64,000 bases of DNA from a virus. Taxonomy: Duplodnaviria; Heunggongvirae; Uroviricota; Caudoviricetes. Positions 1 through 64,000 of this stretch are shown here, in pieces. The first letter of the stretch is position 1. Each line of letters begins with the position of its first letter. Position numbers and translations under genes: made by a program. The notes beneath the pieces are model-generated. The model searched no databases, was not told where the DNA came from, and worked only from the letters and a program-made list of their open reading frames with translations. Location of the stretch: IMG/VR virus record IMGVR_UViG_2582581315_000004, positions 25,802 to 89,801 of that record, one strand, 5' to 3'.

Positions 1-387
1 GAGTACAAATCGGCGATCATTTGGCGCAAGACGACCAAGAATGGAAAGGTGCGCATGGGGACGGGATATCGTGTCCGAACCATGCACGAACGGATCATAG
101 TGGCGACGACGGGCAACCCGAGTCACAAGGCTTTCAAGTCCGTCTTCGACGGCCTGGCCAGACAGCATAGCCGGAAGCCTGAAACATTTTATGACATCGT
201 TCGAAAATGCACGCCGGGAATGGATCGTGCAGACATGTTCACCCGGCAAACTCGCGAAGGTTTCACGAGTTGGGGCAGGGAGAGGACACTTTTCGACGCC
301 GGCGATCCGGTGTCGCTGAAGCGGACCAAAACCGCTTCTGAAGAGCGGGTACTTTCACCCATGCCGCTCTTCGAACCAGCTGTCTGA
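1..387 (+). CDS. MT-A70-family N6-adenine DNA methyltransferase, C-terminal part (5' end is outside the window)
   Basis: Frame 1 is open from base 1. The C-terminal motif ARQHSRKPE is typical of the MT-A70 family. Confidence 0.55.
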   Translation, partial: EYKSAIIWRKTTKNGKVRMGTGYRVRTMHERIIVATTGNPSHKAFKSVFDGLARQHSRKPETFYDIVRKCTPGMDRADMFTRQTREGFTSWGRERTLFDAGDPVSLKRTKTASEERVLSPMPLFEPAV

Positions 388-415
388 TTGGCAGCAAAGC
401 AGAAGGAAATATCAG

Positions 416-691
416 GTGAGCGTAAGCAAATCTGACATCGTCGCCAGGGTCTCGGAAGAGACGGGCGTTTCGAGGGCTATGGCTTCCAACATTATCACCA
501 AGGCTTTCGACCAGGTCGCTTCAGCGATCGCCACCGTCGGCGAGGTCAAGATCTATGGCCTGGGTCAATTCGTCGTGAAGTCGACGAAGGAGAGAACCGT
601 GCGCAACCCGGCCACCGGCGAAACGTTCGTCAAGCCGGCCGGCCGCAAGGTGTCGTTCAAACCTGCCTCTGAATTGAAGAAGGCGATCTGA
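416..691 (+). CDS. hup: HU/IHF-family nucleoid DNA-binding protein
   Basis: GLGQFVVKSTKERTVRNPATGETFVKPAGRKVSFKPASELK is a classic HU arm. Start is GTG at 416. Confidence 0.8.
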   Translation: MSVSKSDIVARVSEETGVSRAMASNIITKAFDQVASAIATVGEVKIYGLGQFVVKSTKERTVRNPATGETFVKPAGRKVSFKPASELKKAI

Positions 692-695
692 CACG

Positions 696-1286
696 ATGGG
701 ACGCAAACCGAAACTCACTGTCGTCGGCGGCCCAGGCCCGGCACAAGCTGGACCTGGCCACAACCTTTCGGAAGATCAGGCTCGCGGACTACATCTCAGC
801 AGTCATGTGCCGGCCTATGAAAAGGCCCTCGCAGCGAAGAAGAACGCCGATGCGGCTTTCAAGAACGTCTGCAAAACAATCAAATCGGAAGGCGGCAGCG
901 TCGACGACATCAAGTTGACGATCAAACTCCGGACTCCGGAAGGCGAGCAGGAGTTCAAGGAGCTTCTGAATCGTCAACGCCGCGTGGCCGAATGGAACAA
1001 CCTCCCGATCGGTCAACAGGGTTGGCTGCTGGATGAAGACCGGCGGCCAATCACCGAGCGCGCGAAGAAGGACGGAGAGAAGGCCGGCCTTGAAGGCAAG
1101 GATGCCAATCCTCCTCACGCACCTGGTACCGAAGCTCACGAGGCCTGGATGGCCGGCTGGCACGAAAGTCAATCGACCCTCGCCGGCGGCTTCAAGAAGG
1201 GACCGGCTACCGCCGAGGTTCTTCGCGATGCCAACAAGGCCGAAGAGAAGAAGGTCGATGAGTTCGATCAGAAAGCCAGCGAGTAA
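696..1286 (+). CDS. hypothetical protein (charged, coiled-coil-like)
   Basis: 196-aa ORF packed tightly after the HU gene. No recognisable motif. Confidence 0.45.
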   Translation: MGRKPKLTVVGGPGPAQAGPGHNLSEDQARGLHLSSHVPAYEKALAAKKNADAAFKNVCKTIKSEGGSVDDIKLTIKLRTPEGEQEFKELLNRQRRVAEWNNLPIGQQGWLLDEDRRPITERAKKDGEKAGLEGKDANPPHAPGTEAHEAWMAGWHESQSTLAGGFKKGPATAEVLRDANKAEEKKVDEFDQKASE

Positions 1287-1303
1287 CAACAGGGGCGCCG
1301 GAG

Positions 1304-2374
1304 ATGAGCCAGAACAAGTTGGCGAAACTCCGGAATGCCGATGTCTTCAAAGCGCTGATGCGTGTCTTGGATGAATATCGGATTCCGAAGGAAGACTACC
1401 ACGTTCTCGACAAGCGGCCGCACCCGATGCTGACGGTACGCTACTGCGGTGCGGAGCGGGAGATGTCGATACCGAGCACTCCGAAAACGCGTGGCAAGGC
1501 GCCAGTCGCTTATTCGGCGCAGCTCCGGCGCCTGTTGAAGGAAATGCAGATGGCGGCACTCGGCGGAGGCACCGTCCAAGGCACAGTCGCACAAGAGGTT
1601 TCTGACGTGCAGGAACAACCCAACCTTCCACTCATTTCACCATCCGCGCCGGCCGGTAATGCGCCTACGATGTCAACCCGCGAGATTGCGGAATTGCTTG
1701 ATATTCGCCACGATAGCGTGAAGCGAACGGTTGAGCGCCTGGCGCAGAAGCAGGTGGTCAGGTTTACACCGTTGGTGGAAACCTCTCATGCCGGCGCTGG
1801 TGCTCGGCCAGTAGAGGTGTATTTGGTCGATGAGCGCGACAGCTATGTGGTCGTCGCTCAACTTTCTCCCGAATTCACTGCCCGTCTGGTGGATTTCTGG
1901 CAGGGTCATAAAAACCAACAGCCAGTCAAGATCCCGACGACGGCGGAAGCATTCGCTCACGCTTTCCAGATGATCGCGAACGCTGAGCGAACGCAGATGG
2001 AGCAGGCTCGAGCACTCCAACGCCTTGAAGAGAAGGTGGAGCGCGTTGAGATCGCGCAATCCGTCATGCGCGCACGTCCAGGCAATGCGGAAGGGATCAC
2101 GCATATCCGAATTCGAATAGGCAAGATGCACGGCCTTTCGATATCGGTGATCGATGAGGTGATGCGGCAATCGCCGTACGCGCCGAAGCCAGCGGGAATG
2201 GTTCGGAACGACCACGTGGACGCAGATGGCTCGCTCTATGCCGTCTACTGGCAGAAGGATGTCACCGCGACGTTCAATCGCTTCGTGGCAGAGTGCGTCT
2301 CGGTCACCGCCCTGATGTTTACGCATCCGTTTATAGAAGGCCGCTTCCGCGTTGCCGGGAAGGTGCCGGCATGA
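1304..2374 (+). CDS. Rha-family phage regulatory protein / antirepressor-like
   Basis: Central motif MSTREIAELLDIRHDSVKRTVERL resembles the Phage_pRha domain. The C-terminal part looks antirepressor-like. Confidence 0.55.
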   Translation: MSQNKLAKLRNADVFKALMRVLDEYRIPKEDYHVLDKRPHPMLTVRYCGAEREMSIPSTPKTRGKAPVAYSAQLRRLLKEMQMAALGGGTVQGTVAQEVSDVQEQPNLPLISPSAPAGNAPTMSTREIAELLDIRHDSVKRTVERLAQKQVVRFTPLVETSHAGAGARPVEVYLVDERDSYVVVAQLSPEFTARLVDFWQGHKNQQPVKIPTTAEAFAHAFQMIANAERTQMEQARALQRLEEKVERVEIAQSVMRARPGNAEGITHIRIRIGKMHGLSISVIDEVMRQSPYAPKPAGMVRNDHVDADGSLYAVYWQKDVTATFNRFVAECVSVTALMFTHPFIEGRFRVAGKVPA

Positions 2375-3105
2375 CGGGCGTCTATGTCGGGCTCGATGTT
2401 GCGACCACGACTGGGGCCACAGCATACGTCGATAGCAAATATATCGCGTCATCCTTCACCGCAGCGGCACCATACAAGCAGAAGACCAAGAAGGAGCGGG
2501 TAGAAGAAGCGCTCGGGATGAATGTTTCATCGCTGGATGCGATGTTAACGGGAGCCATCCTCGACGACTTTGAGCGCCGCCTCACAATCTACCTTATTGA
2601 GGTGACGGAGCAATTTGGCCAGATCCTCGCCGTCGGTATCGAGAAGCCGCTGGTGCCTAACCACGAGCGAAAGAGAACTGTCGTCGACACATCTACGGAG
2701 TGGGCCGGGAAAGCCATACGACGTGAGACCGTCGCTGGAACGAATGAAGCGACTATCCACCGCGCAAATGCTCTAGCGGCGACTGCAGCCAAGGTTTGCG
2801 CGCGCCTCAATATCCCGTGCGAATACATCGATCAAACGACCTGGAGAAAGGACTTTCTCGGCAACGGCCGGCCGGGCGATAGCGCGACTTGCAAGAAGCT
2901 GGCAATGCAGATGTGCAAGACGCTCGGGATTGCTGTCCCGAATGCCGACGGAGCCGAGAGCGTCGGTGTTTGCTACTCATTGGTCCTGAAGAAGAATCCG
3001 TATGGCGGTCGAGCGAACGATCTGTTCAGCGCCAAGAAGCCGTTGCCGAAGACGCCGGCGCAAGAGGACGCTTTGGCCAAGGCCGAGGCATTGTTCAAAA
3101 AGTGA
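2371..3105 (+). CDS. RuvC-like Holliday junction resolvase
   Basis: N-terminus VYVGLDVATTTGATAY matches the RuvC catalytic Asp motif. The ATG overlaps the upstream stop (ATGA). Confidence 0.6.
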   Translation: MTGVYVGLDVATTTGATAYVDSKYIASSFTAAAPYKQKTKKERVEEALGMNVSSLDAMLTGAILDDFERRLTIYLIEVTEQFGQILAVGIEKPLVPNHERKRTVVDTSTEWAGKAIRRETVAGTNEATIHRANALAATAAKVCARLNIPCEYIDQTTWRKDFLGNGRPGDSATCKKLAMQMCKTLGIAVPNADGAESVGVCYSLVLKKNPYGGRANDLFSAKKPLPKTPAQEDALAKAEALFKK

Positions 3106-3113
3106 GTCAATGA

Positions 3114-3698
3114 ATGCGCCGTAATTGGCAAACGATGACTGCTGACGAGAAGGTCAAGGTCCTTTCGATCTTCACCTCTAGCGCAATGAGTGCGACCAAG
3201 ATCGCGGAACAGTTCGATGGCGCATCGAGGAATGCCATCATAGGGTTTTGCCATCGGAATAAACTAACCCTCAAAGGCGGTGGTCTAAAGAAGAAGAGCA
3301 CGCGCGCGGCCAGAACCGGCAATGTTGTTCCGCTCGAGCGAGCTAAGTGTCGCCCGAAGAAGCCCAGTGCGGTTGCGGTGAATGAAAGCGCAAACAAGGT
3401 CGTCGTCCTGCCGGTACGAAAGGCACAAAGAGCGCCGGTGAAGCGGCAGCCAGTGAACATTCTACAGCTGACGTCTGACACATGTCGTGCCCCTCTCAAT
3501 GATGAGTACCGCGGGCTTAATGCAGTTCAGATGATGTTCTGTGGCGAGGTCACTGCGCCCGGAAGCTCCTGGTGCAAAGCATGTCAGCGCAGGTTGACCG
3601 TCGGTCGTGCGCCGATGCGAAGAGTGGTCGATGAGAATGGCGAGCCGTTGAAGCCAACAGAGAGGAAGCGGAGGCCGTTTCATAGTTGGCTTCGCTAA
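3114..3698 (+). CDS. GcrA-like cell-cycle regulator homologue
   Basis: N-terminus SATKIAEQFDGASRNAIIGFCHRNKL resembles the GcrA HTH region. The C-terminal part is also GcrA-like. Start is uncertain (3114 or 3135). Confidence 0.55.
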   Translation: MRRNWQTMTADEKVKVLSIFTSSAMSATKIAEQFDGASRNAIIGFCHRNKLTLKGGGLKKKSTRAARTGNVVPLERAKCRPKKPSAVAVNESANKVVVLPVRKAQRAPVKRQPVNILQLTSDTCRAPLNDEYRGLNAVQMMFCGEVTAPGSSWCKACQRRLTVGRAPMRRVVDENGEPLKPTERKRRPFHSWLR

Positions 3699-4096
3699 AT
3701 GACTTTCCGATCGCTGATGTGCTCCGGTTCATCCGATCTATCGCTGACCGATGTTGGGATAAGAGCGGCGCCATCTACCAGGAGATCATTGTCATCCTGA
3801 GTATCGAAGAGGCGCGGATGATATGGGCTGCATCAAAATGGATTGAGGTGTTGCTGTTTGCTGAAGTCAGAAGCATTGGCGACAACGGATTTAGCCTTGA
3901 GGAGCTTCAATGGATGCTCTTCGAAAAGATCCATGGCCTGAAGTGCCAGGATGCAGTTGAGAAAGTTCTCGGCCTCGATCGGCGAGAAATGAAAATGATA
4001 ATGGATATCGAGACGCACCTTGATCGGTACGCCTCGAGGGCGAGCAATCCGCCGGCAAAGAAGTGGTCGGGTTCGAAGAAGGGAAAGAAGAATTGA
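3686..4096 (+). CDS. hypothetical protein
   Basis: 136-aa ORF with a start that overlaps the upstream stop. Confidence 0.4.
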   Translation: MASLNDFPIADVLRFIRSIADRCWDKSGAIYQEIIVILSIEEARMIWAASKWIEVLLFAEVRSIGDNGFSLEELQWMLFEKIHGLKCQDAVEKVLGLDRREMKMIMDIETHLDRYASRASNPPAKKWSGSKKGKKN

Positions 4097-4101
4097 GTAC
4101 C

Positions 4102-6351
4102 ATGAATCTCTTTGGTGAGGTGTCAGAAACGCCGGCTCCGATGAAGCGGCTTGGGCCGACCGGGTTTGTGCGTGCGGCTCGCGTCCCGTTCGAATGTCCG
4201 CCGCCCGAGAAGTTTGGAGCGCGCCGGGTGCTCAATGTCGACTCCTTCGCGGGCGGAGGCGGAGCCAGCAACGGTATCGAGGCGGCATTGGAGGTACTTT
4301 GGGAACTTGAGCTGCTGCCGCCTGAGCATAGCCGGAAGGTCGATTTCGCCATCAACCACAACGAGCCGGCGCTCGCCATGCATGAAGCCAACCATCCGGA
4401 GACGGTGCATCTGCCGCACAATGTCTGGAAGGTCTCGATGCGCGAGATCCTTGGCGACAATCTCTTTGGTATCTTGTGGCTGTCGCCCGATTGCCGAGAT
4501 CATTCGCCGGCCAAGGGCGGCCCGATTACGTCACGTTCGGTGCGCGATCTTGCCTGGGTGCTGGTGCGATGGCTGAAAGAACTGCCTGACTGGCAGCGGC
4601 CGCGGCTGATCTGCCTGGAAAACGTGCCGGCCTTCTCGAAATGGAGTCCGCTGATCGACCATCCTGATGGCGGCTATAAACGTGATGAATCGCGTCTCGG
4701 GGAGATCTTCCATCGCTTCGTCATGGCGATCGCCGGCTTCGGCTATTCTGTCGGCTGGACAGAGCTTGTCGCCTGCGAGCACGGAGATCCGACAATACGC
4801 CGGCGATTGCAGATGGTGATGCGCCGCGATGGCGAACGCACTGAATGGCCGGCGCCGACGCATGGCGACCCGAAATCCGATGCCGTAGCGTCCGGCGAAT
4901 TGGAACCATGGCCTGTGGCAGCGGACATCATCGATTTCGACCGGCCGTGCCCGTCGGTCCTGATGACGAAGGAAGAGGCCAAGGCGTATACGCGTGAAAC
5001 CGGTATCAAGATCATCAGGCCGCTTGCCTTCAAGACGGATGCTCGTCTCGCCAAAGGCGTGAAGCGCCATGTGCTGGGGGCGGTAGAGCCTTTCATTGTG
5101 ACCTGCAATCATGGTGGGGAAGGTTTTCGCGGACAGTGCCTGCAGGTTCCGCTTGCGACAGTGACGCGGGCGAGGGATGCGCACGGTCTCGTCGTCCCTC
5201 ACGTAGTGGCATTCCGTGGAGACCAGATAGGCCGACCAGCGAACGTTCCCTTGTCGACTGTGACCGCCAACAGTTTCCTTAAGCGGCCGGGTGGTGCATC
5301 GCCGCTCGGGTTGGCGGAAACGACAATCGCTCCATTCGTGAGCTATGGCCAGCATGGCGGCCGCAGTCGTTCGGGCCTGGATCCCCTCCATACTGTCAAG
5401 GCCTCTACCAAGGATCAGAACCAGGTCGTAGCGGCCGCTATCGCTCCATTTATCGCCCAGCACAATAGCGATCGCAAGCAGAGCGGCGTTGATTACGCCA
5501 GGGCTGGCCGGCCAGTTGATCAGCCGCTTGGCACTCCGACCACCAGTCCGACGCAGGCGCTCACCGCACTCTATCTCGCTCAGCACAACACCGACATGAT
5601 CGGGCACGATATGCTCAAGCCGGTGTCGACGATCGTCCAGAAGGCCTGCACTCAGGGGCTGGTTTCTGCGACCTTCATCAAGCGCGACTTCGGAAATTCT
5701 ATTGGGTCGGCGATGGGCACGCCTATCGGCGCGCTGACGGCGGGCGGCGGTGGGAAGGCGGAGATCGTCGCTGCGCACATGATGTCGTTGAAGGGCAGCA
5801 GCCGGCGAGACGGAAGCTGCAAGGCTCCGCATCCGGCGGTTTGCGCCAGCGGTCAGCACTCGGCGGTCGTCACCCTACCGCTGATGACGGCTTATTATTC
5901 GACCGGCGGCCAGAGCGCGGCCATCGACAGCCCAATGCTCGCGGTTCCGACGAAGGCACGTTTCGGCCTCACCGAGGCGGATGCGGCTAGACCGCCGTTG
6001 TCGGATAGGCAGCTAGACCGCGCTCGTATGGTGGCCGACTTCTTGCGCCGGCATGATTGCTGGGACGAGCGCGAATTCGTGACGCTGATGATCGGCGGTG
6101 AGACTTATATCGTCATCGATATCGGCATGAGGATGCTGACGCCGCGCGAACTCGCCCGGGCGCAGGGCTTTCCCGATTCATACGTCCTTGCGGCGCCGTA
6201 TCGGGGTGGCACGCTTTCGGAGACCGAACAGCGGCACAAGATCGGCAATTCCGTCTGCGAGCGTCCGGCGGCAGCATCGATAATCGTGAACTACCGTCCA
6301 ATTGGAGCATGGGGGTCATCTCCGGATGTGTTCATGGAGGCGGCCGAGTGA
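4102..6351 (+). CDS. DNA (cytosine-5)-methyltransferase
   Basis: Motif I FAGGGGASNG, motif IV SPDCRDHS (Cys present), ENV motif LENVPAF, motif IX-X TPRELARAQGFPDSY...IGNSV. Confidence 0.75.
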   Translation: MNLFGEVSETPAPMKRLGPTGFVRAARVPFECPPPEKFGARRVLNVDSFAGGGGASNGIEAALEVLWELELLPPEHSRKVDFAINHNEPALAMHEANHPETVHLPHNVWKVSMREILGDNLFGILWLSPDCRDHSPAKGGPITSRSVRDLAWVLVRWLKELPDWQRPRLICLENVPAFSKWSPLIDHPDGGYKRDESRLGEIFHRFVMAIAGFGYSVGWTELVACEHGDPTIRRRLQMVMRRDGERTEWPAPTHGDPKSDAVASGELEPWPVAADIIDFDRPCPSVLMTKEEAKAYTRETGIKIIRPLAFKTDARLAKGVKRHVLGAVEPFIVTCNHGGEGFRGQCLQVPLATVTRARDAHGLVVPHVVAFRGDQIGRPANVPLSTVTANSFLKRPGGASPLGLAETTIAPFVSYGQHGGRSRSGLDPLHTVKASTKDQNQVVAAAIAPFIAQHNSDRKQSGVDYARAGRPVDQPLGTPTTSPTQALTALYLAQHNTDMIGHDMLKPVSTIVQKACTQGLVSATFIKRDFGNSIGSAMGTPIGALTAGGGGKAEIVAAHMMSLKGSSRRDGSCKAPHPAVCASGQHSAVVTLPLMTAYYSTGGQSAAIDSPMLAVPTKARFGLTEADAARPPLSDRQLDRARMVADFLRRHDCWDEREFVTLMIGGETYIVIDIGMRMLTPRELARAQGFPDSYVLAAPYRGGTLSETEQRHKIGNSVCERPAAASIIVNYRPIGAWGSSPDVFMEAAE

Positions 6352-6704
6352 GCGACATTGGTGTCCTCGAGATCAAAAAGCTCATCCAGTCTCGCCGTTT
6401 CTCTTTGTCTGATGAGAAGAAGCTCCAGGCCGAGATTGAAACCGAGCTTCTTGCTGCCGGCATCGAGCACAAGCGCGAGCACCGGCTCGATGCCAACAAT
6501 ATCATAGACTTCATGATCGGCAGCACCGGCATCGAGGTGAAGATCAAAGGCTCGAAGCTCAACATCTATCGTCAGATCGAGCGCTACGCAGGTTTCGACA
6601 TGATCAAGCGCCTCATCCTCGTCACCAACGTTCCAATGGGCATGCCAGAGCTCGTGAAGGGCAAGCCCGTCTATATCGTGAATCTCGCAAAGGCATGGCT
6701 GTGA
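6348..6704 (+). CDS. small PD-(D/E)xK nuclease-like protein
   Basis: GTG start overlaps the methyltransferase stop (GTGA). DFMIGSTGIEVKIK fits a D...ExK nuclease core. Confidence 0.35.
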   Translation: MSDIGVLEIKKLIQSRRFSLSDEKKLQAEIETELLAAGIEHKREHRLDANNIIDFMIGSTGIEVKIKGSKLNIYRQIERYAGFDMIKRLILVTNVPMGMPELVKGKPVYIVNLAKAWL

Positions 6705-7186
6705 CCTACCAATCAGATCGCCAAATCATCGAAGCACTTCTTCCAATCCGTCTTTTCGCAGTGGTCATCGCTGAAGGCATGGAAGACCCTGATGGGAATG
6801 ACGCCCTTACGCTCATGACGTGGCTTCGCCAGGCACAAGACGAAATCCTCGCAGGACTCACTCCGAAGAAGGCTGAGGCTGTGTTGCGGCGGGCCGGGCG
6901 GGCGGCAGGGATTGCAAAAAGGCCGTTTGTTGAAGCCAATGCGGCAGTGGCTAAGTTCGGTCTCTGCGTCTTCTATCTGCTTGATTGCCTTCGACGCAAC
7001 CGGGTCTTTGGTCTCATCGACGACAGCGCCTTTGACAAGGCCGTCTCCGCAGTTTTGGCGCCGGACGGAACCGTGACCGAGCTCGCGAATATTCCGAAGG
7101 TAGACAGCTCGGCGCAGAAGCAGGCCAAGCACATGCTTGAGGCGCTGAAAGGCGAAGGCTATTTCCAGGGGGTCGACTGGGAATGA
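6695..7186 (+). CDS. hypothetical protein
   Basis: 163-aa ORF with overlapping start and stop. Confidence 0.45.
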   Translation: MAVTYQSDRQIIEALLPIRLFAVVIAEGMEDPDGNDALTLMTWLRQAQDEILAGLTPKKAEAVLRRAGRAAGIAKRPFVEANAAVAKFGLCVFYLLDCLRRNRVFGLIDDSAFDKAVSAVLAPDGTVTELANIPKVDSSAQKQAKHMLEALKGEGYFQGVDWE

Positions 7187-7926
7187 CTCTGAACCTTTTT
7201 GCGGGTATGGGGACCCACCAGAGCGCGCGATCGAAAACCGATGTGTGGTTCACACCGCCCGCGATCATTGAAGCGCTTGGCGGCCCAGATTCCTTTGATC
7301 TGGATCCGTGCAGTTCAGTCGAGCGCCCATGGCCGACTGCGCGGCGGCATTTCACGCCTGAAGACAATGGTCTGATGCGACCTTGGCAGGGCCGCGTATG
7401 GATGAACCCTCCATATTCTACGCAGCTCCTGCGCAAATTCATGGCACGCATGGCGGAACATGACCACGGCGTGGCGCTTGTATTCGCGCGGACCGAGACC
7501 GATCCTTTCCACCGGTATGTCTGGGGAGCTGCCTCGGGCCTTCTATTCGTGCGGGGTCGGCTCAACTTTCATCGCATCGACGGCGAGCCGGCACGCAAAA
7601 ATGGTGGTGCTCCGTCGGTGCTGATCGCCTACGGCGACGAGGACCGAGATATCCTGGCTGCCGCGCCGATTGACGGCACCTTCGTGGCTCTGCGCTTCCA
7701 GAAGTTTGTTCTGGTGTCGGCCCTCAATCAAACCTGGGCTTCAGCTCTCGAGGAGTTCTTCGAGCGCCACCGCGGGCCAGTCCACCTTCAGGATCTGTAT
7801 CGAGCCTTCGTCATGCATCCAAAGGCGCGTCGAAACGCTCATTGGCGGGACAAGCTGAGGCAGGTGCTTCAGCGCGGGCAATTCGAACGGGTTTCGAAGG
7901 GGCTCTGGCAGAGGAGGAACGTGTGA
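7183..7926 (+). CDS. phage Dam-family DNA N6-adenine methyltransferase
   Basis: FDLDPC followed by WMNPPYS (NPPY catalytic motif). The layout matches the phage N-6-adenine-methyltransferase family. Confidence 0.7.
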   Translation: MTLNLFAGMGTHQSARSKTDVWFTPPAIIEALGGPDSFDLDPCSSVERPWPTARRHFTPEDNGLMRPWQGRVWMNPPYSTQLLRKFMARMAEHDHGVALVFARTETDPFHRYVWGAASGLLFVRGRLNFHRIDGEPARKNGGAPSVLIAYGDEDRDILAAAPIDGTFVALRFQKFVLVSALNQTWASALEEFFERHRGPVHLQDLYRAFVMHPKARRNAHWRDKLRQVLQRGQFERVSKGLWQRRNV

Positions 7927-9578
7927 AACTACAGGCTTCCTACGGCCATCTCGCGTTGGATGGCAATCGCTGGATTCTCAGCGAGGTCCCGCCTCATGTC
8001 GCCATCCGCCTGAAGAACATGTTCCAGCGGATCTCCAAGACGCAGACGAAGACCTTCACGTTGCCGGCATCCGATGAGATGTCGGCCGACCTGTATTGGT
8101 TCATGGAACGCTACCCGTTCCAGATGAGCCCGGCCGACGCGCGCGCGCTCAAACGGCGGGTGAAAAGCTTCGCTGATGATCGCGCTGCAACTGAGGCAAT
8201 CCTGTTGCCCGGCTGGGAGGCGCCGGCGATCCGAGGCTTCAGACCCGGCAAGGGACTGCGTTTCCCACAGGCGCAAGCATTCGAACTTGTGAAGCGTCGT
8301 GGAAGTCTGCTCCTCGGCGACGATGTCGGTTTCGGCAAAACGTTCGTGGCAATGGCCCGGGCGATGGAGCGTCAACCGACTGCTGTCGTTGTGCAGGCCC
8401 ACTTGGCCACGCAATGGGTGAACAAGTTCATCGTCCCGAATACCGAACTGACGGCCCATATCATCGACGGGACGCAGCCATACAGTCTTCCCAAGGCGGA
8501 TACATACATCTTCAGATATTCGAACATTCACGGTTGGAGCGACGTGGCAGCGACCGGCTATTTCAAGCTTGTCGCATATGACGAAATTCAGGATCTGCGA
8601 ACCGGCGACACGAGTGAAAAGGGAAAGGCAGCTCGAGTCTTCTCGAACAATGCTGAGGAGCGTCTAGGACTCTCGGCCACGCCGGTTTTCAACTACGGCT
8701 CCGAGATCTGGAACATCATGTCCTACATTGACGCGGATCTCCTCGGCCCATGGGAAGAATTTATCCGCGAATGGTGTCATATGGGCGCCAGCGATAAATG
8801 GATGGTGACGGATCCAGACGCGCTCGGCTCGTACCTCAGGGAAGCCGGTGCGTTTCTCCGCCGTGTGCGCGACGGGCGGCCAATCAATCGCATCGTGGTC
8901 GAAGTCGCCTACGATCACGGCGAGGCGGCGAAGACCGAAGATCTCGCTCGATCTCTCGCGATGAAGGTTCTTGATGGCGATTTCGGCGAAAGCGGACAGG
9001 CGGCTCGTGAGTTAGACGCACTAGCTCGGCGTGTTACCGGAATGGCCAAGGCGAAGAGCGTCGCAGCTTATGCGAAAATCCTCCTATCGTCGGGTATCCC
9101 GATCATTTTGGCTGGTTGGCATCGCGACGTCTATTCTGTGTGGCTGGAGGAGCTGAAAGAATACCGTCCGCTCATGTACACCGGCACGGAGACCTCTCGA
9201 CAGAAAGACAAGGCTGTCGCGGCCTACCTTCGCGGTGAAAGCAATTGCTTCATCATCTCGCTCCGTTCGGGCGCCGGCCTTGATGGACTTCAGGCTCGAT
9301 GCTCGACGGTGATCGTCGGTGAGCTTGATTGGTCCCCGCAGATCTATGAGCAATTGTTCGGCCGCGTCGATCGCGAGGGGCAGAAGCAAGACGAGATCAC
9401 TGCCATTTTCTGCACCTGCGATTTTGGCTCGGATCCAACGGTGATGGCGGTCAATGCGGTGAAGCGTGACCAGGCGCGGGGCATCACTGACCCGGGCGTC
9501 GGCGTCGTGCCTGTCCATACGGACGTCTCTCACATCAAACTCCTCGCTCAAAAATACCTTGAGAGGAGCAGCGCATGA
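7923..9578 (+). CDS. SNF2/DEAD-like helicase
   Basis: Walker A LLGDDVGFGKT, DExQ motif AYDEIQDL, motif VI QLFGRVDREGQ. GTG at 7923 follows GGAGGA; an alternative ATG lies at 7842. Confidence 0.75.
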   Translation: MKLQASYGHLALDGNRWILSEVPPHVAIRLKNMFQRISKTQTKTFTLPASDEMSADLYWFMERYPFQMSPADARALKRRVKSFADDRAATEAILLPGWEAPAIRGFRPGKGLRFPQAQAFELVKRRGSLLLGDDVGFGKTFVAMARAMERQPTAVVVQAHLATQWVNKFIVPNTELTAHIIDGTQPYSLPKADTYIFRYSNIHGWSDVAATGYFKLVAYDEIQDLRTGDTSEKGKAARVFSNNAEERLGLSATPVFNYGSEIWNIMSYIDADLLGPWEEFIREWCHMGASDKWMVTDPDALGSYLREAGAFLRRVRDGRPINRIVVEVAYDHGEAAKTEDLARSLAMKVLDGDFGESGQAARELDALARRVTGMAKAKSVAAYAKILLSSGIPIILAGWHRDVYSVWLEELKEYRPLMYTGTETSRQKDKAVAAYLRGESNCFIISLRSGAGLDGLQARCSTVIVGELDWSPQIYEQLFGRVDREGQKQDEITAIFCTCDFGSDPTVMAVNAVKRDQARGITDPGVGVVPVHTDVSHIKLLAQKYLERSSA

Positions 9579-10711
9579 GTCGCTATGTCGACGACAGTGC
9601 TGAACTTGCGCGTCGCCTCGAGGCCGAGATTGAAGCCGTGATCAGGGCATATTGGCCCGCCGCGATCACCACGCGCGTGAAGGGCCAGGACGTGGCGCTT
9701 TTGACCCCCAGGCTGAAGCCAAAGCAGAAACGCCCGACGTCGAGCTTTACCGTCAATCTCAGCGGCGATCGACGTGGGCAATGGTACCGATTCAGTCAAG
9801 GTATTGGGGGAGGGTCTCTTTCGCTGCTCTATTACGGGAAGTTCGGGAACATGCCGAGCTCCAAGAGCGATTGGGCGGAAGCATACGGGCTTGCCCGAAA
9901 ATTCCTCGGCATCACGCAAGAGCGTGAGGAAACAGAGGAAGAGCGCCTCGCGCGCGAAGCGAAGAGAAAGAGAGAGCAGGACGAGCGCGACGACAAAGCT
10001 CGATGCGACGCGGCGGCCCGCGCAAAGAAGGACGCAGCCAGAACCTATTCAGCACAAGAAATATGGGCCGAGTCCAGACCGCTACGCGGCAGCCAGGGTG
10101 AGGCGTATTTGGTGGGACGTGGCATTCCCCCCATCGAGGCATGGCCATGGGATTGCGCTGACACACTCCGCTTTCACCCGTCGCTCGATTACGAGCTTGA
10201 TCACAGTGTCGGGCGTTTGCCTGCAGTGGTCGCCGCGGTTCTGGACCCATTCGGAAAATTCACAGCGATCTGGCAAATTTACCTCGACCGGGACAAGCCG
10301 CAGAAGGCGCCGATCGACAACCCGAAAGTAGGGCGCGGGCCTGCCGCCGGTGGGGCGGTGCACATCGGCGGCGATGCGGAGCGCGTTGGTGCGTGCGAGG
10401 GCGTCGAAACTGGGCTTGGGCTGTGGGTGCTCGAAGGTTTCCGAATGCCTATTTGGCCGATGCTCTCGACTGCCGGGATGATGGGCTTTGAGCCGCCGAT
10501 CCTCCTGAAACGCCTTTCTATCTTTCACGACGGAGACAAGGGGATCATCCAGAACGGCAGAATCCTCAAACCACCGGGCCAGAATGCAGCCGACACGCTT
10601 CGCGACCGCATGGCGGCCGTCGGCGTCGGAACGAATATGAACGAAATGCCAATCCTCGGTGATGGATTGGATCTATTGCAGACGAGGAATGAATTTGAGC
10701 GAAAGAAATAG
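9575..10711 (+). CDS. Toprim-domain primase-like protein
   Basis: GACEGVETGLGLW (Toprim glutamate) followed by HDGD. Its position between the helicases supports a primase role. Confidence 0.5.
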   Translation: MSRYVDDSAELARRLEAEIEAVIRAYWPAAITTRVKGQDVALLTPRLKPKQKRPTSSFTVNLSGDRRGQWYRFSQGIGGGSLSLLYYGKFGNMPSSKSDWAEAYGLARKFLGITQEREETEEERLAREAKRKREQDERDDKARCDAAARAKKDAARTYSAQEIWAESRPLRGSQGEAYLVGRGIPPIEAWPWDCADTLRFHPSLDYELDHSVGRLPAVVAAVLDPFGKFTAIWQIYLDRDKPQKAPIDNPKVGRGPAAGGAVHIGGDAERVGACEGVETGLGLWVLEGFRMPIWPMLSTAGMMGFEPPILLKRLSIFHDGDKGIIQNGRILKPPGQNAADTLRDRMAAVGVGTNMNEMPILGDGLDLLQTRNEFERKK

Positions 10712-12086
10712 ATCGCGAGACAAGGGTCCGCCGGCTGCACTCTTCAATTTAGATGCTGAAAAGATCGTGCTCGGTAAGATTCTGCAGAGTGAGGCGACAT
10801 TCTGGGAGATCAACGGAACCATCCAGGGCTTCCATTTCTCACAGGAGATCTTCCAACGGATATTCGACACGTATCGTTTGATCCTCATGGATCAGAAGAC
10901 TCCGACGTTGTCGTTGCTACAGAGCCGCGTCGGGCCTGAATACGGTGATGGTTCCTCTACAATGACCCTCATGACGGCACTCATTCGAAATTCGATTGAG
11001 GTCGACGACCTGGCGAAAGAGGTCTCCCAAGTAATTCAATGCTGGCAGCGCCGCCGAACGATCGAAGTATGCGAGCAGTTTATCGCAGAAGCAAAAAAGG
11101 CGGAGACAGATACCTCCTATATGCTGGTCGATCTGGAGAACTGCGTCAAAGACGTAAGTGTGAATAGCCAGGATGAGCCCGTGAAGACGATGGGCGCGAT
11201 TGTCTCTCGTGTAATCCGAGACTCTATGAAGACGCGCGACACGGGAGAGTCGCCGGGCTTCGACACAGGCTTGTCATCTCTCGACCAAATCGTTGGTCGC
11301 ATGTTCCCCGGCGACTTTGGTGTCATCGGAGCTCGGCCGGGCGACGGTAAGACAGTTCTCGCTTTGCAAATCCTTGATCGAATTCAGGAGCATTATGGCA
11401 CGACATGCATGTTTTCTCTCGAAATGCGAGACGAAGACCTCGGTCGGCGTTCTCTTGCCGGCCGTTCTGGGGTTTCGGTCTCGTCAATCGAGGAGGGGAC
11501 ATACGATGCGTTCGAGCTGGAAGAATTGCGAGCGGCGGAAGCCATCTTCGCAAATTCGCGCATGCTCGTCGATGATCGGCCTGGACTTAGAATTGATCAG
11601 ATTCGAGACAGATGCATCGTCCTTAAGCGTTCGAAAGGTCTCAAGGCTATTGGCGTTGACCACCTTCGTCTGGTCAATGCACTTGGGAAGTTCAGCAATC
11701 GTTTCGACAGATCCGAATTTGTCACCGGCCAACTCAAGCGGCTGGCAAAAGACGTCGGAATCGCGGTCATTGCCCTATCGCAGGTAACCCGAGGCTCGCA
11801 GCGGCGCGATGATCCGCGACCGCAATTGAATGACTTCGACGGGGCATCGAGCATTGAGCAGGATGCAGACTGGGCGCTCAGTTTATTCAGACGTGACCGA
11901 TATCTTCGCACCCAAAAGCCGCACGACATGAGCTCCGCCGAAGGCACTTCTTGGGCAGAGGAGGTCGCTCGGTGCAAAGGCTTGATCGAAATCATGAACC
12001 TCAAACGCCGGCGCGGTGAAGACGGTGGAATTGCCATCCTTGAATTCGACGGCAAGGCGAGCCTTGTTCGTGAGAAGGAGCGTTAA
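10689..12086 (+). CDS. dnaB: replicative DNA helicase, DnaB family
   Basis: N-terminus NLDAEKIVLGKIL; Walker A GARPGDGKTVLALQI; C-terminus LSQVTRGSQRR...SIEQDAD. Alternative starts at 10659 and 10662. Confidence 0.75.
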   Translation: MNLSERNRSRDKGPPAALFNLDAEKIVLGKILQSEATFWEINGTIQGFHFSQEIFQRIFDTYRLILMDQKTPTLSLLQSRVGPEYGDGSSTMTLMTALIRNSIEVDDLAKEVSQVIQCWQRRRTIEVCEQFIAEAKKAETDTSYMLVDLENCVKDVSVNSQDEPVKTMGAIVSRVIRDSMKTRDTGESPGFDTGLSSLDQIVGRMFPGDFGVIGARPGDGKTVLALQILDRIQEHYGTTCMFSLEMRDEDLGRRSLAGRSGVSVSSIEEGTYDAFELEELRAAEAIFANSRMLVDDRPGLRIDQIRDRCIVLKRSKGLKAIGVDHLRLVNALGKFSNRFDRSEFVTGQLKRLAKDVGIAVIALSQVTRGSQRRDDPRPQLNDFDGASSIEQDADWALSLFRRDRYLRTQKPHDMSSAEGTSWAEEVARCKGLIEIMNLKRRRGEDGGIAILEFDGKASLVREKER

Positions 12087-13079
12087 GTGAATACCGAGAA
12101 GCTAACACCACTTGAATTCTGCATCATTGTGACCTGGATGCATGGATGGACGATCAACAAGATCTTTCTCAGCTTGGCCAAACGGCACGGCAAGAGCGAG
12201 CATGCGGTGCGTGGTATCATCAACAAGATCCCTCAGCGCCGACAATCAATGTCTCGATCGGATCGGCAGCATTTTCTGGACGAGCTGAAGGCAAATCGCA
12301 TTGACGACGGTATGTTGCCGGTGGACTACTTCGTCTCAAAGTCGCTCGCCTCTGACCAGAAGCAAAAGGCCGTCGTCCCGGTCGAGCGAAAGGCTAAAGC
12401 CAAGCCCGAAAAGATACCGGAGCCAGATCCTAAGACGCGCGCCGGCCGCCGAGAAATCAAAAGGCGCAAGGAGGAGGCGGAGAAAAAGAAGCAAAAATCC
12501 GCAGATGAACAATTAAGGCGCGAGGCTGGATTCGCTCCACGCGGAGTGGAGTCTGCGCCGCTGGAGTTTCTCTATAACGAGAAGCTGCTTTCAAATTCGG
12601 AGGATGGGGGGAAGGGGGAGCCCAAAGAGAAGACGAATAATGCGATGCGGCGCTACGAGGCCGGCGTTCGTCTGAGATCGATGATGGAATCGATCTATGG
12701 CTCCGGCGTGAAGTCGCCGGACTATGAGGGCGCCGGCGGCGGCGGGGGTGGCGCGGGCGTGGTAATCCACGCGGTTGTCGCCGAGAACATGAAGAATATC
12801 CACTCTATCCGCTCGTTGATGGTTTCCGAATGGTTCCATATGCTCGAGCAGCTGTTGATACACGGTATGTTCGTCTGGCAGATCCCGAGCAAGAACGGCG
12901 CAAGCATCGTGTTGACCGAGATCCGGCAGGCGTTGGATAAGGTGTCACTGTTCCTTGGAACCATGCCGGCGGAAGACGGCGACGTCGATGTCCCCAAGAG
13001 AGCCGATCGAGGCGCAGTGCGCCAATCTACCATGATGGCCCGCGATGCCATAGCCAAGGCCCAACGCCATGCGAGATAG
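12087..13079 (+). CDS. hypothetical protein; N-terminus faintly GcrA/HTH-like, basic Lys/Glu-rich middle, Gly-rich tract
   Basis: GTG start lies directly after the dnaB stop. The N-terminal pattern W..G.T...I...L...G.S.HAVRGIINKI is weakly GcrA-like. Confidence 0.4.
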   Translation: MNTEKLTPLEFCIIVTWMHGWTINKIFLSLAKRHGKSEHAVRGIINKIPQRRQSMSRSDRQHFLDELKANRIDDGMLPVDYFVSKSLASDQKQKAVVPVERKAKAKPEKIPEPDPKTRAGRREIKRRKEEAEKKKQKSADEQLRREAGFAPRGVESAPLEFLYNEKLLSNSEDGGKGEPKEKTNNAMRRYEAGVRLRSMMESIYGSGVKSPDYEGAGGGGGGAGVVIHAVVAENMKNIHSIRSLMVSEWFHMLEQLLIHGMFVWQIPSKNGASIVLTEIRQALDKVSLFLGTMPAEDGDVDVPKRADRGAVRQSTMMARDAIAKAQRHAR

Positions 13080-13109
13080 AAGGATGCGCCGGGAAAGCCC
13101 GGCGCCACT

Positions 13110-13643
13110 TCAGCGCTTGTCAGAATAGTGCGTCGTGACCGCGTCGGTCACTGACTGGGCAATGTCCACATTCCTCGGATCGGCCTTGAACAGCTCAAGC
13201 AGCACTCGGACAGGATGGGGCGCAAGCTCCTCCTGTCCTTTTTCGTTCACGCCGTTCATCCATTCCGTCAGCCTGCGTTCGCTCGTCCCGTAGAGGTAGG
13301 CGAGAAGCGTCCAGGTGATCCCGGTCTGATGTACGAGGATCTTGAGTTCGGTTGCAGTCAGCTTTTTGTAGCGTTCGGCTTTCCCGGATCTATTGATCGT
13401 TCGCAATCGCGGGGTGTTGAGGATATCGAAGAGTCGAAGTGATGCTGCTGCAACTGCTGCGTCTTCGGTTCCGAAAAAGCGAACCCGGTTTGTCTCCGGA
13501 TCTCGCACGTATCCCGGCGCTAAGCCCGGAGCGCGATAGAGGCCGAGAAAACCCTCGCCGTTCGCATTGGGGACCGCTTCCGCGCCATAGATGATATCGA
13601 GTTCTCGGCCGGGCTTTATTTTGGATTGTATGTTTTCGTTCAA
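13110..13643 (-). CDS. hypothetical HTH-containing protein
   Basis: TTG start is preceded by the hairpin-RBS cassette. The C-terminal segment LTATELKILVHQTGITWTLLAYLYG looks like an HTH. Confidence 0.45.
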   Translation of the reverse strand: MNENIQSKIKPGRELDIIYGAEAVPNANGEGFLGLYRAPGLAPGYVRDPETNRVRFFGTEDAAVAAASLRLFDILNTPRLRTINRSGKAERYKKLTATELKILVHQTGITWTLLAYLYGTSERRLTEWMNGVNEKGQEELAPHPVRVLLELFKADPRNVDIAQSVTDAVTTHYSDKR

Positions 13644-13657
13644 GTCGGCCCCCTTTG

Positions 13658-13671
13658 TGCCACCATTGGCA
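13658..13671. repeat. hairpin-RBS cassette copy (TGCCACCATTGGCA)
   Basis: Palindromic 14-mer located 15-25 nt upstream of the start of a minus-strand gene. Confidence 0.6.
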
Positions 13672-13683
13672 AATGCTGTTATT

Positions 13684-14103
13684 TCAGATGGCGGCCGGCT
13701 TGTAAACGGACCCCGATTTTGCCGAAGCGATGGCGGCCTGGATATCGGCCTGGTAGGCGTCCCGAGCTGCGCCGACGAATGTCTCGCGATGTGTGATCGC
13801 CGCGATCGCAGCCTTCAGGCACTTAGCGTCTTCGCGCGTAAACTCAGACCTCGCCATAGGCTTTACGACAAGGTCGAGCCACTCCTGTTTGATTTCGCTG
13901 AGAATAAGCGAGCGATCCTCAATATACCGCCGACTGGCGAAGCATTGGAAATCCCCCAGTTTGCGGCGCAGGAACATTTCGTGCGCCGCAGCAGCGTACG
14001 GGGATAACGCGCCGGCGCCGTGATAGTGGCGGGCGATCTGGTGGACAAGCCGGCGATGGCGTCTGTCGTCGAACCATCTTTGGATGGCATGAAGAAGTTT
14101 CAT
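13684..14103 (-). CDS. hypothetical protein
   Basis: 139-aa ORF within the minus-strand block. Confidence 0.4.
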   Translation of the reverse strand: MKLLHAIQRWFDDRRHRRLVHQIARHYHGAGALSPYAAAAHEMFLRRKLGDFQCFASRRYIEDRSLILSEIKQEWLDLVVKPMARSEFTREDAKCLKAAIAAITHRETFVGAARDAYQADIQAAIASAKSGSVYKPAAI

Positions 14104-14381
14104 CGTATGCTCCCCTCATCGACAAATTTCTGGAGATGTGGAAGCAAATCTGCAACCATTTCCCGGGTGAGATGCATGCGGGTATTGGCCACGTATTCGG
14201 CGGGCATTGGAACAGGTTCCCAACCCTCCCTGGGTGAATGAGTCCTCGGATCGGCGTTGTTGCAGCCAAGCCAAACTGCGTCCTCCATTGCCAGGCTACT
14301 TGCCTGAAGGCTGCATCCGACACCTCTGCGATCTACGAATTCTATGCGGCTGAAGCCGCGTTCAGTGGTTCTCATTTCCAT
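14100..14381 (-). CDS. hypothetical protein
   Basis: RBS GGAGAACC precedes ATG at 14381. Confidence 0.4.
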   Translation of the reverse strand: MEMRTTERGFSRIEFVDRRGVGCSLQASSLAMEDAVWLGCNNADPRTHSPREGWEPVPMPAEYVANTRMHLTREMVADLLPHLQKFVDEGSIR

Positions 14382-14427
14382 GGTTCTCCTGTTCCGTCTT
14401 CAGCGTGCCGCCGAAGACTTTGGTTTG

Positions 14428-15207
14428 TCATAGCCCGAAGTCAAAGAGCGGCAGTCCGATTTTGGTCGGGGATGCCTCACTCGTCTCTGGCGTCTGAAGT
14501 GAAGGGGGATCGATGATAAGCGGGCCGTCGTTCTGGTCCTGGCGTAACTTGCGTGACCAGCCACCCATGATGTGCGCAGGGGTGAACCAATCATCATGAA
14601 ACGACATTCGCAAAGTGTCACCGACGATGACGTGGGCTGGAATGTTCATCAAAGCGAACTGCACATACGACATGTGCACGGCGCGCGGATCCACGTCGAC
14701 GGCCACGACATGCAGATGCTGCTGATAGTTCACCCCGGCGTTCAACAACGCTTCCGCCAGCGCGATGATGGTAGCGCCGGCCCCGACGGCGGGCTCATGC
14801 GCCCGGATGAAGCCTCGCTGGTGTATGATCTGCTCGCAATCCTTTCCGTCGACCTGCAGCTCTGCCATCAACCGGCAGAGCTCGTAGGGCGTGAAGAACT
14901 GGCCACGCGCTTTGTTGTGGAGTTCGAGCGCATGGAACGTTGCGCCTAAGATGTCCTGGGGGCGGTTCTCCAGCGCCAACACGACTTCGCCCAGAATTTT
15001 GGGGAAAGCTTCAAGTTCGTTGCGCTCATAGCGCTTCACGATTTCAAGATATCGTTGCTCTCGTTTGTCCCGAGTGTTGATGTCGACCGCATTGGAGAGC
15101 GAAATTGCAGCGCATTCGCACCAGTCTGCGAAGACGCTATAAAGATCATGGCGATACCACAGAGACTCGAAGAGTTTGATGATGTTTTTCAGGTGCGGAT
15201 CATTCAT
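14428..15207 (-). CDS. N-6 DNA methylase (HsdM-like) family protein with degenerate catalytic motif
   Basis: GQFFTPYELCRLM and motif I EPAVGAGATIIA are present. GDTL is present. The expected NPPF/DPPY position reads DPPS, so the enzyme may be inactive. Confidence 0.55.
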   Translation of the reverse strand: MNDPHLKNIIKLFESLWYRHDLYSVFADWCECAAISLSNAVDINTRDKREQRYLEIVKRYERNELEAFPKILGEVVLALENRPQDILGATFHALELHNKARGQFFTPYELCRLMAELQVDGKDCEQIIHQRGFIRAHEPAVGAGATIIALAEALLNAGVNYQQHLHVVAVDVDPRAVHMSYVQFALMNIPAHVIVGDTLRMSFHDDWFTPAHIMGGWSRKLRQDQNDGPLIIDPPSLQTPETSEASPTKIGLPLFDFGL

Positions 15208-15238
15208 CGACGCGCACCCGCGGGGCGGTGATATTCAT
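15200..15238 (-). CDS. 12-codon upstream ORF (MNITAPRVRVDE) translationally coupled to the HsdM-like gene
   Basis: The conserved hairpin-GGAGATCGAACT cassette drives this uORF. Its TGA overlaps the main ATG (ATGAATGA). Confidence 0.35.
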   Translation of the reverse strand: MNITAPRVRVDE

Positions 15239-15254
15239 AGTTCGATCTCCGGAA

Positions 15255-15268
15255 TGCCACGATTGGCG
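15255..15268. repeat. hairpin-RBS cassette copy (TGCCACGATTGGCG)
   Basis: Same motif; followed on the minus strand by GGAGATCGAACT and ATG. Confidence 0.65.
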
Positions 15269-15281
15269 GTAGGGATAAGTT

Positions 15282-15866
15282 CTAGCTTGCTTGGCGATCG
15301 AAATATGCGGCCACCGCCGGCTCTGGCTCGAGCCAGAAGACGTTAGGGCGATCGATTTGGCCAAGAAGCATTTGGTAGGCGGCAATCCGTCCGATGCCGC
15401 GTGACATCACATAGAAGAGTTGTTCTTGGAATTTCTTGGCGTTCTTTATGCCGCCTAGCTCGCGCATGATCATCCCGTCGCCGATCAACTCGACAAAGGG
15501 TGTGACGTCGTCGAGTATGGAATACTCGTGGGCCTCCAGGCAGACCTCTCCCTCGGGCGTGACAATTCGCACTCGCATCTCAAGTTCAAGCTCGCGCACG
15601 ATTATGTCTGGCCGCAACGCCAGTTCCTCGTCATCATGGAATCGGAGGTGCCCTCGGCGACCGATGCGGGCAAGCGCACCTTCCTCGTCTTCATTGAGGT
15701 TTGCGCCACAGCGCTGGCGCCACAACAGTGTTCTCTCTTGCTCGGTGGTAATCTGGTTGCCTCTGCCCAGCATGCTGGAGTATCGTTCGAATACCTTTTC
15801 CGGTTTTGCGAAGTAAATGCCAAATAGTTTCGGCTGAATGCGGGTGGGCAAGCGGCGGGTGACCAT
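15282..15866 (-). CDS. SufB/SufD C-terminal-domain-like protein
   Basis: CLEAHEYSI...QEQLFYVMSRGIGRIAAYQMLLGQI resembles the conserved SufBD C-terminal block. Start taken at MVTRRL (15866). Confidence 0.4.
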   Translation of the reverse strand: MVTRRLPTRIQPKLFGIYFAKPEKVFERYSSMLGRGNQITTEQERTLLWRQRCGANLNEDEEGALARIGRRGHLRFHDDEELALRPDIIVRELELEMRVRIVTPEGEVCLEAHEYSILDDVTPFVELIGDGMIMRELGGIKNAKKFQEQLFYVMSRGIGRIAAYQMLLGQIDRPNVFWLEPEPAVAAYFDRQAS

Positions 15867-15897
15867 GATCCACCCGCCTTTGATTGGCAGGGTAATA

Positions 15898-16203
15898 TCA
15901 GTCAACTTTCGTCTCCTCGGCTCGCCCGACCGCGCGTGCCCGCTTATCTTCGGCTCCAGCGGTGCGCGCATCGATCATCTCGCGCGTCTCGAACATCTCA
16001 TGGCCAGCATTGGGGAAATCTTGGTGCCAGTGTCGCCGTCCGACTGCGTCATATATCTGATCGCGGCAATCGTCGCAGTACCAGGCATAGGAGCCGTGAT
16101 TGTACCAGCGGGCCGGCGAGCATTGGCAACGCGCGCGGTTGCAGCTCCCGTTCTCCTTGCCCTTGTCGGGTTTGTTCGGGCCATCATAGTCTCCGTACGC
16201 CAT
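15898..16203 (-). CDS. Cys-rich zinc-ribbon-like small protein
   Basis: Start MAYGDY sits after the hairpin-AAGGAGATCGA cassette. Motif CNRARCQC...WYCDDC. Confidence 0.45.
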   Translation of the reverse strand: MAYGDYDGPNKPDKGKENGSCNRARCQCSPARWYNHGSYAWYCDDCRDQIYDAVGRRHWHQDFPNAGHEMFETREMIDARTAGAEDKRARAVGRAEETKVD

Positions 16204-16216
16204 TCGATCTCCTTGG

Positions 16217-16230
16217 TGCCACGATTGGCA
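16217..16230. repeat. hairpin-RBS cassette copy (TGCCACGATTGGCA)
   Basis: Same motif; followed by AAGGAGATCGA and ATG. Confidence 0.65.
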
Positions 16231-16251
16231 ATTTGGTTTCATTTCGAAAAT

Positions 16252-16279
16252 GGGCCGAAATCCTGGCACGTTTCGGCCC
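16252..16279 (-). terminator. intrinsic terminator after the XRE regulator gene
   Basis: 9-bp GC-rich stem GGGCCGAAA...TTTCGGCCC followed on the minus strand by AUUUUCGAAAU. Confidence 0.55.
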
Positions 16280-16321
16280 CTGCTGATTGGGCGGCTGCGC
16301 CTGCTAGCCGCCTCGCTGAAG

Positions 16322-16711
16322 TCACGCGGCGATCGCTTCATCGTCACCGGTGTTCTTCAGAACCTCGCGCACGACATTGTGGATAGCCTGCCGCGCTTGC
16401 GGGCTCTTGATCCGCTGGAAGTCATTCGCCAGCCGCATGGTATCCGCCGACACTTTGCGCGACGGAGCCGGCGTCGGTGGGGCGCTGCTGGTGCCCTTGA
16501 AGAATTCCCCGACCTCGACCTCAAGCGTGCCAGCGATCATATAGAGCTTGCTCGCGCTCACTCGGTTCGCTCCCTTCTCGTATTTCTGCACCTGCTGGAA
16601 GGTGACGCCGATGGCTTCGGCGACGTTCTCTTGGCTCAGGCCGAGCGTCTCGCGCAGCCGGCGGATGTTCGCGCCCACGATCTTGTCGACGGGATGAATG
16701 CTGTCCTTCAT
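16322..16711 (-). CDS. XRE-family (Cro/CI-type) HTH transcriptional regulator
   Basis: IGANIRRLRETLGLSQENVAEAIGVTFQQVQKYEKG. RBS AGGAGAAAAGC precedes the ATG. Confidence 0.75.
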   Translation of the reverse strand: MKDSIHPVDKIVGANIRRLRETLGLSQENVAEAIGVTFQQVQKYEKGANRVSASKLYMIAGTLEVEVGEFFKGTSSAPPTPAPSRKVSADTMRLANDFQRIKSPQARQAIHNVVREVLKNTGDDEAIAA

Positions 16712-16820
16712 ATGCTTTTCTCCTAGTTGCACTTCTTGGTGGGGGTGCCAGACCGCCCGCCTATCGACGCATTGCCTGGCATTGATGCGCCCGGGCTCCG
16801 GGCCATGGCGGGGGTTGCTG

Positions 16821-18161
16821 CTAGACGCGCATCGGCATGACCACAGCGGTCCAGCCTTCGCGATTGCTGGTCATGACGATGGGCGATCCGGAATCCTCCA
16901 GATCGATCGTGACGGTTTCGCAGGAGAGCGAGGCGTCCTTGATTGCGGAAATGAGGTAACGGGCATTGAAGCCGACTTCCATCGGATCGCCGGAATAGTC
17001 GCAATCAACTTCCATCGTGGCATTGCCAGCCTCTGGGTTGTTCACGATCAGTCGGCACTTGCCCGCCGACATCTCGAATTTGACGGCGCGACCGCGCTCG
17101 CTCGAAATCAGCGAAACCGTTTCGACGCCCTCAATCAGCGCCTCTGCGTTTATCATCGCTCGCCTGCTGTTTTTCGCCGGAATGACTCGCTGGTAATCAG
17201 GGAATGTTCCGTCGATCGTCTTCGAGGTGACAACGATATCGTCGAATGTGATCCGGATCTTGCTCTCCGTCACGGCAATGGTGACGGTATCCGGGCATGC
17301 CTTGCCCTTCATGAGTTTGTGCATGACGGCAGCCATCTTTCGAGGAATGATCACGCCTGGCATGTCGTCGGTACCGAATGGCATTTCGAATTCCTGCCGA
17401 TACAGGCGATGGCCGTCGGTCGCCACGGCTGCAATGGTGCGGCGGTTGCCGTTGTTCAGAACGTGGAAATAGATCCCGTTCAAATAGTAGCGACCTTCTT
17501 CAGTCGAGATGGCATCGATTGTGCCGTCGATCATTGTCCAGAAATCCAGGCCGCGCATCGTGAACGAATTGGTCCCAGCGTCAAAGGACAGTTCGGGAAA
17601 GTCCTTGATCGGAAGCGACTGGAGATTGAAGACCGATCGCTCGAAATCCAGCGCGTCACGGTCCTCGCCCGTGGTCACCGAGACGAAATCGGACGAAGAC
17701 GCTTTCTTGAGCAGATCCTTGAGAAGATGTGCGGGCAGGGTGGTGCCGAACTGTCTGTCTGCGGCCGCCGGAATGGTGATGGCGATCTCGATATCCAGAT
17801 CGGTGCCAGTGAGGCGAAGGTGATCACCATGGCCGACGATGGCGACGTTCGATAGGATCGGGATGGAATTCCGCCGTTCGACGGCGTTGTGGATGATTTC
17901 CACCGCGCGGGTGAGGCGCGAGCGTTCGACCAACGCGGTCGCGCCGAAGGCCGGGGCAACGGGCTGGAGAGCTTCCGGCATGTTGTCGTTTTCGGCGGAG
18001 ATCTCAACGGCCGGCTCGATGGCATCGACGACTGCTTCCGGCTCCGGCTGCTTTTCCGGCGCGCGAAACGGGATGATCACGGCGGAAATCTTTTGGCTGG
18101 TTGCCGTCTCGATTGCGATCGCGGACGTGGACTCGAGAATCTTGGCAATGTGTGCGGTCAT
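16821..18161 (-). CDS. dnaN: DNA polymerase III beta sliding clamp (DnaN) with ~75-aa N-terminal extension
   Basis: LRLTGTDLD, ATDGHRL, VIIPRK, FPDYQRVIP, SPIVMTS and C-terminal VVMPMRV are all present. Confidence 0.8.
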   Translation of the reverse strand: MTAHIAKILESTSAIAIETATSQKISAVIIPFRAPEKQPEPEAVVDAIEPAVEISAENDNMPEALQPVAPAFGATALVERSRLTRAVEIIHNAVERRNSIPILSNVAIVGHGDHLRLTGTDLDIEIAITIPAAADRQFGTTLPAHLLKDLLKKASSSDFVSVTTGEDRDALDFERSVFNLQSLPIKDFPELSFDAGTNSFTMRGLDFWTMIDGTIDAISTEEGRYYLNGIYFHVLNNGNRRTIAAVATDGHRLYRQEFEMPFGTDDMPGVIIPRKMAAVMHKLMKGKACPDTVTIAVTESKIRITFDDIVVTSKTIDGTFPDYQRVIPAKNSRRAMINAEALIEGVETVSLISSERGRAVKFEMSAGKCRLIVNNPEAGNATMEVDCDYSGDPMEVGFNARYLISAIKDASLSCETVTIDLEDSGSPIVMTSNREGWTAVVMPMRV

Positions 18162-18180
18162 ATGGTCGGTCTCCTATCAG

Positions 18181-18194
18181 TGCCACAATTGGCG
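18181..18194. repeat. hairpin-RBS cassette copy (TGCCACAATTGGCG)
   Basis: Lies upstream of dnaN. Confidence 0.6.
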
Positions 18195-18258
18195 GTGGTG
18201 CCGATTGCACCCATGACCGGCGCAAAGGCCGGTCGCGGCTGAAATCGATTGGCCGACG

Positions 18259-18531
18259 CTACACACACTTCGTGAAGTCGCTCGGTCGAAGCTTTCGCCC
18301 CTTCTTGTGGTGAACGAGAAAGGTCATGTAGGGAGATATCGACAGGTCCGGCAGATCTTCCGAATCCAGCGGAAGGCCAGATACCTCGATTTCGTTGATC
18401 ACCTGATTGCGAAACTCGACAGACGTTTCGTCGTGGGTGATCAGCTTTTCGAAAGCCTCCTTGGCAGAGTCTGCCCTGACGTATGCGATGGTGCAAATGA
18501 GAACATTCGCTTGGAAGAACGGCATCAGCAT
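18259..18531 (-). CDS. hypothetical protein
   Basis: RBS GGAGGAATGCTG precedes the ATG. Overlaps the stop of the upstream gene. Confidence 0.45.
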   Translation of the reverse strand: MLMPFFQANVLICTIAYVRADSAKEAFEKLITHDETSVEFRNQVINEIEVSGLPLDSEDLPDLSISPYMTFLVHHKKGRKLRPSDFTKCV

Positions 18532-18743
18532 TCCTCCCCATCGATCGCCACTGCGCTCCAATCGGTGCGTCCCGACGCGTCCTCGATGACCTCCAGGCGC
18601 GCGATGATGGGAGAGCCGTCTGGCAGAACGCCAAGGTTCCCGGTTTCCATCTGAGCGCCTTCCAAGGCGGCGATCGCCTCTTCTTCGGTGTCAGCTTCGA
18701 TTTCGAATGCACAGTAAATTCGCGCAGCAAATTTGTATCGCAT
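18525..18743 (-). CDS. hypothetical small acidic protein
   Basis: Hairpin-CACAGGAGGTAGATCAT cassette precedes the ATG at 18743. Confidence 0.45.
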   Translation of the reverse strand: MRYKFAARIYCAFEIEADTEEEAIAALEGAQMETGNLGVLPDGSPIIARLEVIEDASGRTDWSAVAIDGEEC

Positions 18744-18760
18744 ATGATCTACCTCCTGTG

Positions 18761-18774
18761 TGCCACGATTGGCG
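18761..18774. repeat. hairpin-RBS cassette copy (TGCCACGATTGGCG)
   Basis: Same motif. Confidence 0.65.
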
Positions 18775-18796
18775 GTTTTGCTTCGATCGGTTCGGC

Positions 18797-19168
18797 CTAA
18801 AGGCCGTCGATTTCGGCGATGATCTTCCTGGCTGCTTCGCGTGGTGCGTTGTCCGGCCATCCACGAACGCGAGCGACTTCATCGACTTGAGCCAGCAGTC
18901 CGCGCAATGCGGCCTCTAGCTCATTAGCCTTCCATATTGCGCCTTCGGCGCATTCGATGACGGAGCCGCCGAACGTGCCGTCGTCATCCTCGTATTCATC
19001 CGCCGTTTCTTGGCTGTAGTTCTCGACATGGCAGTTGCGCATTTCAATGCGAGCAAGACGCTCTGCTTCTTCATAGCCGACCGCTCGCACGGTCGCTCCA
19101 AACTCGCCTTGCTCGATATCGCTATCGTTCCAGCGGATCAGGACCGAGAATGTCTTCTTGTCTGCCAT
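18797..19168 (-). CDS. hypothetical protein
   Basis: RBS GGAAAGGA precedes the ATG. Directly follows the upstream gene. Confidence 0.45.
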   Translation of the reverse strand: MADKKTFSVLIRWNDSDIEQGEFGATVRAVGYEEAERLARIEMRNCHVENYSQETADEYEDDDGTFGGSVIECAEGAIWKANELEAALRGLLAQVDEVARVRGWPDNAPREAARKIIAEIDGL

Positions 19169-19170
19169 AG

Positions 19171-19920
19171 CTAGATCCTTTCCATATTGCTGCTCTGGTT
19201 GATGAAGTCGGCGAGCAATGCGGAAGCTCTTTCCGCGCCGGTGACGACCGCTCCGCTGTCGCTTTCGATATCGACGTTGTTGTCGATCAGGTCGCGGGCC
19301 TTGGCCATGGGGGCGAGAATGGCATTCATCACCCTGTGCGCGTCTTCCTTCGTGTCGAAGTCGCCGATGGCCATGGCAAGCAATTGCCGCTCGAAACTGT
19401 ATCGGCCATATAGCGTCCAGAACGATTTGAAGATAATGCTCCGCTGAGACGCGACCGCCTCCAGACGTTTCGTCTCACTCTGGAAATCCTCTTCGTCGAT
19501 ATAGGATTCAACCTCGCCATCAGTTTCGATGCACGGGCGCACCTCGAAATATTCGAAAGCCATAGGCGTCGAGGTGACTGGCTGGGTTGCCAGTTCGTCG
19601 TCCTCGTCCAATACCGGCAATCCGGCGATGAGTTCCGCGTCAGCATCGAAGGCGATGTAGTCGCATCGCCGATCGTGCGCAAATCGGATAATCGGCAGCA
19701 AGTCGTCCGGCATGCCGCAATCCATGCCGCCGTCTTCCGGCAATACCGGCGCATGCATGAACCATCCGGTCAGAGTAGCGCCCAGCGAGCCCATAGCCGC
19801 GCCGCTGCCGGTTCCGTGGTAGTTGGCGGCATGGTTGAGGGTTGCGGCCTCAGAGAGCCAGGCGCGGGCAGCCGGCGATAGGTGCGCGGTGGACAGGTCA
19901 AGGAACGTGCGAACGGTCAT
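19171..19920 (-). CDS. hypothetical protein
   Basis: Hairpin-GGAGACC cassette precedes the start MTVRTF. Confidence 0.45.
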   Translation of the reverse strand: MTVRTFLDLSTAHLSPAARAWLSEAATLNHAANYHGTGSGAAMGSLGATLTGWFMHAPVLPEDGGMDCGMPDDLLPIIRFAHDRRCDYIAFDADAELIAGLPVLDEDDELATQPVTSTPMAFEYFEVRPCIETDGEVESYIDEEDFQSETKRLEAVASQRSIIFKSFWTLYGRYSFERQLLAMAIGDFDTKEDAHRVMNAILAPMAKARDLIDNNVDIESDSGAVVTGAERASALLADFINQSSNMERI

Positions 19921-19937
19921 GGATAGGTCTCCGATTG

Positions 19938-19951
19938 TGCCACGATTGGCA
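19938..19951. repeat. hairpin-RBS cassette copy (TGCCACGATTGGCA)
   Basis: Same motif. Confidence 0.65.
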
Positions 19952-19960
19952 ATTGATGGA

Positions 19961-20272
19961 TTAGGCGACGCATGCCGCCGGGAAATTGATCTTGAGCGGG
20001 CTCCAGACGAAATCCGCCGGCACGTCGCCATTGTGCACCCACGCACGCATGCCGCCTCGGATCCTCAGAAAGGCATCCTGATGGCTGACGGTCTGACACG
20101 GGAATGCCTTCGCGGTCATTGCCTCGATTGCCCGGTCCCGGTCATGCGGTGACTGGAAGGCAAACAGCTCCTCGCCGTTGCCCCAGTCGGACAGGACAAA
20201 GAACGTATCGAAGACGGGATGGCCCGCCGCATCGGAATAGGTCGCAATGTTCGATGGTTGATGCGTCTGCAT
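19961..20272 (-). CDS. hypothetical protein
   Basis: A half-site-swapped hairpin variant followed by AGGAGACTGAAAG precedes the ATG. Confidence 0.45.
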   Translation of the reverse strand: MQTHQPSNIATYSDAAGHPVFDTFFVLSDWGNGEELFAFQSPHDRDRAIEAMTAKAFPCQTVSHQDAFLRIRGGMRAWVHNGDVPADFVWSPLKINFPAACVA

Positions 20273-20289
20273 CTTTCAGTCTCCTATGG

Positions 20290-20302
20290 TGGCACAATTG
20301 CC
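20290..20302. repeat. hairpin-RBS cassette variant (TGGCACAATTGCC; half-sites swapped, still palindromic)
   Basis: Same position relative to the RBS and ATG as the other copies. Confidence 0.5.
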
Positions 20303-20325
20303 TTGGTCGTTTGAGGGCTGTCGGT

Positions 20326-20535
20326 TCAGTCGATGAAGGAGGGCGCTTTTTTGCTCCATTTCGGCTTTGGGAGCGGTTTGACAGTGATTGCCTTGACGTC
20401 TCCCTCGTCGATGCGTGACAACCAGTTGGATTGATGATTGATCAGCGTGCGGACTTCCCGGCGCGCTTCTGCCGCGCTCAAGTCTGCCGGTACGGTGATG
20501 GTTACAATCATCGTCATACGCTTGCGCTTAGCCAT
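20326..20535 (-). CDS. hypothetical small protein (MAKRKR...)
   Basis: Its start lies inside the conserved junction module GGAGGGCCGCGCCGATGGCTAAG. Confidence 0.4.
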   Translation of the reverse strand: MAKRKRMTMIVTITVPADLSAAEARREVRTLINHQSNWLSRIDEGDVKAITVKPLPKPKWSKKAPSFID

Positions 20536-20758
20536 CGGCGCGGCCCTCCGTATCGGCGAGGGTGCCCGTGCCCCAGTTCTCGCCTTCAACGCCGTAAAGG
20601 TCGGCGATCTCGGCTTCTGTTTCGCCACGAGAGCGAACCCAGGCAACGCATGGGGCGCAAACCCCATAGCCGGTATCCCTGTTCCAATGCTGGTGCCATC
20701 GGCCGGCATCTTCGCCGCAGACACAGCATGAGAGATTTCGGATAACGCCCTTAGCCAT
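20528..20758 (-). CDS. Cys-rich zinc-ribbon small protein (MAKGVIR...)
   Basis: CCVCGED...CAPCVAW. Ends ...EGRADG* inside the junction module. Confidence 0.45.
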   Translation of the reverse strand: MAKGVIRNLSCCVCGEDAGRWHQHWNRDTGYGVCAPCVAWVRSRGETEAEIADLYGVEGENWGTGTLADTEGRADG

Positions 20759-21005
20759 TGGTGCGGCCCTCCGCCTTGGCGATCGCATCATGAACCATGA
20801 TCTCCACATCGCCTGTCAGCCGGATCAGTGAGTGATTCAGAACGCGTTTCAACACTGTGAGCATGTCAGGCGAAGCAGAAATCACGAAAGCATTCGCCAT
20901 ATCTTCGCGGGGCGGTAGTTCCATGTTCATGGTGCAGATGGCCGTAGTGCCGCTATAGACCGCGCCATTGATAGCCTCCCACGGGCCTGCTGTGTGCCTA
21001 GCCAT
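20751..21005 (-). CDS. hypothetical small protein (MARHTAG...)
   Basis: Both its start and its stop lie inside copies of the junction module. Confidence 0.45.
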   Translation of the reverse strand: MARHTAGPWEAINGAVYSGTTAICTMNMELPPREDMANAFVISASPDMLTVLKRVLNHSLIRLTGDVEIMVHDAIAKAEGRTNG

Positions 21006-21465
21006 TGGTTCGCCCCTCCGTTTTAATGCCTTGGTTCAGGCAAAGCTCTTTCCAGTCGCCTTTGAAGACGTTCGGAATCGACGCACCCGCAACATTCTTG
21101 ACCAACTGCCCAGGCACGTCTCCGGTCCGCCATCCCGCGCGGCGTCCGGCGATTTCCCATTGATCGGTTGTTGCGCCCACCGCCTTGGCAATGGCGGCGC
21201 GGGCCTGCGTCTCTATGTCGTGCTTGCCGTCGCCTTTGATTATCCCACTGTCGACCATGGCCATAAGGTTCGCGAGCGCGGCTAGAAGGTCCGGCGCGGC
21301 GGCAAACATATAGCCCAGCTCCGGATCTTCTACTTCACAGATCGAGGCGTAGTGGCTACCGTCTGCGCGCGGCTCGCCGTAGACTCCGCCTCTCCAATGG
21401 TGGTCTACCATGTGCGACCGACGCGCACCTGTCCGCGCAGGGATGAATGTGAGGTTTCTGGTCAT
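20998..21465 (-). CDS. hypothetical protein
   Basis: Hairpin-CATATGGAGATCGAAGA cassette precedes the ATG. Ends ...EGRTNG*. Confidence 0.45.
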   Translation of the reverse strand: MTRNLTFIPARTGARRSHMVDHHWRGGVYGEPRADGSHYASICEVEDPELGYMFAAAPDLLAALANLMAMVDSGIIKGDGKHDIETQARAAIAKAVGATTDQWEIAGRRAGWRTGDVPGQLVKNVAGASIPNVFKGDWKELCLNQGIKTEGRTNG

Positions 21466-21482
21466 TCTTCGATCTCCATATG

Positions 21483-21496
21483 TGCCACAATTGGCA
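21483..21496. repeat. hairpin-RBS cassette copy (TGCCACAATTGGCA)
   Basis: Same motif. Confidence 0.65.
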
Positions 21497-21991
21497 GGGA
21501 CTTCGATTGTTCATTGATCTCCCTCCGCAGCGCATTGGCCAGCGGCATACGGTTCTAGGAGGGGATCGTGAGCAATCAAGCGATTGGCTTCGCGCGGAAT
21601 GTTTTCGCCGATCATGGGCAGCTACTGGCAAGCATGGCGCGCTTGGATGAATTCACCTAGACTCCGCGAACGCGGGAGGCGACAAGGCAATGTTGTTCAA
21701 TAAGCCGGGGTGATGGCTGTTACTCCAGCGGGAGCCACCCGCATGCGGAATCATAGAAGAGGTATCGGCGAATGATCATTGTCGTTCTCTCATCTAGCGC
21801 TTTGTCTCTTGGGAGCGGTGAAGATATCAGCCGGCTTTAGTGACCCGGCACGGGATAGGCCTCCTATGTTGCCGCTCAAAGCGCCCGCACGGCTTCTCGC
21901 CAAGGGGATTGCATAACACGGCCTGCCGCTTTGATTGGTGGTTCGCAAATGTGCTCCGGCCTAGCCGTCCATAGCCATCGCGTTTCATGAA

Positions 21992-22014
21992 GGGGCGACG
22001 GCTTGCGCCGCCCC
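21992..22014 (-). terminator. hairpin directly 3' of the vWA gene
   Basis: GGGGCGACGGCTTGCGCCGCCCC; the flanking sequence is only weakly U-rich. Confidence 0.35.
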
Positions 22015-22020
22015 AGATTG

Positions 22021-23286
22021 TTAAGCCGCGAGGTGAAGGACTTCACCAAAGGGGAGAGCTGCCGCGCGCTTGGCGATTGTCTTTTGCTCGCCGTACGCAA
22101 CCCAGATCACGGGAACACTCGGTTCAGGACCGAAATCCTTGCAATCCAGATCAGTAAGATAGACGATTGCCGACGCATCCGGCGCGTTCTCTTCTATCCA
22201 TTGGAAGGCAGGGGAAAACCGCGTGCCCCCCGATCCACGCGCGGTAATTTCCATCGTATCGCCGCGTTCGAAGGTTTCGACCTTGTGCACGGCGGCATTG
22301 CAGAAAATGACCGTGATCTTATCGGCCGCGCCCTCATCAAGCGCCGCCTTGGCTTCAGCGGAGCATGACGTGAAGGCGTCTTGATCAATCGACGAAGAAT
22401 CGTCGATGACATAGACGACGTGGGCGAGGGAGTCCGACACGAGACCGGGCAGGATCAGGCCGGCTCCGATATAGCGGCGATTGGGATTCATCCACGAGTA
22501 GTCCTTGACTGCAGAATGATCGATGAACGCGCGCAGTTCCTGTTTCCAGTCGTAACGCGGCGCAATCGTCACGTTGTCGATATCTTGCAGATGGCCCGGA
22601 AGCGTTCCCGCATTGTGAGCTTTGGCGACTGCCAGCGCTTGCCGAACGTTCGCTTTCCACTCATTTTCGCTTGCGGTCACCGCGGCCGGCTCATGATCGG
22701 GCGCGGCGTCTCTGACTTCGCCCGGGCTTGCGCCTGGCGCGTTGCCGTCGCGTTGCCCTTTGCCGTCCGGCTTGCTGCCGCCGTTGCCTTGCGCCGGTTG
22801 CTCGCCTTCCTGTTTCTGCTGCTTTTGTCCGCCCTTGTCGGATTCCTCTTTCTTGCGCTTCAAGCGCAGATAGGTTTCCTCTTCGGCAAGCCCGTCATAG
22901 GCCGGGTTCAGCTTCGCGTCGGGCGGCAGGTTGAACCCCGCCGCCTTCAGTTCTGCGTTGATTGAATAGTCGCACGCTTCGCCCCACATTTCGGCGTCAC
23001 GATTGCCGCGCCGGATATGGTGCAGCCGGGCGCAGTGTGAAACTAATTCTGCGACAACTGCCCGCAGTTCAGACGGCTTCAACGTTTCGACATAGCCGGG
23101 ATTGAAACCCAGTTTCTTGCCGTCCGTCCAAGTCGTCTTGCATGCCGCGTCCTCGACTAGTTCCAGATGCAGCGAAAGCGTTGCATAGAAAGGCTGGTCG
23201 AGCATGAGGGTTGCTCGGGCGTTTTCGACCGTCTGGAGCGCGCTCAAAGGAAGACACTCGAATTTGAGCTGCACCAGTTTACCCAC
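22021..23286 (-). CDS. vWA-domain protein of the DUF2201/CoxE-like family (metallopeptidase-like N-domain plus vWA)
   Basis: The ELVSHCARLHH region is followed by a low-complexity linker and a C-terminal vWA-like fold (VVYVIDDSSSI...GGT). Sits next to a MoxR ATPase gene. Confidence 0.55.
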   Translation of the reverse strand: MGKLVQLKFECLPLSALQTVENARATLMLDQPFYATLSLHLELVEDAACKTTWTDGKKLGFNPGYVETLKPSELRAVVAELVSHCARLHHIRRGNRDAEMWGEACDYSINAELKAAGFNLPPDAKLNPAYDGLAEEETYLRLKRKKEESDKGGQKQQKQEGEQPAQGNGGSKPDGKGQRDGNAPGASPGEVRDAAPDHEPAAVTASENEWKANVRQALAVAKAHNAGTLPGHLQDIDNVTIAPRYDWKQELRAFIDHSAVKDYSWMNPNRRYIGAGLILPGLVSDSLAHVVYVIDDSSSIDQDAFTSCSAEAKAALDEGAADKITVIFCNAAVHKVETFERGDTMEITARGSGGTRFSPAFQWIEENAPDASAIVYLTDLDCKDFGPEPSVPVIWVAYGEQKTIAKRAAALPFGEVLHLAA

Positions 23287-24290
23287 GAGCCGGTTTCCGC
23301 GAGCGTCTTGTCGCGACGCTGGGAGTCGACGGCCGTCAGGACTTCATAGGCCTTTGGAATGCGTTTGACGTATTCCAGAACTGCGCCGTAATTGACCGGC
23401 GTTGCAGCCCGGGCGAGGGCGGCGGAAACCGCATACAGCGCGCCCGGGCCGGTCGGCACTCTTGCGCCGGAAGGATCTGCCAAAATGGACTTGAGCGACG
23501 GCAGATCAAGGAACGTGCGAATGAAGCCCTCGAATTCGACGGAGGGGCCAAGCCCCACGCGGCCGGCAATAAGCGGCTGGCGTAGCGATGCGTCCTTGTC
23601 GGCATACTTGAAAGCATCTGTCCACGAGCGCGGCGTGGGGAAGGCGCGAGCATCTGCCGGCATGGAGATTTCGTTTCCGTTGCCGTCGCTCATCTTGCTG
23701 CCTGGCATCAAGTGCAGCATCGAAGGGCGGAAGCGAAGGAACGCAATGCCGGCTGCCGGTTGATTGTTGGCGATTGCCCATTTCGAGTAAGCCTCGACAC
23801 TGGGAACAACGTCGATATGCGCAAAGCGGTTCGCCAGCGCTGACGGCATGCGTTGCGCGCTAGCGCGATCCGACTGCCGGTTGCCAGCGGCGACGATGCG
23901 CCATCCGGGCGGCAACTGATATTCGCCTATCCGGCGGTTCAGGATGAGCTGATAGCATGCCGCTTGCGTTGACGCGGGCGCGGCGTTGATCTCGTCAAGG
24001 AAGAGTATCCCCTTGTCACCGTCCCGCTTCGCGTCCGGAAGGATCGACGGGTTTGCCCAAACCGCCGCGCCGTCGCGGACGAATGGCAACCCGCGCAAGT
24101 CGACAGGCTCGAGGGTTGTAAGGCGCTGGTCAATAAGACCAATGCCCATTTCATCGGCGAGCTGCTGGACAATGTCCGATTTGCCAATGCCGGGCGGTCC
24201 CCAAAGCATCGCGGGCGTATCGCCCTCGACATAGGCGCGGAGGAGCGCGGTAGCGGTATCAATTGTCACGCCTTTATCATCAGTGATCAT
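23244..24290 (-). CDS. MoxR-like AAA+ ATPase
   Basis: Walker A GPPGIGKS; Walker B ILFLDEIN; sensor region AAGNR. Confidence 0.75.
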   Translation of the reverse strand: MITDDKGVTIDTATALLRAYVEGDTPAMLWGPPGIGKSDIVQQLADEMGIGLIDQRLTTLEPVDLRGLPFVRDGAAVWANPSILPDAKRDGDKGILFLDEINAAPASTQAACYQLILNRRIGEYQLPPGWRIVAAGNRQSDRASAQRMPSALANRFAHIDVVPSVEAYSKWAIANNQPAAGIAFLRFRPSMLHLMPGSKMSDGNGNEISMPADARAFPTPRSWTDAFKYADKDASLRQPLIAGRVGLGPSVEFEGFIRTFLDLPSLKSILADPSGARVPTGPGALYAVSAALARAATPVNYGAVLEYVKRIPKAYEVLTAVDSQRRDKTLAETGSWVNWCSSNSSVFL

Positions 24291-24319
24291 GATTCAAAAT
24301 CCTTTCGTGCTGGAATATG

Positions 24320-25195
24320 TCAGGCGAGGAAGTCGGAGACGTCCGCGAGGATCGAAGCGGCGGCATCCGCCACGCTTTCCCGCAAGTCTCCGTTTTCCCT
24401 GAGTGTGTCCGCATCATGCCGCGTCAATTCGCGGCGCATGCGGTCCGCGATCTCCGAAAGCTTCGGATCGCTGGTGATGTTGAGCATTGGCAGGACTAGC
24501 GCCAAGTCGCGCACATTCTCGACAAGGGAGTCGCGGAAAATGCCGTGCGCTTTCACGTTGTCGTTGCCGGGAGCGTAGTTGCGCAGTTTATCCACCATGC
24601 GCTCGCAGACTTCGGACACGCGGCGGTAAACGTCCCTAACAGCTTCCTGCAGTTGCTCTTTCGCCCGTTCTTCGATCTCGGCTCGGATCAAAGCCGCTTG
24701 CGTATCGCCGAGCGCCACGCGGAAATCCTCGCCTGCAGGAACGGGGTTGATGATCGTATCAAAGCCGAACCGACGGCGAATTTCCTCCGCGCCGGGATAA
24801 TCTTCCGCCTTGAAGAGATTGCCAAGCCGCTTGCGTGCGGCCTCGACGTGTTCGGAATATCCCTTGATGAAATCGTCCACGGCCTTTTCGAAGTCCGCCC
24901 GGATCGCCCGCAAGCGCGCCGTATAGTCGAGATAGGCGGCAGCCGGGAGGAGGCGGGCGCCATCATCCTGCCAAGGCAAGGTTCGGGAGTAGTGGAACGT
25001 CCGTGCGGCCGAGATTGCCGACTGGATCGGCTTGAGCGCGTCGCTGTTGATCAACAGCTTGTTATAGCGCCCGGCATCATTAGCCGCACCATGGGACTCG
25101 TTCACTTCATCCGTGACCTTTCGGTCAATGCGGCGAGCCGACCATGCGGACACGCGGACATGCGAAAGCATTGCTTTTTCGGACAGGACAGACAT
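24320..25195 (-). CDS. DUF3150-family phage protein
   Basis: N-terminus LSHVRVSAWSARRIDRKVTDEV fits the DUF3150 pattern. Hairpin cassette lies upstream. Confidence 0.45.
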   Translation of the reverse strand: MSVLSEKAMLSHVRVSAWSARRIDRKVTDEVNESHGAANDAGRYNKLLINSDALKPIQSAISAARTFHYSRTLPWQDDGARLLPAAAYLDYTARLRAIRADFEKAVDDFIKGYSEHVEAARKRLGNLFKAEDYPGAEEIRRRFGFDTIINPVPAGEDFRVALGDTQAALIRAEIEERAKEQLQEAVRDVYRRVSEVCERMVDKLRNYAPGNDNVKAHGIFRDSLVENVRDLALVLPMLNITSDPKLSEIADRMRRELTRHDADTLRENGDLRESVADAAASILADVSDFLA

Positions 25196-25212
25196 TTTTC
25201 ATGCTCCAGTTG

Positions 25213-25226
25213 TGCCACTATTGGCG
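25213..25226. repeat. hairpin-RBS cassette copy (TGCCACTATTGGCG)
   Basis: Same motif. Confidence 0.6.
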
Positions 25227-25254
25227 GGGGTTTGGCCGTCAGGCCGGGAAGGGA

Positions 25255-25437
25255 CTAGGAGAGGTATTCACGCTTGCGGGCGATTGCCTGGCGACGCTGG
25301 TCTCGGCGCTTGCGGCCGTCTTCCGTCTTCGAGAACGGCGCGGCATGCTTGCCGGCGACTTCGCGGCGTGGCTGGAAGTAATCTTCGAGGTTGACCGCGA
25401 AACGGCGGCGTTCGGCGGGCGTAAGCGTCTTAGACAT
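25255..25437 (-). CDS. hypothetical basic small protein
   Basis: Hairpin-AGGAGATCGAAATC cassette precedes the ATG. Confidence 0.45.
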   Translation of the reverse strand: MSKTLTPAERRRFAVNLEDYFQPRREVAGKHAAPFSKTEDGRKRRDQRRQAIARKREYLS

Positions 25438-25456
25438 GATTTCGATCTCCTATTTT

Positions 25457-25470
25457 TGCCACGATTGGCT
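25457..25470. repeat. hairpin-RBS cassette copy (TGCCACGATTGGCT)
   Basis: Same motif. Confidence 0.65.
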
Positions 25471-25481
25471 TTGTGTCGTTC

Positions 25482-25652
25482 CTAGTACGCGTTACCAGCG
25501 AAACGGCTTGCCTTTTCGCGATAATCCCGCTGCGCCAAGCCCTTGATCAGGTTGTCCAGCTTGAACTGAAGATTCGACTTTTCGAGGGGATTGCTCTCCC
25601 GCTTGATAGCCCGTTTCAGGTCACGGATTTGCTTTTCCATCGCGGTTTCCAT
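25482..25652 (-). CDS. hypothetical small coiled-coil protein
   Basis: GGTCA-variant hairpin followed by GGAGATTGAAACA precedes the ATG. Confidence 0.4.
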   Translation of the reverse strand: METAMEKQIRDLKRAIKRESNPLEKSNLQFKLDNLIKGLAQRDYREKASRFAGNAY

Positions 25653-25670
25653 TGTTTCAATCTCCGTTGC

Positions 25671-25684
25671 GGTCACGATTGACC
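25671..25684. repeat. hairpin-RBS cassette covariant copy (GGTCACGATTGACC)
   Basis: Both stem arms changed together, so the palindrome is kept. Confidence 0.6.
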
Positions 25685-25686
25685 GG

Positions 25687-25731
25687 CAGGACACTAGCGT
25701 CCTGATATCGGCACGGCGGCGCGTGCCGATA
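25687..25731 (-). terminator. two tandem stable hairpins between early genes
   Basis: CAGGAC-ACTAGC-GTCCTG and TATCGGCAC-N8-GTGCCGATA. No clear U-tract follows. Confidence 0.3.
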
Positions 25732-25740
25732 CGCAAGGCT

Positions 25741-25959
25741 CTAGGATTTGGACGCGGCCATGGTGACGCCCGGCTTTGCTTCCAGCTCGCAGACAAGCGG
25801 CGCGTGCCGAAGGTCGACAGTGACGCCCGGAACGATCTCCGCCGCGCGCACGCCTTGATGAATCGCATGCTGGCAGTCCTGATAGGTCAGGTGCTGGTCA
25901 AGCACGAATGAATGAATGTCGCCGCTCAAGATGGCGTACGCGACAAGCGCGAATTTCAT
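25741..25959 (-). CDS. hypothetical small protein
   Basis: GGTCA-variant hairpin followed by GGAGATCGAACA precedes the ATG. Confidence 0.45.
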   Translation of the reverse strand: MKFALVAYAILSGDIHSFVLDQHLTYQDCQHAIHQGVRAAEIVPGVTVDLRHAPLVCELEAKPGVTMAASKS

Positions 25960-25976
25960 TGTTCGATCTCCTCTAT

Positions 25977-25990
25977 GGTCACGATTGACC
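25977..25990. repeat. hairpin-RBS cassette covariant copy (GGTCACGATTGACC)
   Basis: Identical to the copy at 25671. Confidence 0.6.
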
Positions 25991-26035
25991 TGCTGGCATT
26001 TCCATGACCGGCGGCGCGCGCCGGTCGCGGAAAGG

Positions 26036-26425
26036 TCACGCGGCTTTGAAAGCTTGGTTCATGATTGCGTCAGCGGCGCATTTGGCCTTGTAGGCGTCCA
26101 TGACCACGGGCGGCCATCTCCGCTTGTCGGACCATCGGTCAACGCGTTGCGCGTCCAGTTGGCGCTGGAAATGATCGTCAGCGATTTGCGCCATCTCGCA
26201 TGCCGTCGCGGTATCGGTTACCGCATGCCAAACTGCGAACCGATAGACGGCGGCGCGGTCGAATGTGCCCGCGCCGGTCTTGAGGTTTCGAAGAAAGATC
26301 GTCGATCCCTTTCCCGCGCCTTGAACGGTTGCGAGATAGGGAACGCCGATGCTGGCATATGAGCCGTTCGGCACGCGGTCGAATATGATTATCGAGCCGC
26401 TTTCAGGCGTATTGAGGCTGGACAT
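26036..26425 (-). CDS. hypothetical protein
   Basis: Hairpin-CTTACGGAGTCTGAC cassette precedes the ATG. Confidence 0.45.
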   Translation of the reverse strand: MSSLNTPESGSIIIFDRVPNGSYASIGVPYLATVQGAGKGSTIFLRNLKTGAGTFDRAAVYRFAVWHAVTDTATACEMAQIADDHFQRQLDAQRVDRWSDKRRWPPVVMDAYKAKCAADAIMNQAFKAA

Positions 26426-26440
26426 GTCAGACTCCGTAAG

Positions 26441-26454
26441 TGCCACGATTGGCA
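26441..26454. repeat. hairpin-RBS cassette copy (TGCCACGATTGGCA)
   Basis: Same motif. Confidence 0.65.
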
Positions 26455-26710
26455 GGGTTTCGGCCTTGCTAGGCCTCATCAGCGGGAAAGCATCATCCCC
26501 GTACCCACGGCGCGCACCAGTGGGCCGCGCCGTTTGATGCCTCCGTTATTCCGTGCGCACGGTGGGCTAGCGCTATGATCGGTCCGCGTATGCGTGCGGC
26601 GATATTTGTCAAAGAGCTGACGCATCGAGGCGTCTCATGCTTGTTGTGTGGGAATGCTGGCGTGTGAGGCTGGCATTTCGATAACCGCCGCGTGGGCGGT
26701 TGCCGAAAGG

Positions 26711-26911
26711 TCAGGGGTGCATGGTGAGCAGGACAGGCACCAGCAAGACGGCGCATGCGGCCACGCCGAACCAGTCGAGTGCAAGTGCAGGCTGGCGTGC
26801 GGTCTGGCGCTTGGCCTGTGCTGCCTTGCCGAACGAGACGTTGGCATAGAGGCCGAGCGCCTTGACGGTGAGGATGGACATGCCGGACTTAGTGCGGGTG
26901 AGCTTGAGCAT
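26711..26911 (-). CDS. small membrane protein
   Basis: Hydrophobic C-terminus AACAVLLVPVLL. Hairpin-GGAGAACGACCA cassette lies upstream. Confidence 0.45.
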   Translation of the reverse strand: MLKLTRTKSGMSILTVKALGLYANVSFGKAAQAKRQTARQPALALDWFGVAACAVLLVPVLLTMHP

Positions 26912-26927
26912 TGGTCGTTCTCCGTTG

Positions 26928-26941
26928 TGCCACGATTGGCA
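26928..26941. repeat. hairpin-RBS cassette copy (TGCCACGATTGGCA)
   Basis: Same motif. Confidence 0.65.
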
Positions 26942-26951
26942 GGTGGTGCAG

Positions 26952-27098
26952 TTAGATCATTGAGCCGTAGGCAAAGGCGAACGTCATCGCTACCAGCGCA
27001 CCAGACGCCAGCATCACGCATACACATGCGGACTGGACGATAGCGGCGCGCTTGGCAGCGGCGCGGCGGGTGGTGCGGTTGGAAGGCTTGCGGTTCAT
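26952..27098 (-). CDS. small membrane protein (48 aa)
   Basis: GATCA-variant hairpin followed by GGAGACCGAA precedes the ATG. The C-terminal half is hydrophobic. Confidence 0.4.
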   Translation of the reverse strand: MNRKPSNRTTRRAAAKRAAIVQSACVCVMLASGALVAMTFAFAYGSMI

Positions 27099-27113
27099 TT
27101 CGGTCTCCGTTGC

Positions 27114-27127
27114 GATCACAATTGATC
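27114..27127. repeat. hairpin-RBS cassette covariant copy (GATCACAATTGATC)
   Basis: A second independent compensatory variant of the stem. Confidence 0.55.
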
Positions 27128-27707
27128 TGACACCTAAGATAGACATTCGCATGAGCATGTCAACTATAAAAATGCGCGTGAGAATATTTTGTTGGCCACA
27201 TTGCCGACGCGATGGATATCAGCACGCGCACACGAGGGGAGGCAGGGACCGCGCATGTGCCGCCTCTGTCATGGCCACCCATTGCGCACTCGACGAGAGC
27301 ACACCCCACGCTGCTATGCCTACACCTGGTCTATTGCCCGCCGTGGGCGGGGGATGATGCATAGCGCCTGCCCCTAGCAGGATCACACAGCGCAAGCATG
27401 CATCGCATGATGGTTGCTCTCTCGCTCGCTCCCGCCGCGACACACAGAGCGTCACCAGCTCGCTTGCGCCGCTAGGCAGTGTCGAGCGTCGCGCCGACCG
27501 GTCAGCCCGCGCCCTCGGCCGCCCACATCGACGACAGCGTCCCTCGAGGGGTATGGGGGGTCTCGTTAAGAAGTTAGGGGCGTAGCACCGCGACCGCGTT
27601 GGCACTCAAATTCCGGCGGCGGCAGGAAAAGGAAATTCGATCCCTGTTTACGAGATTCGTGGTTTGTTCTATTGGTCTTCTCACTGACAAGAGGAATGCC
27701 TGAAGCA

Positions 27708-28115
27708 ATGGCCAAGAATGGACTGCCGCCCCGATTCAAGCTTTCGTCGTTGGCGCCGACGGCAATCGCTGCACAGAAAATCGCGAAGGTTGGGCGGTTC
27801 CGCGGCGCGCCGGCGGAGCGTGGGTACGATGCTCGCTGGAACGGTATCAGCCTGCGCTTTCGACGGATGAACCCGTTCTGTGCCTGGTGCACCCAAGAAG
27901 GCAAGGACGCTACACTAGCGGATCTCGTCGATCACATCATCCCTGTCCAAGATCGACCTGATCTTGTTCATGATTTCAAGAACCTATGGTCGTTGTGCAC
28001 CCATCATCATGGGAAGAAATTCAGCCTGGAAGTGTATGCTCGCGATAATGGACTGCTGCATATGCTGCCTATTTGGTGTAAGAACCCCGAGCAACGTCCG
28101 CCCCGTTTTCGGTAG
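27708..28115 (+). CDS. HNH endonuclease
   Basis: CAWCTQEGK...DHIIP...NLWSLCTHHHG places the Cys pairs and His/Asn as in an HNH motif. Confidence 0.7.
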   Translation: MAKNGLPPRFKLSSLAPTAIAAQKIAKVGRFRGAPAERGYDARWNGISLRFRRMNPFCAWCTQEGKDATLADLVDHIIPVQDRPDLVHDFKNLWSLCTHHHGKKFSLEVYARDNGLLHMLPIWCKNPEQRPPRFR

Positions 28116-28136
28116 GGGCAAATTCAGGGAGGGAAC

Positions 28137-28472
28137 ATGCGTCGATTGGTGATGGCAGCAGCGTGGGGCGTACTGGCGAGCTGGCCAGCGCTTGCGGACA
28201 GTGACCCGGTTGTCAGCGCGAAGTTCGTTTGTAGGGCGGCGGACGCTCATATGTCGACGTCACCTTGCAGGTATTCGGAGACCGATAAGACAGTGACGGT
28301 ATCTGTCGATCTCGGTGGGTCAGATGCCAAGGAGCTCTGCCACACCATGCAGATTTCGCTTATGCAAGAGCACGTCTATTTTGACGGTGATCCCTGGAAG
28401 CTCAATTTGAAATCACCATTCAGCGGCGACAACACGATCGCGTTCTGCGACCTGCCGCAGACGCCGCATTAA
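28137..28472 (+). CDS. secreted hypothetical protein (Sec signal peptide)
   Basis: N-terminus MRRLVMAAAWGVLASWPALA fits a signal peptide. RBS GGGAGGGAAC precedes the ATG. Confidence 0.55.
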   Translation: MRRLVMAAAWGVLASWPALADSDPVVSAKFVCRAADAHMSTSPCRYSETDKTVTVSVDLGGSDAKELCHTMQISLMQEHVYFDGDPWKLNLKSPFSGDNTIAFCDLPQTPH

Positions 28473-28477
28473 TTACC

Positions 28478-28507
28478 GTGTCCCGCTAATTCGAATAATC
28501 GGGACAC
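28478..28507. terminator. bidirectional terminator-like hairpin between convergent genes
   Basis: GTGTCCCG-N14-CGGGACAC sits between the + gene ending at 28472 and the - gene ending at 28509. Confidence 0.45.
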
Positions 28508-28508
28508 G

Positions 28509-28835
28509 CTAATTCGTCTCGATGTGTTTCCTCAGTACGTCATTGATCAGCGACCGCCATCCTTCGCCTTTAGTTTCGAAGTGCGAGACGATGTCTGCGT
28601 CCAGGCGGATTGAGATCTGACGACGCGCTTTTCCGGTCGCCGGCCGGCCGCGGCGCTGACCTTCGCCGGGCGCCTCCAGTTCGCTCTCCCGTTTTGGTCG
28701 ATGAACTTTGTGCGGTTTCGCTTCGCCCTTTGCGACCGCGAGCGCTTCTTTTAAGCCCACCGCGATTTTCTCGGCTGGTCGTTGCTTCTTCGGTTTTGCC
28801 TCGCCGATTTTGCGAATCTGATGAATGAGGGCCAT
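28509..28835 (-). CDS. BrnA-like ribbon-helix-helix antitoxin-family protein
   Basis: C-terminus GRPATGKARRQISIRLDADIVSHFETKGEGWRSLINDVLRKHIE matches the BrnA_antitoxin pattern. No BrnT gene is adjacent. Confidence 0.55.
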   Translation of the reverse strand: MALIHQIRKIGEAKPKKQRPAEKIAVGLKEALAVAKGEAKPHKVHRPKRESELEAPGEGQRRGRPATGKARRQISIRLDADIVSHFETKGEGWRSLINDVLRKHIETN

Positions 28836-29720
28836 GTGTACTCCATGAATTAATTCTTGTACGCATTTTTTATATTGACATGCGCATAGGAATTTGGCAA
28901 TGATTGGCCATCCTAAGAAATTGGGACACGGTCGGTGACGGAGCGGTTCGACGGTCACGGGAAGAGGCGCGGGACTCCGAAACGTTAGCCGCGGGCATGC
29001 TTCAGCCATACCAAATTCGACCGGTTAACATCTGGCACATCGCCGTGATCTGTGACCGGCGGAGAGCCCCAGGCAGACAGGGATACCAATGGCGGAAAGC
29101 CGGAAACGACGCCGGTATGCCCATGGTTCAGATCCGGACGATCCGGCACGAGCCATGGGCGAAAATGAAACTCCCGTGGTCGGGGCTGGCCTTACCATCC
29201 GCCAAGCCGCATGGGGTCTCGTGGCCCACGAGCGATAAAGGAACGGGCAAGCGCATGCCGGGCGTGCCTCTGAGGAGAGGCGAGTACGGGCGCCAGCGGG
29301 TTTAGCGACCTTCTCTCTGGTGGCAAACCCCAAAGTGGAAGCGATAGGAAGCCATGGCGGTAGGATTTCTGCCCTGTCCGGAGCGAGACGGTAAACCGCT
29401 CAACACTTAGCCCGGTAGGGCCGCAATGACCGCACTGGCAACGGTGCCGCCGAAAGGGACGATACACTCTCGAGTGAAGGTCGTCGGGTCTCGGAATGGC
29501 TGGATGACTTTGTCGTTCAAGACGGCCTCTAAATGTCTAGAAACGGCGGGAATGCACCTCCACCATAGAAGAGGTGCGGTGGGGAATGCCGAAGATTAGT
29601 TCCACCTAAAGGTAAAGTTCGGACCGGGGCGCCGGTAAACGCAATTCGCCGCCGGCAATCATCCCACGATGGTGTCTGCGACGCGCCGGCGGCGAGGGGA
29701 ATTCGCCCGAATGGGCATAA

Positions 29721-29797
29721 AGCAGGGTGGAGCAGCTCGGTAGCTCGTCAGGCTCATAACCTGAAGGCCGCAGGTTCAAATCCTGCCCCTGCAACCA
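29721..29797 (+). tRNA. tRNA-Met (CAU), initiator-like
   Basis: Cloverleaf folds with CAU anticodon. It has the initiator signatures A11:U24, T-loop TTCAAAT and a 1x72 mismatch (A:A). The backbone is near-identical to bacterial tRNA-fMet. Confidence 0.8.
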
Positions 29798-29952
29798 AGT
29801 TTCAGTAATCCGGAAAATCCGGACTACTGCCCAAAGTCCAGGCTCACCGCCTGGCATTCCGGTCGACGCGCTGCCGACAGGAGCCGGTCTTAGATTCTCG
29901 GAGCGTATTGGCAGAGTGGTTGTGCCGCAACCGGTAGAGACGCCTGGATGCC

Positions 29953-30270
29953 TTGGGGATGCGAAACCGGTCAGTACGTCGATGTATGTCGGGGGAATAC
30001 CGGCCCCACAAATGGAGGTTTGATGCATTGACAGAGTTTCAACACATTGGGGTCAGCGAGGCGCGGCCGGGTGTCAAAGTGAAGGCCGACGGTGGCTTCA
30101 CGTGCATGCCTGCGGGTGTAATCCGAACAATTCGACGTGACACCCATCGGGAAATGTACGTGCACTGCAATTGCGGTCGTCACTATCTCGATGACCAGGA
30201 GCGCGGCGCCGAGGACGGCTACCAGGCTCCGATCTACATCGGGTTTCAGCTGTATTCCTTGGCGGCCTGA
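29953..30270 (+). CDS. hypothetical protein (start uncertain)
   Basis: Open frame downstream of the tRNA. No convincing RBS/ATG pair, so it may be shorter or non-coding. Confidence 0.2.
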   Translation: MGMRNRSVRRCMSGEYRPHKWRFDALTEFQHIGVSEARPGVKVKADGGFTCMPAGVIRTIRRDTHREMYVHCNCGRHYLDDQERGAEDGYQAPIYIGFQLYSLAA

Positions 30271-30699
30271 GCAATTCGCGAAAACCGGCACGGCGGTACC
30301 GTGCAGAGCCTACTCGGATTAGCCAATCCGAGACCTTTACCATCGGCTCCGAATGGTGGCTCGTTCGGGCATCAGATCTCACCTCGCTGGCGCCGCAAAG
30401 GCGACGGCAAACAGTTGCGATGCGCGATGGTTCGCACGCCTACGGGCGCGCCGGTTCGATCCCGGCTGGGGTCATAATGGTCGGTTCGAGTCCGACTGCA
30501 TCGCATTCAAACATCCGCCGGCGCCGGCGGATCAGAGCGGAAGCAGTTCAGGCGTGGCTGAGAGCAATTGGACGGATGATAGTCGAGGCGCCGATGTCGC
30601 CGAAGCAAACCCCGGATAGAAATGCCTCCCTGCTTCCGCTCGCAGCAATCATATGGCGCCATCACGCGTACCATCAGTTCCAACCATCGGGAAGCTAGG

Positions 30700-31344
30700 A
30701 TGCGACTCAGAACACAGGCGTTTCTGACGAAAGAGCAGGAGAAGTCCGCGACCTCGGATCAGCTCGTCGTCTCCCATGCAGCGCTCGTTCGGACGATGGC
30801 AATGAAATTTTCGCGCTATGGCGTGAGCATCGATGATCTGACCCAGGAGGGAAATATTGGGTTGATCATCGCTGCATCAAAATTCGAGCCGGATATGGGC
30901 AATCGTTTCTCCACATATGCGCAATATTGGGTCAACGCTAAAATGCGTGACCTGGTTATAAGAACGCACTCCGTGGTGAAGCCTTGCACGTCGAAGACTG
31001 CCAAAGCTGCCTTCTTCAGGAAGCGTCCTCATTTTGATGTGAGTATGGAAACCCCGCTCTCTGAAGACGGCATGGTTCTCCAAGACAAATTCGTGAGCGA
31101 TGATCCGCGGCCGGATCAGCTCGTCGAAGAGATGATCGATTCCTCGATTAAAGCTGCATCGCTCCAGAAAGCTATGGCCCGGCTCAACACAAGAGAATTG
31201 GACATCATCAAGTCTCGATTTCTCAACGAAGAGACCGAAACGCTGCTGGAGATTGGCAACCGCTATGGGATCTCCAATGAGCGAGTGCGGCAGATCGAAG
31301 TCGTGGCTTTGAAGAAACTCCGCAAAGAAATGGTCGGTAGCTAA
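30700..31344 (+). CDS. sigma-70-family RNA polymerase sigma factor (RpoH/group-3-like)
   Basis: Region 2 QEGNIGLIIAASKFEPDMGNRFSTYAQYWV and region 4 LLEIGNRYGISNERVRQIEVVALKKLRK. Confidence 0.75.
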   Translation: MRLRTQAFLTKEQEKSATSDQLVVSHAALVRTMAMKFSRYGVSIDDLTQEGNIGLIIAASKFEPDMGNRFSTYAQYWVNAKMRDLVIRTHSVVKPCTSKTAKAAFFRKRPHFDVSMETPLSEDGMVLQDKFVSDDPRPDQLVEEMIDSSIKAASLQKAMARLNTRELDIIKSRFLNEETETLLEIGNRYGISNERVRQIEVVALKKLRKEMVGS

Positions 31345-31357
31345 TGAGGAAGAGCAA

Positions 31358-31489
31358 ATGAAACTGGAAGATTTGAAGACCAGGAATGGCCGGCCAACGC
31401 CTCCAAACGAAAAGAGGGCCGCGCTGTTCATGGCATTGCTATTTGTGGTCGCTGTGATTTTGGCGGCGATCGCGAAGGCGCACCTGTGA
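31358..31489 (+). CDS. 43-aa single-pass membrane micro-protein
   Basis: RBS GAGGAAGAGCAA precedes the ATG. Hydrophobic core AALFMALLFVVAVILAAIA. Not present in the ORF track. Confidence 0.45.
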   Translation: MKLEDLKTRNGRPTPPNEKRAALFMALLFVVAVILAAIAKAHL

Positions 31490-31602
31490 TGTTGAAGATC
31501 ATTGGCGCGATTGTCGTGGCAATATTTATCGCTTTGGGCGCGGTGAAGGCGCTCGAACTCTTCCGCAAGAAAGCGGACTCCACAGAAGAAAAGAAGGACT
31601 GA
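31489..31602 (+). CDS. 37-aa single-pass membrane micro-protein
   Basis: ATG overlaps the upstream TGA (TGATG). Hydrophobic core IIGAIVVAIFIALGAV. Confidence 0.45.
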   Translation: MLKIIGAIVVAIFIALGAVKALELFRKKADSTEEKKD

Positions 31603-31603
31603 A

Positions 31604-32458
31604 ATGGGCTATATCAAAGCGTTATTTGGGCTGATCATTGTCTTGCTCGTGCTGTCATTCGTTGGCGGCTCGTTCTACACCGTCGACGAGGGCGAGCGCG
31701 CCGTCGTCACCAGTCAGGGGAAGATTTCAGGTGTCAGCCAGCCTGGCTTTCACTGGAAGCTTCCGTTCATCACCGAAGCCCATATCATCAGCGTGCGCAC
31801 GCAAGCGCTCGAGTTCAAGAACGAGCCGGTCTATACCGCGGATCGTCAGACCGCGAACGTGACATTCTCGATCAACTACTCGGCAATTCCCACTGAGCAG
31901 GAAATCACCACGCTATATCGGACGTTCCAGACGCTGGATGGGATCGAGAGCAGAGCGATCACCAGGCAGTCGCGTGAGCAGATCAAGAACGTCTTCGGCA
32001 CCTTCACCGCTGACACAGCAATTCGCGAACGAGCCCGCCTCAATACGGAAGTCGCCAAGGCGATCGCCGGCGTCGGTGAGGGACTTGTGAAGGTCGAAGG
32101 GGTGAATATCGAGAATATCGATTTCTCCGACGCGGTCGAACAGGCTGCAGAGCAGCGGGCGCAGGCCGAAATGCTTGTTCAGACCGAAAAGCAGAAGCTC
32201 GAGCGCACTAAGGTCGAGGCCGACATCCAAACGACCCAGGCCCAGGCTGAAGCGGACTCGAACCTTGCTCGAGCCAAGGCTGATGCTGAAGGCGTGAAGC
32301 TCAGGGGCGAAGCGGAGGCGGCCGCGATCAAAGCGAAATCCGAAGCGCTTCAGCAGTCCCCGAACCTGGTCGAGCTGACCAAGGCCGAGAAGTGGGACGG
32401 CAAGTTGCCGACGACGTTTGTCCCCGGCTCCGCGGTACCGCTCCTGAACATCAAGTAG
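31604..32458 (+). CDS. SPFH/band-7 (prohibitin/HflK-C-like) membrane protein
   Basis: N-terminal TM segment, an SPFH core (FYTVDEGERAVV...) and a long Ala/Glu-rich coiled-coil tail. RBS AAGAAGGA. Confidence 0.7.
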   Translation: MGYIKALFGLIIVLLVLSFVGGSFYTVDEGERAVVTSQGKISGVSQPGFHWKLPFITEAHIISVRTQALEFKNEPVYTADRQTANVTFSINYSAIPTEQEITTLYRTFQTLDGIESRAITRQSREQIKNVFGTFTADTAIRERARLNTEVAKAIAGVGEGLVKVEGVNIENIDFSDAVEQAAEQRAQAEMLVQTEKQKLERTKVEADIQTTQAQAEADSNLARAKADAEGVKLRGEAEAAAIKAKSEALQQSPNLVELTKAEKWDGKLPTTFVPGSAVPLLNIK

Positions 32459-32526
32459 CCGGCCACTGCTGGCTCAGAGCCAAGGCGATGCCTTGGCTAC
32501 CTTCACCAAGTTGAACGGAAATCAAC

Positions 32527-32730
32527 ATGAAATCGAGACAGGTCGAGCGCGCGGAATTTCGCGCCGAAGTGAACAAGGGTGAGCGCAGCCGACGCCAGAT
32601 CGAGCGGAAAAAGAGCGAGGCTGCACTGGAGGATCGGAAGACGCAATCGTCGACGCTTCTTACGAAGGCGATGTCAGCTGTATCCCGGCTAAGCCGGGCG
32701 CACATCACCAAAGCCTTCGGCTCGAAGTAG
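32527..32730 (+). CDS. hypothetical basic protein
   Basis: 67-aa ORF. Confidence 0.4.
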   Translation: MKSRQVERAEFRAEVNKGERSRRQIERKKSEAALEDRKTQSSTLLTKAMSAVSRLSRAHITKAFGSK

Positions 32731-32748
32731 ATAGGGGAGGCGATCGTC

Positions 32749-33087
32749 ATGGCTTCAGCACAGAACAAGGCGACGGTCGCCTTTTCAACAACGCTTACGC
32801 TCAACGAGACAGAGATACAGGCGCTCGAGGCGCTTGTAGGATACGGCGCTGATGCATTCTTGAAGGTGTTCAAGGCGAATCTCGGAACTTGTTACATTCG
32901 AGATCACGAGGAAGGCATCCGTTCTCTGTTTGCCGCGATAAACCGTGATGTCGTCCCGGCCCACAGAACGATTGTGGAGGCCAGGAAGGATCTCATTGAT
33001 GGCTTCCGGCGCCGAGCGGAGAAGGATGCGAGGCGTAAAAAAGAACTGGAATTGATGGTCGAGCAGTCGAATGGGAAGTCCAAATGA
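32749..33087 (+). CDS. hypothetical protein
   Basis: 112-aa ORF with a start just downstream of the previous stop (18-nt gap). Confidence 0.45.
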   Translation: MASAQNKATVAFSTTLTLNETEIQALEALVGYGADAFLKVFKANLGTCYIRDHEEGIRSLFAAINRDVVPAHRTIVEARKDLIDGFRRRAEKDARRKKELELMVEQSNGKSK

Positions 33088-33539
33088 CGATCGACGAGAT
33101 CATATCCGGACTCGGGAGCCTGACTGAGGTGAATCGACTGCTGCGCAAATCGCTCGAGAAGATCATGGTGGAGGAGTTGCTCGGCCCAGATCGGAAAGAG
33201 ACTTGGGAGCAGGATTTCCCCTTCGGAATGATCACGATGTCGCTAGATTGCGCGCGGGAGCTCTTTCAGCGCGCATTTCCTGGCTGGCTCTATCGAGTCA
33301 TGGAATGCAGCGTCAGTGACGATGCCTGGGTAACTCCGGATTTCAATCACCCGCAGCATGGTGCCGATCTGCAGCGACAGTTTCCCGACGCAATGAAAGA
33401 CCCCGTGGATTGGTTCGGTACCGATGTCGATCTCCGACCATCGGGGCGCCCCGCGCTGGCCCTTTGCATTTCCATGCTGCTGGCCAAGAAGAAAATCAAT
33501 GAAGCCGTTTCGCCCAAGGAGGCAAGGGACAGCGCATGA
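33084..33539 (+). CDS. hypothetical protein
   Basis: ATGA start/stop overlap with the upstream gene. Confidence 0.45.
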   Translation: MTIDEIISGLGSLTEVNRLLRKSLEKIMVEELLGPDRKETWEQDFPFGMITMSLDCARELFQRAFPGWLYRVMECSVSDDAWVTPDFNHPQHGADLQRQFPDAMKDPVDWFGTDVDLRPSGRPALALCISMLLAKKKINEAVSPKEARDSA

Positions 33540-34243
33540 GCATGTCAATTCGAATGAAGCTTGCGAACATTCTTCGCAATTTCCACAGAACGGCTGAACA
33601 TCCAGAAGCCGAAGACGGGGATGTCTATGCTGCGATCGACGCTATCCTTCGTGTATTCGACAGCGGTATTGACGTTCCGAAGGAATTGCATCCGAGCGTG
33701 ATCAAGATGCTTGGCGTTGACCTGGCCTCCAGGGAGGGCGTCACCGTTCATTTGGTGTCGATGCCAAAGGAAGACTATGACGCTATGAAACGCCGGGAAC
33801 ATCGGGAGCAGGAGCTGCTCGAAGCTAACAATCGGTATCTGAATCGCGCCCGTGTCGCCGAGGCAAATGAGTGCAACGGCAGGGATGCCCGCCAGACTGC
33901 CATGTTCCGTTGGGCTCACGACACCTTTGGGGGTATCGATGGCTTCGATCCGTGCACAATCGAAGAGCGCGCCCGACGCTATTTGGAGGAGTCGTTCGAG
34001 CTCGTCCAGGCTCTCGGTGTCTCGAGTGCCGAGAGCCAGAAGGTGCTCGACTACGTCTATGCTCGCCCAGTCGGTGACCCTTTCCAAGAGTTTGGGGGAA
34101 CTGCTCTCACATTGAACTGCCTGGCTGAAGCTGCTGGTGTTTCGGTTTGCAGGGCAGAAATTGCTGAATTCGAACGCGTTCAACAGAAAAGCAAAGCCCA
34201 TTTCGAAGCCCGCCATCGCGCTAAGATGGAGGTCGGTCTGTGA
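33536..34243 (+). CDS. protein with C-terminal MazG-like/DUF550 NTP-pyrophosphohydrolase domain
   Basis: RQTAMFRWAHDTF...ERARRYLEESFELVQAL has the all-alpha NTP-PPase pattern. Confidence 0.4.
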   Translation: MSMSIRMKLANILRNFHRTAEHPEAEDGDVYAAIDAILRVFDSGIDVPKELHPSVIKMLGVDLASREGVTVHLVSMPKEDYDAMKRREHREQELLEANNRYLNRARVAEANECNGRDARQTAMFRWAHDTFGGIDGFDPCTIEERARRYLEESFELVQALGVSSAESQKVLDYVYARPVGDPFQEFGGTALTLNCLAEAAGVSVCRAEIAEFERVQQKSKAHFEARHRAKMEVGL

Positions 34244-34563
34244 GACTCGTCATCATCGAAAGCCCCTATGCCGGCGACATCGAAGCAAACGTGTTGTATG
34301 CGCGGGCGGCTCTTTGGGATTGCCTCGAACGCGGTGAAGCTCCGTACGCGAGCCATCTGCTTTACACCCAGGTTGGTGTTCTCGATGACAGCGATCCGGC
34401 CCAGCGCGCCCGCGGCATTGAGGCAGGTCTCGTGTGGGGCAAGCATGCTGACGCGACGGTGGTCTATATCGACCGTGGCATTTCCAAAGGCATGGAACTC
34501 GGGATCCAGCGCGCAGCCTCGGAGGGGCGTCCCGTCGAGTATAGGAAGCTGGATCGCCAATGA
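34240..34563 (+). CDS. hypothetical protein (possible nucleoside 2-deoxyribosyltransferase-like fold)
   Basis: 107-aa ORF; VIIESPYAG. Overlapping start and stop. Confidence 0.35.
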   Translation: MRLVIIESPYAGDIEANVLYARAALWDCLERGEAPYASHLLYTQVGVLDDSDPAQRARGIEAGLVWGKHADATVVYIDRGISKGMELGIQRAASEGRPVEYRKLDRQ

Positions 34564-35006
34564 GTTGGGACCGTTATTTCATCCAGATGTCGCAACTGGT
34601 TGCCAGCAAGAGCAAAGATCGCTCGACGAAGGTCGGTTGCGTCATAGTCGGGCCAGACAACGAGGTTCGCTCGACAGGCTACAACGGCTTTCCGCGCGGG
34701 ATAGATGACAAAATCGAAGCCAGACACGAGCGGCCGGTCAAGTACCAATGGACGGAGCACGCGGAGCGCAATGCCATTTACAATGCGGCGCGCGCCGGCA
34801 TCTCGACTGGCGGATGTCGGATATTCCTGCAGTGGTTTCCATGCGTCGATTGTGCGCGGGCCATCATCCAGTCCGGCATCTGCGAAGTCGTTGCGCTGCC
34901 GGTTGATCTTGCCAATCCGCGGTGGGTGGAAAGCTTCCAAACATCCAGAGAGATGCTCGAAGAAGCCGGTGTCATACTTCGCTACGTTGCAGAGGAATGC
35001 CAATGA
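34560..35006 (+). CDS. dCMP/cytidine deaminase (CDA zinc-binding family)
   Basis: HAERNAI (HxE) and PCVDCARAI (PCxxC) zinc-binding motifs. Confidence 0.75.
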   Translation: MSWDRYFIQMSQLVASKSKDRSTKVGCVIVGPDNEVRSTGYNGFPRGIDDKIEARHERPVKYQWTEHAERNAIYNAARAGISTGGCRIFLQWFPCVDCARAIIQSGICEVVALPVDLANPRWVESFQTSREMLEEAGVILRYVAEECQ

Positions 35007-35140
35007 TCGTGTTCGATTGGACTTCCTTCTACATCGGCTTCTTTGCCGGCGCCTTCATCATTGCGCTGATTGTGATCGTGCTGATGGTCAAGGCTCACTC
35101 GAACGCTTTGCGGGATCAATTCAACCAGGGCCATTTTTGA
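35003..35140 (+). CDS. 45-aa membrane micro-protein
   Basis: ATGA overlap with the upstream gene. Hydrophobic core FYIGFFAGAFIIALIVIVLMV. Confidence 0.4.
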   Translation: MIVFDWTSFYIGFFAGAFIIALIVIVLMVKAHSNALRDQFNQGHF

Positions 35141-35466
35141 TGATGAACGAATTGATCGCTGAAGCGAAACGTGCCCTCGGTCTTCGGTCTGTCTGGATCG
35201 ATGACGAGGAATACGAGAAGATCATCAACGCCGTTTTGACGAAGGTCGCGAGCTATGACGATGAGGACGCGAAGGCGTTGGCAATTGCCTCTTCCGCTCG
35301 CTTCAATCGACTGCTCAGAATCTGCAGCGAGATCATGTGGACTGCTCTTGGCGAGCCGGCGATGAACAGTGCCAGGACTCGAGCGGCGCTAAATGAGCTC
35401 GCGGCTTTCGTGCTGCAAGACGCTCTGGAAGTCGAGGAGAGGAAGTCGGCTGATGTTATCCGCTAA
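35140..35466 (+). CDS. hypothetical protein
   Basis: Start overlaps the upstream TGA. Confidence 0.4.
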   Translation: MMNELIAEAKRALGLRSVWIDDEEYEKIINAVLTKVASYDDEDAKALAIASSARFNRLLRICSEIMWTALGEPAMNSARTRAALNELAAFVLQDALEVEERKSADVIR

Positions 35467-35785
35467 GAGACACAATGAGCTTGTCGATTTCATGATGGAG
35501 TCAGATCGTTTTCAAACGCGCAAGGAGCTCGAAGACGAGATGATCAGGCGCTTCGGTGACATAAGCTTTGACGATTTCGACAAAGCAATGGCGGATGCAG
35601 CGGATCGAGAAAGGGAGAGGGCGGCGGACCTCGACGCGGAGGCTGAGGCAATGGCTGAGTACATGCCTTTGTTCGATGGCGAGCCCAAAGACGCGAAGCT
35701 AGGTGAGGTCGCAATACGGAAGGCGGCGCTAGGCGATCCGCTTGCCCTCAAGTTCCTCACGTCTCTGCAGGATGACGACCTTTGA
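35453..35785 (+). CDS. hypothetical acidic protein
   Basis: RBS GAGGAGAGGAAG precedes the ATG. Confidence 0.45.
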   Translation: MLSAKRHNELVDFMMESDRFQTRKELEDEMIRRFGDISFDDFDKAMADAADRERERAADLDAEAEAMAEYMPLFDGEPKDAKLGEVAIRKAALGDPLALKFLTSLQDDDL

Positions 35786-36276
35786 GCGACGAACACGAAG
35801 ATCATCGGAGCAATCCAATCGAGGAAAACCCCGGCGCCACGCCGTACGGTTCTCCGGTGATAGATTTCGGTGAGATGCGCATAGCGTTCGGTCTTCCGAA
35901 ATTCCACCATAAGATCTGCAGGCACACACGCCTCGTCTACAATATCAGAGAGCGTCGCGTATGGTGCGATGACTGCGAAAGCACCGTTGACGGATTCGAT
36001 GCATTCATGACGATCACCACCCATTTCCATGGGATGGAGCGCGCAGCGCAGCTGAGGCTCGCCCAGGCCGAGGAAGCGAAGAAGGCGACGATCGTCAAGC
36101 GCGCGACCAAGAACATTGATCGGGCATGGAACCGCCAACGTCCGATGGCGATTTGCTGCACTCATTGCGGTGGCGGCCTGCTCCCTGAAGATTTCGAGTC
36201 AGGCGGATCCGCGGTGTCCCGCGATCTCGAATTGGCGCGCAGGAAGCGCCTGAAAACTGAAAAGGAAGTCAAATGA
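35782..36276 (+). CDS. hypothetical zinc-finger-containing protein
   Basis: Two CxxC pairs (CDDCES, CTHCGGG). Confidence 0.45.
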   Translation: MSDEHEDHRSNPIEENPGATPYGSPVIDFGEMRIAFGLPKFHHKICRHTRLVYNIRERRVWCDDCESTVDGFDAFMTITTHFHGMERAAQLRLAQAEEAKKATIVKRATKNIDRAWNRQRPMAICCTHCGGGLLPEDFESGGSAVSRDLELARRKRLKTEKEVK

Positions 36277-36491
36277 CCCCCCACTACACGATGCAGTTTT
36301 TCGCTTACGAGCACCTTCCTCCCCACCTGCAGGCAGTGAGCAAACCCTTCGGCGATCTCGCGAGACAGATGGATGGGCAGCTTCCGAACAATCCGGAAAA
36401 GTCGGCCATGCTCCGCCATTTGCTCGAGGCCAAGGATAGCGCTGTCCGCGCACTACTGTTTAAAGCCGAGCAAACGGAGGACGGCCGTTGA
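36273..36491 (+). CDS. hypothetical protein
   Basis: 72-aa ORF with overlapping start. Confidence 0.4.
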   Translation: MTPHYTMQFFAYEHLPPHLQAVSKPFGDLARQMDGQLPNNPEKSAMLRHLLEAKDSAVRALLFKAEQTEDGR

Positions 36492-36835
36492 ATGGTGAGC
36501 GGGAAGCAATGCGCGGTGCCATCGCCGACGCCGCGTTGGCGGCCATCACGGTCGGGGTTTCCGTCGATGAGGACGGCAACTTGACAGCCTACGTCAAGAA
36601 TGTCGCGCAATCGGAAGCACAGAGTTCGATGCGGCAGAGGCTGCACGAATACAATTCGCAGCTCCACGACCGCGTCAAGCAAAACGATCCTGTTCGGATC
36701 AAACGTCTCCAGGAAGCAATCGAAGGTGAATGCGAGGGCCTGGCCATCACGGATGAACAGGCGACGCAGATTCTCTTTTATCTTGACACCGGCGGCGGCC
36801 CGGCTGTCACCGCGGAAGCCTCTCATGAACGGTGA
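36488..36835 (+). CDS. hypothetical protein
   Basis: 115-aa ORF. Confidence 0.4.
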   Translation: MNGEREAMRGAIADAALAAITVGVSVDEDGNLTAYVKNVAQSEAQSSMRQRLHEYNSQLHDRVKQNDPVRIKRLQEAIEGECEGLAITDEQATQILFYLDTGGGPAVTAEASHER

Positions 36836-37076
36836 TCTGAGATGGGAGCCGGGTGGCATAATACCGAATTCGCTGGAGGCAAAATCCGGCAATGGTACCG
36901 TCGCAACGATTTTCGTACTCGATAGCGGTCGGTTCAAATGGAAAATCGAGGCAGTCCGGATGCATTATCTCGGGAACGCCTATGGAGAAACGGCTCGAAT
37001 GTCCACCGCCAAACGAGCGATCGAGCGAAACTGGCGACGATGGCTTGGGCATTACGGATTGGCTCAAAATGTCTGA
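36825..37076 (+). CDS. hypothetical protein
   Basis: Internal ATG of the longer ORF that starts at 36600. Confidence 0.35.
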   Translation: MNGDLRWEPGGIIPNSLEAKSGNGTVATIFVLDSGRFKWKIEAVRMHYLGNAYGETARMSTAKRAIERNWRRWLGHYGLAQNV

Positions 37077-37599
37077 TCTATTCATGCGCCGCTCGGCGAT
37101 CATCTCGACTTGCAAGCTCTACCGCTATGAGCTCCGGCGCATCTGGAATGACCGGCTTCCGCTCCTCGTCGTCTGCATGCTCAATCCGAGCACGGCTGAT
37201 GACGAGAAGGAGGACATGACACTCCTGGCGTTGATCCACTTCGCCACGCTCTGGGGATATGGCGGCCTGCTGGTCGTCAACCTCTACGGCTACCGGTCGT
37301 CCAAGCCGACCGAGATGTTCGCACGGGGGCAGAAGGCCTTCGGGCCTGACAACGACAATTATATCAAAGCCGCGATCGAGTACGCCGCGGCCAATGGCGG
37401 CAGGATGCTGGCTGCTTGGGGCAATGACGGCCACAAAGGCGGTTATTGCACCTATGTTGCCCAGCTGGCGCGCGAGGAGCGCGTAGCTCTCGTGTGCCTT
37501 GGGACGACGAATTCAGGGCAGCCAAAGCACCCTATGGCGCGCGGCAAGCATCGCATTCCCCGCGATCAGATGCCGATAGTTTGGAGGGAGTCGGCATGA
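37069..37599 (+). CDS. DUF1643-family protein
   Basis: CKLYRYELRRIWNDRLPLLVVCMLNPSTADDEKEDMT fits the DUF1643 signature. Confidence 0.5.
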   Translation: MSDLFMRRSAIISTCKLYRYELRRIWNDRLPLLVVCMLNPSTADDEKEDMTLLALIHFATLWGYGGLLVVNLYGYRSSKPTEMFARGQKAFGPDNDNYIKAAIEYAAANGGRMLAAWGNDGHKGGYCTYVAQLAREERVALVCLGTTNSGQPKHPMARGKHRIPRDQMPIVWRESA

Positions 37600-37898
37600 C
37601 CTTTGACGAATACTCTGCACTTCACCCAGAGGCAGCGCAGTCGACCTATCGTGGCTCGAAGCCAGATCGCGGAAGGCTCGTCGTTGGAAGGCAATATCCC
37701 GACGAGGGCTATGCTGTGGTTCGATGCGGAAATACAGAGATCCAGGTTGGATACACGTTGCTCCGAAGCGTCTGGCTTTTCGATAAGGAGAGCGCGGTGA
37801 GCGGCGATCTGGCCAATCTTCAGGCCGCCATAGACAGCATCATCTGCGAGGCGTCGCTAGGGAGGACCGGCGATGGATCTGTTTCGTCTGTCCCCTGA
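37596..37898 (+). CDS. hypothetical protein
   Basis: ATGA overlap with the upstream gene. Confidence 0.4.
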   Translation: MTFDEYSALHPEAAQSTYRGSKPDRGRLVVGRQYPDEGYAVVRCGNTEIQVGYTLLRSVWLFDKESAVSGDLANLQAAIDSIICEASLGRTGDGSVSSVP

Positions 37899-38121
37899 GG
37901 CTGAGGCTCGTGCCGCCGCGACCCGCCAATGGCAGATCCAGAAGGAACGGCAATTCGCCAGCATGACGAACGAGAGCCTGGTGGCTAATGCCAAATTCTA
38001 TGCCAGCCAGATGGAGCCACTAGGGTTCGCTCCGGGCGAACCGATCTACGAAGCTACGATGTGGCACGTGATTTTACCGGAACTAATTCGGAGGCTCGAT
38101 GAACAGAATGATCGACGATAG
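37873..38121 (+). CDS. hypothetical protein
   Basis: 82-aa ORF. Confidence 0.4.
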   Translation: MDLFRLSPEAEARAAATRQWQIQKERQFASMTNESLVANAKFYASQMEPLGFAPGEPIYEATMWHVILPELIRRLDEQNDRR

Positions 38122-38350
38122 GACCAAGAGAGTCGCCATGGCGATCGCTTGGCATCACTGTGATCGCAAACGATGGCTTGGACATTGCACGAAGGAGCAG
38201 CGAAACGACTATTTCGCCGCGCATGAATGGCAAACGTTCGTGCCGGCTGCCGTCGGCGCCATCGCTGCGCTGGAAGGTTCGAGAACTATGAAGCCCGGTG
38301 ATGACCAGGTCCGCGTCAATACTCTGCTTGTTGGAGAGCATCATGACTGA
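38099..38350 (+). CDS. hypothetical protein
   Basis: 83-aa ORF. Confidence 0.4.
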   Translation: MNRMIDDRTKRVAMAIAWHHCDRKRWLGHCTKEQRNDYFAAHEWQTFVPAAVGAIAALEGSRTMKPGDDQVRVNTLLVGEHHD

Positions 38351-39701
38351 AATCACTGGCAAGGATCTGATTGACGCCGGCGCCAAGCCAGGCAAGTGGT
38401 TCAAGGCGGCAATCGAGTGCGCCAACAAGTTGATTAGCGAGGGTAGCGAACGCGATAAGGTCATCGCCGCGACTATCCTGGAATTTGAGCCGCTGGCTCA
38501 TCTCCCATTGCGATCGTTCCGGCCGAGTTTCTACATGAACATTCGAGCTGAGAATGAGCATGAGGCCAACAACGTCGATTCCGTCTATCTGACAATGGCG
38601 GAAGTGATGCGCACGCCGATGGTGCAGGCCGGGGCGGTGATGCCTGATGCCTGCCCGGCCGGTCCGCTCGGCACAATTCCGGTCGGCGGCGTCGTGGCCT
38701 CGAGTGCCATCCATCCCGGCATGCACTCGGCAGACGTTTGCTGCTCGATGGCGATCACTATTTTCGACGGACTCCCGCCGGCGGCCCTCTTGGACGCCGT
38801 CCACCGAGTTACCCATTTCGGTCCAGGCGGCCGGCAAGTCGGAGTTGGCGGCGTCACGGAGCTCGACATAGACAATCCATTCCTGCGCGACGCACGTGCT
38901 CTATCTCCCACACATTTCGCGACCCAGGGCGACGGCAACCACTTCGCCTTCGTCGGTAGCATGAAATCGACTGGCCAAACCACCCTGGTTACCCACCACG
39001 GTTCGCGCGGGCCGGGCGCTGCGGTCTATAAAGCGGGCATGCGCGTTGCCGAACGGTTCCGCCAGCAACTCTCGCCAGACACGCTGAAGCAGAATGCCTG
39101 GATACCTGCTGACACACGCGAGGGAGAGCAGTATTGGGCCGCGCTGCAGGCCATCCGCAAATGGACCAAGGCGAGCCATTTTGCCATTCATGACATGGCG
39201 GCTTTGGACATCGGCGCTCGAGTCGCCGATCGGTTCTGGAACGAGCACAATTTCGTCTTCAGGAAGAGCGACGGACTTTTCTATCACGCCAAGGGCGCGA
39301 CGCCGGCGTTTGACGGCTGGGGGGATGATGCCACCGATCTCACAATCATTCCTTTGAACATGGCACAGCCCATTCTGATCGCCCGCGGCCGTAATGCCGA
39401 TAACGGACTTGGTTTCTCGCCGCATGGTGCCGGCCGAAACTTCTCCAGGACGCAGCATAAGCGATTGATGGAGGGGCGGACCGATGCCGAGATCTTCGCC
39501 GAGGAAACGCGCGGCATCGATGCCAGGTTCTATATGGGCATCCCAGATATTTCCGAACTGCCGAGTGCCTACAAGAATGCGGCGACCGTTCGTGCGCAGA
39601 TCGGCGAGTACGGCTTGGCCGACATCGTCGACGAGGTGATGCCGTATGGTTGCATCATGGCGGGTGACTGGGAACAGAACGCGCCGTGGAGGAAGAAATG
39701 A
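38343..39701 (+). CDS. rtcB: RtcB-family RNA ligase
   Basis: MPDACPAG, QGDGNHFAFVG and THHGSRGPG match the RtcB metal- and GTP-binding signatures. RBS GGAGAGCATC. Confidence 0.8.
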   Translation: MTEITGKDLIDAGAKPGKWFKAAIECANKLISEGSERDKVIAATILEFEPLAHLPLRSFRPSFYMNIRAENEHEANNVDSVYLTMAEVMRTPMVQAGAVMPDACPAGPLGTIPVGGVVASSAIHPGMHSADVCCSMAITIFDGLPPAALLDAVHRVTHFGPGGRQVGVGGVTELDIDNPFLRDARALSPTHFATQGDGNHFAFVGSMKSTGQTTLVTHHGSRGPGAAVYKAGMRVAERFRQQLSPDTLKQNAWIPADTREGEQYWAALQAIRKWTKASHFAIHDMAALDIGARVADRFWNEHNFVFRKSDGLFYHAKGATPAFDGWGDDATDLTIIPLNMAQPILIARGRNADNGLGFSPHGAGRNFSRTQHKRLMEGRTDAEIFAEETRGIDARFYMGIPDISELPSAYKNAATVRAQIGEYGLADIVDEVMPYGCIMAGDWEQNAPWRKK

Positions 39702-40234
39702 TCCTTCCTCCCATCGAATTCGATGGCAAGACCGTCACGCCGAAGGGCGGCGTCTATCGTTGCCCACACAAATGCTCTCAGAGCGGATACCCGCAGCCGA
39801 CATGGAAGACGGAGAAGGGATTCCGGAGGCATATAGCTTCCTGCCCGAAGGGGAGCACCTTCAAGGCGGAGGCGATTGCGAAGGAGGAGGCGAACGAAGC
39901 CGACAAAGCTGCGTTCGTCGCATCGCATCCGTTCAAGCATAGCGTTGGCGACACGATCTATTTCGTCCGCCAATTCACGGTGAAGCCATCGCGAGACTCC
40001 CGCGGCCGTCGGGTGAGGTATGAGGACGTCTATCGATTCAGCGCCTGTTCCTTGACGGTCAAGAGTCTGGGTGCCGGAAACTACTACGGCAGCATAGCCG
40101 CCTGCTATCTGGGTGAACACGAGGCGGTGTTTGAGGTCGATGCTCTTCCCGACCAGGCATCAGCTGATCGGATCGCTGCAGAGAAGCAGTCGGCGCACGA
40201 TGAACATTTGAGATTTTCGGCGTTTTGCCGATAG
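39697..40234 (+). CDS. hypothetical protein (Cys/His-containing)
   Basis: RBS GGAGGAAGAA precedes the ATG. Overlaps the rtcB stop. Confidence 0.45.
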
Positions 40235-40241
40235 GAGAAAT

Positions 40242-41270
40242 ATGAGCAACCGCACCATAGTCCGCATGAACTTCGGTAGCCACCTCTATGGTACCGCGAC
40301 GCCGGCGTCCGACATGGACTTCAAGAGCGTCTTCATTCCTGACGCGCGATCGATCCTAATGCAATCCGTCAAACCAACGATCAACAATCACCGACCGAAA
40401 GGCAACGGCGAAAAGAACTATGCGGGCGAGATCGACGAAGAGCAGATAAGCATCCAGAAATTCCTTCATCTCGCGGCCGAAGGGCAGACGATGGCGCTCG
40501 ATATGCTGTTCGCCCCTGATTATGCGATCGTTGGCGAGTCATCATGGGAATGGCGGGAGATAATCGCAAACCGCCATCTGCTCCTGACCAGGAAGTCCGC
40601 CGCTTTCATCGGTTATGCAAGGACCCAAGCATCAAAATACGGCGTGAAAGGCTCTCGCGTTGCTGCGTCGCGCGTTGCCCTCGCGTTGCTCGAGCAAGGG
40701 ATGCGCGATCATGGAACTACCGCAAAGCTGCAAGTGATCGGCGATGCGGTGGTGAAGATGGCGTCTGAAACTGAACACATGCAGATGCTGTCGGACGTGA
40801 CCACGCACGGCCAAAGGGTAGAACTCTGGGAGGTATGCGATCGAAAGATGCCGTTCACCGCGTCGATCAAGAACGCTCATGATATCATGAAGCGGGTTGT
40901 TGACGAATATGGCCGGCGCGCGCTGATGGCCGAAACTCAGCAAGGTATCGACTGGAAGGCGCTATCACACGCGGTGAGGGTGGGGCAGCAAGCCGTTGAG
41001 CTGCTCACGACAGGCCATGTCTCCTTCCCGCTACCCGACGCGTCGCACATCGTCGATATCAAGCTCGGCAGGTTGTTATATCAGAACGTCGCGCAAGAGA
41101 TCGAAGATCTGCTTGAGCGCGTCGAACAAGCCGCGGCAACTTCGGTGTTGCCGGACCGGCCGGACGAAGAATGGATCTGGCGGTTCCTCGTCCACGTTCA
41201 CCGGCAAGCGGTGACAAAAGGCGAGTTGCCGATCTATCCACCGGTCATCCACCAAGGACATCAACCATGA
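40242..41270 (+). CDS. Pol-beta-superfamily nucleotidyltransferase
   Basis: [20 protein letters not shown] matches the hG[GS]x(9-13)DhD nucleotidyltransferase motif. Confidence 0.6.
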
Positions 41271-41767
41271 GCAAAGATTTGGAAAAGCACGCTCTTCGCT
41301 TTGCGACTCGAGCTCATGGCGATCAGAAGCGCAAATATTCGGGCGAGCCATACATCGTGCATCCGATCGCTGTGGCGGAGATCGTGCGCAGTGTGGCCCA
41401 CACGCCGGAAATGATTGCCGCTGCTCTTCTTCATGATACCGTCGAAGACACGCCAGTGACGCTCCTGGATATCAAAGACAACTTCGGGATCAAAGTTGCT
41501 CAGATCGTAGCTTGGCTGACGGACATCTCGACGCCGTTCCATGGGAATAGGGCAGTTCGCAAAGAGCTGGACCGCCATCACCTCGCATTGGCGCCTGCCG
41601 AAGCTAAGACGATCAAGCTAGCAGATCTTATCGACAACTCTGCTTCGATCAAGGAACGGGATCCGGACTTCTGGCGCGTCTACCGCGGGGAGAAGTTCAG
41701 GCTTCTCGAAGTATTGGGCGAGGGGGATGCAACACTGTTGTCCAGAGCGAAGTCTCTTGTTATGTGA
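41267..41767 (+). CDS. SpoT/RelA-type HD-domain small alarmone hydrolase (SAH)
   Basis: [25 protein letters not shown] and LLHDTVEDT mirror the SpoT hydrolase core. 166 aa, close to the size of Mesh1 and other SAHs. Confidence 0.7.
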
Positions 41768-41768
41768 T

Positions 41769-42419
41769 CTAAAACCAAAGCTTCGGCAAGTGATCGAAGA
41801 TCAGTTTGACGGTCTGTTTCACGCCTTCCTCGAGTCCCTTCGTGCTCAGCCACGTCAACGCCGGCAATATTGTTCTGCGTAAGAGTTTGACATCGATCTT
41901 GTTGCCTTTCAGCAGAGTGGCGCCCGACTCCAATTCAGTAACGCGCCGCTCCGCATCTGGATCGTTCATGAGTTGGTTATTGCTTCTTACGGAGCGAAGG
42001 GTTTCCTTAATGTGGTGCTCTAAGTCATGGAAAAGATCGACCATGTCTTCACGGGAGGCGACATGCTCATCGAGCGGAAGATCATTTACCGCCTGACCTT
42101 GATCTCCACTGACGATTGATTGCGCATCATCCATCAGCTCCCAAATGTCTTCGCCGCGCGATACGCAAATTGCTTCGGCTCGCCTCAGTCCAGCCAACGA
42201 CAATCTTATCCGACCCACATAATCGCCAGGAGTGAGGTATCTGTCCGAGCGCAGATCTTCTTCAGTCGGTTCAACCCAGCTCTGGTAATATTTTCCGGGA
42301 ACGTGGGTGGCTACGTCCGATGTAACAAGAGTGAGCGCTAGGTCGCCACCGGAGAGGATGGCGCATTGCACGAGCAATTCGTTTTTGAACTCATCAAGCG
42401 TCAGGCGTCCGTTCTTCAT
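41769..42419 (-). CDS. hypothetical protein (opposite-strand cargo)
   Basis: 216-aa ORF convergent with the + operon. No recognisable motif. Confidence 0.45.
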   Translation of the reverse strand: MKNGRLTLDEFKNELLVQCAILSGGDLALTLVTSDVATHVPGKYYQSWVEPTEEDLRSDRYLTPGDYVGRIRLSLAGLRRAEAICVSRGEDIWELMDDAQSIVSGDQGQAVNDLPLDEHVASREDMVDLFHDLEHHIKETLRSVRSNNQLMNDPDAERRVTELESGATLLKGNKIDVKLLRRTILPALTWLSTKGLEEGVKQTVKLIFDHLPKLWF

Positions 42420-42442
42420 TCACATCACCGGATCTGGGCGCT

Positions 42443-42763
42443 TCAGGTCCGCGGCTTCTTCAGATACCGACCCGGTTGGAATGATCCGTCTTCAGAAGTC
42501 AGGACTGATTTTATCCGTTCCGGCAGCCGCCCGAGACCGTTCAGCTCCTGGAAGGCATCCATCATCTTGTCGAACGCAGCCTGTGCCAACTGGAGATCAG
42601 CTTCACGCCTCTTCTCCTCTTCGATGTTCGCTTGATACGCGATCGCCATATCAATCTCAGTTCTGCGCCGCTCGAGCTCGGCGACGGACATCTCCAAAAG
42701 CTCCGGTCGAAGTTTGCCGACGTCGCCGATTTCGAACTTCTTTTTCTCTTCGATGATAGCCAT
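42443..42763 (-). CDS. hypothetical coiled-coil protein
   Basis: 106 aa; Glu/Lys-rich coiled-coil. Lies upstream of the 41769 gene. Confidence 0.4.
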   Translation of the reverse strand: MAIIEEKKKFEIGDVGKLRPELLEMSVAELERRRTEIDMAIAYQANIEEEKRREADLQLAQAAFDKMMDAFQELNGLGRLPERIKSVLTSEDGSFQPGRYLKKPRT

Positions 42764-43204
42764 TGGTTTTTTCCCTGCTTGCGAAGGTGGATTGAAAGCA
42801 TTTGCCGGCGAAGCGGTCAACGATTGATTCCGCGGTTTCATGCCAAATGGTTATCGGTATCTTGAAGCAATGGAGCGCGGGCTTGTCAAAAAGTTCGACG
42901 TTAAGCGTGCAGAGAATTTGCCAAATTGCAGGCACAAACCGTGAATCAATGAAAATTAATTGTTGCCGTTTTGCCCGTCAATATTCTCCATAGCTGGGCT
43001 AGGAAATTCCTCTAATGGCGCCAGAATCAACAAAAATTAATTCAAAAGATGCCGTTGACCGCTCTGAGTTTTTCGACTCAGATCATAGCCGAATCTGATG
43101 GTTCCGATGGGGACCGAATCAACCTCAATACTTCGTGAGAAGGGGCGACCGATGGGGCCGGAATTGATCATCCGGTCGCTATGAAGTCGCCCCGCGACAA
43201 TAGC

Positions 43205-43278
43205 GCGGATGTAGCTCAGTGGTAGAGCGGCTGGTTTCCACTCAGCGCGCGAGAGTTCGATCCTCTCTATCCGCTCCA
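43205..43278 (+). tRNA. tRNA-Gly (UCC)
   Basis: GCGGATGTAGCTCAGTGGTAGAGC...TTCGATC...TATCCGCTCCA folds as a clean cloverleaf with anticodon UCC. Confidence 0.85.
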
Positions 43279-43772
43279 GATCTGGAAGCCCGAAAGGGGA
43301 ATTCAGGGCATGGAACTGATCACCCCGCTTCCCAAGTTGGGGAGAGCCACGCCGGACGCTGTTACCGGCCTTCCAGAGAATTTCAGAGCGCCGGCACACA
43401 CCCCGGCCGCGACCTTGGCCCGTTTCCGGTTGAACGGCTTGGATGGCGATACCTAAAACCGGCAGGCAACGCGCTCCAACAGGAGGCTACCAGCCTGATA
43501 GCGAGGCGCGGAACGGGTTAACTAACCGGTCTACGGCGCGGAGTGGGGAAGCCCCAGCCTCGAAGTTTCGCCGAAAGGCATCGAGTATGCGTGAGGGGAT
43601 ACCTCAGATCGTGAACCCCGAAGTGGTCGCCGGGCACGCAGAGCAATGAGCGCTGATGGGCAACGAGGCGCGAAAGGTCCTGGAGACTGAGTAGGTGGCG
43701 ATCCGGAAAGACGGATAGCCCGTCATCATTGGATGGCGGGTTTCTCATTACCACCAATCGAGAGAATTGAAC

Positions 43773-44291
43773 ATGGCAGATTTGTCTAGGCGCTCGTTCC
43801 TTCGAGGCGCTCTCACGGTGGCTGCCGTGGCCGCGGCGGCTCCGGTTCTCGCAAAATTGCCAGAGCCTGCAGCAGTCAAGGCTCCTCCTGCAGAACTGTA
43901 CCCGATACTGCATGGCGATGGCATTCATAACGATGCGCCGGCTCTGAATGCCTTGTTCAATGGCAAGCCGTTCATTTGCGAAGGTGAGACAATCACGATT
44001 GGACCAAACGACTGCGCCTATCTCGCGCACGGCGTTTATTTGGTCGGAGAGCCGCTGATCATAAGCCACCCGCTGGTTAAAATCAGGGACGTCACGTTTA
44101 AGACTCCGGCGGAATTCATTGATTGGCCTGTGCTTACCTTCAACAAGTCGGTAGGCTTCCCTTCCATCAGCGGGACTTATTTCGACATTGCTGCACACCC
44201 AAAGGAAGCGCTGAAGGCGCCATCTGCTCGGTATCCGTTTGCGAGCAATTACATAAGCCGCCCGATGCCAGCGGTTGGCGGACATTGGTGA
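43773..44291 (+). CDS. Tat-signal secreted protein
   Basis: Twin-arginine motif SRRSFLRGALTVAAVAAAAP. Confidence 0.55.
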   Translation: MADLSRRSFLRGALTVAAVAAAAPVLAKLPEPAAVKAPPAELYPILHGDGIHNDAPALNALFNGKPFICEGETITIGPNDCAYLAHGVYLVGEPLIISHPLVKIRDVTFKTPAEFIDWPVLTFNKSVGFPSISGTYFDIAAHPKEALKAPSARYPFASNYISRPMPAVGGHW

Positions 44292-44441
44292 TGACATCGC
44301 AGCCAGATCGGCGCAACGCCTGGTCGGGCTTTTCAGTTCCTGCAGGCACGCAAACAAGGGGCTCCAGTAGCGCCTATCAAACGAGTGCCCCCGAAAGACC
44401 CAGAGGCGCAAGCCAGTCCAAGCTCTTAGGATAGGTCCTGC

Positions 44442-44762
44442 ATGGAAGCGATTCTGACGATGGCGCTGCTGTTGCTAGGCGCGCATTGGGGATGTGACTA
44501 TCCCCTTCAGGGACCGTTCCTTTCCGAGGCGAAAGCTAAAGGCCCGCTGCGCTTCTATCACCTCGTCGCCCACGCCGGCATTCAGGGAACGGCCGTCGCT
44601 CTGGTCACCGGCAATGTTTGGCTTGGTCTGGCCGAATGGATCGCCCACACCGTCATCGATGAACTGAAGGTTCGTGGAAAGACGAGCTTCGCGCTCGACC
44701 AAGCGCTGCACATCGCGTGCAAGCTGGCATGGCTGGCAATCATCTTTGGAGCACTAAGATGA
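44442..44762 (+). CDS. small membrane protein
   Basis: Hydrophobic segments at both the N- and C-terminus. Confidence 0.45.
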   Translation: MEAILTMALLLLGAHWGCDYPLQGPFLSEAKAKGPLRFYHLVAHAGIQGTAVALVTGNVWLGLAEWIAHTVIDELKVRGKTSFALDQALHIACKLAWLAIIFGALR

Positions 44763-44971
44763 AGCTGGAAATCACCAAAGAGTGGTTCAACAGGCGCGTC
44801 GCGCTTGAAGGCGACAATGAGATCGGCGCCGGCACTCAGGTTTGCAACTGCATCGGCCCGCAGAACGGCGAGCCTCTTTGCCCATGCGGCATGCGTGGTG
44901 TTTCGATAGTCAGCGGCCGATACGTTCAGACGCGGGATCTTGGCCCAGTTCCCAAAGGCAAAAGCACATGA
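44759..44971 (+). CDS. hypothetical Cys-containing small protein
   Basis: ATGA overlap with the upstream gene; CNCIGPQNGEPLCPCG. Confidence 0.4.
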   Translation: MKLEITKEWFNRRVALEGDNEIGAGTQVCNCIGPQNGEPLCPCGMRGVSIVSGRYVQTRDLGPVPKGKST

Positions 44972-45495
44972 CGGAAGATTTCCTTTGCCCGCGCCGCGCC
45001 GAGAGTTTCGGGGCGTTCCCTGGCCGCGACACTTGGGAAGACCGAAACGGCTACCAGCATTGCTCCTACTGCGGTTCGCTGAAGCCCGAGGCGCTGTTTC
45101 AGGCAATCGAGGTCGGCGCTGAACTCGGCCCGACTGACAAAAACTACAAGGTCTATGTCGATCTGCCGGATCCTCGCGTTGGTCAACCGAAGATCGTCGG
45201 TATGCGCAATTCGCCGCCGACTGAGAGCGACACCAGTTGGGTCAAGGTCACGGAAGAGAACCTTCCGGAAGTTCTCGCCGATGGCTGGGGCGCTCATAAT
45301 CTGGGCCAATGGATGCTGAAAACGCCGAGATCGGCAACGCTGCAGGACAAGTTTTATTTCCAGCATCTGAGCCCGGAAGAGCAAAGCCGCTTCGTTGACC
45401 TTCTCAACGCGAAGAAAATCAATATTGGCAGCCCCGGCTATTTCTACAGCCTGCCGTTCTTCGTCGTGCCAGCACAGGAGTCAGCCGCGGGATGA
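44968..45495 (+). CDS. hypothetical protein
   Basis: ATGA overlap; CxxC pairs CPRR...CSYCG. Confidence 0.45.
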   Translation: MTEDFLCPRRAESFGAFPGRDTWEDRNGYQHCSYCGSLKPEALFQAIEVGAELGPTDKNYKVYVDLPDPRVGQPKIVGMRNSPPTESDTSWVKVTEENLPEVLADGWGAHNLGQWMLKTPRSATLQDKFYFQHLSPEEQSRFVDLLNAKKINIGSPGYFYSLPFFVVPAQESAAG

Positions 45496-45734
45496 AAGTC
45501 AAGATCGTTGCAGATGGCTCGACCCGCGGAACATTTGTCACAGACATGGATGGTAATCCAGTCGATGGCGTTTCCGAGATAGTCTTTCAACATCAGGGGG
45601 GCGGCGCTCCTGAACTGAAGCTTGGCATTGTCTTGATACCGGCCGTCATCGAGGGGGTCGCTAGGGTGTATGGTCCGAACGGCAAGATGATCTCGAAGAT
45701 CATCTATGAAGGTGGCAGTGAAGTCATTTATTGA
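45492..45734 (+). CDS. hypothetical protein
   Basis: 80-aa ORF. Confidence 0.4.
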   Translation: MKVKIVADGSTRGTFVTDMDGNPVDGVSEIVFQHQGGGAPELKLGIVLIPAVIEGVARVYGPNGKMISKIIYEGGSEVIY

Positions 45735-46311
45735 CCATCCTGTGGTCATCGTCGCTGGTGGTCCGTCGGTCAACGTCAATGACATTCGAACAATAGGGAT
45801 TGCTAGGTCGGTTGACCGGTGCCGGGTGATCGCGGTCAGCGATGCGATATACCCATGCTGGTTTGCCGATTGGCTGCATTCTTCGGATCGTCGTTGGTGG
45901 CAGGAGCACACTGGCGTTTCTGGCTTTTCGGGATACAAATCGTCGCTTGAACCGGTGCCTTATCCCGACGTCAAGACGCTGAGGAATACCGGACTCGAGG
46001 GATATGATCCGCGGCCATGCTGCATCCGCAACGGCGCGAACTCTGGCTATCAGGCCGTCCACCTTGCTGCCCAGCTTGGCGCAAGAAAGATCATTCTTCT
46101 CGGCCTTGATTACACGGACGACGGGGCCAGAACGCATTGGTTCGGGCACCACAAGCCGGGAATGGACAAACATTCGGACGTCCAGCAATGGCGCCGGCTC
46201 CTGCGCGATCTGACGCAGATTTTGAATGCCGCGGGGATAGAGATCCTCAACGCCGGCATGAAATCCACACTGACATGGTTGCCGCGAGTAGACCTCGCGC
46301 TAGAGCTTTAA
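45706..46311 (+). CDS. DUF115/MptE-like (Maf-like) protein
   Basis: VVIVAGGPSVNVND and NGANSGYQAVHLAAQLGARKIILLGLDYT follow the DUF115 layout. Confidence 0.4.
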   Translation: MKVAVKSFIDHPVVIVAGGPSVNVNDIRTIGIARSVDRCRVIAVSDAIYPCWFADWLHSSDRRWWQEHTGVSGFSGYKSSLEPVPYPDVKTLRNTGLEGYDPRPCCIRNGANSGYQAVHLAAQLGARKIILLGLDYTDDGARTHWFGHHKPGMDKHSDVQQWRRLLRDLTQILNAAGIEILNAGMKSTLTWLPRVDLALEL

Positions 46312-46321
46312 GGAGCGCCAC

Positions 46322-46678
46322 ATGACGACGATTGCCCCAAAGTCATTGAATATCGCCGGGTCGGTTGCGCCCTTCGCACCATCGGCCGTCTCTGGCGATG
46401 AAGTCACCTATTCCGGCGGCGATCTGCTGATCGAATTCCGCAATGGTCACACGTCCCCGATCACGGTCAATATCGCACCTACCAAGACCACGGGCATCGT
46501 CAGCGGTGCAGGCCCAGTGCCTATCCCGTCTCGCAGTTTGGTGATCGCAGCCGCCGCAGACGGGGCCTTCCTGCTGAAGGCCGGCGAGATCGGCGCCTAT
46601 GTCAATGCGAACGGGCGCGTGCCGATCACCTATACGGGCGGCAACGTCGCGATGCTTGTCCGGGCGATCCGTCTGTAA
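46322..46678 (+). CDS. hypothetical protein
   Basis: 118-aa ORF. Confidence 0.4.
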   Translation: MTTIAPKSLNIAGSVAPFAPSAVSGDEVTYSGGDLLIEFRNGHTSPITVNIAPTKTTGIVSGAGPVPIPSRSLVIAAAADGAFLLKAGEIGAYVNANGRVPITYTGGNVAMLVRAIRL

Positions 46679-46680
46679 CC

Positions 46681-47481
46681 GTGCGCGCGGCAATCTATCG
46701 GGTGCCAGGTCGGCACCATGAGGGCCATTTGGTCGCAATGGCAGATGGCCTTCAGAGGCATGGAGTGGAAACAGCATTCTTCACATCGATTCCAGATCAA
46801 CCGGTCGATTTCGCGGTCGTCTGGTCGTGGAGAGTGGGGCTGATGATCAGGAGCTACTTCAACGGCCCGATCCTCGTCATGGAGCGCGGATACATCGGCG
46901 ATCGGTTCGAGTGGACCTCGCTCGGATGGGATGGGCTCAATGGCCGCGCCCGGTTTACTGCAGTCAATGACCCCAGCAGGTTCGAGCGGCATTTCGGGCA
47001 TCTATTGAAGCCATGGAAGCAGGCGGGCGGTTACGCTCTGATCGTCGGGCAGGTTGTCGGCGATGCCGCACTGCTCGGAACAGATATCCACGCTTGGTAC
47101 CGTAGGGTCGGCGTCGAGCTTTGGAAGCAGGGATGGGACGTGAAGTTCCGCCAGCATCCGGTTGAGGTTCAGCGCGGGGATTCAGTCCCGCACGTCTCGT
47201 TCGCAGAGACGCTCAACGGGTCCCTCGACGAGGCTCTGGCGGGCGCCGGCATCGTGGTCACCTACAACAGCAACACTGGTGTCGACGCCATTCTCGCTGG
47301 CGTTCCAGTGCATGCGGCCGATGCCGGCTCGATGGTCTTCGATTTGGCCGCCCATGATCTCCAGGTGATCAAGCCAGAGCGGGAAAAGCGTCTGCGCGAG
47401 ATCGCTTGGACGCAGCACGGAATTGACGAGATCACGTCAGGCGCCGCCTGGGAGATCGCGCGGGAGTCAATGCAAGCATGA
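46681..47481 (+). CDS. hypothetical protein (possible glycosyltransferase-like)
   Basis: GTG start; 266 aa. Confidence 0.35.
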   Translation: MRAAIYRVPGRHHEGHLVAMADGLQRHGVETAFFTSIPDQPVDFAVVWSWRVGLMIRSYFNGPILVMERGYIGDRFEWTSLGWDGLNGRARFTAVNDPSRFERHFGHLLKPWKQAGGYALIVGQVVGDAALLGTDIHAWYRRVGVELWKQGWDVKFRQHPVEVQRGDSVPHVSFAETLNGSLDEALAGAGIVVTYNSNTGVDAILAGVPVHAADAGSMVFDLAAHDLQVIKPEREKRLREIAWTQHGIDEITSGAAWEIARESMQA

Positions 47482-47693
47482 CGCCATCTGGGTTTCGATC
47501 GCCTCTTCGTGGGGCGAACAACGTTGATTACGAAGCCATGAAAAGGAATGCGTTTCGAGATCAGGACATTCTGATCGTCAATATCAACGACACAAAGCTG
47601 CCGTGGCCGGAACGTGAACTGCTGAAATCGATCGGTGAGCGTCTCTACGGAAAGAAGCCGCCGAAGGTGCAGCATGGCCGGGAACAAGAATAG
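47478..47693 (+). CDS. hypothetical protein
   Basis: 71-aa ORF. Confidence 0.4.
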   Translation: MTPSGFRSPLRGANNVDYEAMKRNAFRDQDILIVNINDTKLPWPERELLKSIGERLYGKKPPKVQHGREQE

Positions 47694-48171
47694 CGGAGGC
47701 TCTGGCAAGCTCTCCGACGCCGAGAAGATTCGGCGAGGCACGTTCCGGCCAGATCGATCGGAAGCAGTCTATGCGGAGCGCGCCGCGGCGAATGTCGTCA
47801 CCGGCGCCTTTCTCTCCGAGATCCCGCTGCCGACCTTTCCCCTCAATGAGTTTGGGGCGGCGACCTACCGGAAGTTCGCTCAGCTGCTTCTTGAACAAGG
47901 AAAACTGACGTCTGTCACGGCGGCTCATTGCGAGTCGCTGGGCATGATCGACATGCGCATCAATGGGAAGATCACGGCCGGGAAGATCCCGACTGCCGAT
48001 GACATGAAGCAGCGCACTTCGGTGATAAGGATGCTCGGAGTTGCAGAAAACGCGCCAGTCATCGCGGGCGGCGGATCGAAAAACCGGTTCGAAGGCGCGG
48101 GGTTCAGTAATTCTCGCTCTTCGCCGTATCGACTGCGCCCATATCGAACCCCTGATACTGGAAAACTCTGA
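47674..48171 (+). CDS. terminase small subunit (P27 family)
   Basis: KLSDAEKIRRGTFRPDR is typical of the P27-family TerS. RBS GAAGGTGCAGC. Confidence 0.6.
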   Translation: MAGNKNSGGSGKLSDAEKIRRGTFRPDRSEAVYAERAAANVVTGAFLSEIPLPTFPLNEFGAATYRKFAQLLLEQGKLTSVTAAHCESLGMIDMRINGKITAGKIPTADDMKQRTSVIRMLGVAENAPVIAGGGSKNRFEGAGFSNSRSSPYRLRPYRTPDTGKL

Positions 48172-50002
48172 AACCGGCGAAGAGGAAGAATTACCAAACT
48201 ACCCTGAGATCGGCCACTTCTATGCGGAGTGCGTCTCTTCTGGGCGTTTGCCGACCAACAGGCTGCTGGTCGCGGCGGCAAAACGCTACCTCCGGATGCT
48301 GGAGATGGCGGATGATCCGAAATGCGAATTCTACTATTCGCCTGAGCACGTCGTCGACTTCTGCCGGTTCGGTGAGCGCCTCCGCCACTTCGAAAGCGGC
48401 AACTGGGAAATCAACCAGGTAGACGCAGACGGCAATCCAGACCCGAGCATCATCCTCGAGCCATTTGAAATATGGATCGAGTCAGCTTGCCAAGGGTTCC
48501 GCCGTCGGCTGAATGGGACAAGGCTTGTCGAGACGGCCTTCGAGCTCATCCCGAGAAAGAATGCGAAGAGCTTGCGCGCCGCTCGCGCCGCACTCTTCGA
48601 ATTGTGCTGCTCAGGAACGCTCGGTCCGGAGATTCCGATCGCCGCCGCGACAGCAAAGCAGGCTGACGACACGCTGTTCGGCGACATCGTTAAGATGGTC
48701 AACAACGACGAGGATCTGCGAGAGAAATACGGGCTTCGCGTCACAAAGGATGAGATCACCCGCGGTGAAGGCAAGATCTTCAAGCTTTCGTCACAAGGCG
48801 AACGCCAGGACGGTCTGAACCCAAGCTTGGCACTTTTCGAAGAAGGCCACGCCGGCGCTGCCAGCGTCTATAAGGTCGTCGACTCCGCTTTCGGTGCGCG
48901 GCCAAACGCGCAGCGCCGGATGATTACGACAGCCGGGTATCGCGCCGAGGGGCCGGCCTTTGATCTGCTGAAGCAAGCAGAGATGGTGCTGATCGGCGGG
49001 ATGGAGGATTACACCCTCTTCGCCGCTATCTATACACTCGATCCGGAGGACTATCAGAACCCAGAGACGAAGGCGATCGACTGGGAACGACTTCTGACGC
49101 GGCCTGAATTGATCGCGAGGGCGAATCCCATGTACGGGGTCAGCCTTGATCCGGTGAAGATCAACTCTTCGGTGCTCCAGGCCTTCAAGATGAGGCCTGA
49201 CAAGCGCGGTGAGGTGGCGCGAACCAGGTTCAACATTTGGACCGGCGCCGGCTTGACGCTGATCGAAGCCGCGGCGTGGTCATCTTGTTTTCATAAGGGT
49301 CTCGACCTTTCGCAGTTCCTTGGCAGGAAGTGCTGGATCGGCGTCGACTTGGGCCAAGTTCTCGATATGTGCGCGATCGTGCTCCTATTCGAGTTGCCAA
49401 ACGACTGCCTAGCGGTGTTCGGCCAGTTCTATCTTCCGGAAGCGTCGCCAACGGCGGAAAACCCGGATCTGATCGACCATTTGGCGCTCTGGGAAGAGCA
49501 GGGCTACCTGTATCTCACGCCCGGTCCGCTGGCCGACCATGATTTTGTCAGAAGTCACGTCGAGCAGTTTTGCCAGATATTCGACGTGCAGGTGATCGCG
49601 TGTGACCCGCACCAGGCTCACAACACTGTCAAGCACCTCTGGGACGGCAACAAACCAGTGATGGTTTACCCGAACAGCGCGAAGACGATGACTCCGCCGA
49701 CTGACGATATCATCGGCCGCGTAGCAACCCAGCGGATCCTGCACGACAACAACCCTGTTCTCTCCTGGATGGTTGGCAACACCCATGGCGATCGATGGCC
49801 CAATGGTTCGATCATGCCGAGGAAAGACAAGAAGGACTCGCCACGCAAGATCGATGGGTTCGTCGCCATGTGCTTTGCAAATGGATGCAGGCTGAACCCC
49901 GATGAAGCGAAGCCGGCCGGCGAGGCGCAAGGCGTCAACACGGATCCTTACTTCCATCGCGGCTTGATTGGATTCGAAAATTTGGAAAATGCGAATGGTT
50001 GA
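48041..50002 (+). CDS. terminase large subunit (start uncertain)
   Basis: Long ORF directly upstream of the portal gene. The open frame begins at TTG 48041 inside terS; the first ATG is at 48297. Confidence 0.6.
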   Translation: MQKTRQSSRAADRKTGSKARGSVILALRRIDCAHIEPLILENSETGEEEELPNYPEIGHFYAECVSSGRLPTNRLLVAAAKRYLRMLEMADDPKCEFYYSPEHVVDFCRFGERLRHFESGNWEINQVDADGNPDPSIILEPFEIWIESACQGFRRRLNGTRLVETAFELIPRKNAKSLRAARAALFELCCSGTLGPEIPIAAATAKQADDTLFGDIVKMVNNDEDLREKYGLRVTKDEITRGEGKIFKLSSQGERQDGLNPSLALFEEGHAGAASVYKVVDSAFGARPNAQRRMITTAGYRAEGPAFDLLKQAEMVLIGGMEDYTLFAAIYTLDPEDYQNPETKAIDWERLLTRPELIARANPMYGVSLDPVKINSSVLQAFKMRPDKRGEVARTRFNIWTGAGLTLIEAAAWSSCFHKGLDLSQFLGRKCWIGVDLGQVLDMCAIVLLFELPNDCLAVFGQFYLPEASPTAENPDLIDHLALWEEQGYLYLTPGPLADHDFVRSHVEQFCQIFDVQVIACDPHQAHNTVKHLWDGNKPVMVYPNSAKTMTPPTDDIIGRVATQRILHDNNPVLSWMVGNTHGDRWPNGSIMPRKDKKDSPRKIDGFVAMCFANGCRLNPDEAKPAGEAQGVNTDPYFHRGLIGFENLENANG

Positions 50003-51365
50003 TGACCTGATCGTTCAGAATGAAACAGCCGGCGGAAACCAGCTGGAGCTGTTCGAGAAAAGTCATGGTGAAGAGATGACCATGTCTCAGTTCGCTGAGT
50101 GGGTGGACGGCAATCTCGCCGGCACCAGCGTCGTGAGGGCATTGCAGATCGGCGCTTTGATGCTTTGCTGCGATGTCATCGCGCAAGATCTTTCCAAGGC
50201 TACATTCCGCATGCGGCAGCTGCTGGAAAACGGCACATCAAAGGTTGTCGATCCACGTCGCAATGACATGGCAGCCTTCCTGAAGCTGGAGCCGAACCAG
50301 CGGCACACATGGCGCAACTTTATCGAGATGATGGTTTACTGGTCATGCTTCACCGACAACGCCTACGCCGGCGTCATCCGCGCGAACGATGACACGCCAT
50401 TGGCACTGATCCCGTTCCAAACGGGAAGGGTGATTGAAAAGATCTTCGGCCGGGATGTCTTCTACGAAGTCACGGCGTCTTCGCTGCAAGAGCAGGCGCT
50501 GCTCGGATCGTCATTCCGCGTCTTCCCCGAGCGCGACATGATTCATGTGCGCACTCGAATGCTTGACGGGATGTACGGCTATTCGACCTTGGCGGCTGGC
50601 CGCAAGACGCTCGAGATCATGAACAATATCGCCGAATTCCGGAACAATATCTTCGGCGAAGAGGGGATGATTCGAGGCGTCTTCAGCCGAGACAATCTTG
50701 AACCAATCCCCGAAACGATTTTTCAGCGCCTACGGATGCAATTCAAGGAATTGATGCAGAAGTTCCGGAAGCAGACGGAACCTATCGTCCTCGAAGGCGG
50801 AGTAAAATTCGTGCCTATCTCCTCCAGGCCCGATGAATTGGAGCTGGTCAAGGAGTTCGAAGCGCAGATCAATGAAGTCTGCCGCATGTTTCGCATGCCC
50901 CCGCATAAGATTTTCCTGATGGACGGGTCGAAGTACGACAATCTCGAAACCCAGGAAAAGATGTATGTCGGCGACACGCTGATCCCGCGGGCGGAGGCCT
51001 TCGAGGAGCAGTTTGCGAAGATACTTCTCTCCCGCAATGATCGCCTGAACTACTTCTTTGAGTTCGATCGCTCAGAGATGACGCTCCGCGACACGAAAGC
51101 CGAAACCGATCGCACTATCCGAGCGCTGGAACGCGGCGCCATCGAAGTTGATGAAGCCCGCGCCGTCTTTGGCTTGAATCCGTTGCCCAACGGGGCGGGG
51201 CAAGTTCGCCTGGTGCCGGTGAATATGAACCTCGTTGACCGCGACAATGAAGTGGTTATCGGAGGCGCGGCGCCGCCGGCGGATAGCTCGCAGAACGACA
51301 ACCCCGAACAACCAACCGAAGAGCCCGCAGCCGACAAGGCAGTTGCTCTGCGTATCGTGAAATAA
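49989..51365 (+). CDS. portal protein (HK97-like)
   Basis: Size and position match a portal. Start overlaps the terL stop. Confidence 0.65.
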   Translation: MRMVDDLIVQNETAGGNQLELFEKSHGEEMTMSQFAEWVDGNLAGTSVVRALQIGALMLCCDVIAQDLSKATFRMRQLLENGTSKVVDPRRNDMAAFLKLEPNQRHTWRNFIEMMVYWSCFTDNAYAGVIRANDDTPLALIPFQTGRVIEKIFGRDVFYEVTASSLQEQALLGSSFRVFPERDMIHVRTRMLDGMYGYSTLAAGRKTLEIMNNIAEFRNNIFGEEGMIRGVFSRDNLEPIPETIFQRLRMQFKELMQKFRKQTEPIVLEGGVKFVPISSRPDELELVKEFEAQINEVCRMFRMPPHKIFLMDGSKYDNLETQEKMYVGDTLIPRAEAFEEQFAKILLSRNDRLNYFFEFDRSEMTLRDTKAETDRTIRALERGAIEVDEARAVFGLNPLPNGAGQVRLVPVNMNLVDRDNEVVIGGAAPPADSSQNDNPEQPTEEPAADKAVALRIVK

Positions 51366-51376
51366 GGAGTGAATGG

Positions 51377-52762
51377 ATGCTGAAGTTCAAGAAGGCTTCG
51401 GCCGATGAGGTGCGCGCGAAGCGGAAAGAGCACGTGAAGGATCTTTCGGCCGGCACCGCCATGATGAAAGGTTTCAAAGCTCCCCCGTCCTGGAACAAAG
51501 ATACCCGCAGCGCTCGCTTCATCATGTCGTCGGAAAGCGTCGACCGCTACCGCGATATCGTCGTCCAGTCTGGTATTGACACGACGGCATTCGAGGCCAA
51601 CCCGCAGGGGCTTCTGTTCCACAACAGCCGGGGATGGCCGATCGGGCTTTGGTCCGATATCACGAAAATTCTCTCCGGCCGTCCGAAGCGCACCGAAGGC
51701 GTATTGAACTTCCTCCCGGAGGGCACCGACGCCGACGCCGATCGCGCGGCTCGCCATGTTGAAGCAGGCACAATGCGCACCGTTTCCATCGGGTTCATTC
51801 CCGATTGGGAGGACGTCGATTTCATCCTCGACGAGGAAGAAGACTGGACCGGCGGGTTCCGCTTCAACAAGTGCGAACTGATCGAATGCTCGCTTGTCCC
51901 GATCCCAGCCCAACCGGATGCAATGGTCAAGGATGCCAGCGGCGACATGAAGCTGGCCCGTGAGCTGATCGAAGACATCCTCGACACCTACACCAAGACC
52001 CCTGAAGGTCTGCTGGTTCCTCTCGACGCTTATCGTGAGAAGCACCTCGAGCTCGGTGGCAATCGCACTTCGATCATCGTCGACAAGTCCCTTCTCCAGG
52101 CTGTGAAATTCGTCGCCCCGAAGGACATGAAAATCTCGGCATCCACCAACGATGAGGCAAAGGCCTTCATCGGCGCCAAGGTCGCGCTGGATCAGAAGCA
52201 CGCTGAGAACAAGGATGTTGTCGAGCACTGGGCTAAGGATTCCGGCGAGGTGATCGACAGCTGGATCGTGCCTGAGGGTGAATTCAAGGGCGTCCACGCG
52301 CTCGCCGTCGAATTCATCACGACGCACGGCATCAGCGGAATGCTTCGCGGGGCAAAGGCCGAGCGCTTCCTTCTGATCAAGTCGGATGATGAAGGCGATC
52401 CCGACGAGGAGGACCCTGACGACCAGGACGATCCCGAAGTCGAGGGGGACGCGGTTGAAGATCCGGAGACCGAAGAGTCGAAGTCAATGACGATCAAACT
52501 GAACGTTGGCTCCAATGTCGTCGAAACGCGCAAGCAGGTGGAGGAGCTCGAGTCGACGATTGATCGGGTTATCGGCAAGTTCGCCAAGCTCTTTGGTCGA
52601 TCGACGAAAGACAATGCTCCCATCGAGAAGAAGGAGCCTGAACTGACGGTTGAACCGGAAGTCAGGGAGCCTCCGACCGAAGCAGAAATTACGGCCGCCA
52701 AAGCGCGCGCCGCAGCAATTCGCGAACGTCTAATCGCGAAAGCAATGATCTCCGCGGAATAA
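51377..52762 (+). CDS. HK97-family prohead protease with long acidic C-terminal (scaffold-like) extension
   Basis: FIMSSESVDRYRDIV...ECSLVPIPAQPDA matches Peptidase_S78. 461 aa is long for the protease alone. Confidence 0.65.
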   Translation: MLKFKKASADEVRAKRKEHVKDLSAGTAMMKGFKAPPSWNKDTRSARFIMSSESVDRYRDIVVQSGIDTTAFEANPQGLLFHNSRGWPIGLWSDITKILSGRPKRTEGVLNFLPEGTDADADRAARHVEAGTMRTVSIGFIPDWEDVDFILDEEEDWTGGFRFNKCELIECSLVPIPAQPDAMVKDASGDMKLARELIEDILDTYTKTPEGLLVPLDAYREKHLELGGNRTSIIVDKSLLQAVKFVAPKDMKISASTNDEAKAFIGAKVALDQKHAENKDVVEHWAKDSGEVIDSWIVPEGEFKGVHALAVEFITTHGISGMLRGAKAERFLLIKSDDEGDPDEEDPDDQDDPEVEGDAVEDPETEESKSMTIKLNVGSNVVETRKQVEELESTIDRVIGKFAKLFGRSTKDNAPIEKKEPELTVEPEVREPPTEAEITAAKARAAAIRERLIAKAMISAE

Positions 52763-52857
52763 CCCGCCGGATCACAGAACTCCCTCCCGGGCCAACCGAA
52801 GGGATCACCAGGCTGCCGAAAGGCGGCCTTTTTTTATGCCAACCAGGAGAACATTCC

Positions 52858-54177
52858 ATGAATCTGGCACAGCTTCGCGCCCGGCTGAAGGAACTCGCGG
52901 GTGAAATCGACGTCCTTACGAAGAAGGACTCCATGTCTGCCGACGATCTCGTGCAGATCGACGCAACGACGAAGGAACTGGAAGAGGTCGAGAAGAATAT
53001 CGACATCCTCCAGAAGGCGGAGGCCGCCCGCATCCGCGCCGCTGCTCCTGCCGCCGCTCATATCACTGAGCAGCGCACTCTGCCGGCCGAGCCTGTGCAG
53101 AAGCTGACCACGTCCGAAAAGATCGGTCTCATGGTCGCCGGTATGGCCAAGGCTCATATCGAAACCGGCATGAAGGGTGCAGCCGCTACCTTCAAGGCGA
53201 TGGAAGACGCAGGCTTCGGCACTGTCGCGAAGGAATTCGCCGATGCGCACAAGCAGCGCGCGCTGAACTCTGGTTCCGCGGCCGCCGGCGGCGTTCTCGT
53301 CCCGGAAAATATGGCGAACGAGATCATCGATATCCTTCGCCCGAATACCACCTTCCTGCAGGCCGGCCCGCGCCGTGTTCCGCTGATCGGTGGCAACTAC
53401 AAGGTCCCGGCCGCTGCCTCTGGCGCGACCGCTGGCTGGCGTGGTGAAGGCAAGCCGGTTGCGACGAGTCAGCCGACCTTCAAAGACATCAACATGACCA
53501 CCAAGTTCCTGGACACGTTGGTGCCACTCACCAACCAGCTGATCCGCTTCTCGCTGCCGGACGTCCGCGCCTGGGTCGAGATGGATATGTCTCAGTCCAT
53601 GGGCGTTGAGCTCGACCGAGCCGCCTACTACGGCTCCGGCACGGTCAACCAGCCTCTCGGCATCACCAAGATCCAGGGCATCTTCCGTCAGGCAGCAACT
53701 GGCGGGCAGGCCCCGACGATCACACAGATCGAGTCGGATGCGTCTGATCTCGAACTGTCGATGATGAACGCCAATCTGCCGATGCTTGGCGCGGCTTGGG
53801 TCATGAACCCGACCACGTTCATCTTTCTGCAGAACCTGCGCGACAGCCTCGGCAACCGGTTCTATCCGGAATTGCAGAACGCGACGCCGACCTGGCGCAA
53901 CAAGCGCGTTTTCGTCACGACGCAGGTTCCTGCCAACGGCGGCGTCACCACGGACGAATCCGAAATCTTGCTGGTCGCCTTCGGCCACGTGCTGTTCGGT
54001 GAAGGTACCTCGATCTCCTTCTACGTCTCGAACGAAGCCTCCTATGTCAAGGATGGCGTCACGGTCTCCGCTTTCCAGAGCGATCTCACGCTGATCAAGG
54101 CCTCGGCCGAAGCAGACGTCGATATGCGCTACCTGGAATCGGTCGCGGTTCTCTCGAGCGTACGTTGGGGTCGATAA
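52858..54177 (+). CDS. major capsid protein (HK97 fold)
   Basis: N-terminal coiled-coil delta-like region followed by a capsid core. Sits downstream of the protease. Confidence 0.7.
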   Translation: MNLAQLRARLKELAGEIDVLTKKDSMSADDLVQIDATTKELEEVEKNIDILQKAEAARIRAAAPAAAHITEQRTLPAEPVQKLTTSEKIGLMVAGMAKAHIETGMKGAAATFKAMEDAGFGTVAKEFADAHKQRALNSGSAAAGGVLVPENMANEIIDILRPNTTFLQAGPRRVPLIGGNYKVPAAASGATAGWRGEGKPVATSQPTFKDINMTTKFLDTLVPLTNQLIRFSLPDVRAWVEMDMSQSMGVELDRAAYYGSGTVNQPLGITKIQGIFRQAATGGQAPTITQIESDASDLELSMMNANLPMLGAAWVMNPTTFIFLQNLRDSLGNRFYPELQNATPTWRNKRVFVTTQVPANGGVTTDESEILLVAFGHVLFGEGTSISFYVSNEASYVKDGVTVSAFQSDLTLIKASAEADVDMRYLESVAVLSSVRWGR

Positions 54178-54204
54178 GACCCCAACTCTTCCAACAGGAG
54201 AGCC

Positions 54205-54594
54205 TTGATGAAGATCATCAAAAAGACGGGGCTTGTCGCCGTCCATGGGAAGCACGACAAGCGAGTTTTCGGCGTACTGCCGGGGATCGCGTTGAAGGGG
54301 GTCGCTGAAGGCTCCCTTTTCCTCGTCGATATTCCCGACGACATCGAAACTGTCGATCTCGAAACGCCGGCGCCGGAGAAAACGGCCAAGGTGGTTGAGG
54401 TCGATGGCGTCGTGCAGATTCCCGACAATTGGGAAGAACTGCACTATGCAACGCAGATCGTGCTGGCGAAGAACATCGTCGGCGGTGATTTGCCCGAGTC
54501 CGAAGAGAAGAAACCGGTTGAGATCGCTCGCGAAATCATCCGGGAAGAACTTGCCCGTCGCGCTGACGACGGCGCTTCGCACGAGGCCGAATAG
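54205..54594 (+). CDS. hypothetical head-associated protein
   Basis: 129-aa ORF. Confidence 0.4.
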   Translation: MMKIIKKTGLVAVHGKHDKRVFGVLPGIALKGVAEGSLFLVDIPDDIETVDLETPAPEKTAKVVEVDGVVQIPDNWEELHYATQIVLAKNIVGGDLPESEEKKPVEIAREIIREELARRADDGASHEAE

Positions 54595-54653
54595 GCCACC
54601 TTCCACCCACAATTCCGACTGAAATCGGATTGAACGCATGAAGGAGAAAATCC

Positions 54654-55160
54654 ATGCGCGCAAATTTTCTTAACGGGGGTGCCTTCGCTCGGTCCGCCCG
54701 TGGTTCTGGCAACAATGCCGCAACCGCCGGCGGCACAGGCGATGCGACCGAAGTCAACGGCGCTTGGCAGTCGCGGATGAGCAAGGGCGGTATCGCTCTC
54801 TCTGCAAAGCTCGTGATCAGCTATACCGCCACGCTCGCCGCCGGCGCCACGCTGACCTTCGCCGGCAATTTCCAGGACGCGCTCGACGCGGCCGGCGTGG
54901 GTGCAGCCGACTTCGGTGCCGCGGTACCGGCAACCGTTGTCGCGACCGGCGCCTCCGGCGGCAGCACTGAAACCGGTACCTTCGAGATCGACGTCGATCT
55001 TTCCGGTGCACGGGAATTCATCCGCTCGCAGATCACGCCCAATCTGTCGGCAAGCGCCACGGATACCGCCGCCTGGCACATGGACTACGTGCTCTTTGGC
55101 GATCACCGCGAGCCGAACACGAAATCCACGGTGAACATCGGTTCCGTCGACGGCATCTGA
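54654..55160 (+). CDS. hypothetical Ala/Gly-rich head protein (decoration-like)
   Basis: 168-aa ORF. Confidence 0.4.
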   Translation: MRANFLNGGAFARSARGSGNNAATAGGTGDATEVNGAWQSRMSKGGIALSAKLVISYTATLAAGATLTFAGNFQDALDAAGVGAADFGAAVPATVVATGASGGSTETGTFEIDVDLSGAREFIRSQITPNLSASATDTAAWHMDYVLFGDHREPNTKSTVNIGSVDGI

Positions 55161-55221
55161 GCCGAATGAAAACTCCTCGAAAGGGCGGATCAATCCGCCC
55201 TTCGAACTCCAGGAGGTGGCG

Positions 55222-55335
55222 ATGGCTACTGAAAAGACTCCGGTCAAGCCGAAGCCGGTTCAACCGGTAAAGGATCTTCCGCGAGTGCCCAGAGACATGG
55301 TGCCCGGGCGCCGTGGCGCTTACACAACGCGGTGA
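55222..55335 (+). CDS. 37-aa Lys/Pro-rich micro-protein
   Basis: Strong RBS AGGAGGTGGCG precedes the ATG. Not present in the ORF track. Confidence 0.35.
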   Translation: MATEKTPVKPKPVQPVKDLPRVPRDMVPGRRGAYTTR

Positions 55336-55338
55336 TCC

Positions 55339-55962
55339 ATGCTCGATATAGAGATCGTTACGCAGCCGACCAAGACCGCACTCGACATAGTGTCCGTAAA
55401 TGAGCTCGCGGACCACCTGCGTCTCACGACAACACTGAGGAGGAACGCTGTCTGGATCGCGAATATGACGGCTGCCATCAACGAGGCCGTCGACAAGATC
55501 CATGGGTTCGCCGGCGAATTGAACCGGATGGTTCTGCCGTGCACGGTGAAGCGATATCTCACGGCGTTCCCGGCTTCCGGCAAGCCAATCTACCTTCCAT
55601 ATCCGGATCTGATCTCCCTAGATGCAATCACGATTGAGGATGGCGCGAGTCCTCCAAACAATCTTGATCCATCGTTTTATACGATGACGAGGGCCTTGGT
55701 ACCCGAGGTCTATTCCACCGGGACATGGCCTCAAATGACAGCCAGGCCGCGGGCTGTCTCTGTGACTTACAAGGCGGGTTACGTGGATTTCCCGCCGAAC
55801 ATCAAGCGGTACGTCAAAATTCTCGCCGCTCACATGATGGAAAACCCGGAGGCCACCATTCTCGAGCCTCGGCAGATGCAAATCAACCGCAAGGTCGAAT
55901 TCGGCATCGATAGCCTTCGCGCGGCTCTCCGCATCCCAGTGTCATACGACGACTGGCTCTAA
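55339..55962 (+). CDS. gp6-like head-tail connector protein
   Basis: N-terminus LVSVNELADHLRLTT fits the gp6-like connector pattern. Confidence 0.55.
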   Translation: MLDIEIVTQPTKTALDIVSVNELADHLRLTTTLRRNAVWIANMTAAINEAVDKIHGFAGELNRMVLPCTVKRYLTAFPASGKPIYLPYPDLISLDAITIEDGASPPNNLDPSFYTMTRALVPEVYSTGTWPQMTARPRAVSVTYKAGYVDFPPNIKRYVKILAAHMMENPEATILEPRQMQINRKVEFGIDSLRAALRIPVSYDDWL

Positions 55963-55973
55963 GAGGACTATCG

Positions 55974-57278
55974 ATGGTCGTAAGGATGGATAAGGACGTT
56001 CTCGAGGCGTGGGCAAAGCGCCTCGGTGAACTGGTTCGTGAAGGGTATGCACCTCCCGGCACAAGAGTTGCCAGTGGGGAGATCAACGCTACCACAGCAA
56101 TTGCTCTGGAGTTGGGAATCAAGCAGGGCACGATGCAAAAGCATGTGCTTCGGATGAAAGAGGCTGGCTTCGCTCGCTTCTGGACCTCCGAGGGCTCGAA
56201 GGCAGCCAAGCCAGAGCCAACACGATCGGAAGTTCACGACGCAGCGTTCTGGCGCAAGAAGTTCACATCAGCCGATCGCGAACTTGCCGAGGCGGAACAT
56301 CTCGTTGGACAATTGGCGGGCGTAAGGGACACCCAATTTGCGGTGCCAGAATGGCTGCTTCTTCCCGGCTCCGAACGCCGTGGCCGCTCGGTGATCGGTT
56401 GCTTGGTCTCTGACGTCCATGATGGCGAGGTCATCAATGCGGAGGAGATCAACGGGATCAATGCGTTCGATCCCGACATTTGCGAGCGACGGATGCATCG
56501 CTACTACTCGGCAGTCTGCACGATCGGGCAGCGCTGGGCCGACGATACCGATTGTAGAGGCGTCCTTTTGGCGCTGGCCGGCGATCTTATGTCTGGGGAC
56601 ATCCATGAGGAGCTCCGGATCACAAACGCTCTGACGAGCCAGGAGCAGTGCATTCACGCAACTTCTGTGCACGTTGCCGGAATGAGGATGCTGCTCGAGA
56701 CATACGGCAAGATCCATGTCGTGGGTGTCCCGGGTAACCACGGGCGATCGACGCACAAGCCGACGGCCAAGCTCTATGCCAGACTGTCCTACGACATTCT
56801 GATCCTGGCGATGATCGCCAGCCATTTCGTTGATGACAGCCGCGTCACCTTCCAATACGGCGCCGCGAAAGATCAGATGACGCCGGTGTTCGGCCGGACT
56901 GTGTTCACGACGCACGGCGACAAGATAGGCACCAAGGGCGGTATGGGCTTCGCGGGACCGGTGCTTCCGATTGTGCGTGGCTCGAAAAAGATTGAAGCCC
57001 AGCAAGCCGGCATTGGCCGCCGGCCGGACCTAATTCAGTTCGGGCATTACCACACGACGGCGAATCCGGGGAATATCCTCGCGAACGGCTCGGTGCCTGG
57101 CTACTCGGAATATGCAGATGATCTGCGTGCCGTCGTCGAGCCGCCGCAGCAGTGGGCATACCTGCTCCACGACAAATGGTGGATGCGCGAGCGAATGCCG
57201 ATCCAGTTGGAAGACCCGGGCGTGCCTGAGTTGCCTCGAGTCAAGGTGCCAGCCGGTTGGCAGGCGGTCGCAGAGTAG
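55974..57278 (+). CDS. calcineurin-like metallophosphoesterase with N-terminal extension
   Basis: GDLMSGDIHEEL, GNHGRS and GHYHTT are the characteristic metallophosphoesterase motifs. Confidence 0.6.
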   Translation: MVVRMDKDVLEAWAKRLGELVREGYAPPGTRVASGEINATTAIALELGIKQGTMQKHVLRMKEAGFARFWTSEGSKAAKPEPTRSEVHDAAFWRKKFTSADRELAEAEHLVGQLAGVRDTQFAVPEWLLLPGSERRGRSVIGCLVSDVHDGEVINAEEINGINAFDPDICERRMHRYYSAVCTIGQRWADDTDCRGVLLALAGDLMSGDIHEELRITNALTSQEQCIHATSVHVAGMRMLLETYGKIHVVGVPGNHGRSTHKPTAKLYARLSYDILILAMIASHFVDDSRVTFQYGAAKDQMTPVFGRTVFTTHGDKIGTKGGMGFAGPVLPIVRGSKKIEAQQAGIGRRPDLIQFGHYHTTANPGNILANGSVPGYSEYADDLRAVVEPPQQWAYLLHDKWWMRERMPIQLEDPGVPELPRVKVPAGWQAVAE

Positions 57279-57280
57279 CC

Positions 57281-57748
57281 ATGGCCAAGGACAATCCGAA
57301 GCAGGCTCATGGCGATAAAAAGCCGCCGTTGGCCTATGTCCCTATGGTCGCGGAACTGGCGATGCTCGAGGCGCTCTATGATGGGGCCCTGAAATATGAT
57401 CCGCACAACTGGCGAGACAATCCTATCAAGGCGATGACCTATGTTCACGCCGCGGAACGTCACCTGAAGCTCTTCTCTGTCGGCGAGGAGATGACGAGGG
57501 ATACGCTCGTTAAGAACCTCGGCGCCGTGATGGCATGCTGCGCGATCCTGCTGGATGCCCAAGCGCACGGCGCACTCATCGATGATCGTCGACATAGTCA
57601 AGTCGACGCCGATGCGCTTCACGAAGCTGAAAAGTGGGTTGCCCGCTTGCAAGAGATGCAGCGAGCTCGAGAGCAGACCGCAGCAGTTCAAATCGCGCGA
57701 AGTGCCCTCGAAGCCTTTCCGGCAACGCTTCCCGACAGGCAGGAATGA
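57281..57748 (+). CDS. dATP/dGTP diphosphohydrolase-like (MazG/DUF5664-like) protein
   Basis: PLAYVPMVAELAMLEALYDGALKYDPHNWRD. Confidence 0.45.
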   Translation: MAKDNPKQAHGDKKPPLAYVPMVAELAMLEALYDGALKYDPHNWRDNPIKAMTYVHAAERHLKLFSVGEEMTRDTLVKNLGAVMACCAILLDAQAHGALIDDRRHSQVDADALHEAEKWVARLQEMQRAREQTAAVQIARSALEAFPATLPDRQE

Positions 57749-57751
57749 TCA

Positions 57752-58378
57752 ATGCGCATTGGCAGCCAAAGGAACTTGATGACGGTTCGGCGCCGCGTCC
57801 AGATCGGAACTAACGCGGCCAACGAACCGAATTTCGTCTGGCAGGACTGGCGTCCTGACGTGTTCTGCCAAGTCGGCGTCAAACGCGGCAAGGAGCAATT
57901 CGATCCGATTGGCAAAAAGCGCTATTCGGAAGACGTATGGCAGTTCCGGACCCGTTACGACGAAGTGAAGGGGATCGATGCGGCGATGAAGATCGCCCAC
58001 GAGGGCAACATCTACGACATCAAAGCGATCCTTCCCGATGGCCAGAAGCAATGGGATTGCGTGATCGAAGCCACTGTCCTGGATGGTGCTTTGGGCGGCA
58101 AGCCACTCACAGCGGCAATTTCCGTTCTCATAGCCGGCGGGATCGTCGGGCAGTCGTATGATCCGCTCTCGATTGAGGTGACCGGTGGGACGGCGCCGTA
58201 CGTCTTCACAACTGAGAGCTCGATGATGGTGCCCGGTCTGTCGATCGACATGAACACGGGGATCATCTCGGGCACACCGACTTTCGCCGGCACATTCCCG
58301 ATTTCGATCCAGGTGAGTGATGCGGAGGGCGACTCCGAGACGCTGCCGACGTTCAACATTGAGGTGGAGGATCCATAA
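57752..58378 (+). CDS. head-tail adaptor/head-closure protein (SPP1 gp16-like) with C-terminal Ig-like domain
   Basis: VWQDWRPDVFCQV...RYSEDVWQFRTRYDE. Confidence 0.55.
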   Translation: MRIGSQRNLMTVRRRVQIGTNAANEPNFVWQDWRPDVFCQVGVKRGKEQFDPIGKKRYSEDVWQFRTRYDEVKGIDAAMKIAHEGNIYDIKAILPDGQKQWDCVIEATVLDGALGGKPLTAAISVLIAGGIVGQSYDPLSIEVTGGTAPYVFTTESSMMVPGLSIDMNTGIISGTPTFAGTFPISIQVSDAEGDSETLPTFNIEVEDP

Positions 58379-58779
58379 TGTCTTCCATCATCATCGTGAA
58401 CTATCTGCTTGCCCGCGACAATGCGGTGAAGGCGCTGGTCGCCAACAAGATATTTCCGATCCAGGCACCGCAGGGCACCGCTCCCTCCTACATCACTACC
58501 AACACGGTGGGCTCTAAGGATCACGGGCTCGTGGATGCCCCAGGCAAGTACTATCGCACTCGTGTCATGATCGAAGCGATAGCGGATAGCGCCTTGACCT
58601 GCATCAACATCGGCAACGCAGTTATGGACTGTCTCGACGGGGTCACCAAGGTTGCCTTCACTGACTATGTCGACGTCGACATCCGGTTCGCCGACGTTGA
58701 AATGAGCGACCAGAATGACACTCAGACCGCCTTCCGCGATGTGAAGCAGTTCTTCGTCTGGTGGCGAAAGAAGGGGTGA
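58378..58779 (+). CDS. DUF3168-like tail-completion protein
   Basis: Size and position in the tail gene order fit. Confidence 0.45.
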   Translation: MSSIIIVNYLLARDNAVKALVANKIFPIQAPQGTAPSYITTNTVGSKDHGLVDAPGKYYRTRVMIEAIADSALTCINIGNAVMDCLDGVTKVAFTDYVDVDIRFADVEMSDQNDTQTAFRDVKQFFVWWRKKG

Positions 58780-58782
58780 CCG

Positions 58783-59289
58783 ATGGCACCTTACCGAAAG
58801 TCTGGCATCACCGGCGACAAGGAATTGATCGCCAATCTGCGTGAGTTGGCGAAGGGGCCGACCCAGGCAGAGGTCGATCAGGCAGCGACCAAATCTCTGG
58901 AGCCGATGCTTTCCAAAACGAAGCAGCGTTTGCAAGTGAACCGAAACTTCTTCGGCAAGTTCCCGGGGTTTCCGCAGCCGAAGTCGCCGCGGAAGGGCGG
59001 TCATGTGGATGAGGGGATCGTTGTTCGCAAGAGCAGCGGATCTTCAAAGACCAAATCCACGTACAAACTCGGGGCCACCAAACGAGCACGCTATCTGCTG
59101 CATTTGCTGGAATTCGGAACGGCTCCCCACCATCAGCCCAACTTCCGTGGCGGGTTTGATCATCCTGGCGCCCGCGCTCATCCATCGTTGATCCCATCGT
59201 TCGATGAAGAGGCCGGCAACGTCCCCAACACCTTCGGGAGAATCATATGGAACGCGATTTCCAGCAAAATATCGAGACTGAAAAAGTAG
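58783..59289 (+). CDS. HK97 gp10-family tail protein
   Basis: LLHLLEFGTAPHHQP. Confidence 0.55.
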   Translation: MAPYRKSGITGDKELIANLRELAKGPTQAEVDQAATKSLEPMLSKTKQRLQVNRNFFGKFPGFPQPKSPRKGGHVDEGIVVRKSSGSSKTKSTYKLGATKRARYLLHLLEFGTAPHHQPNFRGGFDHPGARAHPSLIPSFDEEAGNVPNTFGRIIWNAISSKISRLKK

Positions 59290-59477
59290 CCGAGCCGCTT
59301 GTGGCGGAATCGACTAATGCGGCCCAGGAAATGATGGAGAGCCGCAAGCCGAAAGCCACGGTAGCGGCGCCAAGCCGTGACCAGGGCGACTGGAAATACA
59401 AGCCGTGGGCAGGCCGTGATCACTGGGTCCACGCGCTCACTGGCGACACCACTTTCGACCTCAGCAAGGTCAAATAG
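59247..59477 (+). CDS. hypothetical protein
   Basis: 76-aa ORF. Confidence 0.35.
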   Translation: MERDFQQNIETEKVAEPLVAESTNAAQEMMESRKPKATVAAPSRDQGDWKYKPWAGRDHWVHALTGDTTFDLSKVK

Positions 59478-59586
59478 CTCACTGTCACTGACAGAACCCT
59501 AACGCGGCCTCTGGCCCGTTCAGGCTGCCGGAAACGGCGGCCTTTTTCGTGCGCCTTTTTGGCAACCCCCAACATTGGAGAATATC

Positions 59587-60042
59587 ATGAGCCAGAAGTC
59601 TACTGGTAAGGCCGGCATTGGCGTTACCCTTCAGGTCGGTGACGGCGCTTCCCCCGAGGTCTTCACCACAGTCGCCAACGTTACGACGATGAGCGTCGGT
59701 GGCGTCACCCTCAATACGATCGATGCCACGCATCTGAATTCCCCGGATTTCTACCAGGAATTCATTGCTGGTCTGAAGACCGCTGATGAGTGGACGTACA
59801 CCATGCAATGGGATCCGACCGATCCGACGCAGAGCGGCACCACTGGTCTTCGACAGAAGCTCGAAGCCCGAACCTTGGGTACCTTCCGCGTCAACACTCA
59901 GGCTATCGGCCTGCCGATCAGCCTCGAAGCCGATGGGTTCGTCTCTCATCTCGGCAACATCGACATCTCGCCGGAAGCGATCATGACGCAGCAATGCACC
60001 ATCCGCCCGTCGGGCGCCCCGCGCGAAGTCGACAACGCTTAA
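59587..60042 (+). CDS. major tail (tube) protein
   Basis: RBS GGAGAA precedes the ATG. Its position before the tail assembly chaperone and the Thr/Gly-rich composition fit a tail tube protein. Confidence 0.55.
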   Translation: MSQKSTGKAGIGVTLQVGDGASPEVFTTVANVTTMSVGGVTLNTIDATHLNSPDFYQEFIAGLKTADEWTYTMQWDPTDPTQSGTTGLRQKLEARTLGTFRVNTQAIGLPISLEADGFVSHLGNIDISPEAIMTQQCTIRPSGAPREVDNA

Positions 60043-60050
60043 GGTGATCG

Positions 60051-60488
60051 ATGAACAAGCCAGCGAATAAGACTCGCGGCGAGGTGGATCTCTCTGAGGC
60101 GGGTGATGGTGCCATCATCCGCTTCAATGTCGATGCCCTCGAGCGCCTGCAGTCCGAATACGGCGAGGACTATATCGACGTCGTCATCAAGCAGCTTTCC
60201 AAGGTCAATCCAAAGACTTACAAGGCCTGCATCGCGGCCGCCGGCGAACATATCCCCGAAACGGCAACCGTTCCCTTCGGTCTGACATGGGAAGAACTGA
60301 ACGTTCGCATCCTCGATGCGCTCTTCATGGCAATCCATGGGCGCAATTACGCCGAGCAGCAGGCCTATGACAAGGCAAGGTCTGACCAAGAATTGGACGA
60401 GCTCCAAGCAAGGCTCGAAAAGGACCCTCGGCTAGCGGCCTACCTCTCCTCGAAGCTGCACACGACGCAGGATACAGAGTCGGTCTGA
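60051..60488 (+). CDS. tail assembly chaperone (G-like)
   Basis: Lies directly before the tape measure gene. A downstream open frame in the -1 register overlaps its 3' end. Confidence 0.55.
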   Translation: MNKPANKTRGEVDLSEAGDGAIIRFNVDALERLQSEYGEDYIDVVIKQLSKVNPKTYKACIAAAGEHIPETATVPFGLTWEELNVRILDALFMAIHGRNYAEQQAYDKARSDQELDELQARLEKDPRLAAYLSSKLHTTQDTESV

Positions 60489-60772
60489 AGCCCGACGAGG
60501 TACGTCGCTACACGCCATTCGAAATCTTCAGATACGCAAAACTGGCAGGCGAGCACTCTTATGAGCGCCTGGTCAATTCAGCTTGGCTCACGGCGTTGCT
60601 TACGTCGACCGGCACCAATGCTCCGAAAAACTTCCCCAAGAGCCCGGACGATCTTCTGAAGAAGAAGAACGCGGTCGATGCGCCCATGAACGCCAATCAA
60701 TGGCTGGGGCTCATCAAGCATCTCACCGGCGGCAACAAAGCCAAGAAACCAAAAAAACAAGACAAGGTTTAG
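60386..60772 (+). CDS. -1 frame extension (GT-like) of the tail assembly chaperone
   Basis: The -1 frame stays open from 60386 to the TAG at 60772, just before the tape measure ATG. A possible slip region is CTCGAAAAGG at about 60414. Confidence 0.4.
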   Translation, partial: PRIGRAPSKARKGPSASGLPLLEAAHDAGYRVGLKPDEVRRYTPFEIFRYAKLAGEHSYERLVNSAWLTALLTSTGTNAPKNFPKSPDDLLKKKNAVDAPMNANQWLGLIKHLTGGNKAKKPKKQDKV

Positions 60773-60773
60773 G

Positions 60774-63700
60774 ATGGGCGCTTCAGAAGTAGGCAACATC
60801 CATATCGGCTTGTATGTCGATATCGGAGACAGCCGCCGTTTCACCGATGTTGCCAATCTTGTAGAGCGCGACTCGCGAAGGATGAATTCGTCTCTGGCGA
60901 ATACGTCCAACGCAGTTCGCGGTCTGCGCACTCAGATGGGTGCGAACCTCCGGATTAAGCTCGCCAACGAGTCGCTGAAGGATCTTTCTCGAGCGACCGA
61001 CGAAGTGGCCCGGTTGCGGGCCGCTATGCTTGGCGTGTCCGCGATCGCCGGCGCCGGCTTCACTGGCGCGTTCACCGGCGCATATCTCGTGCAGACGGCC
61101 GACAAATACCGGCTGTTGACCAACCAGATCACGACTGTCACAGACTCCAGCGCTTCGCTGGCCACGGTGCAGGACGAACTCTTTTCCGTCTCTCAGCGCA
61201 CCAGGTCATCGCTCGAGTCCACAACGCAGATCTATGCGAGAACGGCCCGTGCGACTGATCAGTATGGCTATTCGCAGCAGAAGCTGTTGCGGATCACTGA
61301 GACCATTCAGAAGTCGTTTGCGATCGGCGGAGCCACCCCGCAGGAAGCAACGGGTGCCGCGCTCCAGTTGTCACAGGGTATCGCATCGAACAGGTTCGGC
61401 GGCGACGAATATCGCTCGGTCGCTGAGAACGCTCCTGTCCTGCTGAAAGGCATTGCCAAGGCGATGAATGTCGACCTCGGCACGCTGCGGAAGATGTCAA
61501 CCGAAGGGCAGTTGACCGCTCAGACGGTAACCGAGGCCATCGTCAAGGCGAGCACCACGATCGACGCGGAATTCGCCAAAACGATTCCGACGGTCGCGCA
61601 GTCGTTCACGTTGCTGGACAACGCGTTTCTTCGGTATGTCGGCCAGACCGACGATGCATACGGAGGCACAAAAGCGCTCGCCGGCGCGATCAAGGGGCTT
61701 GCCGACAACTTTGATCAGATCATGCCCTACATCGCCAACGTCACCGGTGGTCTGGTAGCTCTGTATGCCGCCAGGAAGCTCGTCGTTGGTGGCCAAGGTG
61801 TCGTTGCCGGTGTTAGCAAGACGAACTCCGACATCAGAGATCAGATCGGCAACCACGTCGATGAATCGAAGGCCATTTCCAAGCGCCTGTCTGAGATCGA
61901 TGCCGAGAAGGCAAACGTTACGTCGACGCGTGACTCCGCCATCGATTCAATCGCCGTCAAGCAATCCAACGCCATCAACGCGGCGAAGGAAAAGGAATAT
62001 CTCGCCCAGCAGAAGCTTCGTGATCTGGAGACGCAACGCAACGGGCTGGCCGACAAGCTCAATCTCGCATCGAATGAAGAGCTTGGCCGGCTTCAGCGCC
62101 AGATCGAATTGCAGCGTCAGATTGTCCGCGATAACCAGGCACTGGTAATCCAAGCTCAGCAGGCCGCTGCGGCCGAGGAGCAGGCCCTCCGCGCTAAGCA
62201 GGCCCAGAAGCTATCTCGTGCCGATCAGGTTGTTGGCGCCGCCGTGGGCGGTGTCGCCAGCTCCAGTGCGCGCGTTGCCGAAACACAGGCCGCTATCGCC
62301 GCCGAGCGCGAATTGGCAAAGGTCAAGCTCAACGGCGAGATCGACAGCCGCCGGCAGTCGCTGGTGACGCAGACCCAGCGCTTGAAGGGTGTTCAGAGCG
62401 AAATTGCCGAACTTCGCTCGATACAGGATCTGAGCGGCTTCGATCAGGCCTACGGTAAGCAATATAAGGGCTTGCTCGGCCAGCAGCAGAAGGCGATGCA
62501 GAGCACGCAGGCACTCTACAAAGAAATCGACAGCCTCGAAAACAAGTTGGGCAGCATCGACGCGGGCGAAGCTGCAACGCGAGGCATCACTGCCGCGATG
62601 TCCAAGCACGCCCAGGCAGTCCAGGCGGCGGAGAAGGCGGTGAACGCGCTGTCTCTCGCCGAGGCGAACCGAACCAAGATTGCATCTACCGACCTGTCCA
62701 GCTCCACGCTGGATAGGCGACTGGCTGCCGAGGCGAAGTCTATTCAGGCGTACCAGGACTCGATCACCGAGTTGCAAACGCGGATGCGCACGCTGTCGGA
62801 CGCGACGAATGAGGCATTCACTGGAAAGGCCGCATCCAAGCTCTCCGGCCAGATCTCCGATCTCGACGGCAAGATCGTTTCTGCCCAGAACAATCTGAAA
62901 ACGGCGAGCGCCGCGATCGCAGAGGCTCAGGGTGGCAACATCGGCCAGCTCAACTCGGCACTCAAGGCGCAATCCGTGGCGGCCGAAGAGCTCAATAAGC
63001 TCGGACAGGAAGCGCAGGTTCTTCTTGAACGCCAAGTGCTGACAACGAACCGGATCGCAGCCGCGCAACAGCGTCTTAATGTTCTGCGCCGTGCCGGCGG
63101 TGCCGTTCTCGACTTCTTTGGCGGTTGGACTGGGCTGTTGCTTACAGGTGCGCTGGTGGGCGCCACTGCTTTGATGGCGAAGTTTGGCGCTGAGTCCGCG
63201 GCATCCGCACAGCAGACGGAAAAGATCACCAAGCAGCTGACCGATCTTGGCTACCTCACGGGCAAAGCCGCGGACGATATGAAGGCGTTCAAAGATGACG
63301 TCGCGAATGTCCGCATCTCTAAGCTCCAGATCGAACTGACGAACTTCCAGCAGGACATTAAGAAGACGCTCGACAGCCTCGGTAACATTGATCTCGGCAG
63401 CGTCGGCCCAAGCACCCAGGACATTCAGTCGGAATATGATGTCGGACTGTCTACTTCCACGAAGGTGCTCGACGCCAACGACAAGGTCAAGGCCAGCTTC
63501 AAGCAGGTCCGGGACGAGATCGTCAAAAACAAGGGGATGAGCGAGGCAGCTCGCAAGTCTCTGGAAAACATGGCTTTGGCGAACCCAGACATCGCTTCGA
63601 TCGCGATGTCGATCGTCAATCTGGGCGATCGTCTCAACGGGCTCAAGAAGGCAACGGATGACTGGGTCAAGGGGATCCAGGACGCAGCCCGTGCTGCAAA

Positions 63701-64000
63701 CACGAACCCAGCTCAGCAGTTTCGCGCGTCTGAAAATCAGTCGATGAGTGATCTGACGAGTCTTCGCGCCGGAAGCCAGCCGATACTTGACAAGAAAGTC
63801 ACGGAAGCAAATCGGACGGAATATGAAGCTGCCGTCAAGTCGATCATGGACGGCATAGCGAAAGAGCTTGAGAAGGCAGGAAAGCTTGTCGACCTGGGTC
63901 CTATTCGCGCGGCCGCTGAGAAAATCTACACCAGCCAGCAGGCCAAGCGAGGCCTTCTGGACCTGATCGGGACGACTGAAGGCACAGATAAGGGGCGCGG
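60774..64000 (+). CDS. tape measure protein (continues beyond the window)
   Basis: Reading frame open for more than 1,070 codons to the window edge. Composition is Ala/Gln-rich coiled-coil, typical of tape measure proteins. Confidence 0.7.
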   Translation, partial: MGASEVGNIHIGLYVDIGDSRRFTDVANLVERDSRRMNSSLANTSNAVRGLRTQMGANLRIKLANESLKDLSRATDEVARLRAAMLGVSAIAGAGFTGAFTGAYLVQTADKYRLLTNQITTVTDSSASLATVQDELFSVSQRTRSSLESTTQIYARTARATDQYGYSQQKLLRITETIQKSFAIGGATPQEATGAALQLSQGIASNRFGGDEYRSVAENAPVLLKGIAKAMNVDLGTLRKMSTEGQLTAQTVTEAIVKASTTIDAEFAKTIPTVAQSFTLLDNAFLRYVGQTDDAYGGTKALAGAIKGLADNFDQIMPYIANVTGGLVALYAARKLVVGGQGVVAGVSKTNSDIRDQIGNHVDESKAISKRLSEIDAEKANVTSTRDSAIDSIAVKQSNAINAAKEKEYLAQQKLRDLETQRNGLADKLNLASNEELGRLQRQIELQRQIVRDNQALVIQAQQAAAAEEQALRAKQAQKLSRADQVVGAAVGGVASSSARVAETQAAIAAERELAKVKLNGEIDSRRQSLVTQTQRLKGVQSEIAELRSIQDLSGFDQAYGKQYKGLLGQQQKAMQSTQALYKEIDSLENKLGSIDAGEAATRGITAAMSKHAQAVQAAEKAVNALSLAEANRTKIASTDLSSSTLDRRLAAEAKSIQAYQDSITELQTRMRTLSDATNEAFTGKAASKLSGQISDLDGKIVSAQNNLKTASAAIAEAQGGNIGQLNSALKAQSVAAEELNKLGQEAQVLLERQVLTTNRIAAAQQRLNVLRRAGGAVLDFFGGWTGLLLTGALVGATALMAKFGAESAASAQQTEKITKQLTDLGYLTGKAADDMKAFKDDVANVRISKLQIELTNFQQDIKKTLDSLGNIDLGSVGPSTQDIQSEYDVGLSTSTKVLDANDKVKASFKQVRDEIVKNKGMSEAARKSLENMALANPDIASIAMSIVNLGDRLNGLKKATDDWVKGIQDAARAANTNPAQQFRASENQSMSDLTSLRAGSQPILDKKVTEANRTEYEAAVKSIMDGIAKELEKAGKLVDLGPIRAAAEKIYTSQQAKRGLLDLIGTTEGTDKGR

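What the first reader, a model, noticed from the sequence alone, without database searches (positions are those of the whole stretch)
13658..27127. Fifteen-copy hairpin+RBS cassette in front of the early genes, with compensatory stem changes
Fifteen minus-strand genes (about 27 in the block) carry the same ~35-nt block directly 5' of the start codon. In mRNA sense it reads NGCCAATCGTGGCA-CA-N2-4-GGAGAtCGAA-N2-4-ATG. The 14-mer is a 5-bp stem (UGCCA/UGGCA) with a 4-nt loop. In four copies both stem arms have changed together: GGTCA..TGACC twice, GATCA..TGATC once, and one copy with the arms swapped. Pairing is preserved in every case. That favours a structured RNA or DNA element over a simple sequence-specific operator. 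The conservation runs past the SD into ATCGAA, and many copies contain GATC. One copy sits only ~20 nt downstream of a strong intrinsic terminator (16252-16279). Possible roles: a translational operator for a RegA-like repressor, a stoperator-like set of repressor sites, an RNase processing or antitermination signal, or recombinogenic module boundaries.
Basis: seen in the sequence. Interest (0 to 1): 0.8.

Follow-up and report, generated by a model that had tools for sequence, protein, structure and literature searches.

The report
Repeated RNA hairpin before phage genes
One long early operon of a Rhizobium-type phage carries the same small RNA hairpin just ahead of the ribosome-binding site of 15 genes; the hairpin is conserved and repaired by matching mutations in a dozen related phages, and has been copied into a bacterial toxin-antitoxin operon, so it looks like an undescribed signal controlling protein synthesis.

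Summary
There are exactly 15 copies, all on the minus strand between 13641 and 27127. Each is a 14-mer NNNCAANNGTGNNN, then 4-6 nt, then GGAG and a start codon. A pattern scan finds 15 sites against 0.3 expected. A covariance model scores them 25-43 bits; the next hit scores 9.7.

The cassette recurs in at least 10 related Rhizobiales (pro)phage contigs, always on the sense strand of the same operon. Nine different Watson-Crick stem dinucleotides occur with no mismatch, 13 G·U closing pairs occur, and orthologous sites show compensatory switches. This supports an RNA stem-loop rather than a double-stranded DNA operator.

The first copy starts 8 nt after a conserved sigma-70-like promoter, at the transcript 5' end. 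Operator-like repeats at that promoter differ between relatives while the hairpin does not, so it is not the immunity operator.

The same cassette sits between higB and higA in Ensifer and Neorhizobium. Close higBA homologues lack it.

Best reading (about 0.4): a sequence-specific RNA operator at the ribosome-binding step, defining a post-transcriptional regulon of early cistrons. The main rival is a host-read translation or stability cassette. No Rfam family, sequenced phage or plasmid match was found. The closest analogues are cluster K SAS/ESAS and PeSLs.

The parts
27136..27163 (-). Sigma-70-like early promoter (TTGACA-16-TATCTT) of the cassette operon. The first hairpin begins 8 nt after the -10 element.
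   Evidence: The promoter and its 7-8 nt distance to the hairpin are conserved in five relatives.
27096..27127 (-). Cassette 1: GATCAATTGTGATC-gcaac-GGAG-accgaa-ATG (48-aa gene). The hairpin lies at or within about 2 nt of the predicted transcript 5' end.
   Evidence: (34.8 bits).
26909..26941 (-). Cassette 2: TGCCAATCGTGGCA + GGAG + ATG (66-aa gene).
   Evidence: 39.8 bits.
26423..26454 (-). Cassette 3: TGCCAATCGTGGCA + GGAG + ATG (129-aa gene).
   Evidence: 33.7 bits.
25957..25990 (-). Cassette 4: GGTCAATCGTGACC + GGAG + ATG (72-aa gene). The orthologous site in L163 and L154 has (T/C)GCCA..TGGCA instead.
   Evidence: (40.7 bits).
25650..25684 (-). Cassette 5: GGTCAATCGTGACC + GGAG + ATG (56-aa gene). 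The orthologous site in L047 and L235 has GGCCA..TGGCC.
   Evidence: (43.1 bits).
25435..25470 (-). Cassette 6: AGCCAATCGTGGCA + GGAG + ATG, in front of g60.
   Evidence: 39.5 bits.
25255..25437 (-). g60: a 60-aa basic protein with a conserved arginine-rich C-terminus (GRKRRDQRRQAIARKRE). It is only a candidate for the hairpin-binding factor; this is inferred, not shown.
   Evidence: Every contig fetched through a g60 homologue carries the cassettes.
25193..25226 (-). Cassette 7: CGCCAATAGTGGCA + GGAG + ATG (DUF3150 gene).
   Evidence: 37.2 bits.
21463..21496 (-). Cassette 8: TGCCAATTGTGGCA + GGAG + ATG (155-aa gene).
   Evidence: 40.5 bits.
20270..20303 (-). Cassette 9: AGGCAATTGTGCCA + GGAG + ATG (103-aa gene). 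The GGCA/TGCC stem is inherited at this gene in all four close relatives.
   Evidence: 39.3 bits.
19918..19951 (-). Cassette 10: TGCCAATCGTGGCA + GGAG + ATG (DUF5983 gene).
   Evidence: 37.4 bits.
18741..18774 (-). Cassette 11: CGCCAATCGTGGCA + GGAGG + ATG (72-aa gene).
   Evidence: 33.9 bits.
18159..18194 (-). Cassette 12: CGCCAATTGTGGCA + GGAG + ATG (DNA polymerase III beta clamp gene). The orthologous site in L047 has GATCA..TGATC.
   Evidence: 36.5 bits.
16250..16279 (-). Intrinsic terminator-like hairpin (GGGCCGAAA/TTTCGGCCC followed by ATTTT) after the XRE gene, 20 nt upstream of cassette 13.
   Evidence: read from the sequence.
16201..16230 (-). Cassette 13: TGCCAATCGTGGCA + GGAG + ATG (101-aa gene).
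   Evidence: 36.8 bits.
15236..15268 (-). Cassette 14: CGCCAATCGTGGCA + GGAG + ATG of a 12-codon mini-ORF. The mini-ORF stop overlaps the start (15207) of the N6-methyltransferase gene.
   Evidence: 37.3 bits.
13641..13671 (-). Cassette 15: TGCCAATGGTGGCA + GGGG + TTG (177-aa gene). This is the weakest copy.
   Evidence: 25.2 bits.

Best explanation
The 14-mer is an RNA stem-loop in the sense transcript of one long leftward early operon. That operon runs from the promoter at 27163-27136 down to about 13110. The stem has 4 obligatory base pairs plus an optional fifth, and the loop is the tetraloop A-N-N-G.

The hairpin, the GGAG Shine-Dalgarno sequence held 4-6 nt downstream, and the following A-N-Y-G-A-A form a portable translation-initiation cassette of about 35 nt. 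The cassette precedes nearly every cistron that starts translation independently; overlapping, translationally coupled genes lack it.

The loop and the two loop-proximal pairs are sequence-conserved. The lower stem only has to pair. This is the signature of a hairpin read by a sequence-specific partner. The most likely mechanism is therefore that the hairpin is an operator bound by an RNA-binding protein right beside the ribosome-binding site. Such a protein could control translation initiation, and possibly cleavage or stability, of about 15 early cistrons together. That would make a post-transcriptional regulon, for example for shutting off or boosting early genes.

Shown: the copies, their positions, strand and operon restriction, conservation in relatives, base-pair covariation including G·U, and independence from the promoter's operator-like repeats.

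Inferred: that a protein binds, which protein it is, and the direction of the effect. The arginine-rich 60-aa g60 (25437-25255) is only a candidate.
For: - Copy number and placement: 15 sites against 0.30 expected, all sense-strand and confined to one operon.
- Fixed geometry relative to the SD: the gap is 4-6 nt in 55 of 62 copies from five related elements.
- Covariation: in 63 distinct copies, pairs 12-23 and 13-22 are Watson-Crick in 126 of 126 cells (GC 56/AU 7; CG 46/UA 11/GC 6). None of 500 shuffles reached the observed covariation score.
- A tally across seven genomes used a copy definition that ignores the outer stem. About 88 true copies used nine different Watson-Crick stem dinucleotides with no mismatch, and 13 had G·U at the closing pair.
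- Compensatory switches at orthologous genes: g72a, g56 and dnaN.
- Where the A5-U10 pair is lost (L238, L242: U10 to C in 27 of 28 copies, all 17 in L238 and 10 of 11 in L242), the outer G1-C14 pair becomes fixed, keeping 4 bp.
- Sequence conservation of C4, A6, G9 and G11 across contigs whose proteins are only 38-78% identical. A structure-only element would not need this.
- The hairpin is weak on its own, about -5 kcal/mol. This fits a protein-stabilised site.
- It is restricted to the early operon although late genes also need efficient translation.
- Lineage-wide concerted variants accompany a distinct g60 subfamily ('SGDYAET': P0025 and P0027, with the C10 hairpins of L238 and L242).
Against: - No RNA-binding domain was detected in any block protein by Pfam or PHROGs.
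- The arginine-rich tail of g60 is unchanged in the lineage whose hairpin changed.
- g60 co-occurrence is confounded by shared ancestry.
- An IMG/VR contig with three cassettes (L127) was not recovered by the g60 search.
- The same hairpin is kept between higB and higA in Ensifer and Neorhizobium genomes. Those genomes gave only a single pattern match each, so they carry no resident phage of this type. This argues for host machinery, or for an intrinsic role.
- The first copy sits at the transcript 5' end in five relatives. This fits a 5'-stabiliser at least as well.
- Concerted evolution by recombination among copies could mimic sequence constraint.
Confidence: 0.4

Rival explanations
1. A cis-acting cassette read only by host machinery. 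The hairpin insulates the SD or docks the 30S subunit, and forms a protective 5' end. Cleavage in the G-poor tract upstream, followed by 5'-to-3' trimming, would stop at the hairpin. Each cistron would then be an independently stable, efficiently translated unit. No dedicated regulator is involved.
For: - The only machinery common to the phage operon and the host higBA copy is the host ribosome and RNases.
- In higBA the cassette precedes the antitoxin, which must out-express the upstream toxin. Close higBA homologues lack it, so it is an acquired module.
- The first hairpin starts 7-8 nt after the -10 element in five relatives, flush with the 5' end, and there always has a closed G-C terminal pair.
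- A copy follows a terminator by 20 nt.
- The 10 nt upstream are G-poor: 15% against 29% for the operon.
- Coupled genes lack the cassette.
Against: - Structure-only stabilisers or insulators do not need an invariant loop and closing pairs across about 150 copies in diverged genomes.
- A stem of -5 kcal/mol is a weak barrier.
- Late and replication genes of the same phage do not use it.
- Host genomes carry at most single copies, which is odd for a general ribosome-recognised enhancer.
Confidence: 0.3
2. A boxB-like antitermination site. The arginine-rich protein g60 binds the nascent hairpins and makes RNA polymerase resistant to terminators and Rho along the 14-kb operon. Many sites are needed because the effect is short-range.
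For: - g60 has a conserved arginine-rich helix-like tail (GRxRRxxRRxAIARKR). From general knowledge, this resembles the arginine-rich motifs of lambdoid N proteins.
- The hairpin is a small 4-5 bp stem-loop.
- An intrinsic terminator lies inside the operon at 16279-16250 with genes beyond it.
- The first site is next to the promoter.
Against: - No boxA-like conserved sequence lies upstream.
- There are 15 sites instead of one per operon.
- The tight 4-6 nt spacing to the SD and the absence at coupled genes have no reason under antitermination.
- The host higBA copy has no terminator to read through.
- g60 shows no detectable homology to any solved or Pfam protein.
Confidence: 0.07
3. A DNA-level repressor site (stoperator-like). 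A phage DNA-binding protein, for example the XRE protein at 16322-16711, binds the 14-bp palindrome at +1 of the early promoter and at 14 intergenic sites to block transcription in the lysogen.
For: - The first copy overlaps the predicted +1 of the early promoter.
- The sites are intergenic and all in one orientation, as described for the L5 stoperators (from general knowledge).
- The arms are palindromic, and an XRE gene lies in the block.
Against: - A dimer reading two half-sites gives no reason for both arms to change together, yet all about 88 true copies keep complementarity through nine stem types.
- G·U (G·T) closing pairs break DNA symmetry in 13 copies.
- The centre is asymmetric and always oriented with the gene.
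- The spacing is tied to the SD, not to promoters.
- Operator-like repeats around the -35 element differ between relatives while the hairpin is constant.
- The XRE gene is absent from the equivalent region of L047.
- The host copy lies between higB and higA.
- The phage XRE is unrelated to HigA.
Confidence: 0.05
4. Mainly a recombination linker, in the manner of PeSLs. The conserved 35-nt cassette has no expression role beyond carrying an SD. It persists because it lets ORFan modules be swapped between phages by short-homology recombination.
For: - Gene content and order differ between relatives, with several unique genes and one order swap.
- Ends of nucleotide homology with eight related loci fall within 15 nt of a cassette 19 times out of 74. 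Random placement gives 4.6 +/- 2.1, with a maximum of 13 in 2000 trials.
- The cassette has been transferred into an unrelated host operon.
Against: - Recombination homology does not require a base-paired stem, yet pairing is maintained by compensatory change.
- The breakpoint enrichment is partly expected, because cassettes sit at gene borders and are themselves conserved.
- This reading is compatible with, rather than exclusive of, an expression function.
Confidence: 0.08

Closest known systems
[quoted passage not shown]
   Same: Both are short conserved repeats that include the SD. They lie a few nucleotides before the start codons of a subset (11-19) of non-structural genes, in one orientation, with an inverted repeat just upstream in many copies. 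They are conserved gene-by-gene among related phages. Their function is still unknown, and translation control is suspected.
   Different: The sequence is unrelated (GGGATAGGAGCCC against GGAGAYYGAA). ESAS arms are 17 bp with 4-13 bp spacers, and its authors found little support for an mRNA hairpin because departures are not compensated. Here the arms are 4-5 bp with a 4-nt loop, and compensation is pervasive. The host is an alphaproteobacterium, not Mycobacterium.
PeSLs (promoter-early stem-loops) of T4-type phages (PMC2839356; PMC4122927)
   Same: Both are repeated intergenic cassettes ending in an SD and start codon. They flank small ORFan genes in a plastic early region and are associated with modular shuffling.
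   Different: A PeSL is about 100 bp and contains a strong sigma-70 promoter plus a terminator-grade stem-loop. These cassettes are about 35 nt, contain no promoter, and their stem-loop is far too weak to terminate.
Hairpin translational operators bound by proteins (RNA-phage coat protein operators such as MS2 and PP7; the T4 gp43 operator; the thrS operator). From general knowledge.
   Same: Each is a small stem-loop at or next to the SD. Its loop and upper stem are sequence-specific and its lower stem only needs to pair. A bound protein blocks 30S entry.
   Different: Those are single sites controlling one gene. Here one hairpin type precedes about 15 genes, and no binding protein is known.
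T4 RegA and RegB control of early mRNAs. From general knowledge.
   Same: Both involve coordinated post-transcriptional control of many early cistrons at their ribosome-binding sites. RegB cleaves within GGAG, and GGAG is nearly invariant here.
   Different: RegA sites are unstructured and AU-rich. No RegA or RegB homologue was detected.
Lambda nut boxB and the N protein. From general knowledge.
   Same: Both have a 5-bp stem-loop in the nascent early transcript. Here a conserved arginine-rich small protein (g60) is encoded in the same operon.
   Different: There is no boxA. The loop is an ANNG tetraloop, not a GNRA-like pentaloop. There are 15 sites tied to SDs rather than one per operon.
Stoperators of cluster A mycobacteriophages (L5 gp71). 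From general knowledge.
   Same: Both comprise many short sites in small intergenic gaps, all oriented with transcription, with one at the early promoter.
   Different: Stoperators are asymmetric DNA sites with no self-complementarity requirement, and they are spread over the whole genome. Here complementarity is selected, G·U pairs occur, the sites are confined to one operon, and they are conserved across relatives with different operator-like repeats.

Membership tests
Cluster K SAS/ESAS | A 13-bp asymmetric repeat, GGGATAGGAGCCC, with at most 2 mismatches, lying 3-8 bp before the start codon. | tested here: not met
   The conserved SD block here is GGAG-A-N-Y-G-A-A. No GGGATAGGAGCCC-like sequence appears in the alignments.
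Cluster K SAS/ESAS | A pair of imperfect 17-bp inverted repeats with a 4-13 bp spacer, whose departures are not compensatory. | tested here: not met
   The arms are 4-5 bp, the loop is 4 nt, and the arms are strictly compensatory.
Cluster K SAS/ESAS | About 11-19 copies, restricted to non-structural genes and in one orientation. | tested here: met
   There are 15 copies in the window and 14 in the 20-kb locus L250. All are sense-strand and none lies in the structural or replication arms.
PeSL (T4-type) | Each cassette contains a strong sigma-70-like early promoter. | tested here: not met
   Only 5 promoter-like sites occur in 18.5 kb, below the shuffled mean of 6.7. Just one lies next to a cassette, at 27163-27136, ahead of the first copy.
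PeSL (T4-type) | A stable stem-loop that terminates or attenuates transcription. | tested here: not met
   The free energy is -2.7 to -5.1 kcal/mol and there is no U tract on the sense strand.
PeSL (T4-type) | Association with mosaic joints and ORFan shuffling. | tested here: met
   Of 74 homology ends, 19 fall within 15 nt of a cassette, against 4.6 +/- 2.1 at random. Gene order and content differ between relatives.
Lambda-type nut site | A boxA element upstream of a boxB stem-loop that has a GNRA-like pentaloop. | tested here: not met
   No conserved sequence lies upstream of the hairpin, and the loop is the 4-nt A-N-N-G.
Lambda-type nut site | An N-family antiterminator protein with an arginine-rich motif. 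| tested here: inconclusive
   g60 has a conserved arginine-rich tail, but shows no homology to any Pfam family or solved protein. RNA binding cannot be tested with these tools.
L5-type stoperators | The same site serves as the immunity repressor's operator at the early promoter. | tested here: not met
   Operator-like repeats flanking the -35 element differ among relatives (ATGCGCAT/ATGCGAAT; CCAAACGGCAT twice; GCCGTTTGGCA/GCCGAATGGCA). The +1 hairpin is constant. Binding itself cannot be tested here.
L5-type stoperators | Asymmetric sites spread through both genome arms. | tested here: not met
   The sites are self-complementary and confined to 13641-27127.
T4 RegA/RegB regulon | A RegA or RegB homologue is encoded by the phage. 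| tested here: not met
   No such family appeared in Pfam or PHROG scans of the block proteins.
Any Rfam family | A match to a curated covariance model. | tested here: not met
   At gathering thresholds only tRNAs match in the window. In 13000-28000 there is nothing even at E <= 1.

The most novel reading that the evidence does not exclude
The hairpin is the operator of a phage-encoded, sequence-specific RNA-binding regulator. The candidate is the arginine-rich 60-aa protein g60. The regulator would switch the translation of the whole early operon.

Rhizobial higBA toxin-antitoxin modules have captured the same operator in front of the antitoxin gene as a tripwire. When an infecting phage of this clade expresses its regulator, synthesis of the labile antitoxin stops. 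HigB is then released and the infection aborts.
Probability: 0.07. Interest if true: 0.9.

Novelty: new variant of a known kind. Interest (0 to 1): 0.68.

Why it matters
Repeated 'start-associated' motifs in phage early regions have been known since 2011, but none has a demonstrated mechanism. For the best-known case, an RNA structure could not be supported.

This is a second, unrelated example in phages of nitrogen-fixing and plant-associated bacteria. The evidence for an RNA stem-loop is unusually clean:
- about 150 copies in about a dozen genomes;
- nine compensated stem types;
- G·U pairs;
- lineage-wide variants.

That makes the question directly testable. A 14-nt hairpin with defined disrupting and compensating mutants, together with a short list of candidate partners, could show how a temperate phage coordinates translation of a whole block of ORFan genes.

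The cassette is portable. It has entered a bacterial toxin-antitoxin operon and marks the joints of gene shuffling. It may therefore also be useful as a compact expression part for Rhizobiales, and as a marker for annotating gene starts in these phages.

Tried and rejected
(1) Near-identical or distant DNA matches. The block has no megablast hit in 50,697 phage records. The 35-nt consensus finds nothing convincing in phages or PLSDB plasmids.

(2) Rfam, at gathering and E <= 1 thresholds: nothing.

(3) An equivalent element in the nearest sequenced phage, 16-3 (beta clamp 40% identical). A generic hairpin+SD scan and the covariance model both found none.

(4) Single-protein related-loci searches in IMG/VR with DUF5983 and dnaN found no relatives. 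The 18-sequence g60 alignment was too divergent to search with.

(5) XRE as a HigA-like binder. There is no similarity between the phage XRE and the host HigA. There are no HigB or HigA homologues in any cassette phage.

(6) g60 as a phage ribosomal protein bS21. hhalign gave a probability of 0.2%.

(7) A loop-to-downstream pseudoknot (loop UCG with the CGA after the SD). By inspection, loop variants do not covary with the post-SD bases (alignment A4). This was not tested formally.

(8) A larger structure around the cassette. Folds of 60-nt contexts have z-scores between -1.5 and +0.9, so only the small hairpin recurs.

(9) Resemblances considered from memory and dropped on reading the sequence:
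- a sigma-54 promoter (TGGCAC is present, but there is no TTGC 5 nt later);
- a LacI/CcpA-type 14-bp operator (the central CG is off-centre by one);
- an FNR/FixK box (different half-sites);
- an integron attC site (far too short);
- an antisense-strand terminator (the stem is too weak).

(10) Pfam and PHROG scans of 26 block proteins found no RNA-binding, nuclease or Cas6-like domain.

Full report
**What the window is**

The 64-kb window is a tailed-phage or prophage genome of a Rhizobiales host.
- The plus-strand arm 1-13079 encodes an anti-repressor, DNA methyltransferase, helicase, primase and DnaB-like helicase.
- The plus-strand arm from about 28000 encodes a sigma factor, RtcB ligase, nucleotidyltransferase, three tRNAs, terminase, portal and head proteins.
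- Between them lies a minus-strand block, 27163-13110, with about 26 mostly small genes. Those with hits are DUF3150, a MoxR-like AAA ATPase, a VWA/DUF2201 protein, DUF5983, a DNA polymerase III beta clamp, an XRE regulator and an N6-methyltransferase. The rest have no Pfam or PHROG function.
- The beta clamp is 40% identical to that of Rhizobium phage 16-3.
- Nothing in 50,697 phage records is close at the DNA level.

**The observation**

In mRNA sense each reads: NNN-CAANNGTG-NNN, then 4-6 nt, then GGAG (GGGG once), then 5-9 nt, then ATG (TTG once).

Chance is excluded by three tests.
- TGCCANNNNTGGCA occurs 6 times against 0.09 expected.
- CAATNGTG-N6-10-GGRG hits 15 sites against 0.30 expected.
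- A covariance model built from 62 copies, run with all filters off, returns exactly these 15 (25-43 bits). The next hit scores 9.7 bits.

Every copy is on the minus strand between 13641 and 27127.

Three details need correcting.
- The outermost pair is mismatched in 7 of 15 copies, so the obligatory stem is 4 bp.
- Copy 15255-15268 precedes a 12-codon mini-ORF whose stop overlaps the methyltransferase start.
- Conservation continues after the SD as GGAG-A-N-Y-G-A-A.

Genes that overlap or abut the upstream stop codon have no cassette. About 15 of roughly 20 independently initiated genes carry one.

**Relatives**

Pattern scans and a search with the small protein g60 recovered the same cassette in the following:
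- A syntenic Rhizobium azibense prophage, 70-75% nucleotide identity (L047/L120/L250; 14 model hits in 20 kb, all sense-strand).
- Rhizobium lusitanum (L163/L172) and a Rhizobiales isolate (L141/L154).
- Metagenome contigs L235 and L127.
- Seven loci from six distinct contigs (L240 and L243 duplicate parts of L239 and L242), fetched through g60 homologues 33-66% identical: L238-L246.

Phage 16-3 has no equivalent. The 35-nt consensus finds nothing in INPHARED or PLSDB. Rfam has no match even at E <= 1. The element therefore belongs to a small, unsequenced-in-isolation clade.

**Is it a structure, and of what?**

- In 63 distinct copies, the two variable inner pairs are Watson-Crick in all 126 cells (GC 56/AU 7; CG 46/UA 11/GC 6). 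None of 500 shuffles reached the observed score, and every slid register collapses.
- I then defined copies only by the core C-R-N3-R-Y-G and its distance to an annotated start, so the outer stem played no part in selection. Among 147 gene starts in seven genomes, about 88 true copies emerge. They use nine different stem dinucleotides: GCC/GGC, GTC/GAC, ATC/GAT, GGC/GCC, AGC/GCT, ACC/GGT, CCC/GGG, CGC/GCG and CTC/GAG. None has a mismatch.
- Orthologous genes carry different but always paired stems:
  - g72a has GGTCA/TGACC here and TGCCA/TGGCA in L163.
  - g56 has GGTCA/TGACC here and GGCCA/TGGCC in L047 and L235.
  - dnaN has CGCCA/TGGCA here and GATCA/TGATC in L047.
- The loop-closing A-U pair becomes G·U in 13 copies (L154, L241, L245, L246).
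- In L238 and L242 the U becomes C in 27 of 28 copies (all 17 in L238, 10 of 11 in L242). There the outer G-C pair, optional elsewhere, is fixed, so four pairs are kept.

A dimeric DNA-binding protein gives no reason for the arms to co-vary. G·U pairs break DNA symmetry but not RNA pairing. The asymmetric centre always has the same orientation relative to the gene, and the position is tied to the SD. Together these support an RNA stem-loop in the sense transcript. Single-stranded DNA cannot be formally excluded. The hairpin alone is worth only about -5 kcal/mol, and no larger fold recurs around it.

**Context on the transcript**

- A sigma-70-like promoter (TTGACA-16-TATCTT, 27163-27136) precedes the block.
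- The first hairpin starts 8 nt after the -10 element, at or within about 2 nt of the expected start site.
- The promoter, the 7-8 nt distance and the fully closed GATCA/TGATC stem are conserved in five relatives.
- In the same five, the short repeats flanking the -35 element look like the real repressor operators. They fall into three unrelated types while the hairpin is unchanged.
- The XRE gene is missing from the corresponding region of L047.
- These points argue against the stoperator/XRE idea.
- A terminator-like hairpin with a U tract (16279-16250) is followed 20 nt later by cassette 13. Expression of the last six genes therefore needs read-through or an unseen promoter.

**Host copies**

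A scan of one genome from each of 185,579 species gave 74 hits. About 60 are unrelated chance matches, as expected for an 18-nt pattern.

Outside prophages, the Rhizobiaceae hits are single copies. Most lie between the stop codon of higB and the SD of higA:
- in four Ensifer/Sinorhizobium species;
- in two Neorhizobium species;
- in one metagenome contig.

The stop codon abuts or overlaps position 1 of the 14-mer. GCCAATCGTGGCAC is invariant, while the flanking coding DNA is about 76% identical.

HigA homologues of about 74% identity from Brucella, Rhizobium pisi and Paraburkholderia have 12-25 nt spacers with no hairpin. The cassette is therefore an acquired insertion in higBA. One further full cassette lies in the purM leader of a Shinella genome.

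The phage has no HigBA homologue, and its XRE is unrelated to HigA. The motif is thus portable between unrelated genes. It is kept in genomes that show no sign of a resident phage of this type.

**Mosaicism**

Gene content and order differ between relatives. Five window genes have no counterpart, and one pair is swapped in L047. Ends of nucleotide homology with eight related loci fall within 15 nt of a cassette 19 times in 74, against 4.6 +/- 2.1 for random positions. This fits cassette-bounded modules. Part of the signal is inevitable, because cassettes are conserved and sit at gene borders.

**Mechanism**

The features that any explanation must cover are:
- sense-strand RNA pairing;
- an invariant loop and top pairs over a merely paired lower stem;
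- a 4-6 nt gap to an almost invariant GGAG;
- use at independently initiated early genes only;
- the first copy at the 5' end of the transcript;
- portability, including into a host operon.

The conservation pattern is that of hairpins read by a sequence-specific partner beside the ribosome-binding site. I therefore rank first an RNA operator for a protein that coordinates translation, or cleavage and stability, of the early cistrons (0.4).

Supporting this, lineage-wide variants of the loop-proximal bases occur (U10 to C in L238 and L242). Those two lineages share a distinct g60 subfamily. g60 itself is a rare family, 30 clusters among 5.8 billion, with a conserved arginine-rich tail, and it is present in every contig examined.

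Against it, no RNA-binding domain is detectable. The arginine-rich tail does not change with the hairpin. Co-occurrence is confounded by ancestry. The host higBA copy has no phage protein to serve it.

The main rival (0.3) is a cassette read only by host machinery. In that model the hairpin insulates or docks the ribosome-binding site and provides a protected 5' end. This explains the 5'-terminal first copy and the antitoxin-proximal host copy well. It explains the sequence invariance and the restriction to one operon poorly.

The remaining readings rank lower:
- N/boxB-like antitermination (0.07);
- a DNA operator (0.05);
- a pure recombination linker (0.08, and not exclusive of the others).

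**Comparison with known systems**

- The closest described phenomenon is the SAS/ESAS system of cluster K mycobacteriophages. It has the same genomic logic but an unrelated sequence and much longer repeats. Its authors found no compensatory support for an RNA hairpin (PMC3203893). Its function was still untested in 2025 (PMC12699233).
- PeSLs of T4-type phages share the 'regulatory cassette at ORFan borders' idea. They are defined by a promoter and a terminator-grade stem-loop, and both are absent here.
- Protein-bound hairpin operators (MS2-type, T4 gp43, thrS), the RegA/RegB early-mRNA regulon, lambda boxB/N and L5 stoperators are functional analogies only. Their defining features were tested where possible and are not met (see the membership table).

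**Verdict**

This is a real, non-random, evolutionarily maintained RNA hairpin-plus-SD cassette. It is specific to the early operon of a small clade of rhizobiophages, and there is one clear case of capture by a host toxin-antitoxin operon. It is a new variant of the 'start-associated repeat' kind. It is better supported as an RNA structure than any described member of that kind. Its mechanism is still inferred.

Noticed in passing
window 15200-15238 (minus strand): Cassette 14 drives a 12-codon ORF (MNITAPRVRVDE). Its TGA overlaps the ATG at 15207 of the N6-methyltransferase gene (ATGAATGA). The PHROG profile match starts at profile position 16. The cause could be a leader peptide or coupling device, a frameshift, or a sequencing error.
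   Followed up: partly
L150 3860-3895; also L136, L140, L165, L204, L208, L233: The same hairpin+SD cassette lies between higB and higA in Ensifer/Sinorhizobium and Neorhizobium, starting at the higB stop codon. Homologous higBA loci from Brucella, R. pisi and Paraburkholderia (L247-L249) lack it.
   Followed up: yes
L159 3700-3760 (minus strand): A complete cassette (AGCCAATCGTGGCA-ctcca-GGAGATCGA-tagc-ATG) precedes purM in a Shinella genome. A second partial TGCCAATCG lies about 45 nt upstream.
   Followed up: partly
window 25255-25437 (minus strand): g60 is a 60-aa protein of a very rare family (30 clusters in 5.8 billion). It has an invariant arginine-rich C-terminus, GRxRRxxRRxAIARKRxFL. 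It is always found in cassette-bearing contigs and matches no known domain.
   Followed up: partly
window 27136-27200 (minus strand); L120, L163, L141, L241 equivalents: Short repeats flank the -35 element of the early promoter (ATGCGCAT and ATGCGAAT here). In relatives they are replaced by unrelated repeats (CCAAACGGCAT twice; GCCGTTTGGCA/GCCGAATGGCA). They are probably immunity operators defining different immunity groups.
   Followed up: partly
window 21497-22020: About 520 nt between the VWA gene and cassette 8 have no convincing ORF, yet are 72-78% conserved in L047, L172 and L241. The content is unknown (a small gene, an sRNA or a promoter).
   Followed up: no
window 26455-26710: About 250 nt between the 66-aa gene and cassette 3 contain only short overlapping ORFs. 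The gene call there is uncertain.
   Followed up: no
window 13672-27137: the 10 nt upstream of each hairpin: The tract just 5' of the hairpins is G-poor and A/C-rich (G 15% against 29% for the operon's sense strand). The bases after the SD follow A-N-Y-G-A-A. Neither feature is explained.
   Followed up: partly
L047 8163-8206 (minus strand): This is a degenerate copy in front of the DUF5983 orthologue. The GCCA/TGGC stem is kept but the loop is expanded to 11 nt (15.4 bits).
   Followed up: no
window 20528-20758 and 15898-16203 (minus strand): Two small cysteine-rich proteins are encoded here: g76 with CxxC...CxxC, and g101. They look like zinc fingers. They were noted as alternative nucleic-acid-binding candidates.
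   Followed up: no
window 28509-29009, 30622-31344, 38298-39701, 40242-41270; tRNAs at 29721, 30424, 43205: The phage also encodes a BrnA-type antitoxin domain protein, its own sigma-70-family sigma factor, an RtcB RNA ligase, a nucleotidyltransferase and three tRNAs (Met, Ser, Gly). Together these suggest an RNA-repair and counter-defence toolkit.
   Followed up: no
L244 (whole locus): In this distant relative the hairpin loop is one nucleotide shorter (GCC-ATCGC-GGC or GCCA-TTG-TGGC), and C and T alternate at the position equivalent to 10. It is a third structural variant of the cassette.
   Followed up: partly

Follow-up and report, generated by a model that had tools for sequence, protein, structure and literature searches.

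A phage gene cassette that joins an RtcB-type ligase, an RlaP-family nucleotidyltransferase and a SpoT-type hydrolase: a candidate system for RNA repair

The stretch of viral DNA analysed here (the window, 64,000 nucleotides) contains a locus that is, on balance, best read as a phage cassette for counter-defence and for the repair of RNA, mainly tRNA, in which the core would be an RlaP-family nucleotidyltransferase paired with a small alarmone hydrolase (SAH), while the ligase, here RtcB, would be exchangeable. This reading is based on the family membership of the proteins, on the integrity of their catalytic residues, and on a genomic coupling that occurs in both gene orders, in fused forms and with several types of ligase. 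The chemistry of RtcB, that of RlaP, and the removal of 3'-pyrophosphate from tRNA by SAH are taken by analogy from the literature on homologues; we infer that SAH provides RlaP with its substrate and acts upon ends carrying a 3'-monophosphate or a cyclic phosphate. The initial annotation had described three translationally coupled genes that protect the tRNA pool against tRNA-targeting defences of the host, an interpretation which is partly supported.

The four genes and their products

The cassette consists of four tightly packed genes, RtcB, ORF182, RlaP and SAH, and is listed here with the two tRNA genes of the wider region:

29721..29797, + strand: tRNA-Met(CAT), initiator-like, with an A1/A72 mismatch (ARAGORN; Rfam, 62.7 bits; the sequence itself)
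38343..39701, + strand: phage-type RNA ligase (3'-phosphate/5'-OH) of the RtcB family, 452 aa (PF01139, phrog_1075)
39698..40234, + strand: ORF182, a conserved 178-aa protein with a CCHC zinc knuckle (homologue comparison)
40242..41270, + strand: Pol-beta nucleotidyltransferase of the RlaP family, T4 NrdC.11 type, 342 aa (PF10127, phrog_388)
41267..41767, + strand: SAH, a single-domain HD hydrolase of the SpoT/MESH1 type, PaSpo-like, 166 aa (HD_4, TIGR00691)
43205..43278, + strand: tRNA-Gly(TCC), CCA end encoded (ARAGORN; Rfam tRNA, 61 bits)

The three genes that had been described are intact, but ORF182, which lies among them, had been missed. The RtcB/ORF182 and RlaP/SAH junctions are both ATGA overlaps, the start of SAH in the latter case lying over the stop of RlaP. 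A 7-nt spacer separates ORF182 from RlaP. The coupling is not conserved in the closest relative (L088), where small ORFs lie between all four genes. Since RtcB is also overlapped by the gene upstream of it, the tight junctions reflect general phage packing. As for the tRNAs that had been reported nearby, both exist, but the tRNA-Gly gene is 1.4 kb downstream of SAH, past two minus-strand ORFs, and the tRNA-Met gene is 8.5 kb upstream of RtcB, and both are genomic context without a specific link to the cassette. ARAGORN also predicts a tRNA-Ser(CGA) at 30424-30505, to which Rfam gives no confirmation.

The assignment of the first product to the RtcB family is confirmed by profile searches. It matches phrog_1075 over its full length (9e-87) and PF01139 at 1.4e-29 (104.1 bits, cut-off 27), in the latter case over profile positions 139-424 only; the Pfam model does not reach an N-terminal extension of some 90 aa. 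The protein can be aligned to the P. horikoshii and T. thermophilus RtcB structures, and the metal-binding Asp, Cys and His residues and the GMP-accepting His of the HGAGR motif are all found, in the motifs D131-x-x-C134, GDGNH200F, H218HGSRG, EH302N and PH361GAGR; H218 aligns with P. horikoshii H234, and H302 and D131/C134 are equated by motif position, the HMMER alignment being weak there. Full-length identity to the RtcB proteins of Rhizobium, Bradyrhizobium, Cellulophaga and Tenacibaculum phages is 46-54% (at most 56% in the best local segments), and because these homologues align from residue 1, the start at ATG 38343 is supported. Judged by its homologues, the protein would be a GTP/Mn-dependent enzyme that joins a 3'-phosphate or 2',3'-cyclic phosphate to a 5'-OH.

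ORF182 combines a CCHC zinc knuckle (C22, C26, H45, C49) with a beta-barrel predicted to be SH3-like, and its C-terminal motif HDEHLxFSxxCR is invariant; its nine homologues are 36-100% identical and 177-198 aa long, except for one fragment of 104 aa. The knuckle and the predicted barrel make it a possible RNA-binding accessory.

The third product bears the GS...DxD signature noted initially (GSHLYG at 12-17, SDMDF at 23-27). It matches phrog_388 (9e-87) and PF10127 (6.1e-15, 56 bits, cut-off 23), the Pfam match covering the N-terminal nucleotidyltransferase half only (profile positions 20-147 of 249). An alignment of 27 sequences shows G12, D24, D26 and D87 to be invariant and S13 nearly so (at least 90%). 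The protein is 38-42% identical to nucleotidyltransferases of T4-like, Caulobacter Cr30 and Erythrobacter phages, and a search of the PDB for sequence relatives found none. Two other identities were rejected. An antibiotic nucleotidyltransferase, a case raised in the initial annotation, is not what is found, since the 342-aa protein profiles instead as RlaP, a member of the RNA-ligase-associated, 3'-end-adding family PF10127 (PMC12776372); and a CCA-adding enzyme would be expected to match PF01743 (PolyA_pol), to which there is no match at E up to 0.1. The RlaP proteins of P. fluorescens and P. aeruginosa, which are distant relatives of the one in the window, add one or two untemplated NMPs to the 3'-OH of RNA in vitro, favour the end at an anticodon break over the acceptor end, and use 3'-OH ends only, 3'-phosphorylated RNA not being usable (PMC12776372). 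By family membership the window protein would thus be an RNA 3'-end nucleotidyltransferase, and the rebuilding of CCA by it is conjecture, given the lack of a PF01743 match and the activity seen in vitro.

The fourth product is, as first proposed, a 166-aa SpoT-type HD hydrolase. It matches HD_4 (PF13328; 7.9e-18, 65.1 bits, cut-off 27.2), phrog_990 (2e-40) and, over the N-terminal hydrolase part only (positions 1-123 of 687), TIGR00691 spoT_relA (1.4e-28). It has no synthetase domain, and RelA_SpoT synthetase profiles match none of the four cassette proteins. In the PDB it is most similar to human MESH1 (4.6e-18), Lmo0812 and Rel hydrolase domains, and its motifs (a 10-residue motif at 15-24, VHPIA at 31-35, LLHDTVEDT at 54-62, KLADLIDN at 117-124) contain every catalytic residue: the metal-binding His, the HD and ED dyads, the distal Asp and the R/K phosphate motif align with those of all three. 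H17, R22, K23, H32, H56-D57, E60-D61, K117, D120 and N124 are invariant across the stand-alone, RlaP-paired and fused forms. True (p)ppGpp hydrolases have almost the same substrate pocket (18 residues), and alarmone hydrolysis may thus be the real role or an additional one; like its homologues, the protein may hydrolyse (p)ppGpp, (p)ppApp or tRNA 3'-pyrophosphate. In pairwise comparison it is nearer to PaSpo of Salmonella phage SSU5 (49% identity, BLASTP 2e-39) than to the SAHs in the PDB (P. aeruginosa SAH, 8e-7). PaSpo neutralised all five toxSAS tried (PMC7229694) and is reported to take off the tRNA modification made by FaRel2 (PMC11245113), while MESH1 and ATfaRel restore the aminoacylation of pyrophosphorylated tRNA, an action of SAHs on tRNA which the authors liken to that of the T4 Pnk 3'-phosphatase (preprint 10.1101/2021.04.30.441581).

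Association of RlaP and SAH with each other and with repair enzymes

The genomic neighbourhood of RlaP was evaluated in 160 loci (80 GTDB genomes and 80 IMG/VR contigs, at 31-75% identity), which are phylogenetically non-independent and were detected by tblastn with few queries. SAH occurs within 6 kb of RlaP in 20 of these loci, and in all 20 it is immediately adjacent, with a gap of -274 to +605 nt and with both gene orders represented. With the addition of further loci, 27 RlaP-SAH pairs are obtained, falling into 14 clusters when RlaP is grouped at 70% identity, and among the RlaPs at least 55% identical to that of the window, 14 of 19 are paired with SAH. Five distinct proteins of 491-509 aa, all of one lineage, are fusions of an N-terminal RlaP to a C-terminal HD_4 domain, present as a single continuous ORF in three loci; pairs with an overlap of 1-4 nt also have integrases as neighbours, both in the contig of a temperate phage and in a genome of Rhizobium.

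When the genes around RlaP are clustered without bias, what emerges is the classic set of RNA-repair genes, RtcB, Ro60, Hen1, Rnl1, PNKP and Metallophos (14 of the 160 loci for RtcB, 11 for Ro60, and 6 each for Rnl1, PNKP and Hen1), and the commonest neighbour in this clustering is SAH. The RlaP-SAH pairs are themselves found near phage RtcB, canonical RtcB, an Rnl2-type ligase, Rnl1 with PNKP, Ro60/TROVE and Metallophos. When the neighbourhood of SAH is considered instead, a T4 Rnl1-type ligase lies 0-900 nt downstream in 13 of 80 viral loci, and one locus (L271) has the order SAH, AAA_33 (P-loop) kinase, Rnl1; the SAH-Rnl1 and SAH-kinase-Rnl1 cassettes sit in unrelated low-GC phages. The pairing of RtcB with RlaP, the action of SAHs as anti-toxSAS enzymes and the carriage of tRNAs are already known in phages; no description of the RlaP-SAH or SAH-Rnl1 linkage was found in the searchable literature.

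The ligase is more loosely attached. RtcB is two genes upstream of RlaP in the window and in L088, but among 80 loci of the phage-type RtcB clade SAH lies within 8 kb in just 6, and RlaP of the window type never lies within 8 kb, which contradicts a fixed set of RtcB, nucleotidyltransferase and SAH. Relatives of the window phage are without RtcB or RlaP yet have SAH: one lacks RtcB and ORF182 (L087), another RlaP (L091), and a third both RtcB and RlaP (L090), so the cassette is not passed on as a single unit. The notion of a single module thus survives in so far as the adjacency and fusion of RlaP and SAH argue for joint work, but not as a three-gene unit, because RtcB and RlaP come and go in close relatives. 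Many close SAH homologues stand alone and lack any repair gene in their vicinity, as in SSU5, in contigs of marine phages and in phiKM1, where SAH is beside HicAB, and RlaP is present without any SAH in about 1500 deposited phage genomes, T4-like lytic phages among them.

A possible course of repair and its known counterparts

Because SAH is seen, when hundreds of related loci are compared, to recur beside RNA-repair enzymes or fused with them, it is probably a cleaner of damaged RNA ends, beyond alarmone breakdown alone. In the course of repair that we propose, host ribotoxins and toxSAS would block RNA 3' ends with phosphate, toxSAS by leaving a pyrophosphate on the CCA 3' end and nuclease cuts possibly by leaving a 3'-phosphate or a 2',3'-cyclic phosphate. 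The SpoT-type hydrolase would strip the 3'-(pyro)phosphate to a 3'-OH; RlaP, which accepts only such ends, would refill one or two nucleotides where bases have been lost; and simple breaks with 2',3'-cyclic phosphate and 5'-OH ends would be resealed directly by RtcB. Since RtcB needs a 3'-phosphate, the products of SAH and RlaP would not be its substrates, an instance of the known paradox that RtcB requires a 3'-phosphate while RlaP yields a 3'-OH (PMC12776372).

Several known systems resemble the locus in part. Like the RtcB-RlaP operons (rtcB-rlaP-rtcA in Pseudomonas; ligase with RlaP in phages, Burroughs & Aravind 2016, Iyer et al. 2021), it has RtcB and PF10127 in one gene string, with the same predicted role of mending ribotoxin-cut tRNA (PMC12776372, PMC7824862). 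It differs, however, in that RtcA and RtcR are absent, RtcB carries additional N-terminal sequence and comes from a divergent phage clade, a zinc-knuckle gene intervenes between RtcB and RlaP, and RlaP has an HD hydrolase of the SpoT type translationally coupled to it. The phage SAHs (PaSpo of SSU5, PbcSpo of PVP-SE1) are the same single-domain SpoT/MESH1-type HD proteins with all catalytic residues, but PaSpo has no RNA-repair neighbour, whereas the window SAH is coupled to RlaP and its clade contains RlaP fusions and Rnl1-linked members. The T4 system of Pnkp and Rnl1 (with NrdC.11) follows a like logic, setting an end-healing phosphoesterase, the NrdC.11/RlaP nucleotidyltransferase (38% identity) and a ligase against anticodon nucleases; in the window, by contrast, the ligase is RtcB, for which a 3'-phosphate but no kinase is needed, and the candidate phosphoesterase is a SpoT-type HD protein instead of the HAD domain of Pnkp. 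The nearer T4 analogue is the SAH-kinase-Rnl1 cassette of L271.

The class II CCA-adding enzyme of E. coli likewise joins a Pol-beta nucleotidyltransferase head to a C-terminal HD phosphohydrolase domain, an N-to-C order which the RlaP-HD fusions repeat, and according to a passage in PMC6961547 that cites Yakunin 2004, its HD domain removes 2',3'-cyclic phosphate and so lets the tRNA 3' end be rebuilt. [quoted passage not shown] In toxSAS-SAH operons (FaRel-ATfaRel), SAH again adjoins an NTase-fold enzyme that acts on the 3'-OH of a nucleotide or RNA, but the window neighbour is RlaP instead of a RelA_SpoT synthetase domain, and the context is one of repair genes.

A broader reading can be offered only tentatively: PaSpo-like SAHs of phages and mobile elements might be primarily healers of RNA 3' ends, supplying 3'-OH to RlaP and to ATP-dependent ligases, with RlaP-SAH a self-contained enzyme that dephosphorylates and refills, in place of the phosphatase half of T4 Pnkp, and with alarmone hydrolysis and toxSAS reversal as special cases. 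RlaP-SAH would then be analogous to the nucleotidyltransferase-HD CCA-adding enzyme, and the reading of phage SAHs, now annotated as ppGpp hydrolases or anti-toxSAS enzymes, would change. The systematic genomic ties that SAH has with RlaP, as well as with ligases of three families (RtcB, Rnl1, Rnl2), suggest membership of the RNA-repair toolkit and make SAH a candidate answer to the open problem that RlaP needs a 3'-OH while ribotoxins leave phosphorylated ends (PMC12776372). The natural RlaP-HD fusions and the SAH-kinase-Rnl1 cassette are testable reagents, and a further prediction is that Rhizobiales phages meet defences that target tRNA 3' ends.

Alternative interpretations

It is unlikely, in our judgement, that the genes merely share an accessory region and function independently, with SAH an alarmone hydrolase directed against the stringent response or (p)ppApp/(p)ppGpp immunity, RtcB, with or without RlaP, mending cleaved tRNA, and no common substrate or pathway. 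The active-site motifs of SAH are those of long RSH hydrolase domains and MESH1, the literature treats phage HD alarmone phosphodiesterases as counters to nucleotide signalling, apart from RNA repair (PMC7824862, PMC12846349), the region is mosaic in relatives, 74 of the 80 RtcB loci are without SAH, and many SAHs stand alone, all of which is consistent with independence. It would, however, leave unexplained why any SAH in the neighbourhood of RlaP is no more than about 600 nt away from it (20 of 20 cases, with both gene orders), why RlaP-HD fusions are conserved, and why SAH-kinase-Rnl1 and SAH-Rnl1 cassettes exist in unrelated phages. If the link is incidental, the locus is an ordinary set of known phage accessory genes.

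The narrower account in the initial annotation appears quite unlikely: SAH would strip the 3'-pyrophosphate added by toxins of the CapRel, FaRel2 or PhRel type from the CCA of tRNA, RlaP would rebuild CCA, RtcB would act against anticodon nucleases, and the phage tRNAs would top up the pool. The results on PaSpo, MESH1 and ATfaRel cited above favour it, as does the fact that tRNA-Gly, encoded 1.4 kb downstream, is a target of FaRel2 (PMC11245113). Removal of pyrophosphate, however, leaves an intact CCA-OH for which a nucleotidyltransferase is superfluous, so the account fails to explain the coupling and fusion of RlaP with SAH; nor does it explain the pairing of SAH with Rnl1 and a polynucleotide-kinase-like protein, and RlaP is not a CCA-adding enzyme and favours the anticodon-break end in vitro (PMC12776372).

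That RlaP-SAH might be a toxin-antitoxin or superinfection-exclusion pair, in which the Pol-beta-fold enzyme modifies RNA 3' ends and the HD enzyme restrains it, is suggested by the analogy with the FaRel-ATfaRel operon and fused CapRel, by the two-gene format with overlapping frames, both orders and fusions, by the frequent integrases beside it in bacterial genomes and temperate phages, and by the known role of SAHs as type IV antitoxins of NTase-fold toxSAS (PMC7229694), but is highly improbable, because RlaP belongs to PF10127 and not to the RelA_SpoT synthetases, occurs consistently in repair contexts (RtcB, Rnl1, PNKP, Hen1, Ro60) and is carried without SAH by the many phages noted above, and because a SpoT-type HD enzyme takes off pyrophosphate, not the NMP that RlaP adds.

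The four genes of the cassette

The initial annotation described three translationally coupled genes, for an RtcB ligase, a nucleotidyltransferase and a SpoT-type hydrolase; these three genes are correct, but a fourth, ORF182, had been overlooked. The cassette reads as follows:

38343-39701, plus strand: RtcB, an RNA ligase
39698-40234, plus strand: ORF182, a protein of 178 aa
40242-41270, plus strand: RlaP-family nucleotidyltransferase
41267-41767, plus strand: SAH (small alarmone hydrolase), a SpoT-type HD hydrolase of 166 aa

The coupling was overstated. ATGA overlaps do join RtcB to ORF182 and RlaP to SAH, but the middle junction is a 7-nt spacer with a Shine-Dalgarno sequence over the preceding stop codon. 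In L088, a relative of the window phage with a terminase 94% identical to the window's, the order RtcB, ORF182, RlaP, SAH is kept but extra small ORFs are inserted between every pair of genes, so the coupling is not conserved.

Profile searches bear out the ligase and hydrolase calls and place the nucleotidyltransferase in the RlaP family, and all three assignments are sound: RtcB matches PF01139 (1.4e-29) and phrog_1075 (9e-87), RlaP matches PF10127 (6.1e-15, 56 bits against a cut-off of 23) and phrog_388 (9e-87), and SAH matches HD_4 (7.9e-18), the hydrolase part of TIGR00691 (1.4e-28) and phrog_990 (2e-40). The catalytic residues of RtcB (D131-x-x-C134, H200, H218, H302 and the nucleophile motif PH361GAGR) are in place; the N-terminal stretch of some 90 aa (residues 1-90, 38343-38620) is common to phage-type RtcBs (phrog_1075) and lies outside the Pfam and NCBIfam RtcB models. 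The catalytic residues of RlaP are G12-S13, D24-x-D26 and D87, of which the glycine and the three aspartates are invariant, and S13 nearly so, among 27 aligned homologues. The protein is of the T4 NrdC.11 type, with 38-42% identity to nucleotidyltransferases of T4-like, Caulobacter and Erythrobacter phages. SAH carries H32, H56-D57, E60-D61, D120 and N124 together with the phosphate-binding pair R22-K23, and its closest solved structures are human MESH1, Listeria Lmo0812 and Rel hydrolase domains. Among proteins studied by experiment, the nearest is PaSpo of Salmonella phage SSU5 (49% identity, BLASTP 2e-39).

ORF182 is a genuine gene. It has nine homologues (36-100% identity), all similar to it in length except for one 104-aa fragment, and the invariant positions make up a zinc knuckle, C-x3-C...H-x3-C, and, at the C-terminus, the motif HDEHLxFSxxCR. 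Searches of Pfam, NCBIfam, PHROG and PDB sequences gave no match; a role as a nucleic-acid-binding accessory is plausible.

Genomic associations of SAH, RlaP and RNA ligases

Judged from gene neighbourhoods and fusions, RlaP-SAH is the cassette's conserved core. Locus searches with single SAH or RlaP sequences gave only 1-3 loci, so that alignment-based searches were needed; the search for RlaP yielded 160 loci at 31-75% identity, half of them from GTDB genomes and half from IMG/VR. SAH occurs within 6 kb of RlaP in 20 of these, and in all 20 it lies directly next to RlaP (gap -274 to +605 nt), in either order (RlaP>SAH or SAH>RlaP). Among RlaPs at least 55% identical to that of the window, 14 of 19 are paired with SAH. 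When other loci are included there are 27 pairs, which fall into 26 groups when RlaP is clustered at 95% identity and into 14 at 70%. Five RlaP homologues of 491-509 aa bear both PF10127 and PF13328, and inspection confirmed that RlaP is N-terminal and a complete SAH C-terminal, with both halves in one uninterrupted reading frame on three contigs; by RlaP identity clustering the fusions are one lineage. A search of 50,697 deposited phage genomes with one of the natural fusions (P0214, at least 80% query coverage) found no collinear RlaP>SAH pair. The pair behaves as a mobile two-gene cassette, since it is also found by itself, its genes overlapping by 1-4 nt, next to integrases in a temperate-phage contig and a Rhizobium genome.

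When all ORFs up to 3.5 kb from the 160 RlaPs are clustered without bias, the classical repertoire of RNA repair emerges, with RtcB in 14 loci, Ro60 in 11, R2K ATP-grasp in 10, Metallophos in 7, and Hen1, Rnl1 and PNKP in 6 each. The commonest neighbour of all is SAH (20 loci), which holds the slot near RlaP that is usually filled by an end-healing phosphoesterase. The ligases and cofactors near the pair itself vary from locus to locus: phage RtcB in the window and L088, canonical RtcB in Bradyrhizobium sp. Tv2a-2, an Rnl2-type ligase in L102, and Rnl1 with PNKP in a Planctomycetota MAG, further partners being Ro60/TROVE and Metallophos.

Two contigs with RlaP-HD fusions show the following neighbours. 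At L102:4510-8183 (Logan ERR13655525_13895) the Rnl2-type RNA ligase (PF09414), split by an intein that carries a LAGLIDADG endonuclease, is directly upstream of the fusion. At L101:7001-9508 (JGI 3300063054 contig Ga0604636_0000061) a split PCRF/RF-1 gene, for a PrfH-like release factor, lies on the opposite strand immediately after it; the usual partner of PrfH is RtcB2, in ribosome or RNA rescue.

The SAH alignment retrieved 80 IMG/VR loci; their contigs are low in GC and not related to the window phage, and their SAHs share 49-66% identity with that of the window. RlaP is present in one of the 80, and a T4 Rnl1-family ligase is found 0-900 nt downstream of SAH in 13 (L271, L269, L276, L277, L283, L289, L292, L293, L305, L306, L314, L328 and L342). 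Pfam (PF09511) confirms these ligases except in L292, where the order is Metallophos, SAH, Rnl1-like gene and Rv2179c-like 3'-5' exoribonuclease, and where the Rnl1-like gene has a tblastn match only. At L271:5998-7782 (IMGVR_UViG_3300008459_000033) the frames of SAH, an AAA_33 P-loop kinase and Rnl1 overlap, which is the arrangement of the T4 Pnkp/Rnl1 heal-and-seal system with SAH replacing the Pnkp phosphatase. The association of SAH with RNA repair is frequent rather than universal, because other close SAHs stand alone, as do PaSpo in SSU5 and the SAH of an abundant marine phage lineage, which lies beside ClpP and Hsp70. Among deposited phages, Komagataeibacter phage phiKM1 (L005:4391-5570) has the closest SAH, at 56% identity; it shares an overlap with the end of a HicA/HicB toxin-antitoxin pair close to the integrase, and no RNA-repair gene is nearby.

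The three genes had also been read as one module, and as a fixed unit this is rejected, because the relatives of the window phage are mosaic and loci with phage-type RtcB rarely contain SAH. Among 80 phage-type RtcB loci from IMG/VR (best-segment identity 47-73%), SAH lies within 8 kb in only 6 and a window-type RlaP in none, while the relatives lose RtcB, RlaP or both: L091 and L092 have RtcB and SAH without RlaP, L090 has ORF182 and SAH without either RtcB or RlaP, and L087 has RlaP and SAH without RtcB or ORF182. In deposited phages RtcB and SAH may overlap, as in Bradyrhizobium phage BDU-MI-1, or be as much as about 12 kb apart. The genes between them in other phages were rejected as cryptic RlaPs, having no Pfam match or being unrelated (for example, a dCTP-deaminase-like protein). 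Two candidate divergent ligases, a 491-aa ORF upstream of RlaP in L087 and, in L089, a 437-aa ORF that precedes the ORF182 homologue, had no family match.

Proposed chemistry and alternative readings

We rate the locus as a putative RNA-repair system in which the SpoT-type HD protein would be an end-processing component. The window is one ordinary member, and its significance lies in the family-wide pattern reached from its locus. A counter-defence role in tRNA or RNA repair is likely, with SAH plausibly a part of it. The association of RtcB with RlaP is known already (PMC12776372, PMC7824862), as is the protection against tRNA cleavage afforded by phage RtcB together with phage tRNAs (PMC3203893). 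The searchable literature yielded no link of SAH to RNA repair, RlaP or RNA ligases, and only incidental co-mentions of an alarmone hydrolase and an RNA ligase, although an earlier mention is possible, most likely in the key comparative study (Burroughs & Aravind 2016, PMC5062991).

We lean, by a modest degree, towards a model in which SAH, RlaP and the ligase act together in RNA-end repair, which is the most economical reading when the chemistry in the literature is taken together with the fusions and adjacencies. SAH would unblock phosphorylated RNA 3' ends, RlaP would refill the unblocked ends, and the ligase would seal the breaks. [quoted passage not shown] We infer that SAH would act either on 3'-PP ends only or also on 3'-P and cyclic phosphate ends. 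RlaP extends an RNA 3'-OH by one or two NMPs, rejects 3'-phosphorylated RNA and, on a cleaved-tRNA mimic, prefers the anticodon-break end (PMC12776372, section 7). RtcB joins a 5'-OH end to one that bears 3'-P or 2',3'>P (cited in PMC7824862). A known mismatch persists in the model, since RlaP yields 3'-OH ends whereas 3'-P is required by RtcB (PMC12776372, Discussion); the RtcB of the window may handle simple breaks only, and RlaP-SAH 3'-terminal lesions.

It is unlikely that the genes have independent functions and that SAH is purely an alarmone hydrolase, a reading akin to that given to the HD alarmone phosphodiesterases of jumbo phages, which have been taken as counter-signalling enzymes apart from RNA repair (PMC7824862), and one that leaves the fusions unexplained. 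Slightly more doubtful is the narrow version, close to the initial annotation, in which the locus counters toxSAS toxins, which pyrophosphorylate tRNA 3'-CCA, and RlaP rebuilds the CCA: phage SAHs are known toxSAS antidotes (PMC7229694), PaSpo neutralising all five toxSAS toxins tested (Table 1 of that paper) and reportedly removing the FaRel2-installed tRNA modification (PMC11245113), but the CCA-rebuilding role is not supported. To read the cassette as a toxin-antitoxin system is scarcely credible beside its RNA-repair associations.

Surroundings of the cassette in the window phage

The window is a portion of a tailed phage genome, with genes for the large terminase (48041-50002) and for portal and major head proteins; it also encodes a dCMP deaminase, a DNA methyltransferase and a DnaB-like helicase. 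A host in the Rhizobiales is probable: the phage RtcBs nearest to that of the window are from Rhizobium, Bradyrhizobium and Mesorhizobium phages, and Rhizobium, Ensifer, Shinella and Mesorhizobium assemblies hold SAH and RlaP homologues at 65-83% identity. The best match in a DNA-level search for close phage relatives was about 65% identical and confined to RtcB.

An Rfam scan found two tRNAs only, with no Y-RNA-like or other ncRNA, and a promoter and terminator scan gave a result no better than shuffled sequence. The tRNA-Met(CAT) at 29721-29797, whose gene encodes its CCA, is initiator-like but atypical, because A1/A72 are unpaired and only 2 of the 3 G:C pairs typical of initiator anticodon stems are present. 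ARAGORN calls a tRNA-Ser(CGA) at 30424-30505, which is absent from the Rfam gathering-threshold scan; this tRNA may be unusual or degenerate.

A DUF1643/phrog_3230 protein is encoded at about 37081-37599 (ORF 36892-37599), upstream of RtcB and separated from it by a few small genes; it is conserved at this position in L088 and L091, and in the latter it is adjoined by a Metallophos phosphoesterase. Between SAH and the tRNA-Gly gene, two convergent minus-strand ORFs of 216 and 132 aa (41769-42841) match no PHROG family, and the 132-aa ORF is conserved in L087 and L088.
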